Part shown: piece by piece, positions 1-64,000 of the stretch | How positions within the stretch are numbered: the first letter of the stretch is position 1 | Layout of the letters: each line of letters opens with the position of its first letter | Virus record (IMG/VR): IMGVR_UViG_3300025141_016157 | Coordinates: 32,001 to 96,000 of that record | Source of the DNA: a virus | Strand: one strand, 5' to 3' | DNA: 64,000 bases | The notes under the pieces: model-generated | Database searches by the model: none | The model's input: the letters and a program-made list of their open reading frames with translations, nothing else | What the model was told of the DNA's origin: nothing | Program-made: the position numbers and the translations under genes

Positions 1-2
1 CA

Positions 3-797
3 CTTGAGTTCGATGGATCTGGTGCAGTTTCAACAGTTGGTATGACAACACTTGACCTAGACGGATCAGGTGCACTTCAGATCAACTCATCTGGTGGTGC
101 TATTAGTATTGGTAATGATAATGTTGCACAAAACATAAGTGTCGGTACTGCTGGCGCAAGAACTTTAATCGCACTTGGTAGCTCTGCAGCTACTGAGACT
201 CAGATTGAAGGAGCTCTTGTAGATGTCAACTGGGGTAACTCAGGGGGACTCTTTGCCGGTGCAGGTCCAGGTGTTCTTGATTCAACATCTTCTGCTGTTA
301 TCCTATCGGGAGCGCTAGGTGTTGCGCTTTCAGGATCTGGCGGAGTTTCATTCTCATCTGACGGCGGTATGACTTCTGGTCCTACTACAGAGATGAAATT
401 TGCAACATGGGGCGAGTTTAGCACGTTTAGAAGTAAATCTCTATTTGATGCTAGCACAACAGTTGTGGGAGCCCTAAATGCTCTTGCAGGTGCAGCTTCA
501 GGCGGTGTAAAAGGACTCGCAGTTCTATCTGGTACAACTGTAGCAACAGCAGCATTCACGCTGAATGATGCACAGCTAACTGATAGGGTTGGTTATGACA
601 CTGACGGAATTAGCCTTGTAGAGGCATCAGTTTCAAACACTGAAGTCTATGTCAATGGTCAACTTCTAGTATCAGGATCATCAACACTAAATGGTGACTA
701 CTTTGTCTCATCGGCAGCAAATCCAGGCGTACTTAAGTTTGCCTTCGACTTGCTTCCTAATGATGTAGTTCTAGTAAAGACAACTGCTGATCAATAA
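3..797 (+). CDS. C-terminal part of a Gly/Ser/Ala-rich virion fibre/appendage protein (5' truncated by window)
   Basis: Frame is open from nt 3 (LEFDGSGAVSTVG-MTTLDLDGSGA), so the ATG at 42 is probably internal. Beta-rich G/S/A composition, C-terminal VYVNGQLL..G..DY..L.F.F motif, followed by a terminator. Confidence 0.55.
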   Translation, partial: LEFDGSGAVSTVGMTTLDLDGSGALQINSSGGAISIGNDNVAQNISVGTAGARTLIALGSSAATETQIEGALVDVNWGNSGGLFAGAGPGVLDSTSSAVILSGALGVALSGSGGVSFSSDGGMTSGPTTEMKFATWGEFSTFRSKSLFDASTTVVGALNALAGAASGGVKGLAVLSGTTVATAAFTLNDAQLTDRVGYDTDGISLVEASVSNTEVYVNGQLLVSGSSTLNGDYFVSSAANPGVLKFAFDLLPNDVVLVKTTADQ

Positions 798-826
798 TAA
801 ATAAATTTGGAAGTCTAAAGATTTCC

Positions 827-861
827 ACGGGCTCCGATTTACATCGGAGCCCGTTTTTTTT
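827..861 (+). terminator. Rho-independent terminator
   Basis: Stem ACGGGCTCCGAT / loop TTAC / ATCGGAGCCCGT followed by a T run. Confidence 0.9.
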
Positions 862-889
862 ATAATAGCTGTGTTCAATGGAGTAGAAA

Positions 890-1324
890 TTGAGTTTTTT
901 ATTAAAAATAGATTCTAGAATTAAAGATTTGGAAAATGAGCTTGCGAAAACTAGAAATGCAAGAATTGACAAGTCTTTTCATATCAATTTTGTTTCACAG
1001 AAATTAAACGATCTAATAAGAGATCTGGCAAAGAACAATCCCGAAAATCCTGCACAAACACTGGGTGAAGCACTGACAAAAGTTTCAGATATTATAGGTG
1101 ATTCATTTGATCACATAGAGAGAGTAGAGTCAAATATTTTTGTAACAATTAACGCATACAATAGAATTAAAGATGATTTTATTGCATACGAAAATAAAGA
1201 AAAGCAGTCTGCTCAGCAACCTGATCAAAAAAATAGAGAAATAAGATCAGTGGGAACTAGGCCTGAAAATAAGCTAAAAGAAAGAAAGAAAAAAATAAAA
1301 AAGAAAAGTAAAAAACGTGATTAA
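890..1324 (+). CDS. Hypothetical protein, coiled-coil with Lys-rich C-terminus
   Basis: 144 aa ORF, TTG start after GGAG, overlaps the next gene start. Confidence 0.6.
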   Translation: MSFLLKIDSRIKDLENELAKTRNARIDKSFHINFVSQKLNDLIRDLAKNNPENPAQTLGEALTKVSDIIGDSFDHIERVESNIFVTINAYNRIKDDFIAYENKEKQSAQQPDQKNREIRSVGTRPENKLKERKKKIKKKSKKRD

Positions 1325-2171
1325 TTTTAAAAAAACTTTACAAGAGCATAGTGATAAACTAGACAGAAAATTTGTTTTTTTACAAATTGGGTGCAATGAT
1401 GGCAAGATGGCAGACCCTATCTCTGATTTGATTATTGATAATGGTTGGTCTGGCCTTATGGTAGACGCTAATTCATATTATCTTGAGCTTGCTTACAGAC
1501 ACCACAAAGATAAAAATATAATAAATTTTAAAAATAAAGAAATAATGTTTCTAAATACAGGAGTTATACCAATAAGTGATAATAGTGAAGCTCAGTATGT
1601 GGTAAAAAAGTTTTATTCAATAAATCCAAAATCAATTAGACCGGAAATTCATACTAGAAATGGGCAACCATACTTTGTATATGGCGATATAGCTATGGCT
1701 GTAGAGTCATCAAATAATTGTGCTTTCAATGAAAGTGATAACCCGCTAGACTATCTTTGTGGAATAAATAGCTTTGATTATAACACTGTTCTAAGTCATA
1801 TAGAGATTGCATGTAAGAAAGATGATGTCTCTGGTCAAATAGCCAGGCAAATATTTTCTAATGATAAAGATATTTGGCCATCTTTCATAAATATAGACTA
1901 TGTAAGATCAACTGATATAAATAATCTGTTTTTAGCTTTAGAAAGCTCAATTAATAATTCAAGTATTGATCTTTTACAGACTGATCTGGAGTTTTGGGAT
2001 GTGAAAATAATGAATGAAATTGAACAATTTGAAAAAAAGCCAAAATTTATTCATTTTGAAGCGCCGGGTGGGATGGATTCCTCTCTTAGGGATAAGTTTG
2101 ATAGATGCGGATACGACATATTTGTTCCTGAAGATACAGGTGATCAATTTGCAATTCTAAGAAACCCTTAA
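1317..2171 (+). CDS. FkbM-like SAM-dependent methyltransferase
   Basis: FLQIGCNDG (motif I-like), GWSGLMVDAN, IDLLQTDLE.WD and PKFIHFE match the FkbM/Methyltransf_21 pattern. Confidence 0.7.
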   Translation: MINFKKTLQEHSDKLDRKFVFLQIGCNDGKMADPISDLIIDNGWSGLMVDANSYYLELAYRHHKDKNIINFKNKEIMFLNTGVIPISDNSEAQYVVKKFYSINPKSIRPEIHTRNGQPYFVYGDIAMAVESSNNCAFNESDNPLDYLCGINSFDYNTVLSHIEIACKKDDVSGQIARQIFSNDKDIWPSFINIDYVRSTDINNLFLALESSINNSSIDLLQTDLEFWDVKIMNEIEQFEKKPKFIHFEAPGGMDSSLRDKFDRCGYDIFVPEDTGDQFAILRNP

Positions 2172-2244
2172 TAAAATATAAGATTAAAAGTTTCAAAGAA
2201 TAAATCGCAATATCTATTTTTAGATATTTATCTACAGGGTACAA

Positions 2245-2922
2245 ATGTCATCTCGTAGAAAAAGAGAGATTAAAAGAAAGCTAAGAGTACTAAGGTCAGA
2301 GCATAAGTATTTTAGAACGGCCCTGAGAGATATAAAAGACGATTTTGAGCTATATAAGTCTGAGTGGAATACTGACTTTAACACTCTAGTAAATAAATTT
2401 CAAAAAAGTGACAATTCATGCACTAAAACAGAAAAAATAATCTCACAGATAGACGAAAAACAAGGTGATAATTGTTATAATAGAGATGAAAACAAGGAAA
2501 AAATAAATAAAAACAATGCACCAAAATGGGCAAAGTCTCTTTACAAGAAAATTGCTAGAAAGACTCACCCAGACGTTGCAAGAGAGATCGATGATATTAA
2601 AAGAATGTCCTCTATTTTTCAAGATGCAGCAAAAATTATTGAATCAGCAGATTATGAAAAACTTTTTGATATTGCAATTGATCTTGGTATATCTGTAGAT
2701 TTAAACGAAGAAGAGCTTGTAGTTAGAATGAAAAAAATAGTTGCAATGTTAAGGGAGGAAATATCTAAAATAGAGGATAGCCCTGCATGGGTCTGGGGTG
2801 AATCTTTTGGAATGGATGACATAAGATTAAAAGTTGCAAAGATTTCGCTAGAGTCTATAAGCATATCAGTTGAAGATAAAAAACTTTTAGCATCTATAAA
2901 GGAAATAGAGAGCAATATATAG
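2245..2922 (+). CDS. J-domain (DnaJ-like) co-chaperone protein
   Basis: KSLYKKIARKTHPD is J-domain helix II plus the HPD motif, flanked by coiled coils. Confidence 0.7.
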   Translation: MSSRRKREIKRKLRVLRSEHKYFRTALRDIKDDFELYKSEWNTDFNTLVNKFQKSDNSCTKTEKIISQIDEKQGDNCYNRDENKEKINKNNAPKWAKSLYKKIARKTHPDVAREIDDIKRMSSIFQDAAKIIESADYEKLFDIAIDLGISVDLNEEELVVRMKKIVAMLREEISKIEDSPAWVWGESFGMDDIRLKVAKISLESISISVEDKKLLASIKEIESNI

Positions 2923-3001
2923 CATTTGAAAAAAATGATTAAATGTTTGTTTTAAAGTAATTTTTATATTAGTATAATTATAATCACACAAGAGGACTAA
3001 A

Positions 3002-4162
3002 GTGTCAGGTATTCTCGATTCAAAGACTAGAATTTTAGATGCAGTAATAACCCAAGAGGGAAAGCGCCAGATAGCAAATGGTGGACTAAGGGCAGTTTAT
3101 GCAACTGTTTCTGATAAGTCATCTTATTATGAATTTAGTGAAGCTAGTGGTTCATCAGATGCATCTAAAAGGATATATTTTGAATCACCAATAGAAGATA
3201 TAAACGATTCAATAATTATGGAATCTGATGATTCAGGAAAGCTACTTGGATATCCTGTGCAGGGCTCAGAGTTTTATAGCACTGACGGGGTTGTAACTGG
3301 AAGATCATCTGTAAGCGGAACACTAACTTATGCTACAACGGGTTCAGTTTCTGGATTTAATAGTCTTGCAGACGGCATAGTAAGCTCATCTATTGAAAGA
3401 TTTAAAAATTTATATACAATAGGGACAAGAGATGCAGGAGAGCCAGATAGCCTGCAGATGAAAATCTATCCATCGTCGTATAGCTTTACAATGAATAACA
3501 AGTATCCTTTTACAAAAGGTCCAACATCAGCAACAAGCAATGTTGACTTTATTGATCCTTTATTTTTTGATGATATGTTAGCAAATGTTGAGAATTTTAA
3601 ATATCTCCCTCCCTTAAAAAACCCGCCAGCGGAAACATCTGGAGATGATACAGATCAGCCAAGAAGCAATATGTTAGGATTGTATACAAAGTTTCAGAGA
3701 CCCGAACCCCTAGATTTACAAAAGATATTAAATCATATGAATATCTTTACAGATCTTTCAGGAAGCACTGCGATGGAAGGAGATCCAGATGCAGTTTATG
3801 ATACAAGCGAAACATCAGATGACAATCCGTATACAAATGAAAATACATCTGGTGACTACGGTGTAAGAGAGTCAGAAAGAGACGGATCTTCTCTAAATCT
3901 ATCTCTAGATCAGCTTCCAAGAGAGAGAGTTTCTGTTTTTTTTGAAACAACATCTAGAACTAACAATCTTATGATGCAAATGTTTGAGCTTGATTCAAGC
4001 TCTTCGAAGTTAAAAAAGCTAGACGTAATAGATTTTGGAAGTGTTTATGATGAAAACGACTCTATCCATCCTGAAAAACAGATATTTTTTGCAGGTAAGA
4101 TATTTATAAACTCAATCGGCTTACCTGCATTTGTCAAATTATTTACAATTATAATGGATTAA
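3002..4162 (+). CDS. Putative baseplate/tail-fibre anchoring structural protein
   Basis: N-terminus ILDAVITQEGKRQIANG is paralogous to the ORF at 13307. GTG start with GAGG SD and ATAATTA upstream. Confidence 0.5.
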   Translation: MSGILDSKTRILDAVITQEGKRQIANGGLRAVYATVSDKSSYYEFSEASGSSDASKRIYFESPIEDINDSIIMESDDSGKLLGYPVQGSEFYSTDGVVTGRSSVSGTLTYATTGSVSGFNSLADGIVSSSIERFKNLYTIGTRDAGEPDSLQMKIYPSSYSFTMNNKYPFTKGPTSATSNVDFIDPLFFDDMLANVENFKYLPPLKNPPAETSGDDTDQPRSNMLGLYTKFQRPEPLDLQKILNHMNIFTDLSGSTAMEGDPDAVYDTSETSDDNPYTNENTSGDYGVRESERDGSSLNLSLDQLPRERVSVFFETTSRTNNLMMQMFELDSSSSKLKKLDVIDFGSVYDENDSIHPEKQIFFAGKIFINSIGLPAFVKLFTIIMD

Positions 4163-4163
4163 A

Positions 4164-6914
4164 ATGGCTCTTAAAATTAAAAAGAAAAATACTAGAATCA
4201 TGTCTGTGTACCATGGCCAGAATTCATTTATATCAAAAATAGGGAAAGAAAGGTTCTACAAGATTAAAAAAAATGACATGGGTGAAGATTATCCATCCGC
4301 AATAGAAAGGGATGTAACTGAGTATAATATATTTTTCAATATTGACATGAGAAAATTGCTCGGGTCTAAAGTTCAATCACTTGATTTTTCAATTCTTAAA
4401 TCCTCTACATTAAAATCTCTGGGAATGTTTGATCTAGCTGGAAACCTAGATCAGGAAAATATTGCAGCATCTCTATACTCATCAACATCAGAAGCTAGAA
4501 GAAGAATTTACCAAGATATTCAAGAAAAAACTATACATACAGGAAAGATAGATCTTACGAAAAAAATAAATGGGGTAAAATTTTCAAAAGATTTTAAAAA
4601 TAGAACAGATGATGAGCTTTTTGGAAAAATAAAAAGAATAAAACTAGTTGATCCAAAATCTTTAGGCAAAAAAGGTCTCAATAAAATAAGACTTGCGCAG
4701 GCAGATACTTCAACATTTGATATAGACAGTATCGACAGTCAAACATCTTTTTCATCTGTATATAAAGATGCAATATGTAACAATATGGATCCTGGTAGTG
4801 CATTTTTTCCTGTAGAGAGCACAATTAGCCTTTTGCCAAAAATAGGCCATACAAATATTGGAAAATTATCAAATTTTTATACAAATAGAAATATAAAAAA
4901 TATTAATACTCTTAGAAGTAAGTTTGAAAATGCATACACGGGTTTAAATACTTCTATTGGTGATGTGATAGAGGGAAAGCCTAAAAGGGTGGGAATAGTT
5001 GTAGAAGAACCGCATAGAATTCAAACAATTAATCACATATTTAAAGTTGATTCTTCTATTATTGATCCTCATGATTCATTTGTAGTTCTAGTTTCTGCTA
5101 GAGATCAATCAACTGGGCTTATAAGTGAAGCATTTGAATTTAGAGTAGCTCATAAAATCAATATTGAAAACTACTATATTCCCGAAGTTTTACCAAATTT
5201 ATCTATAATTAGAGATAAACCACAAAAGGGATATTCAAATATTAACGGAATAATTGATTACGTAGATAGTAAAATAAAAGGTATTGAGATATCTACAAGG
5301 ACTGTAGACGATGATTTTAGTATATCTAATTCATCATTTTCTGATATTACAAGCCTTGAAAGTATTAATGAAATAAAGAATCAAGATTGTTATAAAATTT
5401 CAAATATATCTAGTATAAACATGAGCCAGATGGGGATTGTAAGAATTATTCCTACAACTGTAGCAGATTTAAAAATATTAAATTTTAGCAGTGACTCTGT
5501 TCGAGGGGAAAATTTTAAATATATCAACTCTGGCCTCTATACATCTAACATGAGAGATGGCATTTGCGTAAGATATTTCGTAGATTCAACAAAAGTTTCA
5601 GGTATTGGCATATACAGAAAGCTAAAGCACGAAAAAGAATATTCTCCAATTAGATATGGGACAGAGTCTTCATGGGGACCAGGAGGCTTTAGTGATGCTA
5701 TATACATAGGGAGCCCACCGATTTCTCAAAATGCTAGAAAAGTAGGCAGTCTAAATGTTGTTGACACAATTCCTAGGGCTAATGATGTAATTGACTATAG
5801 ATTAAGACTTTTCCTTAAAAACGGAGGCGACGAATATTCAAAGGCAATATCTACAATTAAGAGAATTGAGCCAGCCAATATTGTAAACGTAAAGCTATCA
5901 GAGCCACAATCCTCTGCTGATATGGATTCTAGATTTATAGTCTCAAAGTTTAATATTGATTTTGAAATGGTTGAGACAAGCGGTGATAAGATATTAAAAA
6001 TACTTAGGGAAATAGGCAATGAAGACATATTTGAGTCTGAAATTGAAATAACTAAATCTTCACTTTCTGATATGTGTGTATTCGCTGTAAGAAGAATAAA
6101 TCTTTTAAATTCTGAATCAACATTTTTAGGATATCATCCGGCAGGAGATTTTGTAGATCGGGGTCCTCTCATTAGCGGCAATGTGTATACTTATTATGTT
6201 ACAGCGCACCTAACAAATGCAGATCAAGTTCAAAAAAGCTTCAATCTTTCAAAGCTTACTAGTAAGAATATAATATCTACAACAAAAGATATAAGATCTC
6301 CAAGCACAATCTCTAGAATTCAAAGCGCACAGTCTGTAGCAGTTCCACCAGATGATCGTGCAATATCAGCTGTAACAGGATTGACTAGCGCCGAAGAGCT
6401 TTCTGAGCTTGAGAAAAGATATGAACTTATAAAGGAAGAAAAGTCATTTTCATATAGATCTTTAATTAGCGGGATGATTTTTTCATCCAATAGAACTTCA
6501 CAGCTATACGATTTCAATAAATACAACACAGGAGATCATGCGTCTGTATCATTGAGGATTGTAAAATCTTCATACAATATTACAGGCAAGAGTGGTGTAA
6601 CACTGACAAGGTCTAATATGGGTGCCCCGGTTATCAGATTTTCAGTTTCACCTGTGGGAAATTCTAGAATGAAAACGCTAGACTGTGTTGTCATTACCTG
6701 CGTTAGAAACGGAAAAGAAATTATTTGCGGTGCATGTCACAATGATGGAACTGGAGATTTTGTATTTATAGATTACGGAAGTAAAAACTATCAAGGTAGT
6801 ATTCAATATTTTGCAACTACTGTGACAACTTCTGGCGTTCTTGGAAATAAAAAAATGATTGCTTCAAATGTTCTTTTAGAGCTTAGACCGAGTAATATAA
6901 AGGTTGGAAATTAA
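4164..6914 (+). CDS. Large hypothetical virion protein (beta-sandwich/FN3-like segments)
   Basis: 916 aa ORF in the structural block, with segments such as GIGIYRK and GNVYTYYVTA. Confidence 0.45.
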   Translation: MALKIKKKNTRIMSVYHGQNSFISKIGKERFYKIKKNDMGEDYPSAIERDVTEYNIFFNIDMRKLLGSKVQSLDFSILKSSTLKSLGMFDLAGNLDQENIAASLYSSTSEARRRIYQDIQEKTIHTGKIDLTKKINGVKFSKDFKNRTDDELFGKIKRIKLVDPKSLGKKGLNKIRLAQADTSTFDIDSIDSQTSFSSVYKDAICNNMDPGSAFFPVESTISLLPKIGHTNIGKLSNFYTNRNIKNINTLRSKFENAYTGLNTSIGDVIEGKPKRVGIVVEEPHRIQTINHIFKVDSSIIDPHDSFVVLVSARDQSTGLISEAFEFRVAHKINIENYYIPEVLPNLSIIRDKPQKGYSNINGIIDYVDSKIKGIEISTRTVDDDFSISNSSFSDITSLESINEIKNQDCYKISNISSINMSQMGIVRIIPTTVADLKILNFSSDSVRGENFKYINSGLYTSNMRDGICVRYFVDSTKVSGIGIYRKLKHEKEYSPIRYGTESSWGPGGFSDAIYIGSPPISQNARKVGSLNVVDTIPRANDVIDYRLRLFLKNGGDEYSKAISTIKRIEPANIVNVKLSEPQSSADMDSRFIVSKFNIDFEMVETSGDKILKILREIGNEDIFESEIEITKSSLSDMCVFAVRRINLLNSESTFLGYHPAGDFVDRGPLISGNVYTYYVTAHLTNADQVQKSFNLSKLTSKNIISTTKDIRSPSTISRIQSAQSVAVPPDDRAISAVTGLTSAEELSELEKRYELIKEEKSFSYRSLISGMIFSSNRTSQLYDFNKYNTGDHASVSLRIVKSSYNITGKSGVTLTRSNMGAPVIRFSVSPVGNSRMKTLDCVVITCVRNGKEIICGACHNDGTGDFVFIDYGSKNYQGSIQYFATTVTTSGVLGNKKMIASNVLLELRPSNIKVGN

Positions 6915-6916
6915 AA

Positions 6917-9900
6917 ATGAAACTACCTACTAACTTATCAATAAATCCCGTAAGGGACTATGCAATCGAAGCACCAAATGTTTCAAATACTTCACTTGAC
7001 AATGTTTTAAAATCAGAGCATACGTCTATGGCTTCAAGCGCTGTAGCAATTGATCAAAACTATGACAGCTTTTACTTAAATCCAAGCTTAGAATCGCTTC
7101 TAAACAAAAGAGGATTTTCAACACAAAGAGCAGAAATACTTGGAATGTTCAACTATGACCCACCATTGGCAAAATCTGAATCCGGATCATCATCAACAGA
7201 TTCATCGTTGATCATAACATCATTTGGTGAGCTATATGATTATCAGTGCCAACTTAAGCAAATGAGATACAGCGATGCATTATCATTTTTTGACCAGGTT
7301 GTTGGCTTTAATATTAGAGAATCATCAGATGGAACTAGATCCCTCTACGTCCCAGCATTTCAAAACACAAACGGAGAATCTATAGATACGCTATCTAGCC
7401 TAGAGGAGAATTATGAAAATCAAATGGAAATAGCAGATAAGGTTTTAAACTATCTTGCTGAGATATACAATGCTATTTCTGGATTCATTGATGCGCAAAA
7501 TATTTCAGATGCATATAGTACCTATATGACACTTTTAGATATAGCTGAGGTTGCATTTAAAGTTCCTGAAAATATTACACTAAGGAATCCTGTTACTAAT
7601 TCATGGAATAATATTGCAGGAATTCTGCCAGCAGGAGATATAAATGTTAGCGCACTTCCATTTCTGGATAATGAGCAGAGACTTACTGTAGGGCAATTTC
7701 TAAGAGGTGTGTTAAAAATACAAGATGATTCTGATACGTATTCTGCTCTACTTAGAGGCTCAGGAACATGCGATATGCTTAACTTGTTGCATATTATGGC
7801 AGCTGGTGCACTTGGGATAGAGGCATATGTAGGATTAAAAGAAAACGATACTGATTTTGAAACAATAAATACAAGTTATACTACTGGAAAGCTAATTGGT
7901 ACCAATGCTTATACGCCAGACTCATATCCAGATATTTTAACAAATTCAATCACTGGTGACATAGTAGAGTGGAAAGATGGAGTTGACTTTGATGTAGGTA
8001 GCTTTTTTGGTGCAGGTGTAGGTGATGCAACAGCAGATGCTACAGCTGATCCTTTTCAAGATCTAATACTAAAGAATGCTACAGGTGAAACACTTGACAT
8101 AGAGACTATTTCAATAAAACAATCTATGAATCATAACGGTACTGCTACTGATAACGGGTACTTATCAGATCTTATTCATTATGTTGGCCTTGATGAAATG
8201 CAAGTATCTGTCTTAAAGGGATCTAGCAATATCGGGGGCGTTTCAACATCATCAGTTTCGTCTATTGAAGACCTTGTAGAAAAAACAATGGGCAGGAACA
8301 TAAGTGAATCATATGATTCAATACTTGACAATCTACCTGAATCAGAAGATTGTATTACAAGGCATGTTATTACAAAAAATAGAGATACAACAACATCTGA
8401 TAGTAGGGATGCTGTAGAATCGCTGACATCTACAAACTATCAACTAGCTGGAACACTAAGTGATGTTCGATCTGGTAGATCATACTATTGTGATGAAATA
8501 CCAACAATAGAGTTTGATGAATCAATTGAAAGATTGCGCGACTTTAGAAACTCTTCTGCTAGCTTGCTATCATCAGTAAAAGATTATGCAAAGCTATCTA
8601 CATTTAAATATAGAGAATCTTATCTCAAGGATTCAAATTTTCAGTGGGGATACCTTGGAAAAGAAAGCACACTTGAAATAGTCCCAAGCACGTTTTTTCA
8701 CTATATACTGAAATCAATGAGAGATTCAATTGACACTTACATACAAGAAGATCAAGCTCATGTTGGATATGGTAATCCTACTCATGATTACAATAATTCA
8801 CTTACGTTTGTAGCAGCAGCTCTATCTACATATGATGAGGCTATAGCATATCGTGTTGCAGCACTAAATCTTTCATATGCAGATTTTGTTGACGGAAAGA
8901 TAAGCCAGTCTCAGTGGAATAGTAGAGCTAAATCTTTTGAGATTTCAGTTATCAAAAGACTAATTGAGGGACACTCTAGTGCGTGGAATGGCGGCGGCGC
9001 TTCTGGCTACGGGCACCTTATAACATATGGTAAATGCGCTGTCTCTGACGAAAAAGTCAAGCATAATGTTATATATGATCACGTGGTTGGCAACGCTAAA
9101 CTAAATAGTGATTATATTTTTAGACCATGGGACTCAGCAGGGCTTTATATTGACTCAAATGCATCAATGGCCTCAATTTTAGATACTTTCTGGAGTATGG
9201 GAGCGTCTCATGATAAAATAGAAGACATTTGGAATGTGCTTGGCGGTGCATGTAAAAATTTTGGATGGGACTCTAAATATACTAGTGATGCTCCAAGAAA
9301 TATTTTATTATCACCGTATCATGCAATGAGAAAATTTCGAGAAGATACGCGCTTAGCAAACGGAGCTGACGCACCATCCCCAGGAGATAGCGGAGCTTCG
9401 AATTCTCTAAGGTCAATCTCAGATACAAATAAGATAGTTGCATCATTTTTAGTTCAGAAAAAATTATGGAAGATAGGTCTTAAGTGTGGTCTATATATTC
9501 AAAATGAAGGACTTTTCGATATGACTAATTATTCATCTGATACAAGTGGTAGAGGAAGAATACTATATTGTTTAAACAAGAGGGGAATGACCTCATTTGT
9601 AAATGCAGTTGATTTATTTCAAAATAATCAACCCTTGGGAATGACTTTGAATGGAAAATTTTTCGCAACTAATGACGATAGTGCATATTTCGATCCAGAT
9701 ACATTACTAAACAGGAAGGGGGATTCAATAATTGATGATGATCACTATGGTAAATTTACTGCAGCTTCACCTTATGATGGGTATGGATCACCTTACTGGT
9801 CAATGGGATATGGACCGCAAATTGCAGAGATGATTGGTGTATTTAAAAATATGTTAACACCTTCAATCTGTAGAGAAAGGACTTGCCAGCTATCAATGCT

Positions 9901-11221
9901 ACTTATCGGTAGAATAATTGATCAAATAGATGGAGCATCTATTAACCTTCTAAGTGCAATAGTATCATCTGATACTCAGGAGCAGGAATATAATAATGCA
10001 CTATCTCTTGTAAAGTCAGATCCTGATTTTCAATCTTCAGCACTTCTTGGGATAACGAGAGATCAACTTACTCTTAACCGCGCAATTAAAGATTCATTTT
10101 CATCTCCAAATAGAGAGTATCCGTATCTCCCGGCATCAAAAGCTATCTTAACAAATCAGTCAAAAAATCTAACTGGATTTTTAAGTCTCGATGAAATGCT
10201 TGGAAGCAATACAGCTGGAAGAAAATTTATAGCTCCAATAGGAATACCTGCTGGGCTCGTAGAGTCACTAAGAAATAGAATGATGGATGAAACAGGCTCC
10301 ACAAAGTATAGAACTCAAGGAAACCTAGTTGAGATATCAATATGGAAAAGAGATCTCTTGCACGAAAGAACACTCTATAGTCCAAAAAAGTATGTATTTG
10401 ATATGACAAAATTTATAATAACGGGAAGGTCAGATCCAACTGCTGAGGGGGCAAATCTACTGGACGCTGCGGCAGATCCGCCAAACTCACAAGATTTTAA
10501 TACTGTAATGAGAAATGTAGTAAGTAGAAAATACTCGCCTGATGGCAATATTTCTACGACTATTGGAAAGCTTGCATATAATAATTGGGATTCAAATGAA
10601 ACTAGTTTGACATCTGAGGAAGTGTTTAAAAATCATATAGTTGATAATTATTTAAAAACATTTATGAAATTGACTTCTGGGTTTGATGTATCTGAGGATG
10701 TTTTTCCCTTTCTCGAGGGAAATGTATTTTTTGAAGGCTCAGACCCTGATCAGCAGGACCTTCTAGAATCTCTTTCAAAAACGGCAGAAGAGCTGTTTGT
10801 TGATAGAGACGCAGAGACAGCATTAAACTACAAGCGATTAATTGGAGAGATTACAAGATCAGTATATCTAAGTCCAGAAAAATATAGAAATAGAATAATA
10901 TACCCTAAGATATTTGATAGAGTTTTTTGTATAATGATCGACCCAGACGACTTTGAAATTTCAGATTCTATGTTTGATGGCGGGCCAGCTGACAGGGGTC
11001 CTGATCTTGGTTTTTTAGAATTTTCAGGTAATACAGATGAATATACACAATACTACTGCACAATTTCGATTTTGCCACCCTTGACTTGGGAGGACTATAC
11101 CTTTCGTGATTCTGGAACAGGTGAGGTTGAATCATCAGCACCTGTAGAAATGAGAGAAGTTGAAATTGATGTAAGTGATGCTGTATTGGGTGCAGATAAT
11201 ATAAAAGATAAGTTTCTATAA
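6917..11221 (+). CDS. Large hypothetical protein, probably structural (1434 aa)
   Basis: Long ORF 2 nt after the previous stop. No motif recognised. Confidence 0.45.
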   Translation: MKLPTNLSINPVRDYAIEAPNVSNTSLDNVLKSEHTSMASSAVAIDQNYDSFYLNPSLESLLNKRGFSTQRAEILGMFNYDPPLAKSESGSSSTDSSLIITSFGELYDYQCQLKQMRYSDALSFFDQVVGFNIRESSDGTRSLYVPAFQNTNGESIDTLSSLEENYENQMEIADKVLNYLAEIYNAISGFIDAQNISDAYSTYMTLLDIAEVAFKVPENITLRNPVTNSWNNIAGILPAGDINVSALPFLDNEQRLTVGQFLRGVLKIQDDSDTYSALLRGSGTCDMLNLLHIMAAGALGIEAYVGLKENDTDFETINTSYTTGKLIGTNAYTPDSYPDILTNSITGDIVEWKDGVDFDVGSFFGAGVGDATADATADPFQDLILKNATGETLDIETISIKQSMNHNGTATDNGYLSDLIHYVGLDEMQVSVLKGSSNIGGVSTSSVSSIEDLVEKTMGRNISESYDSILDNLPESEDCITRHVITKNRDTTTSDSRDAVESLTSTNYQLAGTLSDVRSGRSYYCDEIPTIEFDESIERLRDFRNSSASLLSSVKDYAKLSTFKYRESYLKDSNFQWGYLGKESTLEIVPSTFFHYILKSMRDSIDTYIQEDQAHVGYGNPTHDYNNSLTFVAAALSTYDEAIAYRVAALNLSYADFVDGKISQSQWNSRAKSFEISVIKRLIEGHSSAWNGGGASGYGHLITYGKCAVSDEKVKHNVIYDHVVGNAKLNSDYIFRPWDSAGLYIDSNASMASILDTFWSMGASHDKIEDIWNVLGGACKNFGWDSKYTSDAPRNILLSPYHAMRKFREDTRLANGADAPSPGDSGASNSLRSISDTNKIVASFLVQKKLWKIGLKCGLYIQNEGLFDMTNYSSDTSGRGRILYCLNKRGMTSFVNAVDLFQNNQPLGMTLNGKFFATNDDSAYFDPDTLLNRKGDSIIDDDHYGKFTAASPYDGYGSPYWSMGYGPQIAEMIGVFKNMLTPSICRERTCQLSMLLIGRIIDQIDGASINLLSAIVSSDTQEQEYNNALSLVKSDPDFQSSALLGITRDQLTLNRAIKDSFSSPNREYPYLPASKAILTNQSKNLTGFLSLDEMLGSNTAGRKFIAPIGIPAGLVESLRNRMMDETGSTKYRTQGNLVEISIWKRDLLHERTLYSPKKYVFDMTKFIITGRSDPTAEGANLLDAAADPPNSQDFNTVMRNVVSRKYSPDGNISTTIGKLAYNNWDSNETSLTSEEVFKNHIVDNYLKTFMKLTSGFDVSEDVFPFLEGNVFFEGSDPDQQDLLESLSKTAEELFVDRDAETALNYKRLIGEITRSVYLSPEKYRNRIIYPKIFDRVFCIMIDPDDFEISDSMFDGGPADRGPDLGFLEFSGNTDEYTQYYCTISILPPLTWEDYTFRDSGTGEVESSAPVEMREVEIDVSDAVLGADNIKDKFL

Positions 11222-11242
11222 GATTTTCGCAAGAGGGAAAAA

Positions 11243-13243
11243 ATGTCAGCAGTAATAAATACAAACCTAGAAGATAAAACAAAAATAGCATCTGATGATA
11301 GTGTTGAAACTTTTGCAGAAATGCTTGCTACTGAGCTAGGCTACGCAGGTTCATCTACTTACGTTTCTACGCCTGTGACATTTATCGATCTTGATGAAGT
11401 CAATAGCATTACATCAGAGTTTTTCTATAATTACTACACAAAAGATGAAAGAACAGTATCAACTGGAAAGTCGACAATTATAGATATAAGCTCAAATGAT
11501 CAAGATGTTGAATTTATAAAAAATCAGAGTAGAATGCCAAGGTCAGTTCTTTTAAAAATTAAATCACGAGAAAAACAAGCTTTTGGAGAAACAAGCTATC
11601 TTGGTAATTTTGCAAATTCCAATATAAACGGTAGATTTATCTCTAATAATATAGATAAGATAGTTTTTGAAGGTGCAGTTGCAAATTCACGATTTTCAAC
11701 TGTAATATTAAAAGATAATCAGATTGATGAAACTTTCTATAATCAGATAACGGGATCAATAGCATTTGATGATTCTTTTTCAAAAACTGATACTAATAGT
11801 CAATTTGTAAATGATTTGTGCGAAAAATATTTCTCACCAACTGCAGAAGCAACCCAGTCTCCCTCAACAATAAGACGAGCATTTTCAAATTTACAACCAG
11901 CTGGTGTTGCATATGCACCAACTGATGCAAGGCTTGAAAGTATAACAGAGGCAATGAGAGATGTTCGGTTTGTAGAAATAGGATTTTCAATTAATCACGC
12001 AGTTATAAACAACATGATATTAGGAAGCGTCGAAGATATGGGAAATATTTATCAGGATGAGCTTTTATCCCTAGCGGATAATGCAAAAGCAATTCAACAA
12101 AAATATGTTTCAGAAATGTCTCCATCTGTCATAGATTCTGCTGATTTTGAAATGGAAATGGCACCTATATACACTGTTACAGTAGATCAGGCTGAATCTC
12201 AAGGTCTAAATGTTAATGAATCTTCTTACCCGATAGGATTTTATATTGAAAAGGTTGAGTTTTTTACAGATGAAAACGGAATAATGACTTCAAGAAATAT
12301 GGATCCAATAGTGGTAGATTCATATGGAAGCTTTACAATTCTTGATTCTGACATAAAATATGGAGCAACATATGTCTATAATACGAAGATAATATATCTA
12401 ACAGCATATGAGGCAACAGCAATAGATCCATCTGGCGATTCGCCAGATGAAGTAGTCTTTGCCATAAGCATGGTTGCATCTGAAGGTAAAAAGACTCAAG
12501 TTGCCTGCTTAGAAAATATTCCTCCAAATCCACCCCAAAATTTAAGATTTAACTATAACTTTATGTCTAATTGTCTTGATATATTCTGGGAAGAGCCGGT
12601 AAATCCGCAAAGAGATGTTGTTAGATATCAGATATTTAGAAGAAAAAATACAAGCCAGTCGTTTGTATTGCTTTGTGAATTAGATTTTGATAATTCAACA
12701 TCAAGGGTTGTACCGCTAGAGACTGCGCCAGAAGATAAAATAATTAGAGTAACAGGTCCAAGAAAGCTTTTCAGAGATAAATCATTTGAAAAAGATTCAG
12801 ACTACATATATGCTCTTGCGTGTGTAGATGCAAGAGGGCTAACCTCATCTTACTCTGAGCAAGTAAAAGTAAGGTTTAATAGATTCAAAAATAAAATAGA
12901 AAGACAAAGGATATCTGCGCCAGGTGCTCCCAAACCATATCCCAATCTATATTTAAAAAGAGATCTGTTCGTCGATAGCATGAATTCTTCAGGTGCTAGA
13001 AGAATGAGAGTTTTCTTTGACCCTGAGTATGCTGATCTTGTTAGAACTGTTATACAGGATGCAGGAGACGGATCACAAAACAATGTAGATTCATCTCTTG
13101 ATCTAATATCAAATAATTATAAAATTCAAATGATAAATTTAGATCTTCAGAATTCACAAGTGTTCAATATAGATATAATAGATAATACAGGGCCAGCATT
13201 AGAGGTTCCTGTAACATCTGCAACAATTAAAAGCATACTGTAA
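11243..13243 (+). CDS. Structural protein with fibronectin type III-like domain
   Basis: IPPNPPQNLRF..LDIFWEEP..YQIFRR..FRD..YIYALACVD.RGL.S.YSE is an FN3-type pattern. Confidence 0.55.
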   Translation: MSAVINTNLEDKTKIASDDSVETFAEMLATELGYAGSSTYVSTPVTFIDLDEVNSITSEFFYNYYTKDERTVSTGKSTIIDISSNDQDVEFIKNQSRMPRSVLLKIKSREKQAFGETSYLGNFANSNINGRFISNNIDKIVFEGAVANSRFSTVILKDNQIDETFYNQITGSIAFDDSFSKTDTNSQFVNDLCEKYFSPTAEATQSPSTIRRAFSNLQPAGVAYAPTDARLESITEAMRDVRFVEIGFSINHAVINNMILGSVEDMGNIYQDELLSLADNAKAIQQKYVSEMSPSVIDSADFEMEMAPIYTVTVDQAESQGLNVNESSYPIGFYIEKVEFFTDENGIMTSRNMDPIVVDSYGSFTILDSDIKYGATYVYNTKIIYLTAYEATAIDPSGDSPDEVVFAISMVASEGKKTQVACLENIPPNPPQNLRFNYNFMSNCLDIFWEEPVNPQRDVVRYQIFRRKNTSQSFVLLCELDFDNSTSRVVPLETAPEDKIIRVTGPRKLFRDKSFEKDSDYIYALACVDARGLTSSYSEQVKVRFNRFKNKIERQRISAPGAPKPYPNLYLKRDLFVDSMNSSGARRMRVFFDPEYADLVRTVIQDAGDGSQNNVDSSLDLISNNYKIQMINLDLQNSQVFNIDIIDNTGPALEVPVTSATIKSIL

Positions 13244-13306
13244 GTTAATGATTAGATTTACAGAAGTTATTTATCGTAATATATAATGATGTAAGGAGTT
13301 TATAAA

Positions 13307-14014
13307 GTGGGATTTTTAGATCATTCAACAAACAACATAATTCTTGATGCTGTGCTAACTGACAAAGGTCGTCAGCTATTGGCTAACGGTGTCGGAAATT
13401 TTTCAATAGCAAAATTTGCGCTAGCAGACGATGAAGTTGACTATAACATTATAGAGCAGTTTGGAAGAACTGTGGGAAAAGAAAAGATTGAGAAGAATAC
13501 ACCTGTTTTAGAAGCGTGTACTACTGGATATCTTGGAGTAAAATACAGAAACCTAAGTCTTAATAATAATAGTCTTTCTGTTCTTCCCACACTAACACTG
13601 GAAACTACTCTTAAAGATGGTGCAATTACAGTATACAGGGGATCAATAGGGGGTGCCGGAGTATCATCCGTAACCCTAAAACAGACAGCGCCAAATGGTG
13701 TAACAATAGATAGTGATAATACAGATTATTCATTCAGAGTAACAGTTGATAATCTATTTCTTGCAATACAGGGTTACGTCCCTGAAACTGTTGACAACTA
13801 CAACATTGCAACATATACTATTCCAGCAAATGCTGCAATAGATTCAGCAAATTTATCACAGGTAACATTTTCAATTATTGCTAAAAGCGTATCTCAGGAT
13901 GTTTTTGATACATATTCGTATACATCTGCACAGGCTTCAACAGTCTCAAGAGTTGTAACAGTCTCTGGGTATAATTCAGGACAGTTTGCAAGCTTTAATG
14001 TTGATGTTAATTAA
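13307..14014 (+). CDS. Baseplate/tail-collar-like structural protein
   Basis: LDAVLTDKGRQLLA..FSIAKFALADDE resembles the N-terminal half of the P2 gpH/DUF3751 domain. AGGAG SD and GTG start. Confidence 0.55.
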   Translation: MGFLDHSTNNIILDAVLTDKGRQLLANGVGNFSIAKFALADDEVDYNIIEQFGRTVGKEKIEKNTPVLEACTTGYLGVKYRNLSLNNNSLSVLPTLTLETTLKDGAITVYRGSIGGAGVSSVTLKQTAPNGVTIDSDNTDYSFRVTVDNLFLAIQGYVPETVDNYNIATYTIPANAAIDSANLSQVTFSIIAKSVSQDVFDTYSYTSAQASTVSRVVTVSGYNSGQFASFNVDVN

Positions 14015-14029
14015 GAGGAAAAGAAGTAA

Positions 14030-15286
14030 GTGAGTACATTTAAACAGTTAAACGCAGCAACAGATATAAAGTCTTCAAGATCAGTTCTTAACCAGCTTGT
14101 TGATATAATTGAAGAAAATATTTCAGGAAGCTTTTATAGAAAAAAATATGAAGTATTTGTAACAGGGGGCGTTGGACCAGGTGTGACATCGTCACTCTTT
14201 CAAACATGCTTTGATCAAGACTATACATTGCAAACTGCAAACGCATTTATGGATATGTCAGTTGGATTATTTTCAGGATCAGACCTTGTATTTAGTGCAT
14301 CTACCGGTATAGACACAAGCGGAAAAGTTTTGTTTCAATCTACATCTATAATGATGAGAGAGAAGGTATCCGGATATAAGCAATTTGCACAATTACTTCT
14401 AGGGAATGCAGAAAGTAGGTTTACAGCACCGTTTGCAGGAACAACTCTTGAAGAGGATAATATTGATGAAGCTCTATTTTTAAACTTTAAGAGATTATTT
14501 TCAAGAGATAAGATAAAGAGAGATTCTTTTGCAATGAGATTTTATAGGTCTGCATCTCACAGCCTTGATATCCATAAGCCAAATTTATGGGAAACATCGG
14601 AAAGTGGATCAGAGATTTTCTCAGATGTAGGATCTTCTGCAAATGTCCAGTCTAGCTTTGGCGGCGAGGTTGGAAATATTGTCAATGCATCTAATACTGG
14701 TGAAACTGTAGGATTGCTTTTTTATCAAAAGGGTATTGCAGTTCTAGATGTCAAGAAGATAATATCGGGATCAGAACACGTATCGGGAACTATATCTGCT
14801 GTAACTAATGCTACTCTTCCGTCAGGATTGGGCAAAGTTTGCCTTGGATACGGGCGCACTACAGCTACGGTCCCAAGCGACGAAATACCTGGCACAAATG
14901 CATATGCCAGGTTCATACCAGATCTTCTCACCTCAGCATCAGTTGATGATATAGTTGATCATTTTGCATCTTGCAGGATGTCATCTGGGTCAAACACAGC
15001 AATTACATTTCAAAACTTAACTAATATTAACTCTACTCTTGTTTTTTGCAGAGCAACGGCAGATGAATTCAACTATTCATCAAATCCAACTTATGTCAAT
15101 CCAGCTACTAATAAGATTAGAGTTATAGAATCAGGAAACGAGTCTACCCAGCATGCATTCTCATATATTACTACTGTTGGTCTCTACGACGAAAATGATA
15201 ATTTAATAGCAGTTGCAAAGACGTCTAGACCGATAGAGAAGAACGATGAGAAGGATATAACTATTAGGGTAAGGCTTGACTTCTAG
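14030..15286 (+). CDS. Baseplate/tail-collar-like structural protein
   Basis: C-terminal FNYSSNPTY..YITTVGLYDENDNLIAVAK..PIEK..IRVRLDF resembles the C-terminal half of DUF3751. Confidence 0.55.
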   Translation: MSTFKQLNAATDIKSSRSVLNQLVDIIEENISGSFYRKKYEVFVTGGVGPGVTSSLFQTCFDQDYTLQTANAFMDMSVGLFSGSDLVFSASTGIDTSGKVLFQSTSIMMREKVSGYKQFAQLLLGNAESRFTAPFAGTTLEEDNIDEALFLNFKRLFSRDKIKRDSFAMRFYRSASHSLDIHKPNLWETSESGSEIFSDVGSSANVQSSFGGEVGNIVNASNTGETVGLLFYQKGIAVLDVKKIISGSEHVSGTISAVTNATLPSGLGKVCLGYGRTTATVPSDEIPGTNAYARFIPDLLTSASVDDIVDHFASCRMSSGSNTAITFQNLTNINSTLVFCRATADEFNYSSNPTYVNPATNKIRVIESGNESTQHAFSYITTVGLYDENDNLIAVAKTSRPIEKNDEKDITIRVRLDF

Positions 15287-15295
15287 AGTCTTGTC

Positions 15296-17788
15296 ATGTC
15301 AATTGTTAAAATACCACCAGAGAGAATTGAAAGATTTTCACTTACACTTCACCCAGAAATAGATTATCTAAGTTCTAGCATAGTTATAAGTTCGCTAGGC
15401 GTAAGACCGGGAACATCAGGATCAATTCCGCTTAGAGCTAGACCAAGCCCGCTTATAAAAGAGCTTGTTGCACCAGGTGTTGGTAGACAGGTAGGAAATG
15501 ACATTAATGCTGGGCCGTCTGCAAGACCATTTAACTCACTAGACTTTGCATCTCTAATAAGCCTTAAATACGCAGTTGATAAAACAGCTGAAGCCAACTT
15601 AGAAAACACAACTGTTGATGTAAAAAGCTATGTTGAAAATTATATGTCAGGTGTTAATCATTCGCCTCAGCCAATTTCAAGCACAAAGAAGATGTATATT
15701 ACAAGGTTCGACCCTCCGTTTTCTTTAAATGATGTAGCTGTAGAAAAGGCAGTAATAAGAAATAATCTAATGACATTTTATGAATCAAGGTATGATTTAT
15801 GCGAAATGTCTTACACAAATTATCATAATTTAAACTTTATGTCTGCCCCGAATGCACCTGGATCTCCTGAAGTTGGGTCTGTCGGTGCAATACCAAATGA
15901 CTCTGCTATAATATATCAAAACTTTGCAACTGGCTCTGGAATGCTTAGACCGTACTCACCAAGCGGATCATTCTCATTTGATTTTTATATAAATCCAAAA
16001 TATCATAATGAGCATCCTGATCTCGAATTCAAAGCTGGTACAATACTACACCTCTCTTCTACGTTTTGTGTATCCCTAGTCTCAGGAACAAGTAGAGATT
16101 CAAGCGGTCTTTTAGACGGCTATAGGTTGATGCTACAGCTTAGTCATAGTGCTGATATATCACCAAGCACTGTTGGGTATGGGTCAACATCTGTTTACCC
16201 AAGAGATTTAATTTTTCTTTCTGATGACAATTCTTTAAGTAGAAATAAGTGGCACCACTGCACAATTCGGTGGGGAACAGATATGCTAAACAATGGAACG
16301 GGAAGCATTATTATTGATAAAAAACCTCATGATTTTGCATGTCCTTCTGCATCCATTATGCCCCCTCCACATGTATCAAATGCTGCTCTTATGGTTGGAA
16401 ATTACTATGAAGGGTCAGATAATGAAGCAAAATTCTTTAACAAGTCTACTCTTTCAGAGGGTGTGTATCCAACATTAGATTTTGGAACTGGATTCAACGT
16501 TGATCCTGAGTGTATCCTTCGACACCCGCTAAATGCAGAAATACATGAAATAAAAATGTTCCAAAGATTTGTATCACTTAGTGAAATAGAATCATTTTCA
16601 AAAACATCACCCACTAATATGAATGATTTATCATTCTATGTACCACCAATGTTTCTCCCAGATACTAGAAAAAGAGAAATGCTTATAACACCTTTCCAGC
16701 AACAAGATACAAAATCAACTAAACCGTTCAATGAAATATTTTCGTTTGGTGTAGGCGGATTTATTATGAATCTTGAAAATCATGTTAAAGATTTTGCAAC
16801 AAGTAATAGGCCAAGATGTTTAAATTTAACAGCTTCTACGATAGATACAACAGTCCAGGATATTACTGCTACTGAATACTGTTATCATACAGGATCTATA
16901 AAAAAGAGAAATTTGACAATTTTACCATGCGATAATGGATATTTTAAACCAAATTATTCAATAATTGCAACTTCGTCAGATAATTCTCCATCAAGATCTA
17001 GAAAGCATGGGGGTTCAGATCTAAGTGTTATATCTTTGGAAAATATGGTTCCAGAGGGCAAGATTTTTAAAGGGCTTCCAACCACTACAGTTAGTGATAT
17101 GAATGCAGTTCTTGACGATGATGCATCAACACTTCCAGATGATCTAAGCGCAACATCAATAGCAGGTCTTGTTGCAGGTGTAACACCCGAGAGTATGGGT
17201 GGTGATTCTGGTCCAATACTTACAATTGCTCAGAGAACTAGAGATTTGTCATCAAATGAAATTTGCTTCTTTGACATTTCTAATATTTACTATGGCGATC
17301 AAATTCTAGAGGATACGCTTTATGTATCTGACCCGTCTTTAACTGGGTCAGACGGAAAAATAAAAATGACCCTTAGGGATAACGGAAGAGGGGGCATGTA
17401 CAGATGCGATTCAGATGGCCCTCACCCCAAGTGGTCAAATGTGGGAAATGCTCTTTACAAAGAAGGTGTTGCAATAATTAAATCTCCACCGCTTACTTTT
17501 TTTGGAAAAGATTGCTTTGAGATAAAAATGAAAGGAGAGCAGAATGTTCATGTTTCAATAGTAAATGTTCCTCTCGCGTCTGGAATGTTCAACTCTTCTA
17601 GCAATCCGTCATTTAAGATACTTTCAGCATCTGGATCCCCCTCTGATACAGGAAAATCTTTCGTGTATATTGATTCTTTAAATATTCACGATGAAAATCT
17701 GAATGTAATTGCAAGAACATCATTTGCGCAACCGATAAAGAAAAGAGTTGAAGATAACATGCTTATTAGATTTAAAATGGATTTCTAA
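15296..17788 (+). CDS. Structural protein with LamG/concanavalin-like domain and a C-terminus paralogous to ORF 14030
   Basis: FSFDFYINP..KWHHCTIRW..EIHEIKMFQR (LamG-like). C-terminus FNSSSNPSF..YIDSLNIHDENLNVIA..PIKK..IRFKMDF. Confidence 0.55.
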   Translation: MSIVKIPPERIERFSLTLHPEIDYLSSSIVISSLGVRPGTSGSIPLRARPSPLIKELVAPGVGRQVGNDINAGPSARPFNSLDFASLISLKYAVDKTAEANLENTTVDVKSYVENYMSGVNHSPQPISSTKKMYITRFDPPFSLNDVAVEKAVIRNNLMTFYESRYDLCEMSYTNYHNLNFMSAPNAPGSPEVGSVGAIPNDSAIIYQNFATGSGMLRPYSPSGSFSFDFYINPKYHNEHPDLEFKAGTILHLSSTFCVSLVSGTSRDSSGLLDGYRLMLQLSHSADISPSTVGYGSTSVYPRDLIFLSDDNSLSRNKWHHCTIRWGTDMLNNGTGSIIIDKKPHDFACPSASIMPPPHVSNAALMVGNYYEGSDNEAKFFNKSTLSEGVYPTLDFGTGFNVDPECILRHPLNAEIHEIKMFQRFVSLSEIESFSKTSPTNMNDLSFYVPPMFLPDTRKREMLITPFQQQDTKSTKPFNEIFSFGVGGFIMNLENHVKDFATSNRPRCLNLTASTIDTTVQDITATEYCYHTGSIKKRNLTILPCDNGYFKPNYSIIATSSDNSPSRSRKHGGSDLSVISLENMVPEGKIFKGLPTTTVSDMNAVLDDDASTLPDDLSATSIAGLVAGVTPESMGGDSGPILTIAQRTRDLSSNEICFFDISNIYYGDQILEDTLYVSDPSLTGSDGKIKMTLRDNGRGGMYRCDSDGPHPKWSNVGNALYKEGVAIIKSPPLTFFGKDCFEIKMKGEQNVHVSIVNVPLASGMFNSSSNPSFKILSASGSPSDTGKSFVYIDSLNIHDENLNVIARTSFAQPIKKRVEDNMLIRFKMDF

Positions 17789-18333
17789 TGGTATCTCTTG
17801 GTCTTGATATTTCTACTTCTTGCACAGGGTGGTGCATACTTGACAAAGATGGTATAATCTTAGAGATAGGCTATATAGACTTGTCAAAAAAACAGGGCCT
17901 GTTTGAAAAAGCAAAGCATGTAAAGCGAAAAATATCCGAGATACACATTAATCATTGCGTTGAAAATATTTTTATTGAAGAAAATCTTCAGTCATTTAGA
18001 AGTGGATTTTCCTCTGCTAAGACAATATCAACTCTTGCAAAGTTCAATGGAATAGTTTCATTTATATGTTTTGAAGAATTTTCAACTACACCCATCTTCT
18101 TTAATGTAAATAGTGCTAGAAAGTCTCTCGGAATATCTATAAAGAGAAAAAAAGATGGGGGACTGCCTGTTAAAGAGCAGCTTTTAGAGTGGGCTCTAAA
18201 GAATGTAGAATATTCATGGCCTAGAAAAATATTAAAATCTGGGCCTAGAAAAGGCCAGAACGTTCCAGACCCTAGATCATATGATATGATTGATGCCTAT
18301 ATAGTCGCAAAAGCCGGCGCAGCAAATTTGTAA
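17788..18333 (+). CDS. RuvC-like Holliday junction resolvase
   Basis: LGLDISTSCTGW, IFIEE and DMIDAYIVA give the RuvC acidic catalytic pattern. Confidence 0.8.
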   Translation: MVSLGLDISTSCTGWCILDKDGIILEIGYIDLSKKQGLFEKAKHVKRKISEIHINHCVENIFIEENLQSFRSGFSSAKTISTLAKFNGIVSFICFEEFSTTPIFFNVNSARKSLGISIKRKKDGGLPVKEQLLEWALKNVEYSWPRKILKSGPRKGQNVPDPRSYDMIDAYIVAKAGAANL

Positions 18334-18356
18334 ATAACTTGGGAATAGTATATTAT
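18328..18356 (+). promoter_or_regulatory. Sigma70-like promoter for primase
   Basis: TTGTAA-N17-TATTAT. Confidence 0.5.
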
Positions 18357-18372
18357 TACACTAAGAGTTATT

Positions 18373-19326
18373 TTGAAATCAAATTTAGAAAAAATTCAAT
18401 TTATAAGAAGTGTTCTTGGTACAACAAAGGTTGCTCGTGACGGAGTTAATGTAGCAGTTAAGTGCCCAAGTTGCAATGAGAAGAAAGGTAAATTTTCTAT
18501 AAATATAGAAAACTGGATGTGTCATTGTTGGATATGTGGAACTAAGAGCAAAAGTTTATATTTTATACTAAAGAAGCATTGTAAAGATGATTCTTCGTTT
18601 AAATTTTTAAAAAATTTTGGACCACCAAAAGGCATAAAAAAAGAAGAAAAAAATATAGAAAGGTTTGTTGAAATACCTGACGGATTTATACTTCTTTCAA
18701 GGTACAGCGGAAAAGATCCCGATATCAGATCAGTAATTCAATATTGCAAAAAAAGAGGAATATCAGATCGAGACTTATGGTATTTTAGAATTGGAGCATC
18801 AAGTGATAAAATGCTGAGAAGAAGAGTTATTATTCCATCATTTGATAAAAAGGGAGATATCAATTATTTTGTATCAAGAACGATAGACTACAATGGATTT
18901 CCAAAGTATTCAAACTCTAAGGCGAAAAAGACAGAGATTATTTTTAATGAAATGAATATAGACTGGAAGCGAGAGGTTACTGTTGTTGAGGGACCGTTTG
19001 ATCTAATGAAAGTTAATGATAACTCAACATGTCTTCTAGGTTCAAAACTACCAAAATCTGGAAAACTTTTTGCAAAAATAGTTGAAAATAAGACACCTAT
19101 TCTTCTAGCGCTTGACAATGATATGTCGCATGAGTCTCATAGAATAGCAAAGCTTTTAAACTCTTATGGTGTAACAGTTAGAATTTTTAAAAATACTTCA
19201 AATACAGATGTTGGAGGAATGAGTAAGAAAATATTTAAAAATATGTCAATTTCATCACCTATCTGGTCTGAGGCTTCAATTTTAAAATTTAAAATAAATT
19301 CAATAAAGTCAGGATCTATTTTTTAG
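18373..19326 (+). CDS. DNA primase (DnaG/gp61-like: Zn finger plus Toprim)
   Basis: CPSC..CHCWICG zinc finger, RVIIPS..YFVSR, KY.N, Toprim VVEGPFD and ALDND. Confidence 0.85.
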   Translation: MKSNLEKIQFIRSVLGTTKVARDGVNVAVKCPSCNEKKGKFSINIENWMCHCWICGTKSKSLYFILKKHCKDDSSFKFLKNFGPPKGIKKEEKNIERFVEIPDGFILLSRYSGKDPDIRSVIQYCKKRGISDRDLWYFRIGASSDKMLRRRVIIPSFDKKGDINYFVSRTIDYNGFPKYSNSKAKKTEIIFNEMNIDWKREVTVVEGPFDLMKVNDNSTCLLGSKLPKSGKLFAKIVENKTPILLALDNDMSHESHRIAKLLNSYGVTVRIFKNTSNTDVGGMSKKIFKNMSISSPIWSEASILKFKINSIKSGSIF

Positions 19327-19356
19327 TAATATTTATACTATGCAAGGGGTTTTGAA

Positions 19357-19713
19357 ATGAACAGAGAAGCGTTTAGAAAGATTATTCATGAAGAAATTAA
19401 GTCTGTTTTGCAAGATGATGCATTGTTTAAAAATAGGGATATTCCTGGAATTCTTGACGCTTACGAAACTTTTGACGACTCTGGTGATGGAAGAAATTTA
19501 AGCTACGGTAGCAATAAGTCAACAGATCATGAGGGAAGTATGACAAAGGGTGAGCTATATGACATATTTACAAAATCACAAAGCCTGTACGACATGTTAG
19601 AAGATAACGATGATCTACCTGAATGGGTTCAAAGTAAAGTTTCAAAAGCTTCAGATAGAATAGAGTCAGTTTACAGTTATCTTAAGAGAAAAATAAAGAC
19701 ACATGATTATTAA
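19357..19713 (+). CDS. Small hypothetical protein, candidate prohead core/internal head protein
   Basis: N-terminal FRKIIHEEI motif, C-terminal DDLPEWVQSKV. ATATTTA upstream. Confidence 0.5.
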   Translation: MNREAFRKIIHEEIKSVLQDDALFKNRDIPGILDAYETFDDSGDGRNLSYGSNKSTDHEGSMTKGELYDIFTKSQSLYDMLEDNDDLPEWVQSKVSKASDRIESVYSYLKRKIKTHDY

Positions 19714-19772
19714 CACATGTACACTCTTCATGAATGTGTAATAATTTATACAATAATGTGCAAAAGTAAGTT

Positions 19773-22700
19773 ATGAAAATAGTCCATATAGCAGATGTTC
19801 ACTGGAGAGGTCTCTCTCGACATGAAGAATATACTGCATCATTTATTGAGTTTTTTAACCAGTGTAAAAATATTAATCCTGATGTCATATACGTCGGAGG
19901 CGATATAGTTCACTCTAAGACCCAGGGTATATCCCCTGAGTTAATTGATAGACTTAGCTGGTGGTTTACAAAGATGGCTGAGATATGTCCAACACATGTA
20001 ATTCTCGGTAATCACGATGGATTAATGAATAATAAAGATAGACAAGATGCAATTTCGCCAATTATTTCAGCGCTTGATAATCCCAATATATATCTATATA
20101 AAAAATCTGGCGTATATCCAACAGGTTTTGACGGATTTAACTGGTGTGTATTTTCATGCTTCGACGAAGAGGGTTGGCAAAGAGTTAGGCCAGTCCCTGG
20201 TGAGATAAATATAGCACTTTTTCATGGCGCTGTGTGGGGATCAAAGACTGATATAGACTGGGAGATTGAGGGTGAAGTTACAGTAGACTTATTCGACAAC
20301 TTTGAATTTGGAATGCTTGGTGATATTCATAGAAGACAATTTCTAAATAGTAAAAAATCAATAGCATACTGCGGAAGTACAATACAACAAAACTACGGTG
20401 AGGATAGCGGAAAAGGATTTCTTTTATGGGACATTAAGGATAAAGATGACTTCACTGTTAGCTTTCATGAAATACAGCATTGCTCTCCATTTGTAACAAT
20501 TGACTGGGGGGGATCTGTAAAAGATACGCTTTTAATAGCAAAGAAAGAAAAACCAGGGAGCAGGTTTAGAATAAAGTCAAAATCTCAAATAACCCAGGCG
20601 CATGCACAGGAAATATCAGCTAGACTTAGAGATAGCATGAATGCAGCTGAGACAGTTTTCAAAAGTGAGAATCAATTTGATACATCAGAATTTTTAACTA
20701 GAAATGATTCAAAGGGTTCAAATCTAAGAGAGGTAACGACTCACTATGATTTGTTTGGAGAATATTTAAAAAATTATAATTTAACGCAAGAGGAAAAAGA
20801 TGACATAAAAGATCTAATTGATAAATATTTTTTCTCTGCAACTTCTAGTGAAGAGGTTTTAAGAAACTCTCGATGGGAAATTGAGAAAATGAATTTTGAT
20901 AATGTTTTTTCCTATGATCAGGAAAACGTCATAGATTTTACAAAAAATACAGGAATTACCGGAATATTTGGAAAAAATACAAAGGGAAAATCATCTATTA
21001 TTGGTGCTTTAATGTACTGTCTTTTTAACACGACTGATAGAGGCCCTATAAAAAATCTTCATATTATCAATAGCAGAAAGAATTTTTGCAAATCATCTGT
21101 TGATATTAAGCTAAATGGTGAAATCTTTAGAGTTACAAGAGGAACAGTAAAACATACTACGAGAAAGGGTGAGACTTATGCATCTACATCCTTAGATCTT
21201 GAGAAAGTATCTAAAGATGGAACAGTTGAAAATCTAGCAGAGGAGCAAAGAAGAGAGACAGAAAAAGTCTTAAGAAGTCTAATTGGAACATCAGAAGACT
21301 TTCTAATGACTTCTCTTGCAAGTCAGGGTGGAATGAATAGATTTATAGGAGAAGGCTCAACATCTAGAAAGACTATACTGACAAAATTTTTAGATCTTGA
21401 AGTATTTGAAAAAATGAGTGATCTTTGTAAGCAAGACTATTCAGACCTTAGGGCAATTTCAAAATCAATAAAACAAGAAGACTGGGATAAAAAAATAGAT
21501 GAAGAAAATGAATGTCTAAAGGTTTCAAATGAATTATTGAATAGCGTAAAGTCAAAAATAAAGTCAGATAGAAAGCTTCTTCACAAGCTTATACAGAGAA
21601 AGAATAAGCTCGGGTACTCTATTGAAGATTCATATACACAAGGCCAAATAGAAGAAAAAAGATCAGAAGTTTCCCTTCTAAAGGAAGATCTATCAGGGAA
21701 AGAAAGTGAAATTGAAAAATTAAAAAAAGAAACATCAGAGAAAATCTCAAAGCTAGAAAAGATAAAAGACGTATGTGATAGCACATCAATTGATTCATTA
21801 AGGGAGCAAAGAGATACAAAAATAGCTTTGGAGAAAAATTTAATAAAGCTAAAAGCAATCCACGAGAAATCACTTATCAGGCTAGAAAAACTAAAAGAGT
21901 CTGCAGATATGTTAAATAAAGTTCCATGTGGAAGCTCTTATCCTGCATGTATGTTTATAAAATCATCTCACGAAGATAGAACTATGATAGATGATCAGGC
22001 TGAAATAGTCAATGCTTCTTACGAAAATCTAAGTTCATGTAATAAAAGTCTTGAAATTATCAAGAAGATAGACCCAGCTTCTAAAATTAAAAAATACGAT
22101 ATTCTATTTTTAAAATTAAAAGATCTTGAAGGTAAAATTAATATATCTAAAGAAAGATTTATCAATCTTGAAAATGGAAGGCTGTCACTTACATCATCAA
22201 TAGAGAAAGAATCTGCAGAGCTAAGGCGGATGGTGGTCCTATCAGAAGGCAACAGTAATTCTTCAGCATTAGACGTACAAGAAAAAATAAACAATATTCA
22301 AAAAGAAATAGAGGCACTAGAGAGGAATCAGTCAGAGATTATTGGAAACATTGCTGCAAGCAAGATTAACGTAGAAAGCCTTGTTGCTGATAGAGAAAAT
22401 CATGATTCAATAAAGCAACAAATGAGATCATATGATTTTTTTATTCAAGCAGTATCGAGAAAAGGAATACCATCAAGAATTATGATGTCAAAGCTGCCAG
22501 CAATAAATAATGAAATATTAAATATACTACAAGGTGTTGTTGACTTTACTGTATCCCTAGAAACTGATACAACAACTAGTGCTATGGATATCTATATTGA
22601 TTATGGTGATAGCAAGAGAATTATTGAGCTTGCTTCTGGTATGGAAAAAATGATTGCATCTTTAGCAATTAGAGTTGCTTTGATCAATACATCATCACTT

Positions 22701-22907
22701 ACAAAAACAAATATGATGATAATAGATGAAGGTTTTGGATCTCTTGATGCAACAAATCTTGAAGCTTGCACAAGATTGCTGGAATCTTTAAAAAAATGGT
22801 TTAGAAATATAATAGTTATATCACATGTAGACGCAGTAAAAGACTGCGTAGATAACTCTGTAGAGATAATAAAGAAAGGTAAGGATTCTCATGTCATGTT
22901 TACATAA
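19773..22907 (+). CDS. Fused SbcD-SbcC (Mre11-Rad50; T4 gp47+gp46-like) recombination nuclease/ATPase
   Basis: Phosphoesterase motifs DVH, GDIVH, GNHD, HG and GDIH; then Walker A GKNTKGKSS, coiled coil, signature ASGME, Walker B IIDEGFGSLD and H-loop ISH. Confidence 0.9.
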   Translation: MKIVHIADVHWRGLSRHEEYTASFIEFFNQCKNINPDVIYVGGDIVHSKTQGISPELIDRLSWWFTKMAEICPTHVILGNHDGLMNNKDRQDAISPIISALDNPNIYLYKKSGVYPTGFDGFNWCVFSCFDEEGWQRVRPVPGEINIALFHGAVWGSKTDIDWEIEGEVTVDLFDNFEFGMLGDIHRRQFLNSKKSIAYCGSTIQQNYGEDSGKGFLLWDIKDKDDFTVSFHEIQHCSPFVTIDWGGSVKDTLLIAKKEKPGSRFRIKSKSQITQAHAQEISARLRDSMNAAETVFKSENQFDTSEFLTRNDSKGSNLREVTTHYDLFGEYLKNYNLTQEEKDDIKDLIDKYFFSATSSEEVLRNSRWEIEKMNFDNVFSYDQENVIDFTKNTGITGIFGKNTKGKSSIIGALMYCLFNTTDRGPIKNLHIINSRKNFCKSSVDIKLNGEIFRVTRGTVKHTTRKGETYASTSLDLEKVSKDGTVENLAEEQRRETEKVLRSLIGTSEDFLMTSLASQGGMNRFIGEGSTSRKTILTKFLDLEVFEKMSDLCKQDYSDLRAISKSIKQEDWDKKIDEENECLKVSNELLNSVKSKIKSDRKLLHKLIQRKNKLGYSIEDSYTQGQIEEKRSEVSLLKEDLSGKESEIEKLKKETSEKISKLEKIKDVCDSTSIDSLREQRDTKIALEKNLIKLKAIHEKSLIRLEKLKESADMLNKVPCGSSYPACMFIKSSHEDRTMIDDQAEIVNASYENLSSCNKSLEIIKKIDPASKIKKYDILFLKLKDLEGKINISKERFINLENGRLSLTSSIEKESAELRRMVVLSEGNSNSSALDVQEKINNIQKEIEALERNQSEIIGNIAASKINVESLVADRENHDSIKQQMRSYDFFIQAVSRKGIPSRIMMSKLPAINNEILNILQGVVDFTVSLETDTTTSAMDIYIDYGDSKRIIELASGMEKMIASLAIRVALINTSSLTKTNMMIIDEGFGSLDATNLEACTRLLESLKKWFRNIIVISHVDAVKDCVDNSVEIIKKGKDSHVMFT

Positions 22908-23139
22908 CACAAAGGGATTTTTTTGCGAAGTATGCGGATATCTCTCTTTGACATCAATGGATCACAGGTCAAAAATTTCAATAGGTGCTTGCAGGGGATG
23001 TGAGCTAAAGTTTTTTGAGCCAAATGTGGAAAAATGGAAAAACGGATGGCGACCAAAAAAGAGAGAGATAAACTCTTTTAATAAAGAGAATCAAAAAAGT
23101 GTCTATTCGATTTTGTCGGAAATAAATAATTACATCTAA
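22891..23139 (+). CDS. Small Zn-finger protein
   Basis: CEVC..CRGC. Overlaps the sbcDC stop, with AAGG upstream. Confidence 0.55.
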   Translation: MSCLHNTKGFFCEVCGYLSLTSMDHRSKISIGACRGCELKFFEPNVEKWKNGWRPKKREINSFNKENQKSVYSILSEINNYI

Positions 23140-23151
23140 AGGATTACAAAT

Positions 23152-23538
23152 ATGCTTACATCACAAGAAATTGACTGTCTGGGACAATTAACAAATAATA
23201 CATGGGGCTATCCCGGAGGAATGAATAGCAAAGTACCAACTGCTGCTATAAATGTATCTCTTCAGGGAGATATAATGATCTGTACATATAGTACAATTGT
23301 AAATCTCATGAGTGATAGAAATCTAAGGGATCAGTCAAAAGGTTTTGAAGAAGAATCTGTTAAAATAGTTGCAGAATATATAAAAGAGCTAAAGAAAGGA
23401 TTTAAGAAAAAATCAGAAAGATCTTTAAAGCTAAAAGAAACAGACACTAGAGATTCAATAGAAATTATTACAGCATCTCCTTTCTCTCCTAAGAGAACTG
23501 CATACTATAGGAGATTTACAACATTTAAAGTTGATTAA
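23152..23538 (+). CDS. Hypothetical protein immediately upstream of terL
   Basis: 128 aa, AAGGA SD, ATAATTA upstream. Confidence 0.6.
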   Translation: MLTSQEIDCLGQLTNNTWGYPGGMNSKVPTAAINVSLQGDIMICTYSTIVNLMSDRNLRDQSKGFEEESVKIVAEYIKELKKGFKKKSERSLKLKETDTRDSIEIITASPFSPKRTAYYRRFTTFKVD

Positions 23539-23539
23539 T

Positions 23540-25168
23540 ATGGCACCACCTAAAAAAAGTAGACAGGTACAAGAAATAATCAAGTGTGGAAAAGATCCTT
23601 CATATTTCTTTAACAATTACGTAAAAATTCAACACCCTGTTCGCGGATTAATAAAGTTTGATACATTTGAGTTTCAAGATAGCTGTGTTGAAACATTTTC
23701 TGAAGAAAGATTTTCAATAGTTTTAAAATCAAGACAGCTAGGCCTCTCTACACTTGTTGCAGCCTATTCCCTGTGGATGGCTCTATATCAGAGAGATAAA
23801 AATATTCTTGTAATTGCTACAAAGCTTACTGTTGCACAAAATTTTATTACAAAAGTAAAGACTATGCTGAGATCTCTTCCGCCATGGGTTGTCTTGCCTG
23901 AGCTTGTTGCAAACAATAAGCAATTATTGCAATTTAGTAATGGATCAACAGTAAAGGCAATTCCGACTTCTGATGATGCTGGAAGATCAGAGGCACTTAG
24001 CCTGCTTATCGTTGACGAAGCAGCGTTTGTTAAGAACTTTGACTCATTGTGGATGGGACTATATCCTACAATTTCAACTGGGGGAAGGGTTATAATACTT
24101 TCAACACCAAACGGTGTAGGTGGGCAATACCACAAGCTCTATACAGATGCAGAAGCAGGTTTAAATGAGTTTAAATCAATAAAGCTTCCATGGGATGTTC
24201 ACCCAGAAAGAGATGATGAGTGGTTTGAAGAAACTACAAAGAATCTATCAGATAGACAAATTGCCCAGGAGTATCTCTGTGACTTCTCTGCCTCTGGCGA
24301 AACCTTTCTATCAAAGAACGACCTAGAGTATATCAGACAGTCTGCCAGAGCTCCTATTGAAAGGTCTGGACCATCATCGTGTGTATGGACTTGGAAATAC
24401 CCACTTTCTGAGCATGAGTATATTATTTCTGCAGATGTTTCAAGGGGAGATTCTCGAGATTATTCAACATTTCATGTCATAGACATTAATGAGAGTGAGT
24501 GTGTTGCAGAATACAAGGGGAAGATACCCCCTGATAGATTTGGTGAGTTATTAGCAGAATATGGAAAAAAATATAATAACGCATTAGTCTGCCCGGAAAA
24601 TAATTCATACGGGTATGCGACAATTTTAAAATTAAAGGAAATTCAATATCCCAATTTGTATTTTAAGAGAAGAAAGGCTGTTTTTATAGGCGATTATATT
24701 CCTGACTCAAACCCAGATCTAGCTGGATTTACAACTAGCGGAAGAACAAGATCACTAATTTTAACAAAGCTTGAAGAAGTTTTAAGAAATAAAATGGTAA
24801 AAATCTATAGCACGAGATTTTACGAAGAGTTAAAAACTTTTATATGGATAGGTAGCAAAGCACAGGGAATGAAAGGTCACAATGATGATCTTGTCATGAG
24901 TATGGCAATTGGTGTCTGGCTTTTTGATGCTGCTGACGGATATAGTAAATCAAGTAGAGATGTAAACAATGCAATGCTAAAAGCAATGTCAGTTACGAGA
25001 AATCCATACGAAGATTTGCCAGACGCAATACTTGAAGGAAGACCTCATAACAACCCAGGAAGTGAAAGAAAAAATGTAGATCCGTCAAATCCTGTAAAAA
25101 GAGGTATTCACAGTTCGGATATAAAGAATAAAATAAAGATACTTAATGACTGGAAATGGATTTTATAG
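23540..25168 (+). CDS. terL: Terminase large subunit (T4 gp17-like)
   Basis: LKSRQLGLS (Walker A), LIVDEAAF (Walker B), STPNG, nuclease ADVSRG.D and HNDDLVMS. ATG at 23540 follows the previous stop. Confidence 0.95.
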   Translation: MAPPKKSRQVQEIIKCGKDPSYFFNNYVKIQHPVRGLIKFDTFEFQDSCVETFSEERFSIVLKSRQLGLSTLVAAYSLWMALYQRDKNILVIATKLTVAQNFITKVKTMLRSLPPWVVLPELVANNKQLLQFSNGSTVKAIPTSDDAGRSEALSLLIVDEAAFVKNFDSLWMGLYPTISTGGRVIILSTPNGVGGQYHKLYTDAEAGLNEFKSIKLPWDVHPERDDEWFEETTKNLSDRQIAQEYLCDFSASGETFLSKNDLEYIRQSARAPIERSGPSSCVWTWKYPLSEHEYIISADVSRGDSRDYSTFHVIDINESECVAEYKGKIPPDRFGELLAEYGKKYNNALVCPENNSYGYATILKLKEIQYPNLYFKRRKAVFIGDYIPDSNPDLAGFTTSGRTRSLILTKLEEVLRNKMVKIYSTRFYEELKTFIWIGSKAQGMKGHNDDLVMSMAIGVWLFDAADGYSKSSRDVNNAMLKAMSVTRNPYEDLPDAILEGRPHNNPGSERKNVDPSNPVKRGIHSSDIKNKIKILNDWKWIL

Positions 25169-25179
25169 GTTAGAAAATT

Positions 25180-27222
25180 ATGGCAGAAGAACCAGCAACA
25201 TCACTGTTTAGAAGACTTACAACACTTTTTAGAAGTGGGCCAGTAATCAAGAGAAAGGTTAGGAACCTTGATTCTTCGATGAAAACATCGTCTGCATTTG
25301 AACTCTTTAGAAAAAACCAGAGTCACGTCTACAGTAGTGCAATGAGTGCGTATGGCACATACGATAGAATGGCAAGGTATTCAGATTTTAGTGAGATGGA
25401 GTATACACCTGAAATTTCAAGTGCACTAGATATATACTCTGAGGAAACAGTTGCAGCAGATGAGCACGGAAGGGTTCTACACGTATATTCTGAAAATCAC
25501 ACGATTGAAAAACTTTTAAATGATTTATTTTATGATACTCTTAATGTTGAGTTTAATTTAACTGCATGGGCAAGAAACTTATGCAAATATGGAGACTTTT
25601 TTCTTTTTAATGATGTATCTCCTGAGCATGGAGTTATCAGTGCATTTCCTATACCTGTTAATGAAATAGAGCGTGAAGAGGGCTATGATCCAGAAGATCC
25701 CATGGCTGTAAGGTTTAGATGGGTTACACAGGGTAATCAAGTTCTTGAAAATTGGCAAATTGCACACATGAGAGTTTTGGGAAATGATGCATTTTTGCCG
25801 TATGGGTCTTCTGTTCTAGAGGCAGCAAGAAGAATTTGGAGACAGCTTATCCTTGTTGAGGACGCAATGCTTGTATATAGAATAGTAAGGTCTCCTGAAA
25901 GAAGGGTATTTTATATAGACGTTGGAAATGTCCCCCCGGAAGACATTCCAAATTATATGGAGCAGGTTCAATCAACTTTGAAAAAAGCACAAGTTGTCGA
26001 TAAGACAACAGGAAGAGTTGACTTAAGATATAATCCGCTATCTGTAGACGAAGATTACTACCTTCCTGTTCGAGGAAGTGATTCAGGAACGAAAATAGAC
26101 ACACTTGCCGGTGGACAAAATGCAACAGCAATTGAAGATGTCGAATATATACAGAAAAAATTATTTGCTGCTTTAAAAATTCCAAAAGCATACCTCGGAT
26201 ATGACGAAGGTCTTGGGGCAAAGGCAACACTATCTCAGGAAGATATTAGATTTTCTAGAACAATTGCTAGAATACAGCGAACTGTAATTGCTGAATTAAA
26301 TAAAATGGCAATTATTCATCTTTATTGTAATGGTTTCGAGGGTGAAGATTTACTTGATTTTGATCTAAAGCTATCCAATCCGTCTACAATTGCACAGCAG
26401 CAAAAGCTTGAACTATATAGAACAAGATTTGATGTTGCCACAACAGCAAACAATATAGAAGGTCTCGTAAGTAGGGACTGGGTGAGAAAAAGAATATTCA
26501 ACATGACAGATGATCAAATAGACGATCTTAAGATCCAAAGAGAGACAGATAAGCTAGATGATCTTAGAATAGAATCTGTTACACTGCCGCAGACTGAAGG
26601 GGCCGGTGAAGAACCTGAAGTAGATACTTCACTGCCCGGTGGTCCACCAGGAGGGGTAGAAATTGAGGATCTTGCAGACTCTGACAATAACAAGACTCTT
26701 CCGATTCTAGCGGAACCATCGTTCGTTGCAATGAGCATGAACGATGATAACTCTCCTATCAAGGCTCAGGAAAAAGTTGACAATATTTCGAAAATTTTAA
26801 ATTCAACCTTGTCAGAAGAAACATCGATTGTAGAAAAAGCAAATGATAAAGGTTATGACAATAGAAAAAGAAGAAAGAGAAATTCTCTAAATACAAATCA
26901 TGCAGCTATGACAATGCACGACCATGACGATACCGATGATTCACTTTCAGGAGATCCAGTAAAAGATATGAGGGAAAAAGAAGCTTCAAAGAGAAAGGAA
27001 GATGCAAATCCTGCAAGTCTTATAAATAGAGAGCTAAAAAATGCATCTAGCCTCCCTTCTGTATTTGAATCAGATTCAGCTTATATGTCAGCTTATTTTA
27101 ATGATAAGGTAAATGTTCAAAATAGAATGTCAGATAGATTAAGATCTACATTAAAATCCCTTGAGAGAAACATACATATTAAAAAGAAAAAGACATTATT
27201 GTCTGAAGAAAATGAGGTGTAA
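25180..27222 (+). CDS. Portal protein (T4 gp20-like) with long charged C-terminal extension
   Basis: EDAMLVYRIVRSPERRVFYIDVGN, EDYYLPVRG, TLAGGQN and DVEYIQKKLFAALKIP. Confidence 0.93.
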   Translation: MAEEPATSLFRRLTTLFRSGPVIKRKVRNLDSSMKTSSAFELFRKNQSHVYSSAMSAYGTYDRMARYSDFSEMEYTPEISSALDIYSEETVAADEHGRVLHVYSENHTIEKLLNDLFYDTLNVEFNLTAWARNLCKYGDFFLFNDVSPEHGVISAFPIPVNEIEREEGYDPEDPMAVRFRWVTQGNQVLENWQIAHMRVLGNDAFLPYGSSVLEAARRIWRQLILVEDAMLVYRIVRSPERRVFYIDVGNVPPEDIPNYMEQVQSTLKKAQVVDKTTGRVDLRYNPLSVDEDYYLPVRGSDSGTKIDTLAGGQNATAIEDVEYIQKKLFAALKIPKAYLGYDEGLGAKATLSQEDIRFSRTIARIQRTVIAELNKMAIIHLYCNGFEGEDLLDFDLKLSNPSTIAQQQKLELYRTRFDVATTANNIEGLVSRDWVRKRIFNMTDDQIDDLKIQRETDKLDDLRIESVTLPQTEGAGEEPEVDTSLPGGPPGGVEIEDLADSDNNKTLPILAEPSFVAMSMNDDNSPIKAQEKVDNISKILNSTLSEETSIVEKANDKGYDNRKRRKRNSLNTNHAAMTMHDHDDTDDSLSGDPVKDMREKEASKRKEDANPASLINRELKNASSLPSVFESDSAYMSAYFNDKVNVQNRMSDRLRSTLKSLERNIHIKKKKTLLSEENEV

Positions 27223-27225
27223 CTC

Positions 27226-28080
27226 GTGACAAAATCTCACAACAAGAAAAGAAATGTAGGTGTGGTATACGAGCTTCTTTTAAGAAGGGTCTCTGAGTGC
27301 TTAGTAAGTGAAAATAAAAAAGAAGCACAAGAGACTTTAGATATTCTTTCAAGGAAGTTTAAAAAAGGGACAAATCTTTACAAAGAGTTTAGGCTTTTCA
27401 GAGCACTCGCAAAATCACAAGTATCTGATAGTGAAACTGCAAGGGCAATATTAAGAGAAGCAAAGGGTGCAGCAATAAGAACTGACCTAAAATCTCTTGA
27501 AAAAGAAAAGTCTTCTTTAATTAGAGAGATGAATTATAAATTAAAAGATTCAAATCTATATAGAAGGTATGTTCCAGATTATAAGACGCTTGCAACGATT
27601 CAGACACTGCTAAATGACTGGCGAGACCAAGATGACACAAATATAGAAAGAATAGCACTTTATGAATCAAAAGTAGTAGATCATCTTTTGAAAGAAAAAG
27701 ATAGTCTTGACATTGAAAATCAAACAAATCCTGATATTGATAGTCTTGTTGTAAAGATAATGACAGAGAAAATTAATAAGAAGTATGATAAACAATTCAA
27801 CTCTGACCAAAGAGAGATTTTAAAGCTTTATGCATTTTCCGGTACAGATGACGACACGTCAAATAAAAAATTATCTACATGTCTTGAAGAGATTTCTAAA
27901 AAATCGCTTAGAGATATTGTAAGGCTTAAAAAGAGCACATCAAATGAAACAATTATAGAAAAGATATCAAGTGTTAAGAATCAAATACTCTTAGAATCAA
28001 AAAGAGACATAGATGATAAAAAAATAGTTAGATTTTTAACGCTAATAGATCTTTGCAAAGAAATAAGGGAGTCTGTATAA
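27226..28080 (+). CDS. Hypothetical head-module protein
   Basis: 284 aa helical ORF between portal and protease. GAGG SD, GTG start. Confidence 0.6.
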   Translation: MTKSHNKKRNVGVVYELLLRRVSECLVSENKKEAQETLDILSRKFKKGTNLYKEFRLFRALAKSQVSDSETARAILREAKGAAIRTDLKSLEKEKSSLIREMNYKLKDSNLYRRYVPDYKTLATIQTLLNDWRDQDDTNIERIALYESKVVDHLLKEKDSLDIENQTNPDIDSLVVKIMTEKINKKYDKQFNSDQREILKLYAFSGTDDDTSNKKLSTCLEEISKKSLRDIVRLKKSTSNETIIEKISSVKNQILLESKRDIDDKKIVRFLTLIDLCKEIRESV

Positions 28081-28694
28081 TGTCTAATTCAATGAAACTT
28101 TTAACAGAGTGGATGCCTTTAAAGGTTGATAAGAGTATTATCTCTGAATCAAAGAGGGAGCACGGCGGAAAATTATTCTTAAAGGGAGTTTTGCAAAGAT
28201 GTGATACTCTAAACCAGAATGGAAGAATTTATCCAAAGTCTGTTCTTGAAAGAGAAATGATAAACTATCAAAAGTTTATAAAAGAAAACAGAGCGCTTGG
28301 TGAGTGTGACCATCCAGATACAAGCGTAATTGAATTGAAAAATGTCTCACACATTGTCCGAGAGGCACATCTTAATGGTGACGATGTTGTTGGAACTATA
28401 GAGCTTTTGGACACACCTGCAGGAAAAATATTACAAAGTCTAGTTGAATCTGGTGTTACCCTGGGGATAAGCTCACGAGGCGTAGGATCTACTATAAATG
28501 AAAGCGGAAATCAGATCGTTCAAGACGACTTTCAGCTAATTTGCTTTGATATGGTGTCAGAACCCTCTACACCCGGAGCATTCATGCTTAACGAGGGGAA
28601 AAACATATCCAGGAAAGATCTAGACAAACACTTTAACTCTTCTGACAAAATAGATAGAATTTTTAATGAAATATTGATGTGGGAAAATGAGTAG
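28080..28694 (+). CDS. Prohead core protease (T4 gp21-like)
   Basis: NQNGRIYP, ALGECDHP, GISSRGVGS and FDMVSEPSTPGA. ATG at 28080 overlaps the previous TAA. Confidence 0.92.
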   Translation: MSNSMKLLTEWMPLKVDKSIISESKREHGGKLFLKGVLQRCDTLNQNGRIYPKSVLEREMINYQKFIKENRALGECDHPDTSVIELKNVSHIVREAHLNGDDVVGTIELLDTPAGKILQSLVESGVTLGISSRGVGSTINESGNQIVQDDFQLICFDMVSEPSTPGAFMLNEGKNISRKDLDKHFNSSDKIDRIFNEILMWENE

Positions 28695-29094
28695 CAAATT
28701 ATCTAAATCAGATCTTAAAGCGATAGTCAAAGAATGTCTTGTAGAAATTTTAAAAGAAGGCATTATGAGCCCGTCATCTACTTCTAGCTCACTAAATGAA
28801 AATAAAAGATCTAGAAGGTCATCTTTTGACCATGTATCATGGGCAAAAGAATCACACCCAGAAGAAAAAATTGATTATAATGAACATGCAAGAAGTTTAA
28901 CTGATAATTCAATTCTTGCTGAAGTGCTTGCTGATAGTCAAAATACAATGATAAACCAGATAAACGCTGAAAAGATGGGAAAGTCAGCAATGTCAGGTGA
29001 CTTTGCTGAAAGAAAGGTTGCGTCATCTGATCCGGCTGATCTTTTTGGCGATGCAGCTGGAAACTGGGCAGCACTAGCATTTGGAAATAAGTGA
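28687..29094 (+). CDS. Hypothetical prohead/core protein
   Basis: N-terminal LKAIVKECLVEIL.E. Lies in the head module. Confidence 0.55.
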   Translation: MSSKLSKSDLKAIVKECLVEILKEGIMSPSSTSSSLNENKRSRRSSFDHVSWAKESHPEEKIDYNEHARSLTDNSILAEVLADSQNTMINQINAEKMGKSAMSGDFAERKVASSDPADLFGDAAGNWAALAFGNK

Positions 29095-29160
29095 CATCCA
29101 CTTTTTTTACTTTTTGCTGATAATAATTGATCCATTAGCATATTTAACATCAGGAGGAAT

Positions 29161-29406
29161 GTGATGTCTTCACTTACTGTAAGTAAATTAAAGCAAATTA
29201 TAAAAGAGGAAAAGAAAGCACTTAAAGATGCGGGGCTTATATCTTCTGAAACAGTTGATGGCGCATGGTCTGGGGGCGATAACCTTGTTCACAAAATTGA
29301 TTATGTTAAAAAGCTTGGAATCAAAGAGAGAAAGCTAAGAAAAAAAGCAGAAATCTATAGACAGCTTAGAGAAAAACTTGAAAGATCAATAAAGAGGAGT
29401 AAGTAA
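29161..29406 (+). CDS. Small hypothetical prohead/core protein
   Basis: LKQIIKEE motif, AGGAGG SD, ATATTTA upstream. Confidence 0.6.
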   Translation: MMSSLTVSKLKQIIKEEKKALKDAGLISSETVDGAWSGGDNLVHKIDYVKKLGIKERKLRKKAEIYRQLREKLERSIKRSK

Positions 29407-30005
29407 TGCCCACACAGTCACAAATACTCATAGACGGAAATTCAAAAGCAATAAGCCCTAAAAGAACATATGGTGATAGAAATCAAGCTTCTCTTGACCT
29501 TATGTTCCCAGGATCGCCAGTTTACACAAACCTGCTTACTGATGATGGTCTCAAGGAGACCTATGACCAGATTATTAATGGAAAACCAACTGATGCACTT
29601 CAGTCAGGTACTGGTCTTACATATGGTGGCGGATCAGGCTTTGGGCTAGCTTCCTTTGATACAAATTATATATCTAATGGCGCACCAGATATTGGAGCAA
29701 ATGCTGCTACTAAAGATGGCAAGCAATTTGGAAAAGGCGAGGGTGCACCTACAACGCCATATGTTCCACCTCTTACTTCACCTGGTGTAGGAAGCGTTGC
29801 CGCAGCAGACCAGCCACCTTATGACATCAAAGCCGGACCTCTTCTTGGGTATGATTCAGACGGAAAGCTTGAAGCACAGAATGAGTTTGGATCCGGCTAT
29901 GGATCAACTGCAAACCCAGCTGTAACAAGTGATGAGATAGACAACCAGTCTCTTGGAACTCTAATCTCAGGAAGATCGTATACAAATTCAGATACCCTTG
30001 GATAG
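29406..30005 (+). CDS. Hypothetical Gly/Pro-rich head-module protein
   Basis: 199 aa, translationally coupled to the previous gene (TAATG). Confidence 0.55.
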   Translation: MPTQSQILIDGNSKAISPKRTYGDRNQASLDLMFPGSPVYTNLLTDDGLKETYDQIINGKPTDALQSGTGLTYGGGSGFGLASFDTNYISNGAPDIGANAATKDGKQFGKGEGAPTTPYVPPLTSPGVGSVAAADQPPYDIKAGPLLGYDSDGKLEAQNEFGSGYGSTANPAVTSDEIDNQSLGTLISGRSYTNSDTLG

Positions 30006-30010
30006 CCAAG

Positions 30011-30643
30011 TTGTCTAGATACTACTATAACCCATCATCCGCCAACAGTGATGGCCGGACAGGCATGGGTTATGGAAAGTCTCAAAAAATACCTTCAGCA
30101 AATACAGGTCTAGGATCAACATGGGCAATGGGTTGGGAAACTGGAATATATCCGCCTGAACCTCCAGATGATGAAGATGTTGAGTTGCCATTTGATGATG
30201 AAGATGACTTCGTTGAATTTCTATCCAAGATTAACTTGGGTTATCAATCTGCAGATTCTGTAAGGCCACGTGCTGATTTCTCTTCCTATGCCAGTACTAG
30301 TAATAGATTTTCAACTGTTGGTCTTGCAGAACAAAATATTGCAACTATGAAAGGAATGGTTCCCATAACAAGGAAGGTAAAGTATCCAAGCGGCCTTGGC
30401 ATGGCTACTGGCGGCTCTTCAAGTGAGTTTGGATCTACAAGAACTGCTCCGGGAAAGGTCGGAGGAGACGGTACACAGTTTGGTTTTGCTAGAAGAACTC
30501 TTGACCTAGACGGTCAAGGCGACATGGAAATAATGTCACTTTTGGATATACTTGGTATGTCTGATGATGAGAGAAATTTTCTAAGACAGCAGAAAAAAAT
30601 TAAAGATACGCTAATGGTAGTTGAATCTTTACTTAATAAATGA
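30011..30643 (+). CDS. Hypothetical head-module protein
   Basis: 210 aa ORF with TTG start, filling the gap before the scaffold gene. Confidence 0.55.
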   Translation: MSRYYYNPSSANSDGRTGMGYGKSQKIPSANTGLGSTWAMGWETGIYPPEPPDDEDVELPFDDEDDFVEFLSKINLGYQSADSVRPRADFSSYASTSNRFSTVGLAEQNIATMKGMVPITRKVKYPSGLGMATGGSSSEFGSTRTAPGKVGGDGTQFGFARRTLDLDGQGDMEIMSLLDILGMSDDERNFLRQQKKIKDTLMVVESLLNK

Positions 30644-30704
30644 TAAATATTGATATAAGTTTTGTCTTTTAAGACATATTTAACTTTCGAGGAGTCATAG
30701 CAGA

Positions 30705-32156
30705 ATGTCATCTAAAATTTATGAAGAAGCATTAGCAGAAGCAAAGCAGCTTAGAGAGATAGCTGAGCAAAATGCTAAGAACGCTATCGTAGAGGCCGTA
30801 ACGCCAAAAATAAGAGAGTTTATTGATAATCAATTAATGGGAGAATCTGGCAATAGATCCAATAGTGATTCTAGTGTTGATGAAATCATATCAGAGTCTC
30901 TCGGTTTTGATTCAAGTAGCGAAGATGTCATCTTGGATGACAGTGCTATGCAATCTCTTGCCGGACTACTTGGTTCAGCAGGATCAAATAAAGAAGTTTT
31001 AACAATGCTAGCTGAGTCAATTAATGAGCTAGAACCAACACAAGCTGATCTTGTTTTATCTGCAGCTAAAAAATTAGATTCAACAGGTAATAGTTTCGAC
31101 TCAGACAAAAAAAATAAAAAAGTAGAAAATCTACAGGAGAATAACCAAATGGCATCAAACGAAAGAATTTATGAAGTTGACCTCGGCCTGTTAAAGGAAG
31201 AGCTGTCAAGAGGATCACTATATGAGGTTGGCGATGAAGAGCCAGAAGAACCAGATAGTGATGAAACTGATCAGTCAGAAGAAAAACAGCTTAAGGAAAT
31301 GTTAAGAAGTCTTGGACTACTTAACGAAGACAAGATAGAGATTGATCTTGGAGAAGATGTTGAGCTTCCAGAAGATGTTCAAATAGTTGCAAGACTTCTT
31401 CAAGATGAAGATGAAGATCTTGAAGCTGATCTTGAACTCGATGATGAGGTTATGGATGTAGAATTAGACGATGATGAGGTTGTCGAAGATGACCTTGACG
31501 TATCTCTTGACGAAACATTTGAAATTAACGCAACAGTTCTTAAAGAAGAGCTTCTCAGGATGAAGCGATTGGTAAGAGAGGCTAAAAGCCTTGCAGATGC
31601 CAAGGGCGGAACAGATTCCAAAGAAGACTCCTGGGGCGGAAAAGGAAATGCAAAGGCAGGTCTTAAGCATGCTTATGGCGGCAAAGGCTCTGGCAAAGGA
31701 AATGCATTTGGCGGCGGAACTGAAAAAGGTGACGTCTATAAGGTTAAACTCAATGCCCTCAAGGAGACATTGAGAAAAGAGTTGCGCAAGAATCGCACTC
31801 TAGAGACGAGGCTCGATGAATACAGAAGTGCAGTTGAAACACTTCGTGAGCAATTAACAGATCTCAATCTGTTCAACGCAAAACTACTCTACGTAAATAA
31901 ACTCTTCCAGGATAAGTCAGTTACTCCTACACGACGCAGGTCGATGATGGAATCAATTGATGGAGCAAAGAGTTTGAGAGAGGTCAAGCTAATTTATAAG
32001 ACACTTACAGGATCTTCCGCAAGGAGCTCTAAGCGTCTTAATGAGTCAACTAAAAGAACTCTTGGATCATCCTCGAGACGGGTTGGCAGATCTTCTGCAA
32101 CATCATCAAACAGCGAAGTTGATCGCTGGGCGGTGCTTGCTGGGATTAAAAACTAA
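30705..32156 (+). CDS. Prohead scaffold/core protein (T4 gp22-like role)
   Basis: Very acidic, coiled-coil protein directly upstream of the MCP, with many L-x-E sites and a C-terminal RWAVLAGI. Confidence 0.75.
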   Translation: MSSKIYEEALAEAKQLREIAEQNAKNAIVEAVTPKIREFIDNQLMGESGNRSNSDSSVDEIISESLGFDSSSEDVILDDSAMQSLAGLLGSAGSNKEVLTMLAESINELEPTQADLVLSAAKKLDSTGNSFDSDKKNKKVENLQENNQMASNERIYEVDLGLLKEELSRGSLYEVGDEEPEEPDSDETDQSEEKQLKEMLRSLGLLNEDKIEIDLGEDVELPEDVQIVARLLQDEDEDLEADLELDDEVMDVELDDDEVVEDDLDVSLDETFEINATVLKEELLRMKRLVREAKSLADAKGGTDSKEDSWGGKGNAKAGLKHAYGGKGSGKGNAFGGGTEKGDVYKVKLNALKETLRKELRKNRTLETRLDEYRSAVETLREQLTDLNLFNAKLLYVNKLFQDKSVTPTRRRSMMESIDGAKSLREVKLIYKTLTGSSARSSKRLNESTKRTLGSSSRRVGRSSATSSNSEVDRWAVLAGIKN

Positions 32157-32198
32157 TTAACTCACAAATTGTTTTAAAAACTTAAAGGAAAAATAACA

Positions 32199-34211
32199 AT
32201 GGCTAAGAAATTTACATTAGACCAGTTAACTGAGGGAATACGTCAAAGAGACGTAGGTCAGCAGTCTGCTCTTTTGACTGAGAAGTGGACCCGTACAGGT
32301 CTTCTTCGAGGTATGAACGACACAGGTCGTGAGAATATGGCTCGCCTTCTTGAAAACCAGGCAGCACAGCTTCTTCGCGAGCAGTCTTCAATCGGTAACG
32401 GTGCACGGGGCACCGCTTCATCGGGTGATCTTCGTGGTTTCACAAATATCGCCTTCCCAATCGTTCGTCGTGTATTCGGCGGTCTCGTTGCAAATGATCT
32501 TGTTTCAATTCAGCCCATGAGCTTACCCTCTGGACTGCTTTTCTATCTTGATTACACATACGGAACAAATATTGGTGGAAGCTCAACAACAACTGGTGCT
32601 GCTGGTACAGAAGATCAGCAGGATTATCGTAAGGGTCAATCAATCTACAACCTTCCAACTGGTAAGGGCGTAAGATCTGGATCAGATGCTATCGGTGGTC
32701 AGTACAACCTTGCAGGTACGGGATACTCTAGAGTCAACACGCAGCTTGCTGCAGGTGAACTAGTCCTTCTTGCATCAGGTGCTATGGCACAGCAAACATC
32801 ACTTCAGGGTGGTCAATACCTTATGTCAACAGGTTCTGACGGAAGACTTCTTCAGTTTGACCCACAGATCTGTACTCTAATTGAAGACAACCTTGATGCT
32901 GATGGTAACCGTCAGGGTCTTGGTCTATTCCAGGCAATGCTTTGGGATGTCAACAATTTCCCTGCACAAGCTGATCTTACAGCTGTTAAGGAAATTGGTC
33001 TTTATGCTGGCGGCGCAGTTATAGGAACTGCAAGAACGGCAGCGGACCCGACGGGTGCCTCCGCTACTGCTGATGGTGAAGCACTTATCAACGGTATAGG
33101 AGTCAAGGTTCTCTCTGCATCTGATTCAGTTCAGGGTGGCCAGGTTGTTAATATTCGAAGGCTTAATCAGCTAGGAACTTACGATGGTAGCAAATTCACA
33201 CCTGATCCAATGGTTACTAGAAACACAGCCAATGCAGCACTGTTGACAATTATTTCTGGTACATTCAGACCTGACATGGCAACAACAGGCGTGTCGTCAT
33301 ATCACGGATTCTCAGGATCATATGTCCAGTCTCCAACACTTAATGTTGGCGGCGACGGTGATACCCTTACTATTCCGACCTTTGAGTCTAACTTTGGAAC
33401 AGGCGCAACAGCAGTTAATCCTGAAATTCCAGAAATTGACATCAAGATCGAGTCAATAGCTGTTACAGCTGAGACACGTAAGTTGAGAGCACGCTGGTCA
33501 CCAGAACTCGCACAGGACTTGAACGCTTACCACAGCCTTGACGCTGAGGTTGAGCTTACTCAGATCCTCTCTGAGCAGATTGCTCTAGAGCTTGATCGCG
33601 AGATTCTTAATGACCTTCTCACACAGGCAAAGGGTGCTAACTACTACTGGTCAAGAGCTCCGGGTAAGTTTGTTAACAAGAAGACAGGCGCTGTTCAGTC
33701 ACTTGCTAGCTCACTTCAAACTGGTCCTAACTTCACCGGTACAGTTCGTGAATGGTACGAGACTCTTGTTGAGACCATCATCGATGTTGCTAATGAGATT
33801 CACCGTAAGACCCTTCGTGGTTCTGCAAACTTCATCGTGGTTTCACCCGATGTTGCTACAATCTTTGAGGCTTCCGTCCTCTACAAGCCCAATTATAGCC
33901 TTGATGGCCAGGGTCAGGTCGGATCACCCTTCCAGCTTGGTGCAGCACCGATTGGTAGCTTGAGCAACCGTTTCACGGTCTATAAGGATCCATACTTCCC
34001 GCGCAACAAGGTTCTTGTTGGTTATAAGGGTGGTAGCTACCTTGAGACTGGTTACGTATACGCTCCTTACGTACCTCTCATTGTCACTCCTACTATCTTC
34101 GCACCAGAGGACTTCACACCCCGCAAGGGCGTGATGACTCGCTACGGTAAGAAGATGGTTCGTGCTGACTTCTACGGTACAGTTACATGTATGGATATGG
34201 ACGTTATCTAA
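32199..34211 (+). CDS. Major capsid protein (T4 gp23-like) with large insertion
   Basis: LLENQA, FPIVRRVF, VSIQPMSLPSGLLFYLD, TRKLRARWSPELAQDLNAYH.LDAE.EL, YAPYVPL and GVMTRYG. Confidence 0.95.
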   Translation: MAKKFTLDQLTEGIRQRDVGQQSALLTEKWTRTGLLRGMNDTGRENMARLLENQAAQLLREQSSIGNGARGTASSGDLRGFTNIAFPIVRRVFGGLVANDLVSIQPMSLPSGLLFYLDYTYGTNIGGSSTTTGAAGTEDQQDYRKGQSIYNLPTGKGVRSGSDAIGGQYNLAGTGYSRVNTQLAAGELVLLASGAMAQQTSLQGGQYLMSTGSDGRLLQFDPQICTLIEDNLDADGNRQGLGLFQAMLWDVNNFPAQADLTAVKEIGLYAGGAVIGTARTAADPTGASATADGEALINGIGVKVLSASDSVQGGQVVNIRRLNQLGTYDGSKFTPDPMVTRNTANAALLTIISGTFRPDMATTGVSSYHGFSGSYVQSPTLNVGGDGDTLTIPTFESNFGTGATAVNPEIPEIDIKIESIAVTAETRKLRARWSPELAQDLNAYHSLDAEVELTQILSEQIALELDREILNDLLTQAKGANYYWSRAPGKFVNKKTGAVQSLASSLQTGPNFTGTVREWYETLVETIIDVANEIHRKTLRGSANFIVVSPDVATIFEASVLYKPNYSLDGQGQVGSPFQLGAAPIGSLSNRFTVYKDPYFPRNKVLVGYKGGSYLETGYVYAPYVPLIVTPTIFAPEDFTPRKGVMTRYGKKMVRADFYGTVTCMDMDVI

Positions 34212-34233
34212 AATAGATCTCATCTATAGTTCT

Positions 34234-34266
34234 AAAGGGCACCTCTATGAGGTGCCCTTTTTTTTT
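34234..34266 (+). terminator. Rho-independent terminator after MCP
   Basis: AAAGGGCACCTC-TAT-GAGGTGCCCTTT followed by a T run. Confidence 0.9.
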
Positions 34267-34297
34267 AATTAAAAAACTGTTTTTTAATTAAAAAACT
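34261..34297. repeat. Tandem duplication of palindrome TTTTTTAATTAAAAAA(CT)
   Basis: Copies start at 34261 and 34280 (19 nt period). Confidence 0.8.
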
Positions 34298-34397
34298 TCT
34301 TTTTTACAAACTTAGTTGATATTTAAACATTGAGATATAATAATCTCTAATTTAATAATAAAATTACTCTCACTATACAATCATAGGAAAAAATCAA

Positions 34398-34883
34398 ATG
34401 GGAAGACCGACAATATTTAAATATACATTCGATAAATTAGCATACACAGAAGACTTTGGAGCAAGCGCAAGAGATTTTCTCTTAGACATGAAAAATATCT
34501 ACCTTGCTGGGACAACTGTTAAAGAAGGTAGAACATTAGAGGCACATAGTATAACGATTCATAGAGGCCCACAGCAAATAATTGCAAATAGTACAGGATC
34601 GAATAGTGTTACACTTTTGTCAGGCAGCGTCTACCCCATCGGAGTAACACTGGACTCAACCGGCAACAAGCCTGGTCAAATCCATAATATATACGTTGTA
34701 TCTTTCCCTGTTGGCGGAGAATCGATTGTACTTTCTGGGGCAAATACTTCTTTTGCAGGAAATGGTACTGTCTCGGATTATAGATTCATAACATCCGGAT
34801 CTGGTGCAACATGCAGATGGAATACCTCTTCGAAAGTATGGGACGTTCAGCTTCACGGATCAGGATCATTTATAGCCTCATAA
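34398..34883 (+). CDS. Hypothetical virion protein (possible capsid decoration)
   Basis: 161 aa after the MCP, AGGA SD, SGS-rich. Confidence 0.5.
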   Translation: MGRPTIFKYTFDKLAYTEDFGASARDFLLDMKNIYLAGTTVKEGRTLEAHSITIHRGPQQIIANSTGSNSVTLLSGSVYPIGVTLDSTGNKPGQIHNIYVVSFPVGGESIVLSGANTSFAGNGTVSDYRFITSGSGATCRWNTSSKVWDVQLHGSGSFIAS

Positions 34884-34918
34884 CTTCCGATTGCTAGATG
34901 AAAGACTAACAATAATAA

Positions 34919-34945
34919 ATAAGCACTGCAATTTGCAGTGCTTAT
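34919..34945. repeat. 27 bp inverted repeat (hairpin, terminator or operator)
   Basis: ATAAGCACTGCAA-T-TTGCAGTGCTTAT. Confidence 0.8.
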
Positions 34946-34950
34946 CACCC

Positions 34951-34991
34951 TAGACAATATAAATCTTTCTAAATATATAGATTAAATGGAG
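34951..34991 (+). promoter_or_regulatory. Duplicated promoter/RBS cassette, copy 1
   Basis: TAGACAATATAAATCTTTCTAAATATATAGATTAAATGGAG, 39/41 identical to 35377-35417. Confidence 0.7.
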
Positions 34992-35001
34992 CAAACAAGT
35001 C

Positions 35002-35367
35002 ATGGCAGTTACAGTTACTACACAACAAAACCCAATTGGGACCATAATGGTTCAAGATACGGCAGCAATACAGACTGCAGTTGATAATACAACAGGCTCA
35101 AGTGGCACACTCTATATGGTGGAGATTGTTAATTCTGCAGGAGCAATAGTTTATTTTAAGATGGCAGATACTACAGATGCCACAGCGGGAACGACTGCGG
35201 CTGATATAGTTCTCATGTGCCCAGCTTCTTCTACGAGAAGCTATGCTTTCCCAAACGGGATAGCATTTGCCAACGGTTTTAGTCATTGGTGTGTTGCAGG
35301 CGCAGCAGAAGCCAATGTAGGTGCACCAGGCTCCGTCGCTGTCCGGTATATCACAAGTGCAAGCTAA
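35002..35367 (+). CDS. Small Ala/Thr-rich beta protein, probably a virion component
   Basis: 121 aa, GGAG SD. Confidence 0.55.
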   Translation: MAVTVTTQQNPIGTIMVQDTAAIQTAVDNTTGSSGTLYMVEIVNSAGAIVYFKMADTTDATAGTTAADIVLMCPASSTRSYAFPNGIAFANGFSHWCVAGAAEANVGAPGSVAVRYITSAS

Positions 35368-35376
35368 ACTGGTGAT

Positions 35377-35417
35377 TAGATAATATAAATCTTTCTAAAT
35401 ATATAGATTAAACGGAG
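35377..35417 (+). promoter_or_regulatory. Duplicated promoter/RBS cassette, copy 2
   Basis: TAGATAATATAAATCTTTCTAAATATATAGATTAAACGGAG. Confidence 0.7.
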
Positions 35418-35426
35418 GTCATAAAA

Positions 35427-35669
35427 ATGGCATTAAGAAAAGTAAGGATAGCAGGACCACCAAGGTGGACAAGAGAAGGTAGACGATATCTTGAAAAGCA
35501 TCAGGGTAAAAGTGAAGTAGTAGAAGTAGAACTATCTCCTGAGTCAGAAGCTGAAACTGTAGAGGAATCTCTAGATGTTGTTCATGAAGCTCCCAAAGAA
35601 GAAGTCAAAAAAGTATCTATAAAAAAGAAGAAGGCTGCAACAAAAAAGAAATTAGCAAAGAAAAGCTAG
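35427..35669 (+). CDS. Small protein with acidic middle and Lys/Ala-rich tail
   Basis: 80 aa, GGAGG SD, ends KKKKAATKKKLAKKS. Confidence 0.6.
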   Translation: MALRKVRIAGPPRWTREGRRYLEKHQGKSEVVEVELSPESEAETVEESLDVVHEAPKEEVKKVSIKKKKAATKKKLAKKS

Positions 35670-35716
35670 CCTAGACAATAAATTTAAAAATAATTTTTCA
35701 AATAGGTGAAGACATT

Positions 35717-35761
35717 ATCCGCTTATGGGTTATTTAAATTTCTCATAAGCGGATTCTTTTT
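35717..35761 (+). terminator. Probable terminator hairpin
   Basis: ATCCGCTTATG ... CATAAGCGGAT followed by TCTTTTT. Confidence 0.6.
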
Positions 35762-35805
35762 GTAATGTCTTTTTTTATTGTATATTTAAAATTGGGAATA
35801 GAGCA

Positions 35806-36993
35806 ATGAGCACGTTTGCAGAGACAACAAATCCGACACCTTTTGGCTTTTACGATGGTGAGACTATGTTTCAAACAGAGGCAGACTCCATTGTAACATT
35901 TGTCAAAAGAAAGCTTGGTGATGACGTCTTATCAGTAGAGCTCACAAAAAAGCAGATATGGGCAACATTTGAAGAAGCAACACTAGAGTTTAGCTCAATT
36001 TTAAACACATATCAGGCAAAGTCTCAAATAGTTAATTTTCTGGGAATGCCAACTACGGGATCAGATGGATTAATGTCTGGATCTGAGGGTAAGTACCCTA
36101 GAGAAAATCTCGACTACCTGACTAGATTTGCTGAGCCATATTCATTTGAAGCAGGTGTCGGAGGATCTTACAATACACTGTCCGGATCTCTAGATCTAAA
36201 AGCAGGAGTTCAAGATTACAATATCTATAATACACTGTCAGATGCAAATGGAGATTTACTTTTTTCCTCTAGTTTAAATACTAAGATGGGTAAGATGCAG
36301 ATTGTTGAGGTTTTTCACTTTAGTCCGCAAGCAGCTTATAGATTTTTTGATACAACATCTGCAATAAACTATCTTAATAATGAGTTTAGCTTTGAGTCAT
36401 TTACCCCTGAGACGATATTTTATGTTCTACCGGTATTTGAAGATATTCTTAGGGCTGGGCAGCTTGACCTTTCAAATAGAGTTAGAAGGTCAAACTATTC
36501 TTACAAAGTATCAGGCCAGAATATAAGAATTTATCCAATACCTCAGTCAGATGCAGATACACCAAAAAAATTGTGGATCAGGGTTAGATATGGATCAGAT
36601 CCATTGGATCCAGCCTATCGTGACGATACTATAGGCGGAGTTTCAAATCTTTCAGATCTTCCTTTTGGAATTATACCCTATACTAATATTAATAGCATAG
36701 GTCAACAGTGGATCAGGCAGTGCTCCCTTGCGCTTTCAAAGGAGCTATTAGGTCAAGTTAGATCAAAATTCTCAAACATTCCAATTCCGGGATCAGAGCT
36801 TCAGCTGAATGGTAAAGATTTAATAACGCAGGGAAGAGAAGATAAAGATAAGCTCTTAACACAGCTTAAAGAAATGCTTGAGACAATGACTTATGATAAG
36901 TTGATGGAGACTGCTGCTACGAGAGCAGAGTTTATAAATAAACAGCTTAAATTTGTGCCTATGCCGAATGGCTTAGCAATCTTTATGGGATAG
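35806..36993 (+). CDS. Neck/head-tail adaptor protein (T4 gp13-like)
   Basis: RKLGDDVLSVELT..Q, WIRQ..LALSKELLGQVRSKF..IPG...LNG. Position after the MCP. Confidence 0.8.
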   Translation: MSTFAETTNPTPFGFYDGETMFQTEADSIVTFVKRKLGDDVLSVELTKKQIWATFEEATLEFSSILNTYQAKSQIVNFLGMPTTGSDGLMSGSEGKYPRENLDYLTRFAEPYSFEAGVGGSYNTLSGSLDLKAGVQDYNIYNTLSDANGDLLFSSSLNTKMGKMQIVEVFHFSPQAAYRFFDTTSAINYLNNEFSFESFTPETIFYVLPVFEDILRAGQLDLSNRVRRSNYSYKVSGQNIRIYPIPQSDADTPKKLWIRVRYGSDPLDPAYRDDTIGGVSNLSDLPFGIIPYTNINSIGQQWIRQCSLALSKELLGQVRSKFSNIPIPGSELQLNGKDLITQGREDKDKLLTQLKEMLETMTYDKLMETAATRAEFINKQLKFVPMPNGLAIFMG

Positions 36994-36997
36994 ATTT

Positions 36998-37663
36998 ATG
37001 AGTAGACTTTTTATAACACCCAGAGAGATAAATTTAATTAATGATATTGCAAAAGAGCTTGTTAAGGATGTTGTAGGGCAGGCAATTTATTACTACCCGA
37101 TTTCAATTGTTAAGTCAAACGTTCATGATGTTTACGAAGAGTCTACAAAGAAGGTTTTTGAAAATCCAATAAAAATAGATGCACTTGTAAAATATGAACC
37201 TCAAGATATTAGGGCAAATAAATTTGGAAGTGAAGAATACTATACAATAGAAGTGTACATCCAGGAAAGAGATCTAATTGATAAAGGCATATCTGTTCAA
37301 GAGGGAGATTTCTTTTCATACGGTGAGGTATTTTTTGAAGTTATTACAGTCCCAGACTCAAATACGATATACGGAGAGGTTGAGCATAAAGGGTTTATTA
37401 CAATTACAGGAAAACAGGCAAGAAAGGGACAGTTCGAAACAAAGGTCTTTGGACCCACAGACGAGAGATACAGCGATCCAGATGCAGTTCAAGACGAATT
37501 CTATCAGCAGAGGGGTTTCAAGGTAAATCAGGAAGGAGTCACAGGAGACGTACGAGAGCTTCAGAGAAAGGGAGTCCTAGATAAACCATTGACTGGGCCG
37601 CAGAGTGTAACAGATGAGGCAGGAGACAAGGCGGGACCTGGTTTTTACGGCGACGATGAGTGA
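36998..37663 (+). CDS. Neck/head completion protein (T4 gp14-like)
   Basis: GQAIYYYP..VYEE..K.F and EGDFF. Follows the gp13-like gene. Confidence 0.6.
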   Translation: MSRLFITPREINLINDIAKELVKDVVGQAIYYYPISIVKSNVHDVYEESTKKVFENPIKIDALVKYEPQDIRANKFGSEEYYTIEVYIQERDLIDKGISVQEGDFFSYGEVFFEVITVPDSNTIYGEVEHKGFITITGKQARKGQFETKVFGPTDERYSDPDAVQDEFYQQRGFKVNQEGVTGDVRELQRKGVLDKPLTGPQSVTDEAGDKAGPGFYGDDE

Positions 37664-37671
37664 GGTAATGC

Positions 37672-38874
37672 ATGTCCAGTGAATCTGATAAGAGAAATGA
37701 GCTAGCAACGCCAGAAAACTTTGGAATACCGTCTGCAGGAATAGAAGATATGGATCGAGCTGTTTTCGATCTGTTTGATAAATTCTTGCCCTTACAAGTA
37801 AAAATAGATGATCAGTCGACAAAAGTTCCAGTTGTCTTTTCAACTGGTGAGAGATTTGCGCTTACAAGAAGAAACTCACCAATTAGAGATAGAAATAATG
37901 CTATAATTCTTCCAGTCATAGCAGTATATAGAAAAAATATTGATCTTTCACCTGGTCAATCCGGTTATGGATCACCAATAGCGTTTAGAGATCAGCCAAC
38001 ATACACAGTTAAAAAAAGATTATCTAAAAAAGATAGAAATTATCAAAATATTATTAACAGATACGGTATTAAAAATCAAAAAAATGTTAGCAGTAGAAAA
38101 AACTTTACTTTTACAGATAATTTTCCTGGAAACATAGCACAGCCGGGAACTTTTGCAACTCGTAGAAATGGAAAGAATCTTTCTCTAATATCAAGCGCAC
38201 AGACAACAAGCATTTCAAATTTTCTTACTGATAATATTTTTGAAATTATAACAATACCGTATCCGACATTTATGGTTGTTTCATACGAAATAGTATTTTG
38301 GACACAGTACGTACAAAATATGAATCAGCTTTTAGAAGTTATGATGTCAAGATTTACTGGGCAAGATACAGGATTCAAGCTTACTACAAAAAAAGGCTTT
38401 GAGTATGTTGCATTTATAAATTCTCCAATTAATACAGCTGATAATTTTAATGATTTTTCAAAAGATGAAAGAATTATTAGATATAATTTTACAATTGATG
38501 TTCCGGGCTATCTTCTTGCCACAGAGCAGGAGGGATTGCCTAGTCCATATAGAAAATATGAATCTGCACCTCAAATAGAATTTGGATATGTTCAAGTAGA
38601 TGGATTTGTTTTTACAGAAGATAAGAATCCCGAAGCAGTTGTTGATCAAAATAAATTTATACTTTCTGAAATTGAATCTGAAGCCATGACATCACTACAA
38701 AGAGGTCAAACATCAGCAAAAGTAGTTGAAACAATCATAAATCCATTCACTGGCGAGGATACAATAGCTGTTTCAAAAATAAAAACTCGCAATGAAAGAG
38801 CTGGTGAGACCGTTGCAAGTTCAAGAATTGCAATAGAATTACAAACAACCTTAGATTCTCCTACATCTGAGTAG
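37672..38874 (+). CDS. Tail terminator/sheath stabiliser (T4 gp15-like)
   Basis: KVPVVF..GER, LPVIAV, YEIVFWT..MNQLLE and RIIRYNFTIDVPGYL. Precedes the sheath genes. Confidence 0.6.
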   Translation: MSSESDKRNELATPENFGIPSAGIEDMDRAVFDLFDKFLPLQVKIDDQSTKVPVVFSTGERFALTRRNSPIRDRNNAIILPVIAVYRKNIDLSPGQSGYGSPIAFRDQPTYTVKKRLSKKDRNYQNIINRYGIKNQKNVSSRKNFTFTDNFPGNIAQPGTFATRRNGKNLSLISSAQTTSISNFLTDNIFEIITIPYPTFMVVSYEIVFWTQYVQNMNQLLEVMMSRFTGQDTGFKLTTKKGFEYVAFINSPINTADNFNDFSKDERIIRYNFTIDVPGYLLATEQEGLPSPYRKYESAPQIEFGYVQVDGFVFTEDKNPEAVVDQNKFILSEIESEAMTSLQRGQTSAKVVETIINPFTGEDTIAVSKIKTRNERAGETVASSRIAIELQTTLDSPTSE

Positions 38875-38934
38875 AGATTTTTGATCGTTTAAGAGATAGT
38901 TATACCTGTAAAGAGTAGAACAGGAGATTTGTCA

Positions 38935-41900
38935 ATGGCCGAACAGACATTTAAATCACCCGGGTTTTTTGAGAGAGAGATAGATCTGTCTCAGACTTCA
39001 ACTTCGGTGTCAGGAGTTCCTGCAGGAATTGCTGGAACTTCACAGATGGGACCAGCATTTGTCCCAGTTACAGTGGGTTCATTTATTGATTTTGAAAATA
39101 GATTTGGAACACTTGATCCTGACATGTTTGGGCCCTATGCGGTAAGAGAATTCTTAAAGCACAGGACAGCACTTACGTATGTAAGAGTTCTAGGAGCAGG
39201 CGCTAATTCAGCTGGAACAGACTTTATAACCACACAGGTAGCAGGAACAGTCAAAGGTGCAGGATTTATTATTCAAGGTGCTGACGCCGAAGCTGGTCAA
39301 GGACCAGATGGCGATCATAGTAGAAAGCTCGGATGTGTACAGTTTATTAGTGCTAGACACTATGTCTCAGCATCTGAAGCCGTAGGGTATCCAGTTCTTA
39401 CAGATAATATATCAGTCGGACTTGATAACAATGTTGCAAACCTTGTTAGAGCTGTTCTCATGACTCCAACAGGATCACGATTCCAGGTTTTACCTTTTGC
39501 ATCATCTTCATATCCTGTTGATGTCTTCTCATATTTAGATAATAACGATCTAGCCAAACCATCATCTTCTGGTATGTTTAAGCTAATTCTATCTTCAACT
39601 GCAGGCTCTACATTTGGATCAACAGATGGAGTTTCAGGAATAAAAATATTTACAGCATCTCTAGATCCAGGATCTGACGCATATATTTCAAAAATTCTTA
39701 ATACAGATCCTCTACAATTTCAGTCAACACAGCATTTACTTTATGCTGATTTCCCAGTTGAGAAAGAGATTGCAAGGGTCGACCTTGGATCAGAAACTAG
39801 ACCGTCCTGGACTAGCGGATCAATAGCACTTTCATCTGGATCATCATTGACATCTTCGAAGTCAGGAGCAGGATCTGTATCGTTTAATAATCTTTTTGGA
39901 AAATTTGATTCACGATATACAACACCTACAACACCATTCTTTATATCTCAACCCTACGGTGATACAGAATATAATCTATTCAGAGTTGAGACAATATCAG
40001 ATGGTGCATGGGCATCCACTAAATTCAAGATATCAATTAGGGACATTAGAAAACCACAAAGCCCTGGTCAAGATCCGTATGGAACATTTACTCTAGAGGT
40101 TAGAGATTTCTCTGATACTGATAGAAGCAGATCTGTACTTGAAAGATACACGGGATGCACTCTCAACCCTGCTAGCGACGACTATGTTGCAAAGAAAGTT
40201 GGAGACTATAAAGCATTTTATAATTTTGATGCAATTGATCCTGATGAAAGAAAAGTAGTTGTTCAAGGAAAGAATCCAAATATATCAAGCAGAATAAGAA
40301 TTGTAACAACAGATGAGCTAGATATGGGATTGATACCTGCAAATGCTATTCCGTTTGGATTTAGAGGTGTACCAGTTCTAAAGACAACTGATACACTAAC
40401 AGATAACACTGGCTCAATACGAGGAGATGTGCCAACCCCATCTGGACCGGGATCTTGTAGAAGACTATCTTCAAATATTGGCGGGTGGAGCACAGATGAT
40501 GGTTCAGGACCAGGGTCAGCAACATGGTCTCAGTTTATCACATCTTCAATTCTCCCACCTGTTCCAATGAGGTTTAAAGTTACAAAGGGAGTTGCAAACA
40601 AATCTCCAAACTTTACCGGTGAGCAGAGTGATACAGAACTCGTAGATGGAAATCTATACTGGGGAGTAAAATTTACCAGACTTGCACAATCTAGTTCAAC
40701 ACAGACTGATACGATATATAGGACAAACCTGTCTTCGATGCCAAATGGTCTTATATCTTCTTACTCGAAGCTTATAGGAATACTAAAGCTTGATACAAAT
40801 GTTACGGGCTCAGGTGCTGACAAGTTTAACAATAATAAATTCAGTCTATCAAGAGTTGCATTTTACAATGGAACGGGATCATATACTGATAGCGTTGTTG
40901 ACTCAGTTCAATCACAAATTACAGGATCTACTGTGGCACACATGATTGATGCAGCATACATTAGAGATGGAATTGTTGATCCTACACTATATACAATTGC
41001 AGACGGATCTGAGCACAATAAGCGACTAACATTCGCATCACTTGCAGCACTTACATCCTCTGTTTATTTTAATAAGTTTACTGACTTTGCAAAGTTTACA
41101 ACATTCTTCTATGGTGGGTTTGACGGATTAAACATATTAGATCCAAATATGGCAAATATGAATGATAAAGCAAGCTCTTCAGATACTGGCGGATATTCAT
41201 CTGGTGCAACCCTTGATATAGGTCTCAACAATGAGGCAAATGATTTTGGAACAGGAGATGATAATGCAATTATTCAATCGTATAGAGCTGCTGCAAGGAT
41301 CCTAACATCTGAAGTTACATCTCGTGTAAATATAGTTTCAATTCCAGGGATTAAAGATTCTACGCTTACTGACTACGTTATGGAATTATTGCCGGGATAT
41401 GGAAAAGCTTTTTATGTAGTTGATTTACCTGCTTATGATGCTGAACAGACTAGACTATTTAGAGATAGTTCAAATCGTCCAAACATAGACAAGACTTCAT
41501 CGGTATTTGCAGGACGTGCTGTTGATAATAATTACTCTGCTACTTACTTCCCGGATGTTACAATAACTGATGAGATTAACAATAGACCTGTAAGGGTTCC
41601 GGCATCAGTTGCAGTAATAGGTGCACTTGCATATAATGATAATGTATCATACCCATGGTTCGCACCTGCAGGTTTCAATAGAGCATCTTTAGGATTTGTT
41701 ACAAATACAGATGTCAGATTAAATCAGCAAGATAGAGATACTCTTTACGAAAATAGAGTCAATCCGATAGCTTCATTCCCAGGAGCTGGATTTGTAATAT
41801 TTGGGCAGAAAACTCTTCAGATCCTCAAGAGCTCTTTGGATAGAGTAAACGTCAGAAGGATGCTTCTTGAAGTCAAAAGGGTAGTCGGCGAAGTTGCAAC

Positions 41901-42153
41901 AAACATAGTATTTGAGCAAAATACGCCTGCAACTCGTGCAAGGTTTGTTTCAGAAGTTACACCACTTCTATCAAACATACAAATTCAGCAGGGGATTGAT
42001 CAGTTCAGAATAGTAATGGATTCTACAAACAACACAGATGAGGATATTGCAAACAATATTCTAAACGGTCGAATTGTAATAGTTCCGACTAGAGCAGTTG
42101 AATTTATTGCAATTGACTTTATCATAACAAATGCTGGTGTAGATTTTGTTTAG
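38935..42153 (+). CDS. Tail sheath protein 1 (gp18-like)
   Basis: SPGFFEREIDLS, GPAFVP, PWFAPAGFNR, LYENRVNPI, GQKTLQ, DRVNVRRML and PTRAVEFI. AGGAG SD lies 8 nt before the ATG at 38935. Confidence 0.93.
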   Translation: MAEQTFKSPGFFEREIDLSQTSTSVSGVPAGIAGTSQMGPAFVPVTVGSFIDFENRFGTLDPDMFGPYAVREFLKHRTALTYVRVLGAGANSAGTDFITTQVAGTVKGAGFIIQGADAEAGQGPDGDHSRKLGCVQFISARHYVSASEAVGYPVLTDNISVGLDNNVANLVRAVLMTPTGSRFQVLPFASSSYPVDVFSYLDNNDLAKPSSSGMFKLILSSTAGSTFGSTDGVSGIKIFTASLDPGSDAYISKILNTDPLQFQSTQHLLYADFPVEKEIARVDLGSETRPSWTSGSIALSSGSSLTSSKSGAGSVSFNNLFGKFDSRYTTPTTPFFISQPYGDTEYNLFRVETISDGAWASTKFKISIRDIRKPQSPGQDPYGTFTLEVRDFSDTDRSRSVLERYTGCTLNPASDDYVAKKVGDYKAFYNFDAIDPDERKVVVQGKNPNISSRIRIVTTDELDMGLIPANAIPFGFRGVPVLKTTDTLTDNTGSIRGDVPTPSGPGSCRRLSSNIGGWSTDDGSGPGSATWSQFITSSILPPVPMRFKVTKGVANKSPNFTGEQSDTELVDGNLYWGVKFTRLAQSSSTQTDTIYRTNLSSMPNGLISSYSKLIGILKLDTNVTGSGADKFNNNKFSLSRVAFYNGTGSYTDSVVDSVQSQITGSTVAHMIDAAYIRDGIVDPTLYTIADGSEHNKRLTFASLAALTSSVYFNKFTDFAKFTTFFYGGFDGLNILDPNMANMNDKASSSDTGGYSSGATLDIGLNNEANDFGTGDDNAIIQSYRAAARILTSEVTSRVNIVSIPGIKDSTLTDYVMELLPGYGKAFYVVDLPAYDAEQTRLFRDSSNRPNIDKTSSVFAGRAVDNNYSATYFPDVTITDEINNRPVRVPASVAVIGALAYNDNVSYPWFAPAGFNRASLGFVTNTDVRLNQQDRDTLYENRVNPIASFPGAGFVIFGQKTLQILKSSLDRVNVRRMLLEVKRVVGEVATNIVFEQNTPATRARFVSEVTPLLSNIQIQQGIDQFRIVMDSTNNTDEDIANNILNGRIVIVPTRAVEFIAIDFIITNAGVDFV

Positions 42154-42187
42154 CTAATAGTTAACATATAGAATGGAGATCATTTAG

Positions 42188-45100
42188 ATGGCAGAAAAAG
42201 TTTTTAAAAGCGCAGGAGTTTTCGCAACTGAGACAGACCTCTCAAGGCCTGTAGCTGCGTCGCCTACTGGTATTCCGGCAGGCATTATTGGGCCGTCAGT
42301 AGAAGGGCCGGCATTTGTACCAATTACTGTCGGGTCGTACTCGGATTTTAGAAGAGTCTTTGGTGATACTGATGGTAAGAAATTTGGACCTTTGGCTGTA
42401 TATACTTTTCTACAGCAATCAACGGCACTAACATACCTACGTGTTCTAGGAATCGGTGATGGATTAAAGAGAGATTCATCAACAGGAAAAGTAAATAGGG
42501 CAGGATTCACTGTTGGCGAGAAGATGGTTCAAAATGACGGTCTTCTTGGAGCAAACCCGTATGCAGTCGCGGCAGGTGATGAGGGTAGAACATGGTTTAT
42601 TGGTTGCTTTATGTCTGGAACTTCGGGAAGTGTCGTATTTTCTGAAGCAGGTCTTCAGGCGGGCGGAAACCAGCAAGCAGTTCCAATTATCAGAGGTATT
42701 TTGATGGCAGCATCTGGAGTAATACCTCAGCTTTCAGGTGCACACATAGGTGACATTTCAGGTCAGTCTGCACAGCCTACAAATACTGACCCAGCAGTAT
42801 TAGGATCAGCAACAACACAAGGCGGTGCATCAGGATCTGTAAACCCGTCAACAGGAGACTTTGTTCTACTCTTAAATGGGCATAAGTCAACAGACGCATA
42901 TAAGAATGTTATAACTGCATCATTTAAGCTTGGCGATAATTATCTTGCCAACAAACTAAATACAAATCTTGACAAACTTCAAGAGGCAGGCCACTATCTA
43001 TATACTCACTATGATATTAACAATTCATTTGCTGAAGTGACAGGTAGCGGAATTATAAATCCTAAAATAGTATGTCCAGCTACTGGTGCGTATCTTAACA
43101 ATACTGCACTAGAAGATATTGGATTCTTACTTACTGGATCAGGTGTAAGAGATTCTTCAACAGCAGGTGTAACACCAAATTACGAATCGTTTCAAGATAG
43201 ATTTACCACAGCTAAGTCACCATTCTTTCTTTCACAGGACTTTGGTGGAACAAAGCACAACTTGTTTAGAGTTCACGCAAGGGGTGATGGTGAATCGCCA
43301 ACAGCAAAATACAAGATATCAATTGAGAATATTTCGCCGGCATCAGAAGTTGCAACAAATCAATTTGGAACATTTGACCTGATGGTTAGATCATTTACAG
43401 ATTCTGATGAGATGCCAGAAATTATTGAGCCCTGGGTTGGTCTTACAATGGATCCTTCAAGTGAAAAATTTATCGGAAGGGTAATTGGTGATCAAAGGGT
43501 ATTTTTCGACTTTGATCAAAGTCTAACAAGTCAAAAACTTGTTGTTGAAGGAAATCATGCAGGAAACTCATCTCTAGTAAGAGTCGAGATACCAAGGGCA
43601 GTAGAGCTAGGATATGTTCCAGATAATGCACTACCAATGGGATTCAGAGGGCCTTCCCACCTTGTCTCTTCAGGGTCAGGACCTTTGTCATCATATGACG
43701 GATCGCTTCTCGGACCAGGTGGCGGAAGAAGTGATAAGCTTCAGATTACAGACGATGTATGGAAGAGAGCAGTATCTTTACCGATTAGATATAGAAAGGA
43801 TGTTAGAAAAGCTCAAACTGCAACAGAAGAAGGAATACACTTTGTGGGAGCAAATCCGTCTCTATACTGGGGTGTCCAGTTTAGAATGAGAGATCCAGAC
43901 AACTTGATAACAAATGCATTTGGAGATCGCGAACTTAGAAGTCTAAATTCAGCAACAGCTACATTTGATTCTTCAATGGAGTCTAGAACAAAATATTTTC
44001 CCAACTTTGATCCAGCAGCGTTTAAGTTTGCTGTGGGTAACAATCCCGGAGTTGCTGATGTAAACGGAACAGTTCTTGATTGTGATACATTTAATAACAA
44101 CATATTTACTCTAGAAAGAATTAGAATAAAAACTGGATCAAACGATGCATTACTGGCTGATCCACTTATGTGGAAAAGTGCATCATACATAAGAGAAGGA
44201 AGCATTGCAGCAGATCTTGGAATGAGAGCACTTAAAGTGAAAGATCTATCTCTTCAGGGAAATAGAAAATATGCGAAATACTCAACCATTTTACAGGGTG
44301 GGTACGACGGAACTGATATTTTCAATATTGATAAGAGAAGGATGTCATCTACAGCATGTAAAAGAGAAATGGATGATTCAGTAAACCAGGGTGGAACTTC
44401 AGGGGCAACAGTTGCAACATATAGAAAGTCTATTGACATAATGGGTGTCAAGGCTGATGTTGATATTAATCTTCTATCAATTCCTGGAATTAGAAACTCT
44501 GGTGTTACAGATTACGCAATTACAGCTGTTGAGTCAAGATATGACGCGATGTATGTAATGGATATTGAGCAAAGAGATGAAAATAACATGGTTATGACTG
44601 GATCAAAGGATGCTGATGGTAATATGATAGTTCCAAGTATATCAAATACGACAGCCGGATTTAGTGCAAGAGGTCTCGACTCATCATTTGCTGCAGCATA
44701 TTACCCAGATGTTAATATGACAGATCCTACAACCGGAGGAACAGTATTAACACCAGCAAGTGTTGCTGTCATGGGTGTAATGTCTCAGAATGATAAGATT
44801 GGTAGACCGTGGTTTGCACCTGCAGGCTACTCTAGAGGAAAGCTAGATTCTTCAATCTCAGGTACATCACTAAGTCTTGAAAGAGCTGACCTTAACAGAT
44901 TGTATGAAGTTAATATCAATCCACTGGTATCTTTTGCCGGAGGATCTCCGGTTGTCTGGGGGCAGAAAACATTGCAAGCAAATGCATCTGCACTTGATAG
45001 AGTTAATGTGAGAAGGCTTCTAATAGATGTTAGAAGAAAAGTCAAGAATATTGCAAATTCACTTCTCTTTGAACCCAACAGACAAGAGACATTAGACAAG

Positions 45101-45313
45101 TTTAATGCTCTTGTTAAGCCTATCATGCAGAGAATTCAGGATCAGTCAGGTGTAGATAGATTCAAGGTTATAATTGATACTACAACTACTACACAGGCTG
45201 ATGTTGAAAATAATACAATTAGAGGTAAGATATACTTACAACCAACCCGTACCGCAGAGTTTATAGCGCTAGACTTTACAGTAACAAATGCTGGCAATTT
45301 TGACAGTGTTTAA
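42188..45313 (+). CDS. Tail sheath protein 2 (gp18-like paralogue)
   Basis: SAGVFATETDLS, GPAFVP, PWFAPAGYSRG, GQKTLQ, DRVNVRRLL and PTRTAEFI. Confidence 0.93.
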   Translation: MAEKVFKSAGVFATETDLSRPVAASPTGIPAGIIGPSVEGPAFVPITVGSYSDFRRVFGDTDGKKFGPLAVYTFLQQSTALTYLRVLGIGDGLKRDSSTGKVNRAGFTVGEKMVQNDGLLGANPYAVAAGDEGRTWFIGCFMSGTSGSVVFSEAGLQAGGNQQAVPIIRGILMAASGVIPQLSGAHIGDISGQSAQPTNTDPAVLGSATTQGGASGSVNPSTGDFVLLLNGHKSTDAYKNVITASFKLGDNYLANKLNTNLDKLQEAGHYLYTHYDINNSFAEVTGSGIINPKIVCPATGAYLNNTALEDIGFLLTGSGVRDSSTAGVTPNYESFQDRFTTAKSPFFLSQDFGGTKHNLFRVHARGDGESPTAKYKISIENISPASEVATNQFGTFDLMVRSFTDSDEMPEIIEPWVGLTMDPSSEKFIGRVIGDQRVFFDFDQSLTSQKLVVEGNHAGNSSLVRVEIPRAVELGYVPDNALPMGFRGPSHLVSSGSGPLSSYDGSLLGPGGGRSDKLQITDDVWKRAVSLPIRYRKDVRKAQTATEEGIHFVGANPSLYWGVQFRMRDPDNLITNAFGDRELRSLNSATATFDSSMESRTKYFPNFDPAAFKFAVGNNPGVADVNGTVLDCDTFNNNIFTLERIRIKTGSNDALLADPLMWKSASYIREGSIAADLGMRALKVKDLSLQGNRKYAKYSTILQGGYDGTDIFNIDKRRMSSTACKREMDDSVNQGGTSGATVATYRKSIDIMGVKADVDINLLSIPGIRNSGVTDYAITAVESRYDAMYVMDIEQRDENNMVMTGSKDADGNMIVPSISNTTAGFSARGLDSSFAAAYYPDVNMTDPTTGGTVLTPASVAVMGVMSQNDKIGRPWFAPAGYSRGKLDSSISGTSLSLERADLNRLYEVNINPLVSFAGGSPVVWGQKTLQANASALDRVNVRRLLIDVRRKVKNIANSLLFEPNRQETLDKFNALVKPIMQRIQDQSGVDRFKVIIDTTTTTQADVENNTIRGKIYLQPTRTAEFIALDFTVTNAGNFDSV

Positions 45314-45362
45314 AATGAAGTAGCGTTATACTTATAATTTGAAACCTTAGGAGAATATTCAG

Positions 45363-45854
45363 ATGGCAGAAACACTTTCAGTTAGCGAGATGCTACCCAA
45401 CAAGTTCGAACCCAAGCGACAGTTTCGGTGGGTCTTCGCTATAGAGGGTATCGATTCATTTTTGATGAAGACAGCAGCAAGACCACAGATGCAATTTCAA
45501 GAGCTTGCAATTCCTTTTATCAATTCGTATAGATACATGGCGGGAAGGATGCAATTTCAGACAATGCAGATTTCCCTTTACGATCCAATTGCACCATCAG
45601 GCGCACAGCAGGTGATGGAGTGGATTAGAACTCACTACGAATCAGTATCAGGACGAGCAGGCTATGCTGATTTTTATAAGAGAGATATACAGATTAAGTT
45701 ACTAGATCCTATCGGTACTGTCGTAGAACTTTGGGATATGAAGGGTGCAATGATTACAACTGTAAACTTTCAAACTCTCACTTATGAAAATGATAATGCT
45801 CCCGTTACCATTGATCTAACACTGAGATATGATAACTGCGTATTACAGTACTGA
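45363..45854 (+). CDS. Tail tube protein (gp19-like)
   Basis: EPKRQFRW, YDPIAPSGAQQVMEW, YKRDI..LLDPIG.VVE.W...GA. Follows the sheaths. Confidence 0.88.
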   Translation: MAETLSVSEMLPNKFEPKRQFRWVFAIEGIDSFLMKTAARPQMQFQELAIPFINSYRYMAGRMQFQTMQISLYDPIAPSGAQQVMEWIRTHYESVSGRAGYADFYKRDIQIKLLDPIGTVVELWDMKGAMITTVNFQTLTYENDNAPVTIDLTLRYDNCVLQY

Positions 45855-45882
45855 TTAAAAATATATTCTATTGGTTTCTTTT

Positions 45883-45914
45883 AAAAATCCTCCCTGAACA
45901 GGGGAGGATTTTTT
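45883..45914 (+). terminator. Rho-independent terminator after tail tube
   Basis: AAAAATCCTCCC-TGAACAG-GGGAGGATTTTT. Confidence 0.85.
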
Positions 45915-45915
45915 A

Positions 45916-45944
45916 TTTACAATAACTACGTCGTATGTTAGATT
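45916..45944 (+). promoter_or_regulatory. Sigma70-like promoter
   Basis: TTTACA-N17-TAGATT with an extended TG. Confidence 0.5.
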
Positions 45945-45963
45945 TTCTTAGAGGGAATATTAT

Positions 45964-46767
45964 ATGAGCGATATGATAGAAAAGTTGGACCTTGTTAAAG
46001 AAAAATTTGGCTGGGAAGTTCCTATTGAAGCGGTTCCGTTGCCTTCAAGAGGTAAGGTTTATCACAAAGGATCACCACTTTATAATAGAGAGGTTATTGA
46101 AATAAAAGCAATGACTGCACAGGAAGAGGATATTTTGATGTCACCTGCACTTCTAAAGCAGGGAAAGATCATGTCACAACTTCTTTCATCTTGTATAGTT
46201 GATAAAACAATAGATCCAGACGAAATGTTGTCTGGAGATAGAAATGCTGTAATGGTGGCAATAAGAATTACTGGATATGGAGCAGATTATTCAGTAAGCA
46301 CACAGTGCCCAAATTGCACTTTTACAAGTGTTCAAACATATGATCTAGGCCAGCTTGCACTTAAAAGGCTGGATTTATCACCTGTAAATGATAGCGGCAG
46401 CATTTTTGAATTTAAGCTTCCGGTTACAGGAAAGACAGTCCATTTTAAATTTTTGAGCGGAAAAGAAGAGTCAGATAGATCTTTAATGCTAGAAAGAATG
46501 AAAAAAATGACAAATGGAATGGGTGTAGAGAGAGAAGTAACTTCCAAACTAGAAACTCAAATTATATCAATAGACGGAATTGATGATAGAAACGCAATTA
46601 GACAATTTGTATCAAAGATGCCTGCAAGGGACTCTAAGTCTCTAAGAAGACATATTCAAATTAGTGAGCCTGGCGTAGATATGAATGTTGATATGAAATG
46701 TCCTGAGTGCATGAAGCACGGGAGGGTTGCGCTACCACTTGGCGCAAACTTTTTTTGGCCCGAGTGA
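45964..46767 (+). CDS. Baseplate hub/tail assembly chaperone (T4 gp26-like)
   Basis: VPLPSRG..Y, MTAQEEDIL, GDRNA...IRI.GYG, two CxxC pairs, ends FFWPE. Lies between tube and tape measure. Confidence 0.75.
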   Translation: MSDMIEKLDLVKEKFGWEVPIEAVPLPSRGKVYHKGSPLYNREVIEIKAMTAQEEDILMSPALLKQGKIMSQLLSSCIVDKTIDPDEMLSGDRNAVMVAIRITGYGADYSVSTQCPNCTFTSVQTYDLGQLALKRLDLSPVNDSGSIFEFKLPVTGKTVHFKFLSGKEESDRSLMLERMKKMTNGMGVEREVTSKLETQIISIDGIDDRNAIRQFVSKMPARDSKSLRRHIQISEPGVDMNVDMKCPECMKHGRVALPLGANFFWPE

Positions 46768-47059
46768 TGGAATGAGAGAAGAGTTTCTAGAAGAAGCTTT
46801 TCTATTACAATATCATTTAAATATGAATTATTCTGATGTAAGATCAATGCCACTTCCATATAGAAGGTGGTTCATTAAGCGACTTGCTGATGAGTTTAAG
46901 AAGCAGTCTGATGCAAGGAAGAAAGCATCTGATGAAAGACAAGGTCTTGTTGACATTCCAATGGGAGATATGTCGCTATCCCAAGATTCAAACCAGCAAG
47001 GTGAAAGAGTGTCTTCGCAGGTATACGCGCCTAGAACGACAAAGTTTAGCAATGACTAA
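46757..47059 (+). CDS. Tail chaperone C-terminal extension (gpT-like), via frameshift or own ATG at 46772
   Basis: EEAFLLQYHLNMNYSDVRSMPLPYRRWFIKRL lies in the +1 frame, overlapping a T7 run at the end of the upstream gene. Confidence 0.6.
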   Translation, partial: GPSDGMREEFLEEAFLLQYHLNMNYSDVRSMPLPYRRWFIKRLADEFKKQSDARKKASDERQGLVDIPMGDMSLSQDSNQQGERVSSQVYAPRTTKFSND

Positions 47060-47099
47060 ACTTTCTAAAGGTATATTTACCACTGTAGGAGAATAGTGC

Positions 47100-49529
47100 A
47101 TGGCTGGTGAAATGACAGAAGCAACAGGTCGAAGACTAGCAGACGCAATGGAAGCCCTTGCCGATGATGGCATTGGCAGCAGAAGGAGAGATCAGTCAGA
47201 CTCTTCATACGAAGCAGGGAGTAGAAGGGGACGCACGGGAGGCGGAGGTGCTACGTCACCAAGCATCGTAGACAGGCAGTGGGAGGCAGTATTTACGTCT
47301 ATTGCAAATACTGCACCTATAGCAGAAATAAGAAGATTATCAAGTGAGTTTGACAGGCTAGCTGATCCACAGGTCCTAGATAGAATGCAAGCTCTTCAAA
47401 GACAACTAGGAGGTATTGGAGGAGCTGGCGGAGAAGCATTTAGAGAAGGTGCTGGAATGGTCGGGGATATGCGTGACACATATCTTAGATTTAATGAAGA
47501 GCTTGCTGGATCAATAACATCAGGAAATGATGCTGTTTCTGGTCTCGGGGTAAGTTTACGATCCCTGCTTGGAGATGCAGGAAGAACCTATGATGCATTT
47601 GAAATGATGACAATCGGTGCAAGAGGGTCAGCGAATGGATTTAGATTCATGCAAAATGAGACTGATGAGACCATGCTTAGGATGGGTTTATTTGGTCAGC
47701 AAATGGATTTACGTGCATCTGAGATTGCTACATTTCAGGAAAGAGAGATATCTCTAGGGATTGAATCTGGAACAATGCTAGAGAATGCAGCTATTGCTGC
47801 AACAAGAGTTGCTGACGTTTACGGTGATTCTGGCAAAGAAATTATGAATATTATCGAGGAGATAGTATCTGACACACGGAGGTTTGGAAACGTTTCAGAG
47901 ACAGAGGCAGCAAAGATAGGTGGAGCTTTAAGACAGCTCGGTCTAGACTATGGCGAGCTTGGCGGCATGACTGATAAGTTCTTTGACTTCGAAGGTGCTG
48001 CTAGTAGTGTGTCAGCACTGACATCAGTGTTTGGTGTTCAAATAGATGCCATGGAGGCAATGAGGCTTGCAAACTCACCTGATAGGCTTGATTTCTTAAC
48101 TTATATGAGAGATCAGTTTATGGCATCTGGTAGAGCTGTTGAAGATATGACTCTTGCAGAAAAAAGGCTTATTCAGCAACAGCTAGGATTATCAGATATT
48201 CAGGCTGTTGAGAGACTCTTTGATCCAACAGTTGATCTGGAGAATCTAGATGCTATAGATGAGGCAGCAAACAGGGGAACAACATCACTTGAAGGTAGCA
48301 TAGAAGAACTAGAGACACAAATTAAGAACTTTGGAGACGGAACTGACGATGCTCTTGAAAGAGTGAGGGATGCATCTAGGGATGCATTCACTGCTGGAAT
48401 GCAAAGAGATATAATGGCTACAATTACAACTGCTGAAGATCTTATTGGAACGATGGAGCTTGTTGGTCAAGCTGGGGGAAGGGAGCTAGCAGATTCTGAT
48501 CAGTTTGGATTCCTCCAGCAGGGACTTAGGGATATGGAAGCTTTTGTAAGCAGCATGGATGGATCTATAGGTGAAATTCAGCAGGGGCTAATTCTTGCAT
48601 TTACTGGAGACGGTACAGAGGCAAATCCTGGAATTACTGCTACAATAATCAAAGAGCTAGGGGACGCATTTGAGGCTCTTCTTAATGATCCAAGGTGGCG
48701 ATCCAGGTCTCCATCGCTTGCAGGTCTTGCGATAACTGGCGGAGTTATCAAAGCTCTCCAGGAACTTTCTCCCGAAGCTAGAAAGAGTTTCGATGCCATA
48801 GGGAAAGAAGGAGATAAATTTGCAGCAAAACAACTAGATGGCTGGTCAAAAGAAATTGGAAAACTAGGGATGAAATCTACTGATTTCGGAAAATCAGAGA
48901 TAGAAAAGCTTGCTAGTGATTTTGGAACAACGACAGCTAGGGTTGAATCTGCAATAAATGCAAATCTTAAAAATACCAAGCAGAGAGACAAGGCACAAAA
49001 AATAGAGACACATCTTGAGGGAATTATGAACCTCGGAGACAAGCAGCTCGTTCAGAACCGCCTATCTGAACTTGCAAGGTATTACAAAGTTTCAAAAGCA
49101 TCGCTTGAGTCATATACATCTGGAAAGAAAGATCAGGATGCAATTTTTAAAGATATACTGGATACAAAGAAAAAAGATGCTGAGAAGGCAGAGAAAAAGA
49201 AAAAAGAAGATGCAGCTAAAAAAGCAGAGGGCAAAGACAAGCCAGAAGTAAATTCAAAAGCTGATGAATCAAATAAAGAAAGTATTAGAGCAATTAAAGA
49301 TGCAAAAACTGCGCAGCTCAAGGCTGAAACAGAGCTAGAAGAACTTAAATCAAAGCTTGAAAGTAAAAAAGGAGAGGATGGTATTATTAATCTTACAATT
49401 AACCCTGCTGATGTTATACTCGAAGTTTCAGATAGAGAAATTGGAAGGGCAGCCCTCAATGCATTCTCCTCCGGGACACCAGTTTTAAGCGATTCTGGTA
49501 AATCTTGGAAAGTTGTTTTAAAAACATAG
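47100..49529 (+). CDS. Tape measure protein
   Basis: Long helical Ala/Gly/Glu-rich protein after the chaperone, with an SPS motif. AGGAG SD. Confidence 0.75.
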   Translation: MAGEMTEATGRRLADAMEALADDGIGSRRRDQSDSSYEAGSRRGRTGGGGATSPSIVDRQWEAVFTSIANTAPIAEIRRLSSEFDRLADPQVLDRMQALQRQLGGIGGAGGEAFREGAGMVGDMRDTYLRFNEELAGSITSGNDAVSGLGVSLRSLLGDAGRTYDAFEMMTIGARGSANGFRFMQNETDETMLRMGLFGQQMDLRASEIATFQEREISLGIESGTMLENAAIAATRVADVYGDSGKEIMNIIEEIVSDTRRFGNVSETEAAKIGGALRQLGLDYGELGGMTDKFFDFEGAASSVSALTSVFGVQIDAMEAMRLANSPDRLDFLTYMRDQFMASGRAVEDMTLAEKRLIQQQLGLSDIQAVERLFDPTVDLENLDAIDEAANRGTTSLEGSIEELETQIKNFGDGTDDALERVRDASRDAFTAGMQRDIMATITTAEDLIGTMELVGQAGGRELADSDQFGFLQQGLRDMEAFVSSMDGSIGEIQQGLILAFTGDGTEANPGITATIIKELGDAFEALLNDPRWRSRSPSLAGLAITGGVIKALQELSPEARKSFDAIGKEGDKFAAKQLDGWSKEIGKLGMKSTDFGKSEIEKLASDFGTTTARVESAINANLKNTKQRDKAQKIETHLEGIMNLGDKQLVQNRLSELARYYKVSKASLESYTSGKKDQDAIFKDILDTKKKDAEKAEKKKKEDAAKKAEGKDKPEVNSKADESNKESIRAIKDAKTAQLKAETELEELKSKLESKKGEDGIINLTINPADVILEVSDREIGRAALNAFSSGTPVLSDSGKSWKVVLKT

Positions 49530-49541
49530 TATAGGAAAGAT

Positions 49542-49793
49542 ATGAAAAATATAGTAGAAATTGTTATGGAAACAGACATCATGTCTTCACTAGTTGAGGA
49601 TCTTACAGAAGAAGAGCAAAAAGATTTTAAAAAATGGGCTTCTGATACACTTTCACCTTTAAATGAGCTTGCGCACATAATAAATGATATGTCATCTACA
49701 GTAGAGTCTGCAGAAAGAATATCTGAGGTTGTTCATAGTATTTTATCACCCGAGGGGTTTGCGGAGGTTGAGAAATGTCTAGAGAAAAGCTAG
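49542..49793 (+). CDS. Hypothetical protein
   Basis: 83 aa, AGGA SD. Confidence 0.55.
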   Translation: MKNIVEIVMETDIMSSLVEDLTEEEQKDFKKWASDTLSPLNELAHIINDMSSTVESAERISEVVHSILSPEGFAEVEKCLEKS

Positions 49794-52700
49794 GTGAGTT
49801 TTTAGAATCTTATACAGAGGGATCAACTACAACACCAGGAAAAATATCATATACAAATCGTGATAGAGACGGCCAGGGGCTTGATCCAGGAGTAGATGAT
49901 CTCGGTATAGATCCAGGATCTGGTCGACCACTTTTGCAACATAATTCCAAAGGTCCACAGGGTATAAGTCTTGTAAATGATTTTCTTAGCTTTCTTACAA
50001 ATCACGCACCCAATTATTATAAACTTAAACAAGGAGCTACAACTGCACAGTCAGTTAAGCATTTGACAGAAGACGGTTCGCCGGTAGTTCTTAAGGCAGC
50101 AGAAAATACAAGTGCTGAAAATGTCTTTGTTAAGACTGCTGAATCAGCAGGCGATGGATTAGGTGCGACAATGTCACAATATTCCAATAGCGGCTATCTT
50201 GATGGGTTAAATAATATAGTTTCAAAACTAGGTGATATTACAGATCCATCAATGGATGAAGGGCCTGGCCCGCATTCTGGAAATAAGCTTTTGACATCTA
50301 TTGAAGGGCAAGATCAAAATGTAACGGGAAAGACATTTGTAGATACAACAGTTGATGACCTAGAGCAGAACTCACTAAATGCAGTTCAGGGAATGCTTCA
50401 AGAAAGAAATAGATTTAACACTTCTCAAGAAAGAGCATTTGCTCCCTATGATAATAGTCAATTATCAAAAAATATGAAAACGGGAAAAGACGGGCAAGGG
50501 TCAAGAACCGCCCAGTCAGAATATGGATCTTTTGTTAAATCTGCACCCGAGATGGTGAATAATGATCTTGCTCATGTTGGAAGATCAATGATACTTCAAG
50601 CTCTTGGTATTGACTGGTCTGATAGCCCAGGCGGGGCTACAAATCCCAACGAATTTGAATATGATACAGAGTCTGTAATAGTTAATGGCGCAGCTATGGT
50701 TCTTAACACACCGACTAGTGTTCAATTCCCTAGGGCAAAAAATGCATATGGTGCACCGGTTGTCGGAGATGGTGTTGATAGCTCGCCATTGAGTGAAGGA
50801 GCATTTGAGACTGATGGCGAGAGTCACAGCTACGGAGGACACTATACACCTGATTTAGCTTACAGCTCTCCAAAGTCAAGAGCAGTGCTTAGGGCACGAG
50901 CAGCTGCAGTAATAATTGGAATGGTTATTGCTACAAAGACTGTATCTGACTCTTTGGATATAGCATATAGTACTATAGAGTTAGGAAGAAGTCACGGAAA
51001 GTTAGGTGAGGCAAAGAGATTCGCAGCTAATGCAAAAACCCAGGTCTTTCAAAGGCTTGTTATTCCAGTCACAAGATTCCCGTATTCTGACTGTTTAAAC
51101 ATGGGTCTTACTATGCTTTTTGGAACAAGTGATATGTCGTTTGACAAAATAAAAAATGTTAGTAATCATCAAACAATATCGGAAGCACCTGGGTTCTGGT
51201 ATGCAATTGGAAAGTCTATGCTACAGAAGTTTGCTGCAGCATCTACATCTCTTACAAAAAATCTAGAGTCGTTTGAATCAGATCCCGTAGGTTCTTCCAC
51301 TGCAATTCTTGCAGATGTTACTAGAAGCGGAATAGTAGGCGTTATTAACTCAATAGTTCAAATAGGCGATATAGGACTATTTTCAACAGGGGGAACTGCA
51401 AATCTACAAAATGCAGCAAACGGCGGGGTGCGACCTTGGAATGTAGACTCTCTGGTCGAAGGCCCGCAAACAAGAATTTCAAAGAGTAGGGTAAATACAA
51501 ATGGTCAAACTTCTGCTGCACTTGCGTGGAGGGGAATGTCTGCACCTAGTCTCTACCTTCTTCCTAGAAATGTTATAAAAGCAGTTGTAGACTCTAATAC
51601 TCTAAACTGGGGGCCGAATCCAATTAAAGCTCATACTGCAACTTCTTTAATTGAGAAATCATATATTGATGTAAACGGATATGGACCCACTGCAGGAATA
51701 TCAAGAGGTAGAATTCCAACAGATGTTAGGAGAAAAATGGAGAATACTCTAGATGCAGAGTATGTACCGTTTTATTTTCATGATGTAAGAACCAATGAGA
51801 TGATAGGATTCCACGCATTTTTAACAAATTTGAGTGACTCATTTAGTCCACAATTTTCATCAAACAAGGGGTACGGAAGAATCGATCCTGTCTATATTTA
51901 CAAGGATACAAAAAGAACAGTTACATTTAGTTTCTACGTTGCTGCAACATCAAAGGAAGATTTTGATGAGATGTGGTTTAAGATCAACAAGCTTACAACA
52001 CTGGTATATCCCCAATGGTCAAAAGGAAGCGGCTTAGTAGATGGAGACGACAACAAGATAGTTCAACCATTCAGTCAGGTAATAGGTGCAACACCGCTTG
52101 TTAGACTAAGAATTGGCGACGTTATAAGGGGAAATTATTCAAGATTTAACCTTGGAAGAATGTTTGGAATAGGAACTGATGAGTTTAAGATAGCTGATAA
52201 TACATTTGGCTTGGGCGGTGGATCATCTGGTTTCGTTAATATGACAGCACCGTGGACAACAGCAGTTTCTGATTTCATGATTGACTATATATTTTCCACT
52301 GCATATGGTTCACCAATGGCGCTTCTGCCTTTCAGCGGAGATGCAGGAGCAAGTGTTGCAGATAAACTTGTAAGATCAGTTGTGGGAACTGGAATGGAGG
52401 CACTCGGAGGAAGCGGAATAGTTAATCCAATTGGTGCTGCACTAATACTAGGGGAATTAAGCAATCCCGATTCTGATGAGGCAATAGCTGATTCGCTGGG
52501 AACATCAAATGTTGTTCTAGACGGTGTGGCTGCACTTGCATCTAAAATAGCAACAGGCAGGGCAAAATCAAATCTAGGAACAGGCGGAGGATATACCGGA
52601 ACAAGCTTTCCATTCCTTAAGCCATCATCGAATATTGGATATACACTTGTAACTGAATCAGGAGAAACAAAGTTAAGAACTACAATTCCGTACAGGGTTG

Positions 52701-53389
52701 CAGTAAAGGACAAAAAGAAAGTTGCAATTAACTCAATTAAGAATGCAAATAGCGCATATGTCAGTAAGGGTCTTGAGAAGCAAAATCATATGAAGACGAG
52801 ATATGAAGTACAGTTCTTTGATTTAGATGCACCAAAGGTTGATGGAAAACTATATGTTTGGCATGAGGATTTAATGCCAAATCCCGATATGCTATTTATG
52901 GTTCGAGTAAGTCTTTTGCTTGATCCCGTTGCTACTGTTGCAGGACTTGGGCAGATGGTAGTTAATGAGACAGCATCTAAATATATGGGATTTCCTGCTG
53001 ACGCATTAAATATTTTCACAACTGATGCTGCTGAGTTTATGCATCCTGCAAACAATCCGATAACGAGAGCATTTGAAAATTCTGGCGGGCGGGGTCTAGC
53101 AGGTGTCTTGCAAAGTTTATCATATGACTGGTATGATAATACAATTCCATGGGAGACTGAGTGGGGCTCTAGGGCACCAATGATGGCAAAAGTAAGTGTA
53201 ACATTTGATGTTATTCATGATCTACCTCCGGGAATTGACTCCAGCGGATATAACAGAGCACCTGTATATAACGTAGGAAGGACTATGAATGCAATTTCAG
53301 GTGACGAAAATCCAGATCATGGGCAAGGCTCTAGGCAATCCTATACACGTGCAGGTATAAAAGCAGTTCAAAAACTTAAGAAGGAGTAG
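49775..53389 (+). CDS. Large baseplate/tail-tube-initiator-like protein
   Basis: C-terminal FHAFLTNLSDSF...GYGRIDPVYIYKDTKRTVTFSF..P.VRLRIGD tube-like domain. Lies between the TMP and LysM-like genes. Confidence 0.6.
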   Translation: MSREKLGEFLESYTEGSTTTPGKISYTNRDRDGQGLDPGVDDLGIDPGSGRPLLQHNSKGPQGISLVNDFLSFLTNHAPNYYKLKQGATTAQSVKHLTEDGSPVVLKAAENTSAENVFVKTAESAGDGLGATMSQYSNSGYLDGLNNIVSKLGDITDPSMDEGPGPHSGNKLLTSIEGQDQNVTGKTFVDTTVDDLEQNSLNAVQGMLQERNRFNTSQERAFAPYDNSQLSKNMKTGKDGQGSRTAQSEYGSFVKSAPEMVNNDLAHVGRSMILQALGIDWSDSPGGATNPNEFEYDTESVIVNGAAMVLNTPTSVQFPRAKNAYGAPVVGDGVDSSPLSEGAFETDGESHSYGGHYTPDLAYSSPKSRAVLRARAAAVIIGMVIATKTVSDSLDIAYSTIELGRSHGKLGEAKRFAANAKTQVFQRLVIPVTRFPYSDCLNMGLTMLFGTSDMSFDKIKNVSNHQTISEAPGFWYAIGKSMLQKFAAASTSLTKNLESFESDPVGSSTAILADVTRSGIVGVINSIVQIGDIGLFSTGGTANLQNAANGGVRPWNVDSLVEGPQTRISKSRVNTNGQTSAALAWRGMSAPSLYLLPRNVIKAVVDSNTLNWGPNPIKAHTATSLIEKSYIDVNGYGPTAGISRGRIPTDVRRKMENTLDAEYVPFYFHDVRTNEMIGFHAFLTNLSDSFSPQFSSNKGYGRIDPVYIYKDTKRTVTFSFYVAATSKEDFDEMWFKINKLTTLVYPQWSKGSGLVDGDDNKIVQPFSQVIGATPLVRLRIGDVIRGNYSRFNLGRMFGIGTDEFKIADNTFGLGGGSSGFVNMTAPWTTAVSDFMIDYIFSTAYGSPMALLPFSGDAGASVADKLVRSVVGTGMEALGGSGIVNPIGAALILGELSNPDSDEAIADSLGTSNVVLDGVAALASKIATGRAKSNLGTGGGYTGTSFPFLKPSSNIGYTLVTESGETKLRTTIPYRVAVKDKKKVAINSIKNANSAYVSKGLEKQNHMKTRYEVQFFDLDAPKVDGKLYVWHEDLMPNPDMLFMVRVSLLLDPVATVAGLGQMVVNETASKYMGFPADALNIFTTDAAEFMHPANNPITRAFENSGGRGLAGVLQSLSYDWYDNTIPWETEWGSRAPMMAKVSVTFDVIHDLPPGIDSSGYNRAPVYNVGRTMNAISGDENPDHGQGSRQSYTRAGIKAVQKLKKE

Positions 53390-53394
53390 TATAA

Positions 53395-53691
53395 ATGTCA
53401 ATAGGAAGATACACATTTTCAGTGTCAATTGGTGAGGGAAAGGGAAAGTCAAACCCGAGAGTGTCAAGCAAAATATATACTGCCGTTACAACAGGTGCAA
53501 TTCCTATATCAATAAGAAAGCTAGAAAGGGGAGAGAGGCTAGACACAATATCAATGGATGCATATGGATCACCTGTCTATTGGTGGGTTATAGCAGCAGC
53601 ATCAGGGATAGGCTGGGGATTACAAGTACCACCTGGTACAACTATTAGAATACCAGTTAATATAGGACAGATATTAGGAATGGTGACATAG
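53395..53691 (+). CDS. LysM-like baseplate protein (gp53/P2 gpX-like)
   Basis: GERLDTIS..AYGSPVYWWVIAAAS...VPPGTTIRIP. Confidence 0.8.
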   Translation: MSIGRYTFSVSIGEGKGKSNPRVSSKIYTAVTTGAIPISIRKLERGERLDTISMDAYGSPVYWWVIAAASGIGWGLQVPPGTTIRIPVNIGQILGMVT

Positions 53692-56600
53692 ATGGCATTT
53701 AAAGATATATTCACATCTGACGATACAATGAAAGTACCTCCAGAAAACAGGCTTGACCTAGCAGTGACAGCTCTAAGCAAGTACTATATGTCAACTGCAT
53801 CCGAAACAGAGTTAAAAAATTATAAAAGAGGGAATTCAAGTGATGATAAATCTATTGCAGAGGAAAAGCTAAATGCAAGAAAAGAATCATCAGAAGTGAA
53901 GAGAAAATTAAGATCACTTATTCAAGATACATCCATGGGCGGATTATTTGTTAACGAGATTATCAGGAAGGTTGAGGAAGATACAGTTTTAAAATCCTAC
54001 AAAGGTATTCAAAATATTTTAAAGGTTAAGTTTGAAAGTCATGCGCCAGGAGTTATAAACTCAACAGTTGAAAATGATAACGATAGAGGTATAAATGCAC
54101 AATGTGGTCAACTAATTGTTCAATCACCTGCAGAGTCACCAGATGATAGTGCACAGGCAGCTGCTGATGCAGTATCAGGAGATAGCGACGGAGATGGCGA
54201 TGAACCAGCGGGAATTGTTAATTCAGTAGTTGGGGGAAATGCATCGGGAATCCCAGATGCAATAAACAATCCATGGCTTTCTGCAATACTTGTCAACGAT
54301 AGCACTTTAACACCGGGAAATAATAGAAATGTAGCTGGTTCATTATTTTTCAATAGCATTCCAACAACTGAGATGTCGCAGTGTTCACCCTTTATCAAGA
54401 TTACGTTTATCACAGAAAATGATAATTTTCTAGACGGTGCCAGATCAATGACACTGCAGGGATTTACAAAAGCTTCTGACACATCTATGTGGGATTGGTC
54501 AACTGGAAAAAATATAGATTGGAACACACTTAGCCTAAGAAGGGATGCTGGGTTTGATGTTTCCGGTGAGGTATCAGCAGCAGCAATATCTGAAGAGGCA
54601 CCAGCAAACTCTGCGCTTAGAGAGTTCGAGGGGCTGACAATAGATGCTACCAGGGTCATAAGCAGCGGTATTGAACTATTTCAGGCACCACAAACTCTAA
54701 ACAATCTTGGTGTTGCTGATGACCCAGCACTGGGAGGAGCTCTTAATCCCTCTGCACCCCTAGCTTCATTGCAAAGATTAAGCATTGATATTAGTGGATT
54801 AGGTCTTTCTACACTTTGTAATAAAACTGCATCCATGGAGTTTATTTTACATGATAGATCTCAAATGAGGCTTATAGCACCCATAGTAGGTGCAAGCTCA
54901 TTTGCCGGGACACATGTTGAGATTGAGTATGGCTGGATGCACCCACAGGCATCGTTTGCTCAATCTGGTAATGTCTACGCAAACTTTCTAAACTCACTCA
55001 GGTCAAAGTCATTATTCAATATTCAGGTTGCAGATTTATCAGTTCTAGAGGATGGGCAAGTTAGAGTTAATTTAAAATTAGCCTCTAGGGGTGCAGCAGA
55101 AATGAATGCTGTTCCTGCTGCTAGTGGTGTATCGAAAGTTTCTGCAGCTATGATAGCTCCATTTTTAAATAAAGTTTTATCACAAATGTCTCATATGAAA
55201 TCTAAGTCATTCCAAGAGTCACAGCAGGCAGCAGCAGATGCAGAATCAGCATCAGAATATGTTGCTGCTGCAGCTAGAACAGCAGATAGAGAGCTTCTTG
55301 ACATTCAAAGAGGATTTTCTGCACAGGCAAACTTCAATACACCGAGAGCTATGATAGATCTTGGTTTGTATAGAGAGCTATTGTCCAATCTAAGGTCTGG
55401 AGCATCTTCTGTCGCACAATCTGCTGCAATATCATCTGCAATAGAGATAATTAATGATATTATGACAACTGCAGATGAAGATCAGGACTCAAGCGGTGCC
55501 AGGGTTACACTAGCAAGTGAGCTTGAAGCAAAAAGAGCAATGCTTGAAAGGCTTGATATCTTTGATAATGGAACAAATACTCCTGTGCAGGAAGTTGAAG
55601 CAGAGGATAGAGCAGCAGAAGGTGCTGCACCCGTTGATGCAAACGCAGAAGACGCAAGTACAAATAGAGGAACAATATCTCCAACCTTAGGGTCAGTTTT
55701 ATTGACATATATCGGAAGGCCCTTGCAGGCAATTGGAAAATGGGATGAAGTTCAAATGATTTTCTATCCGTTTAACTATCAAGCTGGTGCAATGACAATG
55801 ACAAATATTGCAAACTTTAGGCTTACTGGATTTCCAGACTTTTTAATGAAAATAATTGATGAAAGACCTTTCTGCTCGACGGCTCAATTTGCAGAAAAGC
55901 TATTTAAAGATGCATGTGGTCCTGAAACTATATCACATCCAAACTACTGGGGTGATGAAGCATACGCAAGAGTTGATCAGGAAGCACTTCGTGAGCTAGG
56001 AACAAGAGAAGAAAGGCTAGAGGCTATACAGGATGTACGACTTGCAAACGAAGCAGCATTATCAAGAATATATAGCACTCGCGGTAGAGAGCTTGCACCA
56101 GAGTTTGAAGTTCCAGATATTACTATGCTTACTGAGTGTGTTCCTGCAAAATCTTCACCTGAAGGACAGTCTAAATCAATTCTAAGGATTCATGTTTTCG
56201 ATGCAAAAGCAGGAGTACCAATAGAGGCAAATTTACTATCACAAATAGTTCAAGGAAATGAGCTTGCAATTAGAGTCAAACCAGAGGGTATACAACCTAG
56301 TTCAGATGCATCTGAGGAAGACGAGGCTGATCAAGGCACTGTTGCAGAAAGTGAAAGTGATGAAGCAGCAGCAGAGCAACTAGCCGGGATAGTTGCAAAT
56401 GATGAAGTTGGTCAAGGAGAGTCTGATGCAACAGATGCTGTTCCCGTGCCTCATACACTTTATATTTCAAAAATATCAGCAGAAATGATTAAAGATGCAA
56501 TAAAGTCAGTATACCCATCAATAACTTTCGGGTCACAATTTACAAATGTATTTAGCTTTGGAATGTCTTCTAATACAGGCGGAGCAGTAAATCAGGTTTT

Positions 56601-56934
56601 ACTGCTTAACGCCATTGAACAAAACAGGGATGAAGACTCAGGACCACAAAGAAACTCTAATATAGACGATGTATTTGTCATTCCTACAAATGCAACGTTA
56701 CAAACAGCTGGGTTTCCCAATGTTACTTACGGTCAAAAATACTATATTGACATGGGAACAGGAACAACAGCTGATAACTTCTACTATGTAGTTGGAATCA
56801 GACACACGTTGACACCGGGATCGTATGAGACTACTTTAACGCTAACATATAATGGATCAGGAACAAGTAGGTCTTTAAGAACTGCAATGTCAACAGTTGC
56901 CGGTGTTGTATACCCGGGTGATAGTGTAGGATAA
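53692..56934 (+). CDS. Baseplate hub-like protein (gp27/P2 gpD-like) with large insertions
   Basis: VEIEYGW and C-terminal GFP....GQ.YYID.GT...YYVVGIRHTLTPG.YETTL. Follows the LysM-like gene. Confidence 0.6.
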   Translation: MAFKDIFTSDDTMKVPPENRLDLAVTALSKYYMSTASETELKNYKRGNSSDDKSIAEEKLNARKESSEVKRKLRSLIQDTSMGGLFVNEIIRKVEEDTVLKSYKGIQNILKVKFESHAPGVINSTVENDNDRGINAQCGQLIVQSPAESPDDSAQAAADAVSGDSDGDGDEPAGIVNSVVGGNASGIPDAINNPWLSAILVNDSTLTPGNNRNVAGSLFFNSIPTTEMSQCSPFIKITFITENDNFLDGARSMTLQGFTKASDTSMWDWSTGKNIDWNTLSLRRDAGFDVSGEVSAAAISEEAPANSALREFEGLTIDATRVISSGIELFQAPQTLNNLGVADDPALGGALNPSAPLASLQRLSIDISGLGLSTLCNKTASMEFILHDRSQMRLIAPIVGASSFAGTHVEIEYGWMHPQASFAQSGNVYANFLNSLRSKSLFNIQVADLSVLEDGQVRVNLKLASRGAAEMNAVPAASGVSKVSAAMIAPFLNKVLSQMSHMKSKSFQESQQAAADAESASEYVAAAARTADRELLDIQRGFSAQANFNTPRAMIDLGLYRELLSNLRSGASSVAQSAAISSAIEIINDIMTTADEDQDSSGARVTLASELEAKRAMLERLDIFDNGTNTPVQEVEAEDRAAEGAAPVDANAEDASTNRGTISPTLGSVLLTYIGRPLQAIGKWDEVQMIFYPFNYQAGAMTMTNIANFRLTGFPDFLMKIIDERPFCSTAQFAEKLFKDACGPETISHPNYWGDEAYARVDQEALRELGTREERLEAIQDVRLANEAALSRIYSTRGRELAPEFEVPDITMLTECVPAKSSPEGQSKSILRIHVFDAKAGVPIEANLLSQIVQGNELAIRVKPEGIQPSSDASEEDEADQGTVAESESDEAAAEQLAGIVANDEVGQGESDATDAVPVPHTLYISKISAEMIKDAIKSVYPSITFGSQFTNVFSFGMSSNTGGAVNQVLLLNAIEQNRDEDSGPQRNSNIDDVFVIPTNATLQTAGFPNVTYGQKYYIDMGTGTTADNFYYVVGIRHTLTPGSYETTLTLTYNGSGTSRSLRTAMSTVAGVVYPGDSVG

Positions 56935-56943
56935 AATAACATA

Positions 56944-56972
56944 TTGAAAATACAGGGATTGGATGTTATAAT
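56944..56972 (+). promoter_or_regulatory. Strong sigma70-like promoter (extended -10)
   Basis: TTGAAA-N17-TATAAT with TGn. The ATG at 56979 sits at the predicted +1. Confidence 0.75.
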
Positions 56973-56978
56973 CAATCT

Positions 56979-58163
56979 ATGATTTTAGCAATTTCATCTC
57001 GAACAATAGGGTCTGATCTCAATTTAATCTTCGATGGATCAGAATGGTCATGGTCAAAGAATTTTCCGAAAGAATCTCTTCTCTGGGGTTTTGAAGACTA
57101 TAGAGATTTAAGAGATGCAGCTAGCTCACTAAAGCTAGATATTCCAGAATTTTGGAATACACCGTGGGGAAATGCTCAATCACACGTTCAAAAAAAGTTT
57201 TCATATGTAAAGTGGCAACATGCACTCCCGGTATCACAGTGGAAAGATATAGTAACAAGGCTTGTAGATCAGCTCTGGAGACATTTCTCATGTGAAGATA
57301 ACAGTTACTATGTTAGTACTCACATAAGAAATCGTAGAATCACCCAGGGACTCTCTAGGCCTATTGTATCGGACGCTCTGTGTAGGGAGAAGATAGATAG
57401 CGCAAAGAACGGAAAAAGAGGGCTTGTAGAAAGATTTTTGCCTATAGATGATGGAAAGCCAGAAAGGTCGATATACTCATTTTCAAACACAGTTACTGGT
57501 AGAATGACAATAAAAAAAGGTCCAAACATTCTTACTTTAAAAAAAGAAGATAGAAATATTCTTAAATCTAGATTTAAGAATGGAAAACTTATAGAGATAG
57601 ACCTTCAATCTGCAGAGCCAAGAGTTGCACTTTCTATGTTTGACAAACATATAGACGGAGACATATACAGTGAGATAATAAAGTCGCTTGGCATGAATAT
57701 TACAAGAGATATATCAAAAATTGCAACAATATCAGCACTCTATGGTGCATCACATCATGCTTTGTCATCACATGTTTCAAATAGCTCTGATGCAATGAAA
57801 ATCATAGATTCAGTAAAGGAGTACTTTGGAGTCAGGCATTTAGAAAAAATGATTATAGATCAACACAGTGAGAACTCGTATATTACAAATACGCATGGTA
57901 GAAAAATCTTTTCAGAATCAGCCAGCGTTAATCATTTAATACAGTCATCTACTGTAGATGTTGCATTTGATGTTTTCGAATTGATTATAGGAAAGATAAA
58001 AGAGTTGAAAATAGATGCAGTTCCAGTGTATATTATACACGATGCTATTATCTTCGATGCTAGAGAAAAAGATCTTGAAAAAATTTATAAAATATGTGAA
58101 GATGGGTTTGTATCAAAAACTGTGAAGACTAGATTTCCAGTTAAAATAAAGGAGATAGAATGA
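56979..58163 (+). CDS. Minimal family A DNA polymerase (polymerase domain only)
   Basis: TVTGRMT..GPN, motif A DLQSAEPR, motif B RDISKIATISALYG, NHLIQS and motif C IIHDAIIFD. Confidence 0.85.
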   Translation: MILAISSRTIGSDLNLIFDGSEWSWSKNFPKESLLWGFEDYRDLRDAASSLKLDIPEFWNTPWGNAQSHVQKKFSYVKWQHALPVSQWKDIVTRLVDQLWRHFSCEDNSYYVSTHIRNRRITQGLSRPIVSDALCREKIDSAKNGKRGLVERFLPIDDGKPERSIYSFSNTVTGRMTIKKGPNILTLKKEDRNILKSRFKNGKLIEIDLQSAEPRVALSMFDKHIDGDIYSEIIKSLGMNITRDISKIATISALYGASHHALSSHVSNSSDAMKIIDSVKEYFGVRHLEKMIIDQHSENSYITNTHGRKIFSESASVNHLIQSSTVDVAFDVFELIIGKIKELKIDAVPVYIIHDAIIFDAREKDLEKIYKICEDGFVSKTVKTRFPVKIKEIE

Positions 58164-58741
58164 CCTCAAAAATAGAAGAAAAAATAAGATTAAATTGGGA
58201 AAAATACCAAATGCTATCAGAAAAACTTGGTGACGAAAATATAAATATTTTTCTTGAATTTATGGGTGAAAGGCTTGTCATGTGTCCTGCATCGCTTAAA
58301 GAAAATGAGTATAACTCAAGACCTGGTGGGCTTATTGAACATGCACTAGATGTTGCATTAGCAATGAAATCTATTAATGAAGCTTTAGACCTTGGTGTTT
58401 CAACATCATCTATTTTAAAAGTTGGTCTTTTTCATGAAGTTGGAAAGATAGGAGATGAGGAGAATTCTTGGGTAGTTGAACAAGATTCTGACTGGCATCG
58501 CGAAAAGCTTAAGCAAAATTATAAATATAATGAAAATGCTCCTAAGATGTCTATATCGCATAGAACACTATATCTACTTCAAAAATTTAATATTAATCTT
58601 ACACAAGATGAGTGGATTGCAATTCAGATTGCACCCGGATCACACTATGAAGAGAATAGGTTTTATGTCGGATCAGAACCTCCACTAGGTATCCTTTTAC
58701 AAAAAGCTAAGTCTTTAGTAATTCATCAGTCAACAAGCTAG
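58160..58741 (+). CDS. HD-superfamily protein (degenerate: HE instead of HD)
   Basis: CPAS...GGLIEHALDV...LFHEVGKIG...LT.DEWIAI. Confidence 0.7.
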   Translation: MTSKIEEKIRLNWEKYQMLSEKLGDENINIFLEFMGERLVMCPASLKENEYNSRPGGLIEHALDVALAMKSINEALDLGVSTSSILKVGLFHEVGKIGDEENSWVVEQDSDWHREKLKQNYKYNENAPKMSISHRTLYLLQKFNINLTQDEWIAIQIAPGSHYEENRFYVGSEPPLGILLQKAKSLVIHQSTS

Positions 58742-58761
58742 GAATAGAATATTTATATGAT

Positions 58762-60480
58762 ATGCCTACTAAGAAAGATAATTTTTTAAAAAGATATTTC
58801 ACACAAAGGTCTGATCTATCAGGACCAATTTCAAGATCTGGCGATGGCTTCGGTGCTGCTGGTGCTATGGGTAGTGGAGATGGGTATAAAGAAAAAATAG
58901 GAAGGGAAAAGATACCGTGGTATCTAAGCGACTTTAGAGGTCAACCATCTATGGCAGCGGACTCAGGATTCTCTTCAATAGTTATGTCAAGAGTAAATAA
59001 GGGAAGAGATGAAATTCACGATCCTAAGAGAATGTTTCCAGATCAAGATGTGAAAGATTCAGATGAGGAAGATAATTACTTATCAAGGGCTCAGCATAAA
59101 ATGAAAGAATCATCACAAAAATATTTTAATGAAAATCATATAGTAAAAAATTCCCAATATTCCCTATCAGAGTTGTCATCCCTTATGGGTGAAGATATTG
59201 ACTGGGAAAGGTTTATACCTGATCCCGTTGAAGACTTGGGATCAAGTATTTCAACAGGCATAAGTGATAACTGGAGATCATTAGTTCCCGACTCACTAGA
59301 AGATGAGGCCGAAGATGCTTACGAGTATGTATCAGATCTTTTATCACAGGCAGCCACCCAGGGAGAAGAGGCGTATGACTTACTTTCAGATAAGATAGAT
59401 ACTCTTACACAAGATTCTGAAACGTTTAGAGACGTTAAAGATATAGCAATGGAAGTCGGCAGAGACTTTATAGCACTAACTGCTGCTGGGATACCAGTAA
59501 TCGGAACACCTCTTGCCGCCGCTTATGTTTTATACAATCTATCAGAGCTAGACGAAGGGCAAGAGCAGGCAAGAAGGTCTATAGATCTACTCTTGACTAA
59601 TGGATCGTATGAAAATCTTGAAAATATGCAAAGAGTATCTGGCGATCTATTTGATGATTACATAGATCTTCTTCAGGCGTCGACATATCTTATTCCGTTT
59701 GTTGGAGTTGGAAGGGGAATTGTTGGGACAGCGGGAAAGCTTTTAAATAGAACAAAAGCTACAACAGCAACTGCTTTTTTAGGCCTAACTGGTTCAAGTG
59801 TTCTAAAGTCTGCTATAAAATCAGAAATACTGCTTAGTAATGTCTTTAAGATTGCAGCCAGGATGGCAAACTCAGACGTTGCTGACTCCCTAGGTTTAGA
59901 CAAAACTTACTTTTTTGATTCAATTGTTAAAATACCATCTACGCTAATAGTCATGGCAGATATTATAGAAGAGGCGATTAAGCAGTATGAATCATGGGAA
60001 CAGTCAGGATCACATTCACAATTTAGATTTAATCCCTCACCTCTTTCACTACAAAGAAGTGAAATTCAAAGTTCTGAAGAGAGGTTAGCAAGTGATGACT
60101 ATTTGACAGGTATCGAAGAGTGGATAAGGTCTGTTTCTAGAGACGTTACAGATTCAGTCCTGGGATCAGGACCAGATATAACAATTGAGGCAAAAAAAAT
60201 GAAAGATAATGAGAAGATATTAAGAGCATTTATTAGAGAGTCAATCTATCATACTACAAGAACTGAGCTAGAAGCAAAACCAGCCGGATGGGAGTACAGA
60301 GTACCACCCACATCAGATGAAGATGATACATCTGCAATGGGATCAGGAAAAGATCTTGTTAATTTTAAAACAGACATGGGATATGCAAGCTATCAGTCAA
60401 GACCAGAGAATATAAAAGAACAAGCGCTAAGACGAATTATTAGAAGAAAAATTAGAATTTCTGAGTCTAAAAAAAAGTAG
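58762..60480 (+). CDS. Hypothetical protein, candidate internal virion/ejection protein
   Basis: 572 aa with hydrophobic GIPVIG and LIPFVG helices, LRAFIRES motif, and ATATTTA 6 nt upstream. Confidence 0.6.
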   Translation: MPTKKDNFLKRYFTQRSDLSGPISRSGDGFGAAGAMGSGDGYKEKIGREKIPWYLSDFRGQPSMAADSGFSSIVMSRVNKGRDEIHDPKRMFPDQDVKDSDEEDNYLSRAQHKMKESSQKYFNENHIVKNSQYSLSELSSLMGEDIDWERFIPDPVEDLGSSISTGISDNWRSLVPDSLEDEAEDAYEYVSDLLSQAATQGEEAYDLLSDKIDTLTQDSETFRDVKDIAMEVGRDFIALTAAGIPVIGTPLAAAYVLYNLSELDEGQEQARRSIDLLLTNGSYENLENMQRVSGDLFDDYIDLLQASTYLIPFVGVGRGIVGTAGKLLNRTKATTATAFLGLTGSSVLKSAIKSEILLSNVFKIAARMANSDVADSLGLDKTYFFDSIVKIPSTLIVMADIIEEAIKQYESWEQSGSHSQFRFNPSPLSLQRSEIQSSEERLASDDYLTGIEEWIRSVSRDVTDSVLGSGPDITIEAKKMKDNEKILRAFIRESIYHTTRTELEAKPAGWEYRVPPTSDEDDTSAMGSGKDLVNFKTDMGYASYQSRPENIKEQALRRIIRRKIRISESKKK

Positions 60481-60698
60481 ATAGTGATAATGAGCCTCTA
60501 GATATTGATGAAGATTGCTCAGCAGAACACATCGACGAATTTAGCTCAATAGGCGGCGGATCAATTTCCGGATACACACTTCCCCTTGGAATGAAAGGCA
60601 AGGGAAGCGCAATGGATAGTGTCTTTCCCTGGAAGAAAGTAAAAAATAAGTCACAAAGTAAGAAAAAAAGATCAAAAAAGACTTCTAAAAAATCTTGA
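60471..60698 (+). CDS. Start-less -1 frame extension of ORF 58762 (73 aa after the slippery site)
   Basis: After A_AAA_AAG the -1 frame reads VDSDNEPLDIDEDCSAEHIDEFSSIGGGSISGYTLPLGMKGKG...KKTSKKS* and fills the gap up to the next promoter. Confidence 0.6.
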   Translation, partial: KKVDSDNEPLDIDEDCSAEHIDEFSSIGGGSISGYTLPLGMKGKGSAMDSVFPWKKVKNKSQSKKKRSKKTSKKS

Positions 60699-60723
60699 AA
60701 ATATTTTCTATTTGCTGTAATAT
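60695..60723 (+). promoter_or_regulatory. Sigma70-like promoter for SSB
   Basis: TTGAAA-N17-TAATAT. Confidence 0.6.
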
Positions 60724-60795
60724 CATTATGCAATGGCAAATTAAACATTAAAAACTAACACATTGCAATTTAAAAACTAAAAGGAAAAAAATAAC

Positions 60796-61581
60796 ATGGC
60801 AATTGATTTTGAAGCAATTAGAAAAAAGCTTGATCGGCTTAGTGGAGCAACACGAAATAGATCGGTTATGTGGAAACCAACTGAAGGTGAAGAGCACGTC
60901 GTTCGGCTGCTTTCTTTTCCCGATAATGATGGACAACCATTTAGGGAGATGTGGTTCTACTACGGGATTGGAAACAATAGAGGACTATTGGCACCGAACC
61001 AGTTTGGAAAACCTGATCCCATTCAGGAGTTAATTACTAATCTTCGAGAGGATGGGTCAAAGGAGTCTTATGAGCTAGCAAAGAAGCTATATCCAAAGAT
61101 GAGAACATATGCGCCTGTCATTGTTCGCGGAGAAGAGGACAAAGGTGTTCAAATTTGGGGATTTGGAAAGACTGTTTACCAGGCACTTCTAGGTCTCATG
61201 CTTGATGAAGACTATGGTGATATTACAGATCCAAAGACTGGAAGAGATATAAAGGTGTCATGTGTTAAGCAGCCAGGAAGAAAGTGGGCAATGACTGAAG
61301 TTCGACCAAGAGGAAAGCAGTCAAATCTTGCGACTAGCTCCGAGAAAGCTTCAGAGTGGACTACAACTATTCCGAATCTTGATGACATTTATACATGCAA
61401 GACTTACGATGAGCTATCAAAGATTGTCAATGATTGGATCTCTGACGAAGAAGATGATGGATTCGGAAGTGATGGTCTAGATAATTCATCTAATACAACA
61501 AGTACAAGTAGCACGACAGAAGCGTCTAGCAAGTCATACAATAATTTAGACGATGCTTTTGCTGATTTGATGGATGAATAA
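60796..61581 (+). CDS. Single-stranded DNA-binding protein (T4 gp32-like)
   Basis: WKP..G...VRLL, DPIQE, VIVRGEE.KGV.IW.FGK, DYGDITDP..GRDI and an acidic C-terminal tail (DDAFADLMDE). Confidence 0.88.
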   Translation: MAIDFEAIRKKLDRLSGATRNRSVMWKPTEGEEHVVRLLSFPDNDGQPFREMWFYYGIGNNRGLLAPNQFGKPDPIQELITNLREDGSKESYELAKKLYPKMRTYAPVIVRGEEDKGVQIWGFGKTVYQALLGLMLDEDYGDITDPKTGRDIKVSCVKQPGRKWAMTEVRPRGKQSNLATSSEKASEWTTTIPNLDDIYTCKTYDELSKIVNDWISDEEDDGFGSDGLDNSSNTTSTSSTTEASSKSYNNLDDAFADLMDE

Positions 61582-61609
61582 GAAATCTTAAAATATTAGA
61601 AATATAAAT

Positions 61610-61641
61610 AAGCGGCACCAGATTTAATCTGGTGCCGCTTT
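61610..61641 (+). terminator. Terminator hairpin after SSB
   Basis: AAGCGGCACCAGATT-T-AATCTGGTGCCGCTT. Confidence 0.8.
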
Positions 61642-61668
61642 GAACATATACTGTTTTTACTGTATATT
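61640..61668 (+). promoter_or_regulatory. Sigma70-like promoter for recA
   Basis: TTGAAC-N17-TATATT. Confidence 0.55.
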
Positions 61669-61690
61669 AAATCATATTTTAGAGGAAGAA

Positions 61691-62857
61691 ATGGGAAAAG
61701 ATATCATACCTGAAGATTTTACGCAAGACTTGATCAAGTCTCTAAACAAAGATCACGGTCAAAGAGTTGCATATAATTTATCAGTTGATGAATCACCTAC
61801 ACATGTAAAAAGATGGATTAGCACTGGTTCAACTCTTCTTGATTATATATGTTCGAATAGAAGAGATGGCGGTCTTCCAGAAGGAAGAATTGTTGAAATA
61901 TTTGGCCCACCATCAATTGGAAAGTCTCACATAGCAACGCAGATTGCAAGAAATACTCAAAAGCTAGGGGGCATAGTTGTTTACATTGACACGGAAAATG
62001 CAACCTCAGTAGAAAATTTGCAAATGCTTGGTGTAGACGTTTCAAAAAGGTTTGTGTATGTTGATACTCATTGTACAGAAGAGGTTTTTCAAGTTGCAGA
62101 ATCTACAATTTTAAAGGCAAAGGGAATGAACAAAGACGTTCCTATTACAATTGTATGGGATTCAGTTGCTGCTTCATCTCCAAAAGCTGAACTTATTGGT
62201 GACTACGATAAAGAGTCAATTGGGCTGCAAGCAAGGGCAATTTCAAAAGGGATGAGAAAAATAACAGGTGTTATTGGTGAGACAAATACGCTTTTTGTAA
62301 TTTTAAATCAAATAAGAACAAAGATAGGTGTTATGTTTGGAGATCCTCATACTACTCCGGGTGGTAAAGCTATACCATTTCATGCATCAACAAGAATTAA
62401 ACTTGGAGCAGGGCAGCAGATTAAAGATGGGGATGACGTTATAGGAATTAATGTCTCTGCGAAAACAATTAAAAATAAAGTAGCACCACCGTTTAGGAAA
62501 GTTAATTTTGAAATTCATTTTGGTGTAGGAATAAAAGAACATGAGCAAGTGTTTGACCTGCTAAGAAAAAACGGACCAGAGGAAATAGACGGAAATAAAA
62601 TTGAAGTATCAGGAACGGGCGGATGGAAAAACTTGAGTGTATGTAATTTATCAACTGGAGAAATTCTAGTTGATAAAAAGTTTAGAAAGGCAGAATTTGA
62701 CACGATTCTTTCGTGCCCAGACCATTCAAATTATCTAAATGATTTAATTGAGGTTGCTATGGTTAAAAAGTTTAATACTTCACCAGACATAGATGTTGAA
62801 TCACTTAGTGAAATGGAAGCAGTTGCAATAGAATTGGAAATGGCCGATCTCAAATAG
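61691..62857 (+). CDS. recA: RecA/UvsX recombinase
   Basis: ISTGS..LD, GGLPEGRIVEIFGPPSIGKS, YIDTENA, IVWDSVAA, GLQAR, NQIR.KIG and TPGGKAI.FHAS.R. GAGG SD precedes the ATG at 61691. Confidence 0.95.
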   Translation: MGKDIIPEDFTQDLIKSLNKDHGQRVAYNLSVDESPTHVKRWISTGSTLLDYICSNRRDGGLPEGRIVEIFGPPSIGKSHIATQIARNTQKLGGIVVYIDTENATSVENLQMLGVDVSKRFVYVDTHCTEEVFQVAESTILKAKGMNKDVPITIVWDSVAASSPKAELIGDYDKESIGLQARAISKGMRKITGVIGETNTLFVILNQIRTKIGVMFGDPHTTPGGKAIPFHASTRIKLGAGQQIKDGDDVIGINVSAKTIKNKVAPPFRKVNFEIHFGVGIKEHEQVFDLLRKNGPEEIDGNKIEVSGTGGWKNLSVCNLSTGEILVDKKFRKAEFDTILSCPDHSNYLNDLIEVAMVKKFNTSPDIDVESLSEMEAVAIELEMADLK

Positions 62858-62858
62858 A

Positions 62859-63806
62859 ATGGACACATGTATAATTGTTGACGGATTAAACTTATTTACT
62901 AGACACTTTGTTGCAAATCCATCTACAAATCAGAACGGAGAGAGTGTAGGTGGTATTACTGGTACCGTCACTGCTATATCAAGACTTTCGGAAAGATTTA
63001 GCCCAGACAGAATTGTAGTCGTATGGGAATCTGGTGGGTCCTCGAGAAAGCGTGCAATTTTTCCAAACTATAAGTCAGGTAGAAGACCGCAAAGGCTTAA
63101 TAGATACTACGGTGATGACATACCCGACACAGTTGAAAATAGAGACAACCAGTTAGAAATTCTAATATCAATTTTAAGAAATATGCCCATAGTTCAGATA
63201 TACATTCCAGACTGCGAAGCAGATGATGTCATCGGGTATCTTTCAAAGTATACACTAAGAGAAATGAGAAAAGTAATTGTTTCATCAGATAAGGATTTTT
63301 ATCAGCTTTTAGACAAGAATACATTAATTTACTCACCTACATGGAAAAAGTTTGTTTCTTTTAAACAAGTTAGAGAAAAATTTGAAATATCTGCACAGAA
63401 TTTCTGTCTTGGAAAATCAATATGCGGCGACGTGTCAGATAATATTGACGGAATCAAAGGCGCAGGATTTAAAACTGTTGCAAAAAGGTTTCCAAGATTT
63501 AGGGAGGAAAATTTTTTTACAATTTCTGAACTTATGGCTGAGTGTAGCAGGAAGATAGAAAGTGGCTCTAAGGTTAAGATATACAAGTCGATAATTGAAA
63601 ATGAAGATGTCATAAGGCGAAACTGGAAATTAATTAATCTTGACACTAACAATTTATCACACAGCCAAATTGCTAAAATAGTAAATTCAATTGATACTTT
63701 TAGCCCTACACGAAATAAAATGAATATATTGAAAATTTTTAAAAATCACGCAATTCAAAATATTGACGTAGATAGATTTTTTTTATCAATGAAATTACTC
63801 AAATAA
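62859..63806 (+). CDS. 5'-3' exonuclease / flap endonuclease (T4 RNase H-like)
   Basis: IVDGLNLF, YKSGR, EADDVIG, SSDKDFYQL and GDVSDNIDGIKGAG.KT. Confidence 0.92.
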   Translation: MDTCIIVDGLNLFTRHFVANPSTNQNGESVGGITGTVTAISRLSERFSPDRIVVVWESGGSSRKRAIFPNYKSGRRPQRLNRYYGDDIPDTVENRDNQLEILISILRNMPIVQIYIPDCEADDVIGYLSKYTLREMRKVIVSSDKDFYQLLDKNTLIYSPTWKKFVSFKQVREKFEISAQNFCLGKSICGDVSDNIDGIKGAGFKTVAKRFPRFREENFFTISELMAECSRKIESGSKVKIYKSIIENEDVIRRNWKLINLDTNNLSHSQIAKIVNSIDTFSPTRNKMNILKIFKNHAIQNIDVDRFFLSMKLLK

Positions 63807-63816
63807 GAGAAGGATA

Positions 63817-64000
63817 ATGAGCGAAGAAGCATACTTTGGAAAGTACGGAAAATCATTTCAGGAAAAAATATTTCAAGCATTTATAGCTGACTCCAACTGG
63901 GCAGCACAAATGATAGAGATAATGACTCCTACATATTTTGAAAAAGAATATTTGAAATATCTTACTAGTAAATATTTCTCCTATTATGAAAAATACAAGT
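63817..64000 (+). CDS. N-terminus of a probable replicative helicase (DnaB/gp41-like), truncated by window
   Basis: AAGGA SD, MSEEAYFGKYGKSFQEKIFQAFI.., frame open to the window end. Helicase call is inferred from synteny; no catalytic motif is in the window. Confidence 0.5.
   Translation, partial: MSEEAYFGKYGKSFQEKIFQAFIADSNWAAQMIEIMTPTYFEKEYLKYLTSKYFSYYEKYK

Follow-up and report, generated by a model that had tools for sequence, protein, structure and literature searches.

The T4 late promoter consists of the element TATAAATA at positions -13 to -6 and is read by gp55 together with gp33 and the gp45 sliding clamp; Y97 of gp55 stacks on the flipped A-12 (PMC7892883). Variants of the T4 late promoter have been proposed in silico for KVP40, 44RR, and S-PM2, as well as for Aeh1, which carries a/gC at -13/-12 (PMC2988020). 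We analyzed a 64,000-nt window, meaning the whole stretch of DNA presented here, from the IMG/VR record IMGVR_UViG_3300025141_016157, which is 58% complete by CheckV. This marine phage, itself uncultured, is a member of a very large, almost wholly uncultured group related to the Flavobacterium phage immuto and the Microcystis phage Mel-JY01. The heptamer ATANTTA, which differs from TATAAATA, was confirmed as a real, conserved, strand- and position-specific element before its structural-gene operons. We put at roughly 60% the probability that this heptamer is the -10-like core of a promoter class specific to the phage, which drives the virion operons and a set of conserved ORFans and is read by P0002, a 245-aa protein encoded outside the window. 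No description of the motif or of the sigma factor was found in the open-access literature searched.

All 13 heptamers listed in the first-pass annotation were recovered at their coordinates on the plus strand, with every base represented at the central position (T in eight, A in two, G in two, and C in one). The claim that most copies lie 14-33 nt before a gene start also held, as 11 of the 13 end 14-32 nt before a start codon; the outliers are the copies at 34319 (72 nt) and 58749 (6 nt). The total of 81 copies in the window equals the expectation from shuffled sequence (79.3±8.6), and the intergenic DNA has a G+C content of only 27.5%, as would be expected if the motif were a chance product of A+T-rich intergenic DNA. 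However, the plus strand of the intergenic DNA in the window carries 12 copies, compared with 3.9±1.9 and at most 11 over 500 dinucleotide shuffles, a ~3-fold excess that agrees with the predicted positional enrichment, whereas the four copies on the minus strand show no excess. The genome-wide intergenic count is 26 (11.9±3.5 in shuffles), compared with 12 on the minus strand. Among the 74 genes preceded by a gap of 18 nt or more, 26 have the motif 5-40 nt upstream, compared with 6-14 of 74 for four composition-matched permutations. Similarly, ~17% of 2,177 non-redundant sites in related phages fall 16-38 nt before an ORF start, vs 3-4% for reversed and permuted motifs. A chance origin, refuted by the shuffles, the opposite strand, and the permuted controls and above all by conservation at orthologous sites with diverged flanks, is exceedingly improbable and was rejected.

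Conservation was counted over unique orthologous upstream regions from IMG/VR relatives, which cover nine of the 13 sites. All nine proved conserved, in up to 54 unique regions with unalignable and sometimes GC-rich flanks, and comparison of the sequences indicates that hundreds of related phages carry the heptamer in corresponding places; the tube protein alone has >599 relatives in IMG/VR. Two copies precede a 225-aa protein of an unknown PHROG family (ATATTTA at 2224..2230, 14 nt before the ATG at 2245) and a 386-aa protein (ATAATTA at 2974..2980, 21 nt before the GTG at 3002). A variant, ATATATA at 13279..13285, lies 21 nt ahead of the 235-aa gene that starts at 13307, and the homologues of this gene in immuto and Mel-JY01 have the exact ATATTTA upstream. 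The ATATTTA at 19329..19335, 21 nt before 19357 (118 aa), is exact in 13/13 orthologous regions. The ATAATTA at 23126..23132, 19 nt before 23152 (128 aa), heads a block reaching the 680-aa gene at 25180 and is exact in 30/39 orthologues and of the form ATAnnTA in 38/39. Upstream of the 80-aa gene at 29164, the ATATTTA at 29140..29146 (17 nt before the start) is exact in only 5 of 22 orthologues but appears as ATAnnTA, mostly ATATGTA, in all 22.

The same pattern extends to the head and tail genes. The head-tail adaptor (phrog_211) at 35806 has ATATTTA at 35782..35788, 17 nt upstream, exact in 14/17 and 9/10 regions of two ortholog sets. ATAGTTA precedes both tail sheath genes: sheath 1 (phrog_23; 38896..38902, 32 nt before the ATG at 38935; exact in 34/42), where a GA(C/T)-TTTTG element lies upstream of the motif, and sheath 2 (42157..42163, 24 nt before 42188; exact in 26/38, the remainder being ATAGATA or ATATGTA). 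The tail tube gene (phrog_4542) at 45363 is preceded by ATACTTA at 45328..45334 (28 nt), exact in 46 of 54 orthologous regions, and the 809-aa gene at 47100 by ATATTTA at 47073..47079 (20 nt), exact in 4/4. Two further copies of the variant ATATATA, at 34973..34979 (22 nt before 35002) and 35399..35405 (21 nt before 35427), lie within the two copies of a ~40-nt repeat. Neighboring genes that have no motif in the window served as controls and gave 0-12%, with the exception of g49775 (6/19). Variants such as ATAAATA, ATAGATA, and ATATGTA at orthologous sites connect the motif to the ATAAATA of T4, and the alignments point to a broader core, ATAnnTA, usually followed by T, that includes the T4 form.

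The placement before structural-gene operons proposed in the first-pass annotation was thus supported by position and conservation, although the motif is not confined to them. Elsewhere in the genome ATANTTA precedes conserved ORFans, a nucleotide-sugar epimerase gene, and a protease-like gene and is conserved there too; among the ORFans, it is kept before g140256 (8/8) and g143138 (4/4). We infer that the element functions as a promoter with late timing, but the many non-structural genes that carry it suggest that "late" may be too narrow a label.

The capsid region bears on whether the heptamer acts in DNA or in RNA. The ATATTTA at 30676..30682 lies 22 nt before the 483-aa gene at 30705, directly 5' of the major capsid gene, and is exact in 43/48 orthologues and present in relaxed form in 48/48; in relatives, TGTAA occupies positions -21 to -17. 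The capsid gene itself, at 32199, lacks the motif, as do the orthologous regions upstream of it (0/45). A strong intrinsic terminator follows on the plus strand at 34234..34260, with a 12-pair stem containing seven G-C pairs and then a T run, and precedes the ATATTTA at 34319..34325. Assignment of this copy to the 161-aa gene at 34398 is weaker because the 72-nt distance is atypically long; no orthologues of this upstream region were found among the IMG/VR relatives. In all cases the motif reads in the sense direction and stands 16-38 nt ahead of the start codon, just 5' of the Shine-Dalgarno sequence, as might be expected if it acted in the RNA of the 5' leader, either in processing or as an A/U-rich enhancer of translation. 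Such a role is nevertheless very unlikely, since the motif marks only the first genes of blocks, comes after terminators, and is missing from many genes led by a Shine-Dalgarno sequence and from tightly coupled downstream genes, including the capsid gene, which we take to be very highly expressed. In addition, the distance from motif to Shine-Dalgarno sequence varies by more than 20 nt, and the motif is retained in immuto, where leaders of the Shine-Dalgarno type are absent. Its five fixed bases around free central positions correspond instead to the contact pattern of T4 sigma-2 (PMC7892883).

The heptamer could alternatively be the -10 element of promoters read by the host housekeeping sigma, without any phage factor. 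The ATAnT portion plus one preceding base resembles TATAAT, as ATAATT and TATATT each match at five of six positions, and canonical TTGAAA-17-TATAAT promoters are clearly used by the phage as well. One of these (TTGAAA-17-(TG)TATAAT, plus strand, 56944..56972) precedes the stand-alone family-A polymerase gene at 56979 and matches 11 of 12 consensus positions plus the TG; another (TTGAAC-17-TATATT, plus strand, 61640..61668) precedes the 388-aa gene at 61691, the RecA gene of the first-pass annotation. That annotation had assigned such promoters to four replication genes, which is clear for the PolA-like and "RecA" genes but was not borne out for the SSB-like gene or for the gene at 58762 (572 aa), which carries ATATTTA at 58749..58755, 6 nt before its ATG. 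The latter gene, taken to be the one annotated as primase, gave no family match. Its heptamer either belongs to a leaderless start or is there by chance; in the relatives, sites at a distance of 3-6 nt from a start are slightly in excess (22 vs 7 and 3 in controls).

The motif also appears not to be strictly of the -10-only type. In ~57% of orthologous promoters a G is found 20 nt 5' of the motif, frequently within TGTAA or GAC. It was counted at 73/105 and ~134/235 orthologous sites vs a ~20% background, an excess partly confounded by coding sequence, and at 11/33 sites in this genome; no conserved -35 hexamer was found at the orthologous sites. This G, often within TTGnnn, would fit a 17-nt spacer if the hexamer were TAnTTA. 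However, that register ends in an invariant A where sigma70 needs T-7. Furthermore, the base preceding ATA is not conserved (there is no conserved T-12), the central N is freely C or G, the two additional T-A positions are invariant, and sigma70-type matches in the structural region fall below the shuffle expectation (44 vs 52±7). The motif also persists in phages of Bacteroidota, Cyanobacteria, and a marine host that uses Shine-Dalgarno sequences, whose primary sigmas differ. The Bacteroidota primary sigma, for example, uses TTTG at -33 and TAnnTTTG at -7. Recognition by the host housekeeping sigma is therefore unlikely.

The two cultured distant relatives provided an independent view of the motif, which is the top upstream word in both and precedes their sheath, tube, or portal-region homologues. 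The top upstream 7-mer of immuto, ATATTTA, occurs in 38 of 98 regions compared with 7 expected and with 3 on the other strand, and ATATTTAT was found in 16 upstream regions of Mel-JY01 (1.7 expected; 0 on the other strand). Counting against the phage-specific reading, small genes of immuto are preceded by repeats of another promoter, the composite AGTTGC-N19-TATATTTAGGTATCAATAATTA, which incorporates the heptamer and looks host-sigma-dependent.

A late sigma or RNA polymerase encoded outside the window had been postulated. The remaining genome contains a divergent sigma candidate, whereas no phage RNA polymerase was detected in this phage, immuto, or Mel-JY01. The candidate, P0002 (genome positions 9458-10195), is encoded directly before the baseplate block. 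It matches phrog_234, "late sigma transcription factor", with E 1.8e-4 over 144 of 181 positions (per-genome E 9.6e-6), a family that at E<=1 also matches in 8 of 14 control bacterial genomes. The proposed search for a gp55-like protein yielded this candidate through phrog_234, whereas T4 gp55 as a query found no match in this genome; when compared directly, P0002 and T4 gp55 show weak sequence similarity (E 0.45 by BLASTP and 0.12 by hhalign). P0002 had no sequence match in the PDB and no Pfam hit, the gathering scores of Sigma70_r2 and r4 not being reached, and 9 of 34 homologues match Sigma70_r2 at E<=1 (best 0.004, all below the cut-off). Nonetheless, all top PDB matches of its AF2 model (pLDDT 79) are sigma factors, and the model is structurally as close to ECF-type sigmas as to gp55. 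It comprises a sigma-2 homology domain followed by a helix-loop-helix, as in chain F of PDB 7D7C, and a helical domain at ~150-236. When the model is compared with full-length sigmas, this last domain aligns with their region 4, the aligned range extending to 236-245 for sigB, sigE, and sigS. The predicted fold places P0002 in the sigma superfamily despite the failed Pfam test.

In the weak pairwise alignment with T4 gp55 (E 0.45), the family-invariant Y101 aligns with Y97, and F99 and N103 align with H95 and T99, the pocket residues for -9 and -8. These two positions are also exactly the ones that separate ATANTTA from TATAAATA. P0002 is the sole sigma-like gene common to the three phages (32% and 27% identity), and none of its 1,803 homologues has a functional name. 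In the marine clade, the P0002 C-terminus is an acidic-hydrophobic tail (GDFFLFFGE; consensus D-x-F-D-I-F-F) that the immuto and Mel-JY01 homologues do not have. The protein encoded after P0002 is a helical hairpin without a gp33 match, and searches of the 58%-complete record with PF02768 and PF02916 and for a gp45 homologue revealed no sliding clamp; at this completeness, other factors could be encoded in the unseen part of the genome.

The genome also encodes a bona fide sigma70-family member, sigma-A (genome positions 143940-144665; Pfam r1.2, r2, and r3; phrog_351, E 1e-65), in which most of region 4 is missing. A sigma lacking region 4 is expected to use -10-dominated promoters, and sigma-A together with the small protein encoded after it might read the motif. 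We consider this quite improbable, since the complete immuto and Mel-JY01 genomes, both motif-rich before structural genes, contain no sigma-A homologue and no Sigma70_r2 match, whereas P0002 is present in all three phages. The upstream region of the sigma-A gene itself has the motif in only 1 of 33 cases.

Most likely, P0002 is a phage sigma that has so far escaped annotation and is distantly related to T4 gp55, and it is the reader of ATANTTA, a pairing that we infer. Under this reading, the P0002 gene itself would be expressed from an early or middle sigma70-type promoter, and its product would be bound by the host RNA polymerase core. The gp55-like sigma-2/helix-loop-helix part would read the non-template strand of ATAnTTA, while the G 20 nt upstream may offer the sigma-4-like domain a weak contact of the -35 type. 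Transcription would start ~6-7 nt downstream of the motif, giving 5' leaders of ~10-30 nt with an AGGAG ribosome-binding site. The predicted regulon would cover a set of conserved ORFans as well as the virion operons, namely the baseplate genes, the block extending from 23152 through the 680-aa gene, the scaffold-like and capsid genes, the adaptor, both sheaths, the tube, the 809-aa gene, and the head protease.

A promoter consensus with a named candidate sigma would permit annotation of operons and of the "late" regulon in the metagenomic genomes of this group, and ~1,800 hypothetical proteins would gain a function. The system would also offer a natural experiment on how gp55-type sigmas shift base specificity at the flipped positions -9 and -8, and the two cultured relatives make the prediction directly testable. 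More tentatively, P0002 could represent an "unsplit" T4 late apparatus that joins the gp55-like sigma-2/helix-loop-helix, the sigma-4-like domain, and the marine-clade clamp-binding tail, with ATAnnTA as an ancestral, looser T4-type late promoter across at least three host phyla. Late transcription would then be coupled to replication throughout a very large ocean phage group whose replisomes are not those of T4.

Among sigmas with sigma-2 and sigma-4 domains, the ECF-type factors and the gp28 and gp33/34 cascade of the Bacillus phage SPO1 differ from P0002, which has no significant Pfam sigma match. Recognition here is dominated by a -10-like element with one semi-conserved upstream base, and the promoter consensus is unrelated to theirs, that of ECF sigmas being GGAAC...CGTC. 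The T4 late promoters are closer: there too a short A+T element occupies the -10 position immediately in front of virion genes, the fixed A-T-A...T-A bases are the same (ATAAATA vs ATAnTTA), and a few orthologous sites in relatives are ATAAATA itself. In the present phage, the motif lies 14-38 nt ahead of the genes for the sheath, tube, adaptor, baseplate wedge, and protease and of the gene 5' of the capsid gene. The marine-clade tail GDFFLFFGE may also correspond to the clamp-binding SLDFLYEAND of gp55 (PMC2988020). In contrast to T4, where -9 and -8 are two flipped adenines (PMC7892883), no base is fixed at -9 here and -8 is occupied by T (or G/A), there is a weak -35-like G, and neither TATAAATA nor ATAAATA occurs in any of the 74 upstream regions of this genome. 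P0002 carries its own sigma-4-like domain, whereas gp55 has none and the separate gp33 fills that role; no gp33 or gp45 homologue was found here. The replication genes of the group also differ from those of T4, in that a divergent family-A polymerase occurs alongside a regular DNA polymerase, which belongs to family A, B, or C (bioRxiv 10.1101/2024.04.26.591309). The variants of KVP40, 44RR, S-PM2, and Aeh1 likewise represent family-specific drift of a gp55-type box recognized by upstream-motif analysis (PMC2988020). However, those phages keep the AAATA core, whereas here it is the core itself that has changed, in a group that falls outside the Straboviridae-type set of replication and transcription genes.

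All 13 ATANTTA heptamers that the first-pass annotation had proposed as phage late promoters were found at their coordinates, with all four bases represented at the N position. Across the whole window the motif occurs 81 times against 79.3±8.6 expected, which is chance level, so the case rests entirely on motif position. Here the proposed enrichment over shuffled intergenic DNA was borne out: the plus strand of the 1,944 bases of intergenic DNA in the window carries 12 copies, whereas 500 dinucleotide shuffles gave 3.9±1.9 and never more than 11; the minus strand carries 4. Genome-wide, the intergenic count was 26 versus 11.9±3.5 in shuffles. Among the 74 genes preceded by a gap of 18 nt or more, 26 have the motif 5-40 nt before the start; four same-letter permutations gave 6-14 of 74, and neither the T4 sequence TATAAATA nor ATAAATA occurs in any of these regions. 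When all fetched relatives were pooled, ~17% of 2,177 non-redundant motif sites were located 16-38 nt before an ORF start, compared to 3-4% for reversed or permuted control motifs, and a small excess was observed 3-6 nt before ORF starts, where the motif would give leaderless transcripts. EM motif discovery on the upstream regions returned only diffuse A+T-rich models, in which ATAaTTA/ATAtTTA and tTgTAAA recurred without being decisive, and the upstream k-mer statistics were dominated by the ribosome-binding site AGGAG.

The phage is represented by a 160,346-bp linear IMG/VR record (58% complete by CheckV, 37% G+C) with 157 of its 163 called genes on the plus strand. Its major capsid protein is gp23-like and, among cultured phages, is closest to those of Flavobacterium phage immuto (47% identity), Microcystis phage Mel-JY01, and Rhodothermus phage RM378. 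No match to 20 kb of the window was found by megablast in the phage collection. A preprint (bioRxiv 10.1101/2024.04.26.591309) places immuto in a group with 13 uncultured phages, 155-190 kb in size, whose genomes encode a divergent family-A polymerase.

Conservation of the motif was assessed at orthologous sites. More than 599 relatives of the tail-tube protein are present in IMG/VR; among 80 fetched loci (71-94% protein identity), 46 of the 54 unique upstream sequences carry ATANTTA 17-38 nt before the tube gene, within flanks that are unalignable and in some cases G+C-rich. The exact motif was also present in unique orthologous regions of the 118-aa gene (site 19329; 13/13), the 128-aa gene (23126; 30/39), the 483-aa gene upstream of the capsid gene (30676; 43/48), the adaptor gene (35782; 14/17 and 9/10 in two sets), sheath 1 (38896; 34/42), sheath 2 (42157; 26/38), and the 809-aa gene (47073; 4/4). 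The proteins encoded at 3002, 4164, and 53692 yielded no relatives, and the counts thus exclude sites 2224, 2974, and 58749. For window genes without the motif, 0-12% of orthologous regions contain it, with the exception of the neighbouring gene g49775 (6/19). The capsid gene has the motif in none of 45 orthologous upstream regions and evidently shares a transcript with the gene before it. The two sheath genes are tandem paralogues (1,072 and 1,041 aa; window 38935-45313), each with its own ATAGTTA site, and this arrangement is kept in relatives.

At site 29140, the exact motif was found in only 5 of 22 orthologues, while all 22 carry ATAnnTA, mostly as ATATGTA; non-matching orthologues of the other sites have ATAGATA, ATATATA, ATACATA, or ATAAATA. 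From these variants, the invariant bases are A-T-A-n-n-T-A, with a preference for T at position 5 and directly after the motif. The ATAAATA of T4 late promoters fits within this broader definition. Relaxed copies (ATATATA) precede the window genes at 13307, 35002, and 35427. A repeat of ~40 nt, GATAATATAAATCTTTCTAAATATATAGATTAAA(T/C)GGAG, occurs at 34955-35001 and 35381-35426, before two small genes (121 and 80 aa) downstream of the capsid gene.

The motif class is not confined to structural genes. Outside the window, it is also found upstream of the genes for the head-maturation protease, a nucleotide-sugar epimerase, and a protease-like protein, as well as of many ORFans, two of which keep it in 8/8 and 4/4 orthologues with any of the four bases at N. 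A division into two classes, GAATAATTA for non-structural and ATATTTA for structural genes, was dropped because A, T, G, and C interchange at N in orthologous sites.

The element may extend further upstream. A G located 20 nt upstream of the first A of the motif was found in 73 of 105 aligned orthologous promoters (background ~20%) and in ~57% of 235 sequences from ten promoters; within this genome it is limited to 11 of 33 sites, and for sheath 2 part of the signal is conserved coding sequence. Ahead of the 483-aa gene at 30705, this G stands in (T/A)TGTAA-TTT (window 30655-30662 and orthologous sites); in relatives, its surroundings upstream of sheath 1 and the tube gene are GGGAC-GTTTTTG or TAGAC-ATTTG. 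The putative promoter appears not to be strictly -10-only. Reading the -10 hexamer as TAnTTA puts the upstream G in the place of the G of TTGnnn at a 17-nt spacer.

The first-pass annotation had placed the cognate sigma factor or polymerase outside the window, and a candidate sigma was indeed found there. The record encodes two sigma-like proteins, sigma-A and the 245-aa P0002. The P0002 gene (genome 9458-10195) is located directly before baseplate genes, 22 kb ahead of the start of the window. P0002 has no Pfam match but matches phrog_234, the 'late sigma transcription factor' family, with an E-value of 1.8e-4. Its AlphaFold model (34 homologues) has a pLDDT of 79, and all 50 of the top 50 Foldseek matches in the PDB are sigma factors. 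On the basis of the family match and the predicted fold, P0002 is modelled as a gp55-like sigma-2/helix-loop-helix module fused to a sigma-4-like domain, for which the upstream G is a possible -35-type contact. Its sequence links to gp55 are marginal: T4 gp55 as a query had no match anywhere in the genome, a sequence-profile search of the PDB that used the P0002 family retrieved no sigma, and phrog_234 at loose thresholds also matches bacterial genomes. None of the 1,803 P0002 homologues is functionally named, and nearly all come from assembled metagenomes, with many from marine samples (Tara). The marine-clade C-terminus, D-x-F-D-I-F-F (GDFFLFFGE in this phage), resembles the acidic-hydrophobic clamp-binding SLDFLYEAND of T4 gp55 (PMC2988020); the immuto and Mel-JY01 homologues are without such a tail.

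Sigma-A (genome 143940-144665) clearly belongs to the sigma70 family: regions 1.2, 2, and 3 are present, and region 4 is truncated to its first part. Downstream lies a 97-aa gene (the pair spans genome 143940-144970). The motif precedes the sigma-A gene in 1 of 33 orthologues; its promoter in relatives is CGTGC(A/G)-N17-(TG)nTATAAT. The complete genomes of immuto and Mel-JY01 contain neither a sigma-A homologue nor a Sigma70_r2 match. Multisubunit RNA polymerase (PF00562) was found in none of the three genomes, with good controls, and neither was T7-type polymerase (PF00940), in a search without a positive control.

Within the phage collection, P0002 homologues were restricted to immuto (32%), Mel-JY01 (27-28%), and an uncultured phage of 484 kb, the same records that rank highest in the capsid search. 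No upstream 7-mer of immuto is more enriched than ATATTTA (38 of 98 regions versus 7 expected, with 3 on the opposite strand), and (A/C)TATTTATAA precedes homologues of the sheath, the tube, and window genes 23540 and 13307. Mel-JY01 carries ATATTTAT in 16 upstream regions versus 1.7 expected (0 on the other strand), before structural homologues. The hosts of the compared phages belong to different phyla, and the Bacteroidota primary sigma has a different specificity. From these comparisons we assign the motif to P0002 as its putative reader, mainly because the cis element follows the phage and not its host and one sigma-like gene is shared. A weaker hint, based on structure, also points to P0002. 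T4 gp55 flips non-template A-12 onto Y97 and inserts adenines -9 and -8 into pockets including H95 and T99 (PMC7892883). In a weak pairwise alignment (E 0.45), Y97 corresponds to the family-invariant Y101 of P0002, and H95 and T99 to F99 and N103; relative to T4's TATAAATA, the motif keeps the A at the -12 equivalent and differs exactly at -9 and -8.

Further upstream words were observed in both cultured relatives. The immuto heptamer also occurs inside a repeated composite, AGTTGC-N19-TATATTTAGGTATCAATAATTA, that precedes ~20 small genes and resembles a host-type promoter; the ~20 copies at 61-76 kb, AGTTGC-N19-(C/T)RTATATTTAGGTATCAATAATTAAAAC, each contain two ATANTTA 7 nt apart and look like a Bacteroidota-type early promoter cassette. 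Mel-JY01 has a separate, strongly enriched family, AAGTTCTTGCATA ... CGTATATT (GTTCTTGC in 6 regions versus 0.02 expected), probably its early promoter class.

Directly after P0002, genome 10197-10559 encodes P0004, a 120-aa protein with a predicted long helical hairpin and 797 homologues, none functionally named. Considered as a gp33 analogue, it gave no informative PDB match, and no gp33 analogue or sliding clamp (PF02768, PF02916) was found. No similarity to P0004 is detectable in immuto or Mel-JY01, where small genes of 116 and 131 aa, respectively, without detectable sequence similarity, occupy its place. The 182-aa gene at genome 11989-12537 was rejected as a sigma, having no family match and a hydrophobic-acidic composition.

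The motif position, the gene content, and a terminator-then-motif layout (for example, a terminator at 34234-34260 followed by the motif at 34319) together predict promoter function, late timing, and a transcription start 6-7 nt after the motif. The contrasting sigma70-type promoters proposed for replication genes were recovered in part. Upstream of the PolA-like gene is a near-consensus extended -10 promoter, TTGAAA-17-(TG)TATAAT (window 56944-56981), whose end is 6 nt from the ATG, pointing to a leaderless mRNA, and TTGAAC-17-TATATT lies upstream of the gene called RecA. The SSB-like gene lacks a good sigma70-type match upstream, and the 572-aa gene at 58762, taken as the proposed primase though without a family match, is preceded by ATATTTA. 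Sigma70-type matches were enriched in neither the structural nor the replication region. The capsid and SSB-like genes share a leader without ATANTTA, ATTG..TTAAAAACT(T/A)AAAGGAAAAA(A)ATAAC-ATG (32157-32198 and 60749-60795), which may be a translation-initiation region for highly expressed genes; similar AAAGGAAAAAA leaders precede genes at 65217 and 73460 on the window scale, just past the window end.

No description of an ATANTTA consensus or of the P0002 family was found in the open-access literature searched. The proposed system is spread very widely in marine metagenomes. It is of a known kind, in which a phage sigma steers the host polymerase to a short -10-type box, as in T4; here, core positions of the box are altered, and the candidate sigma keeps a sigma-4-like domain.
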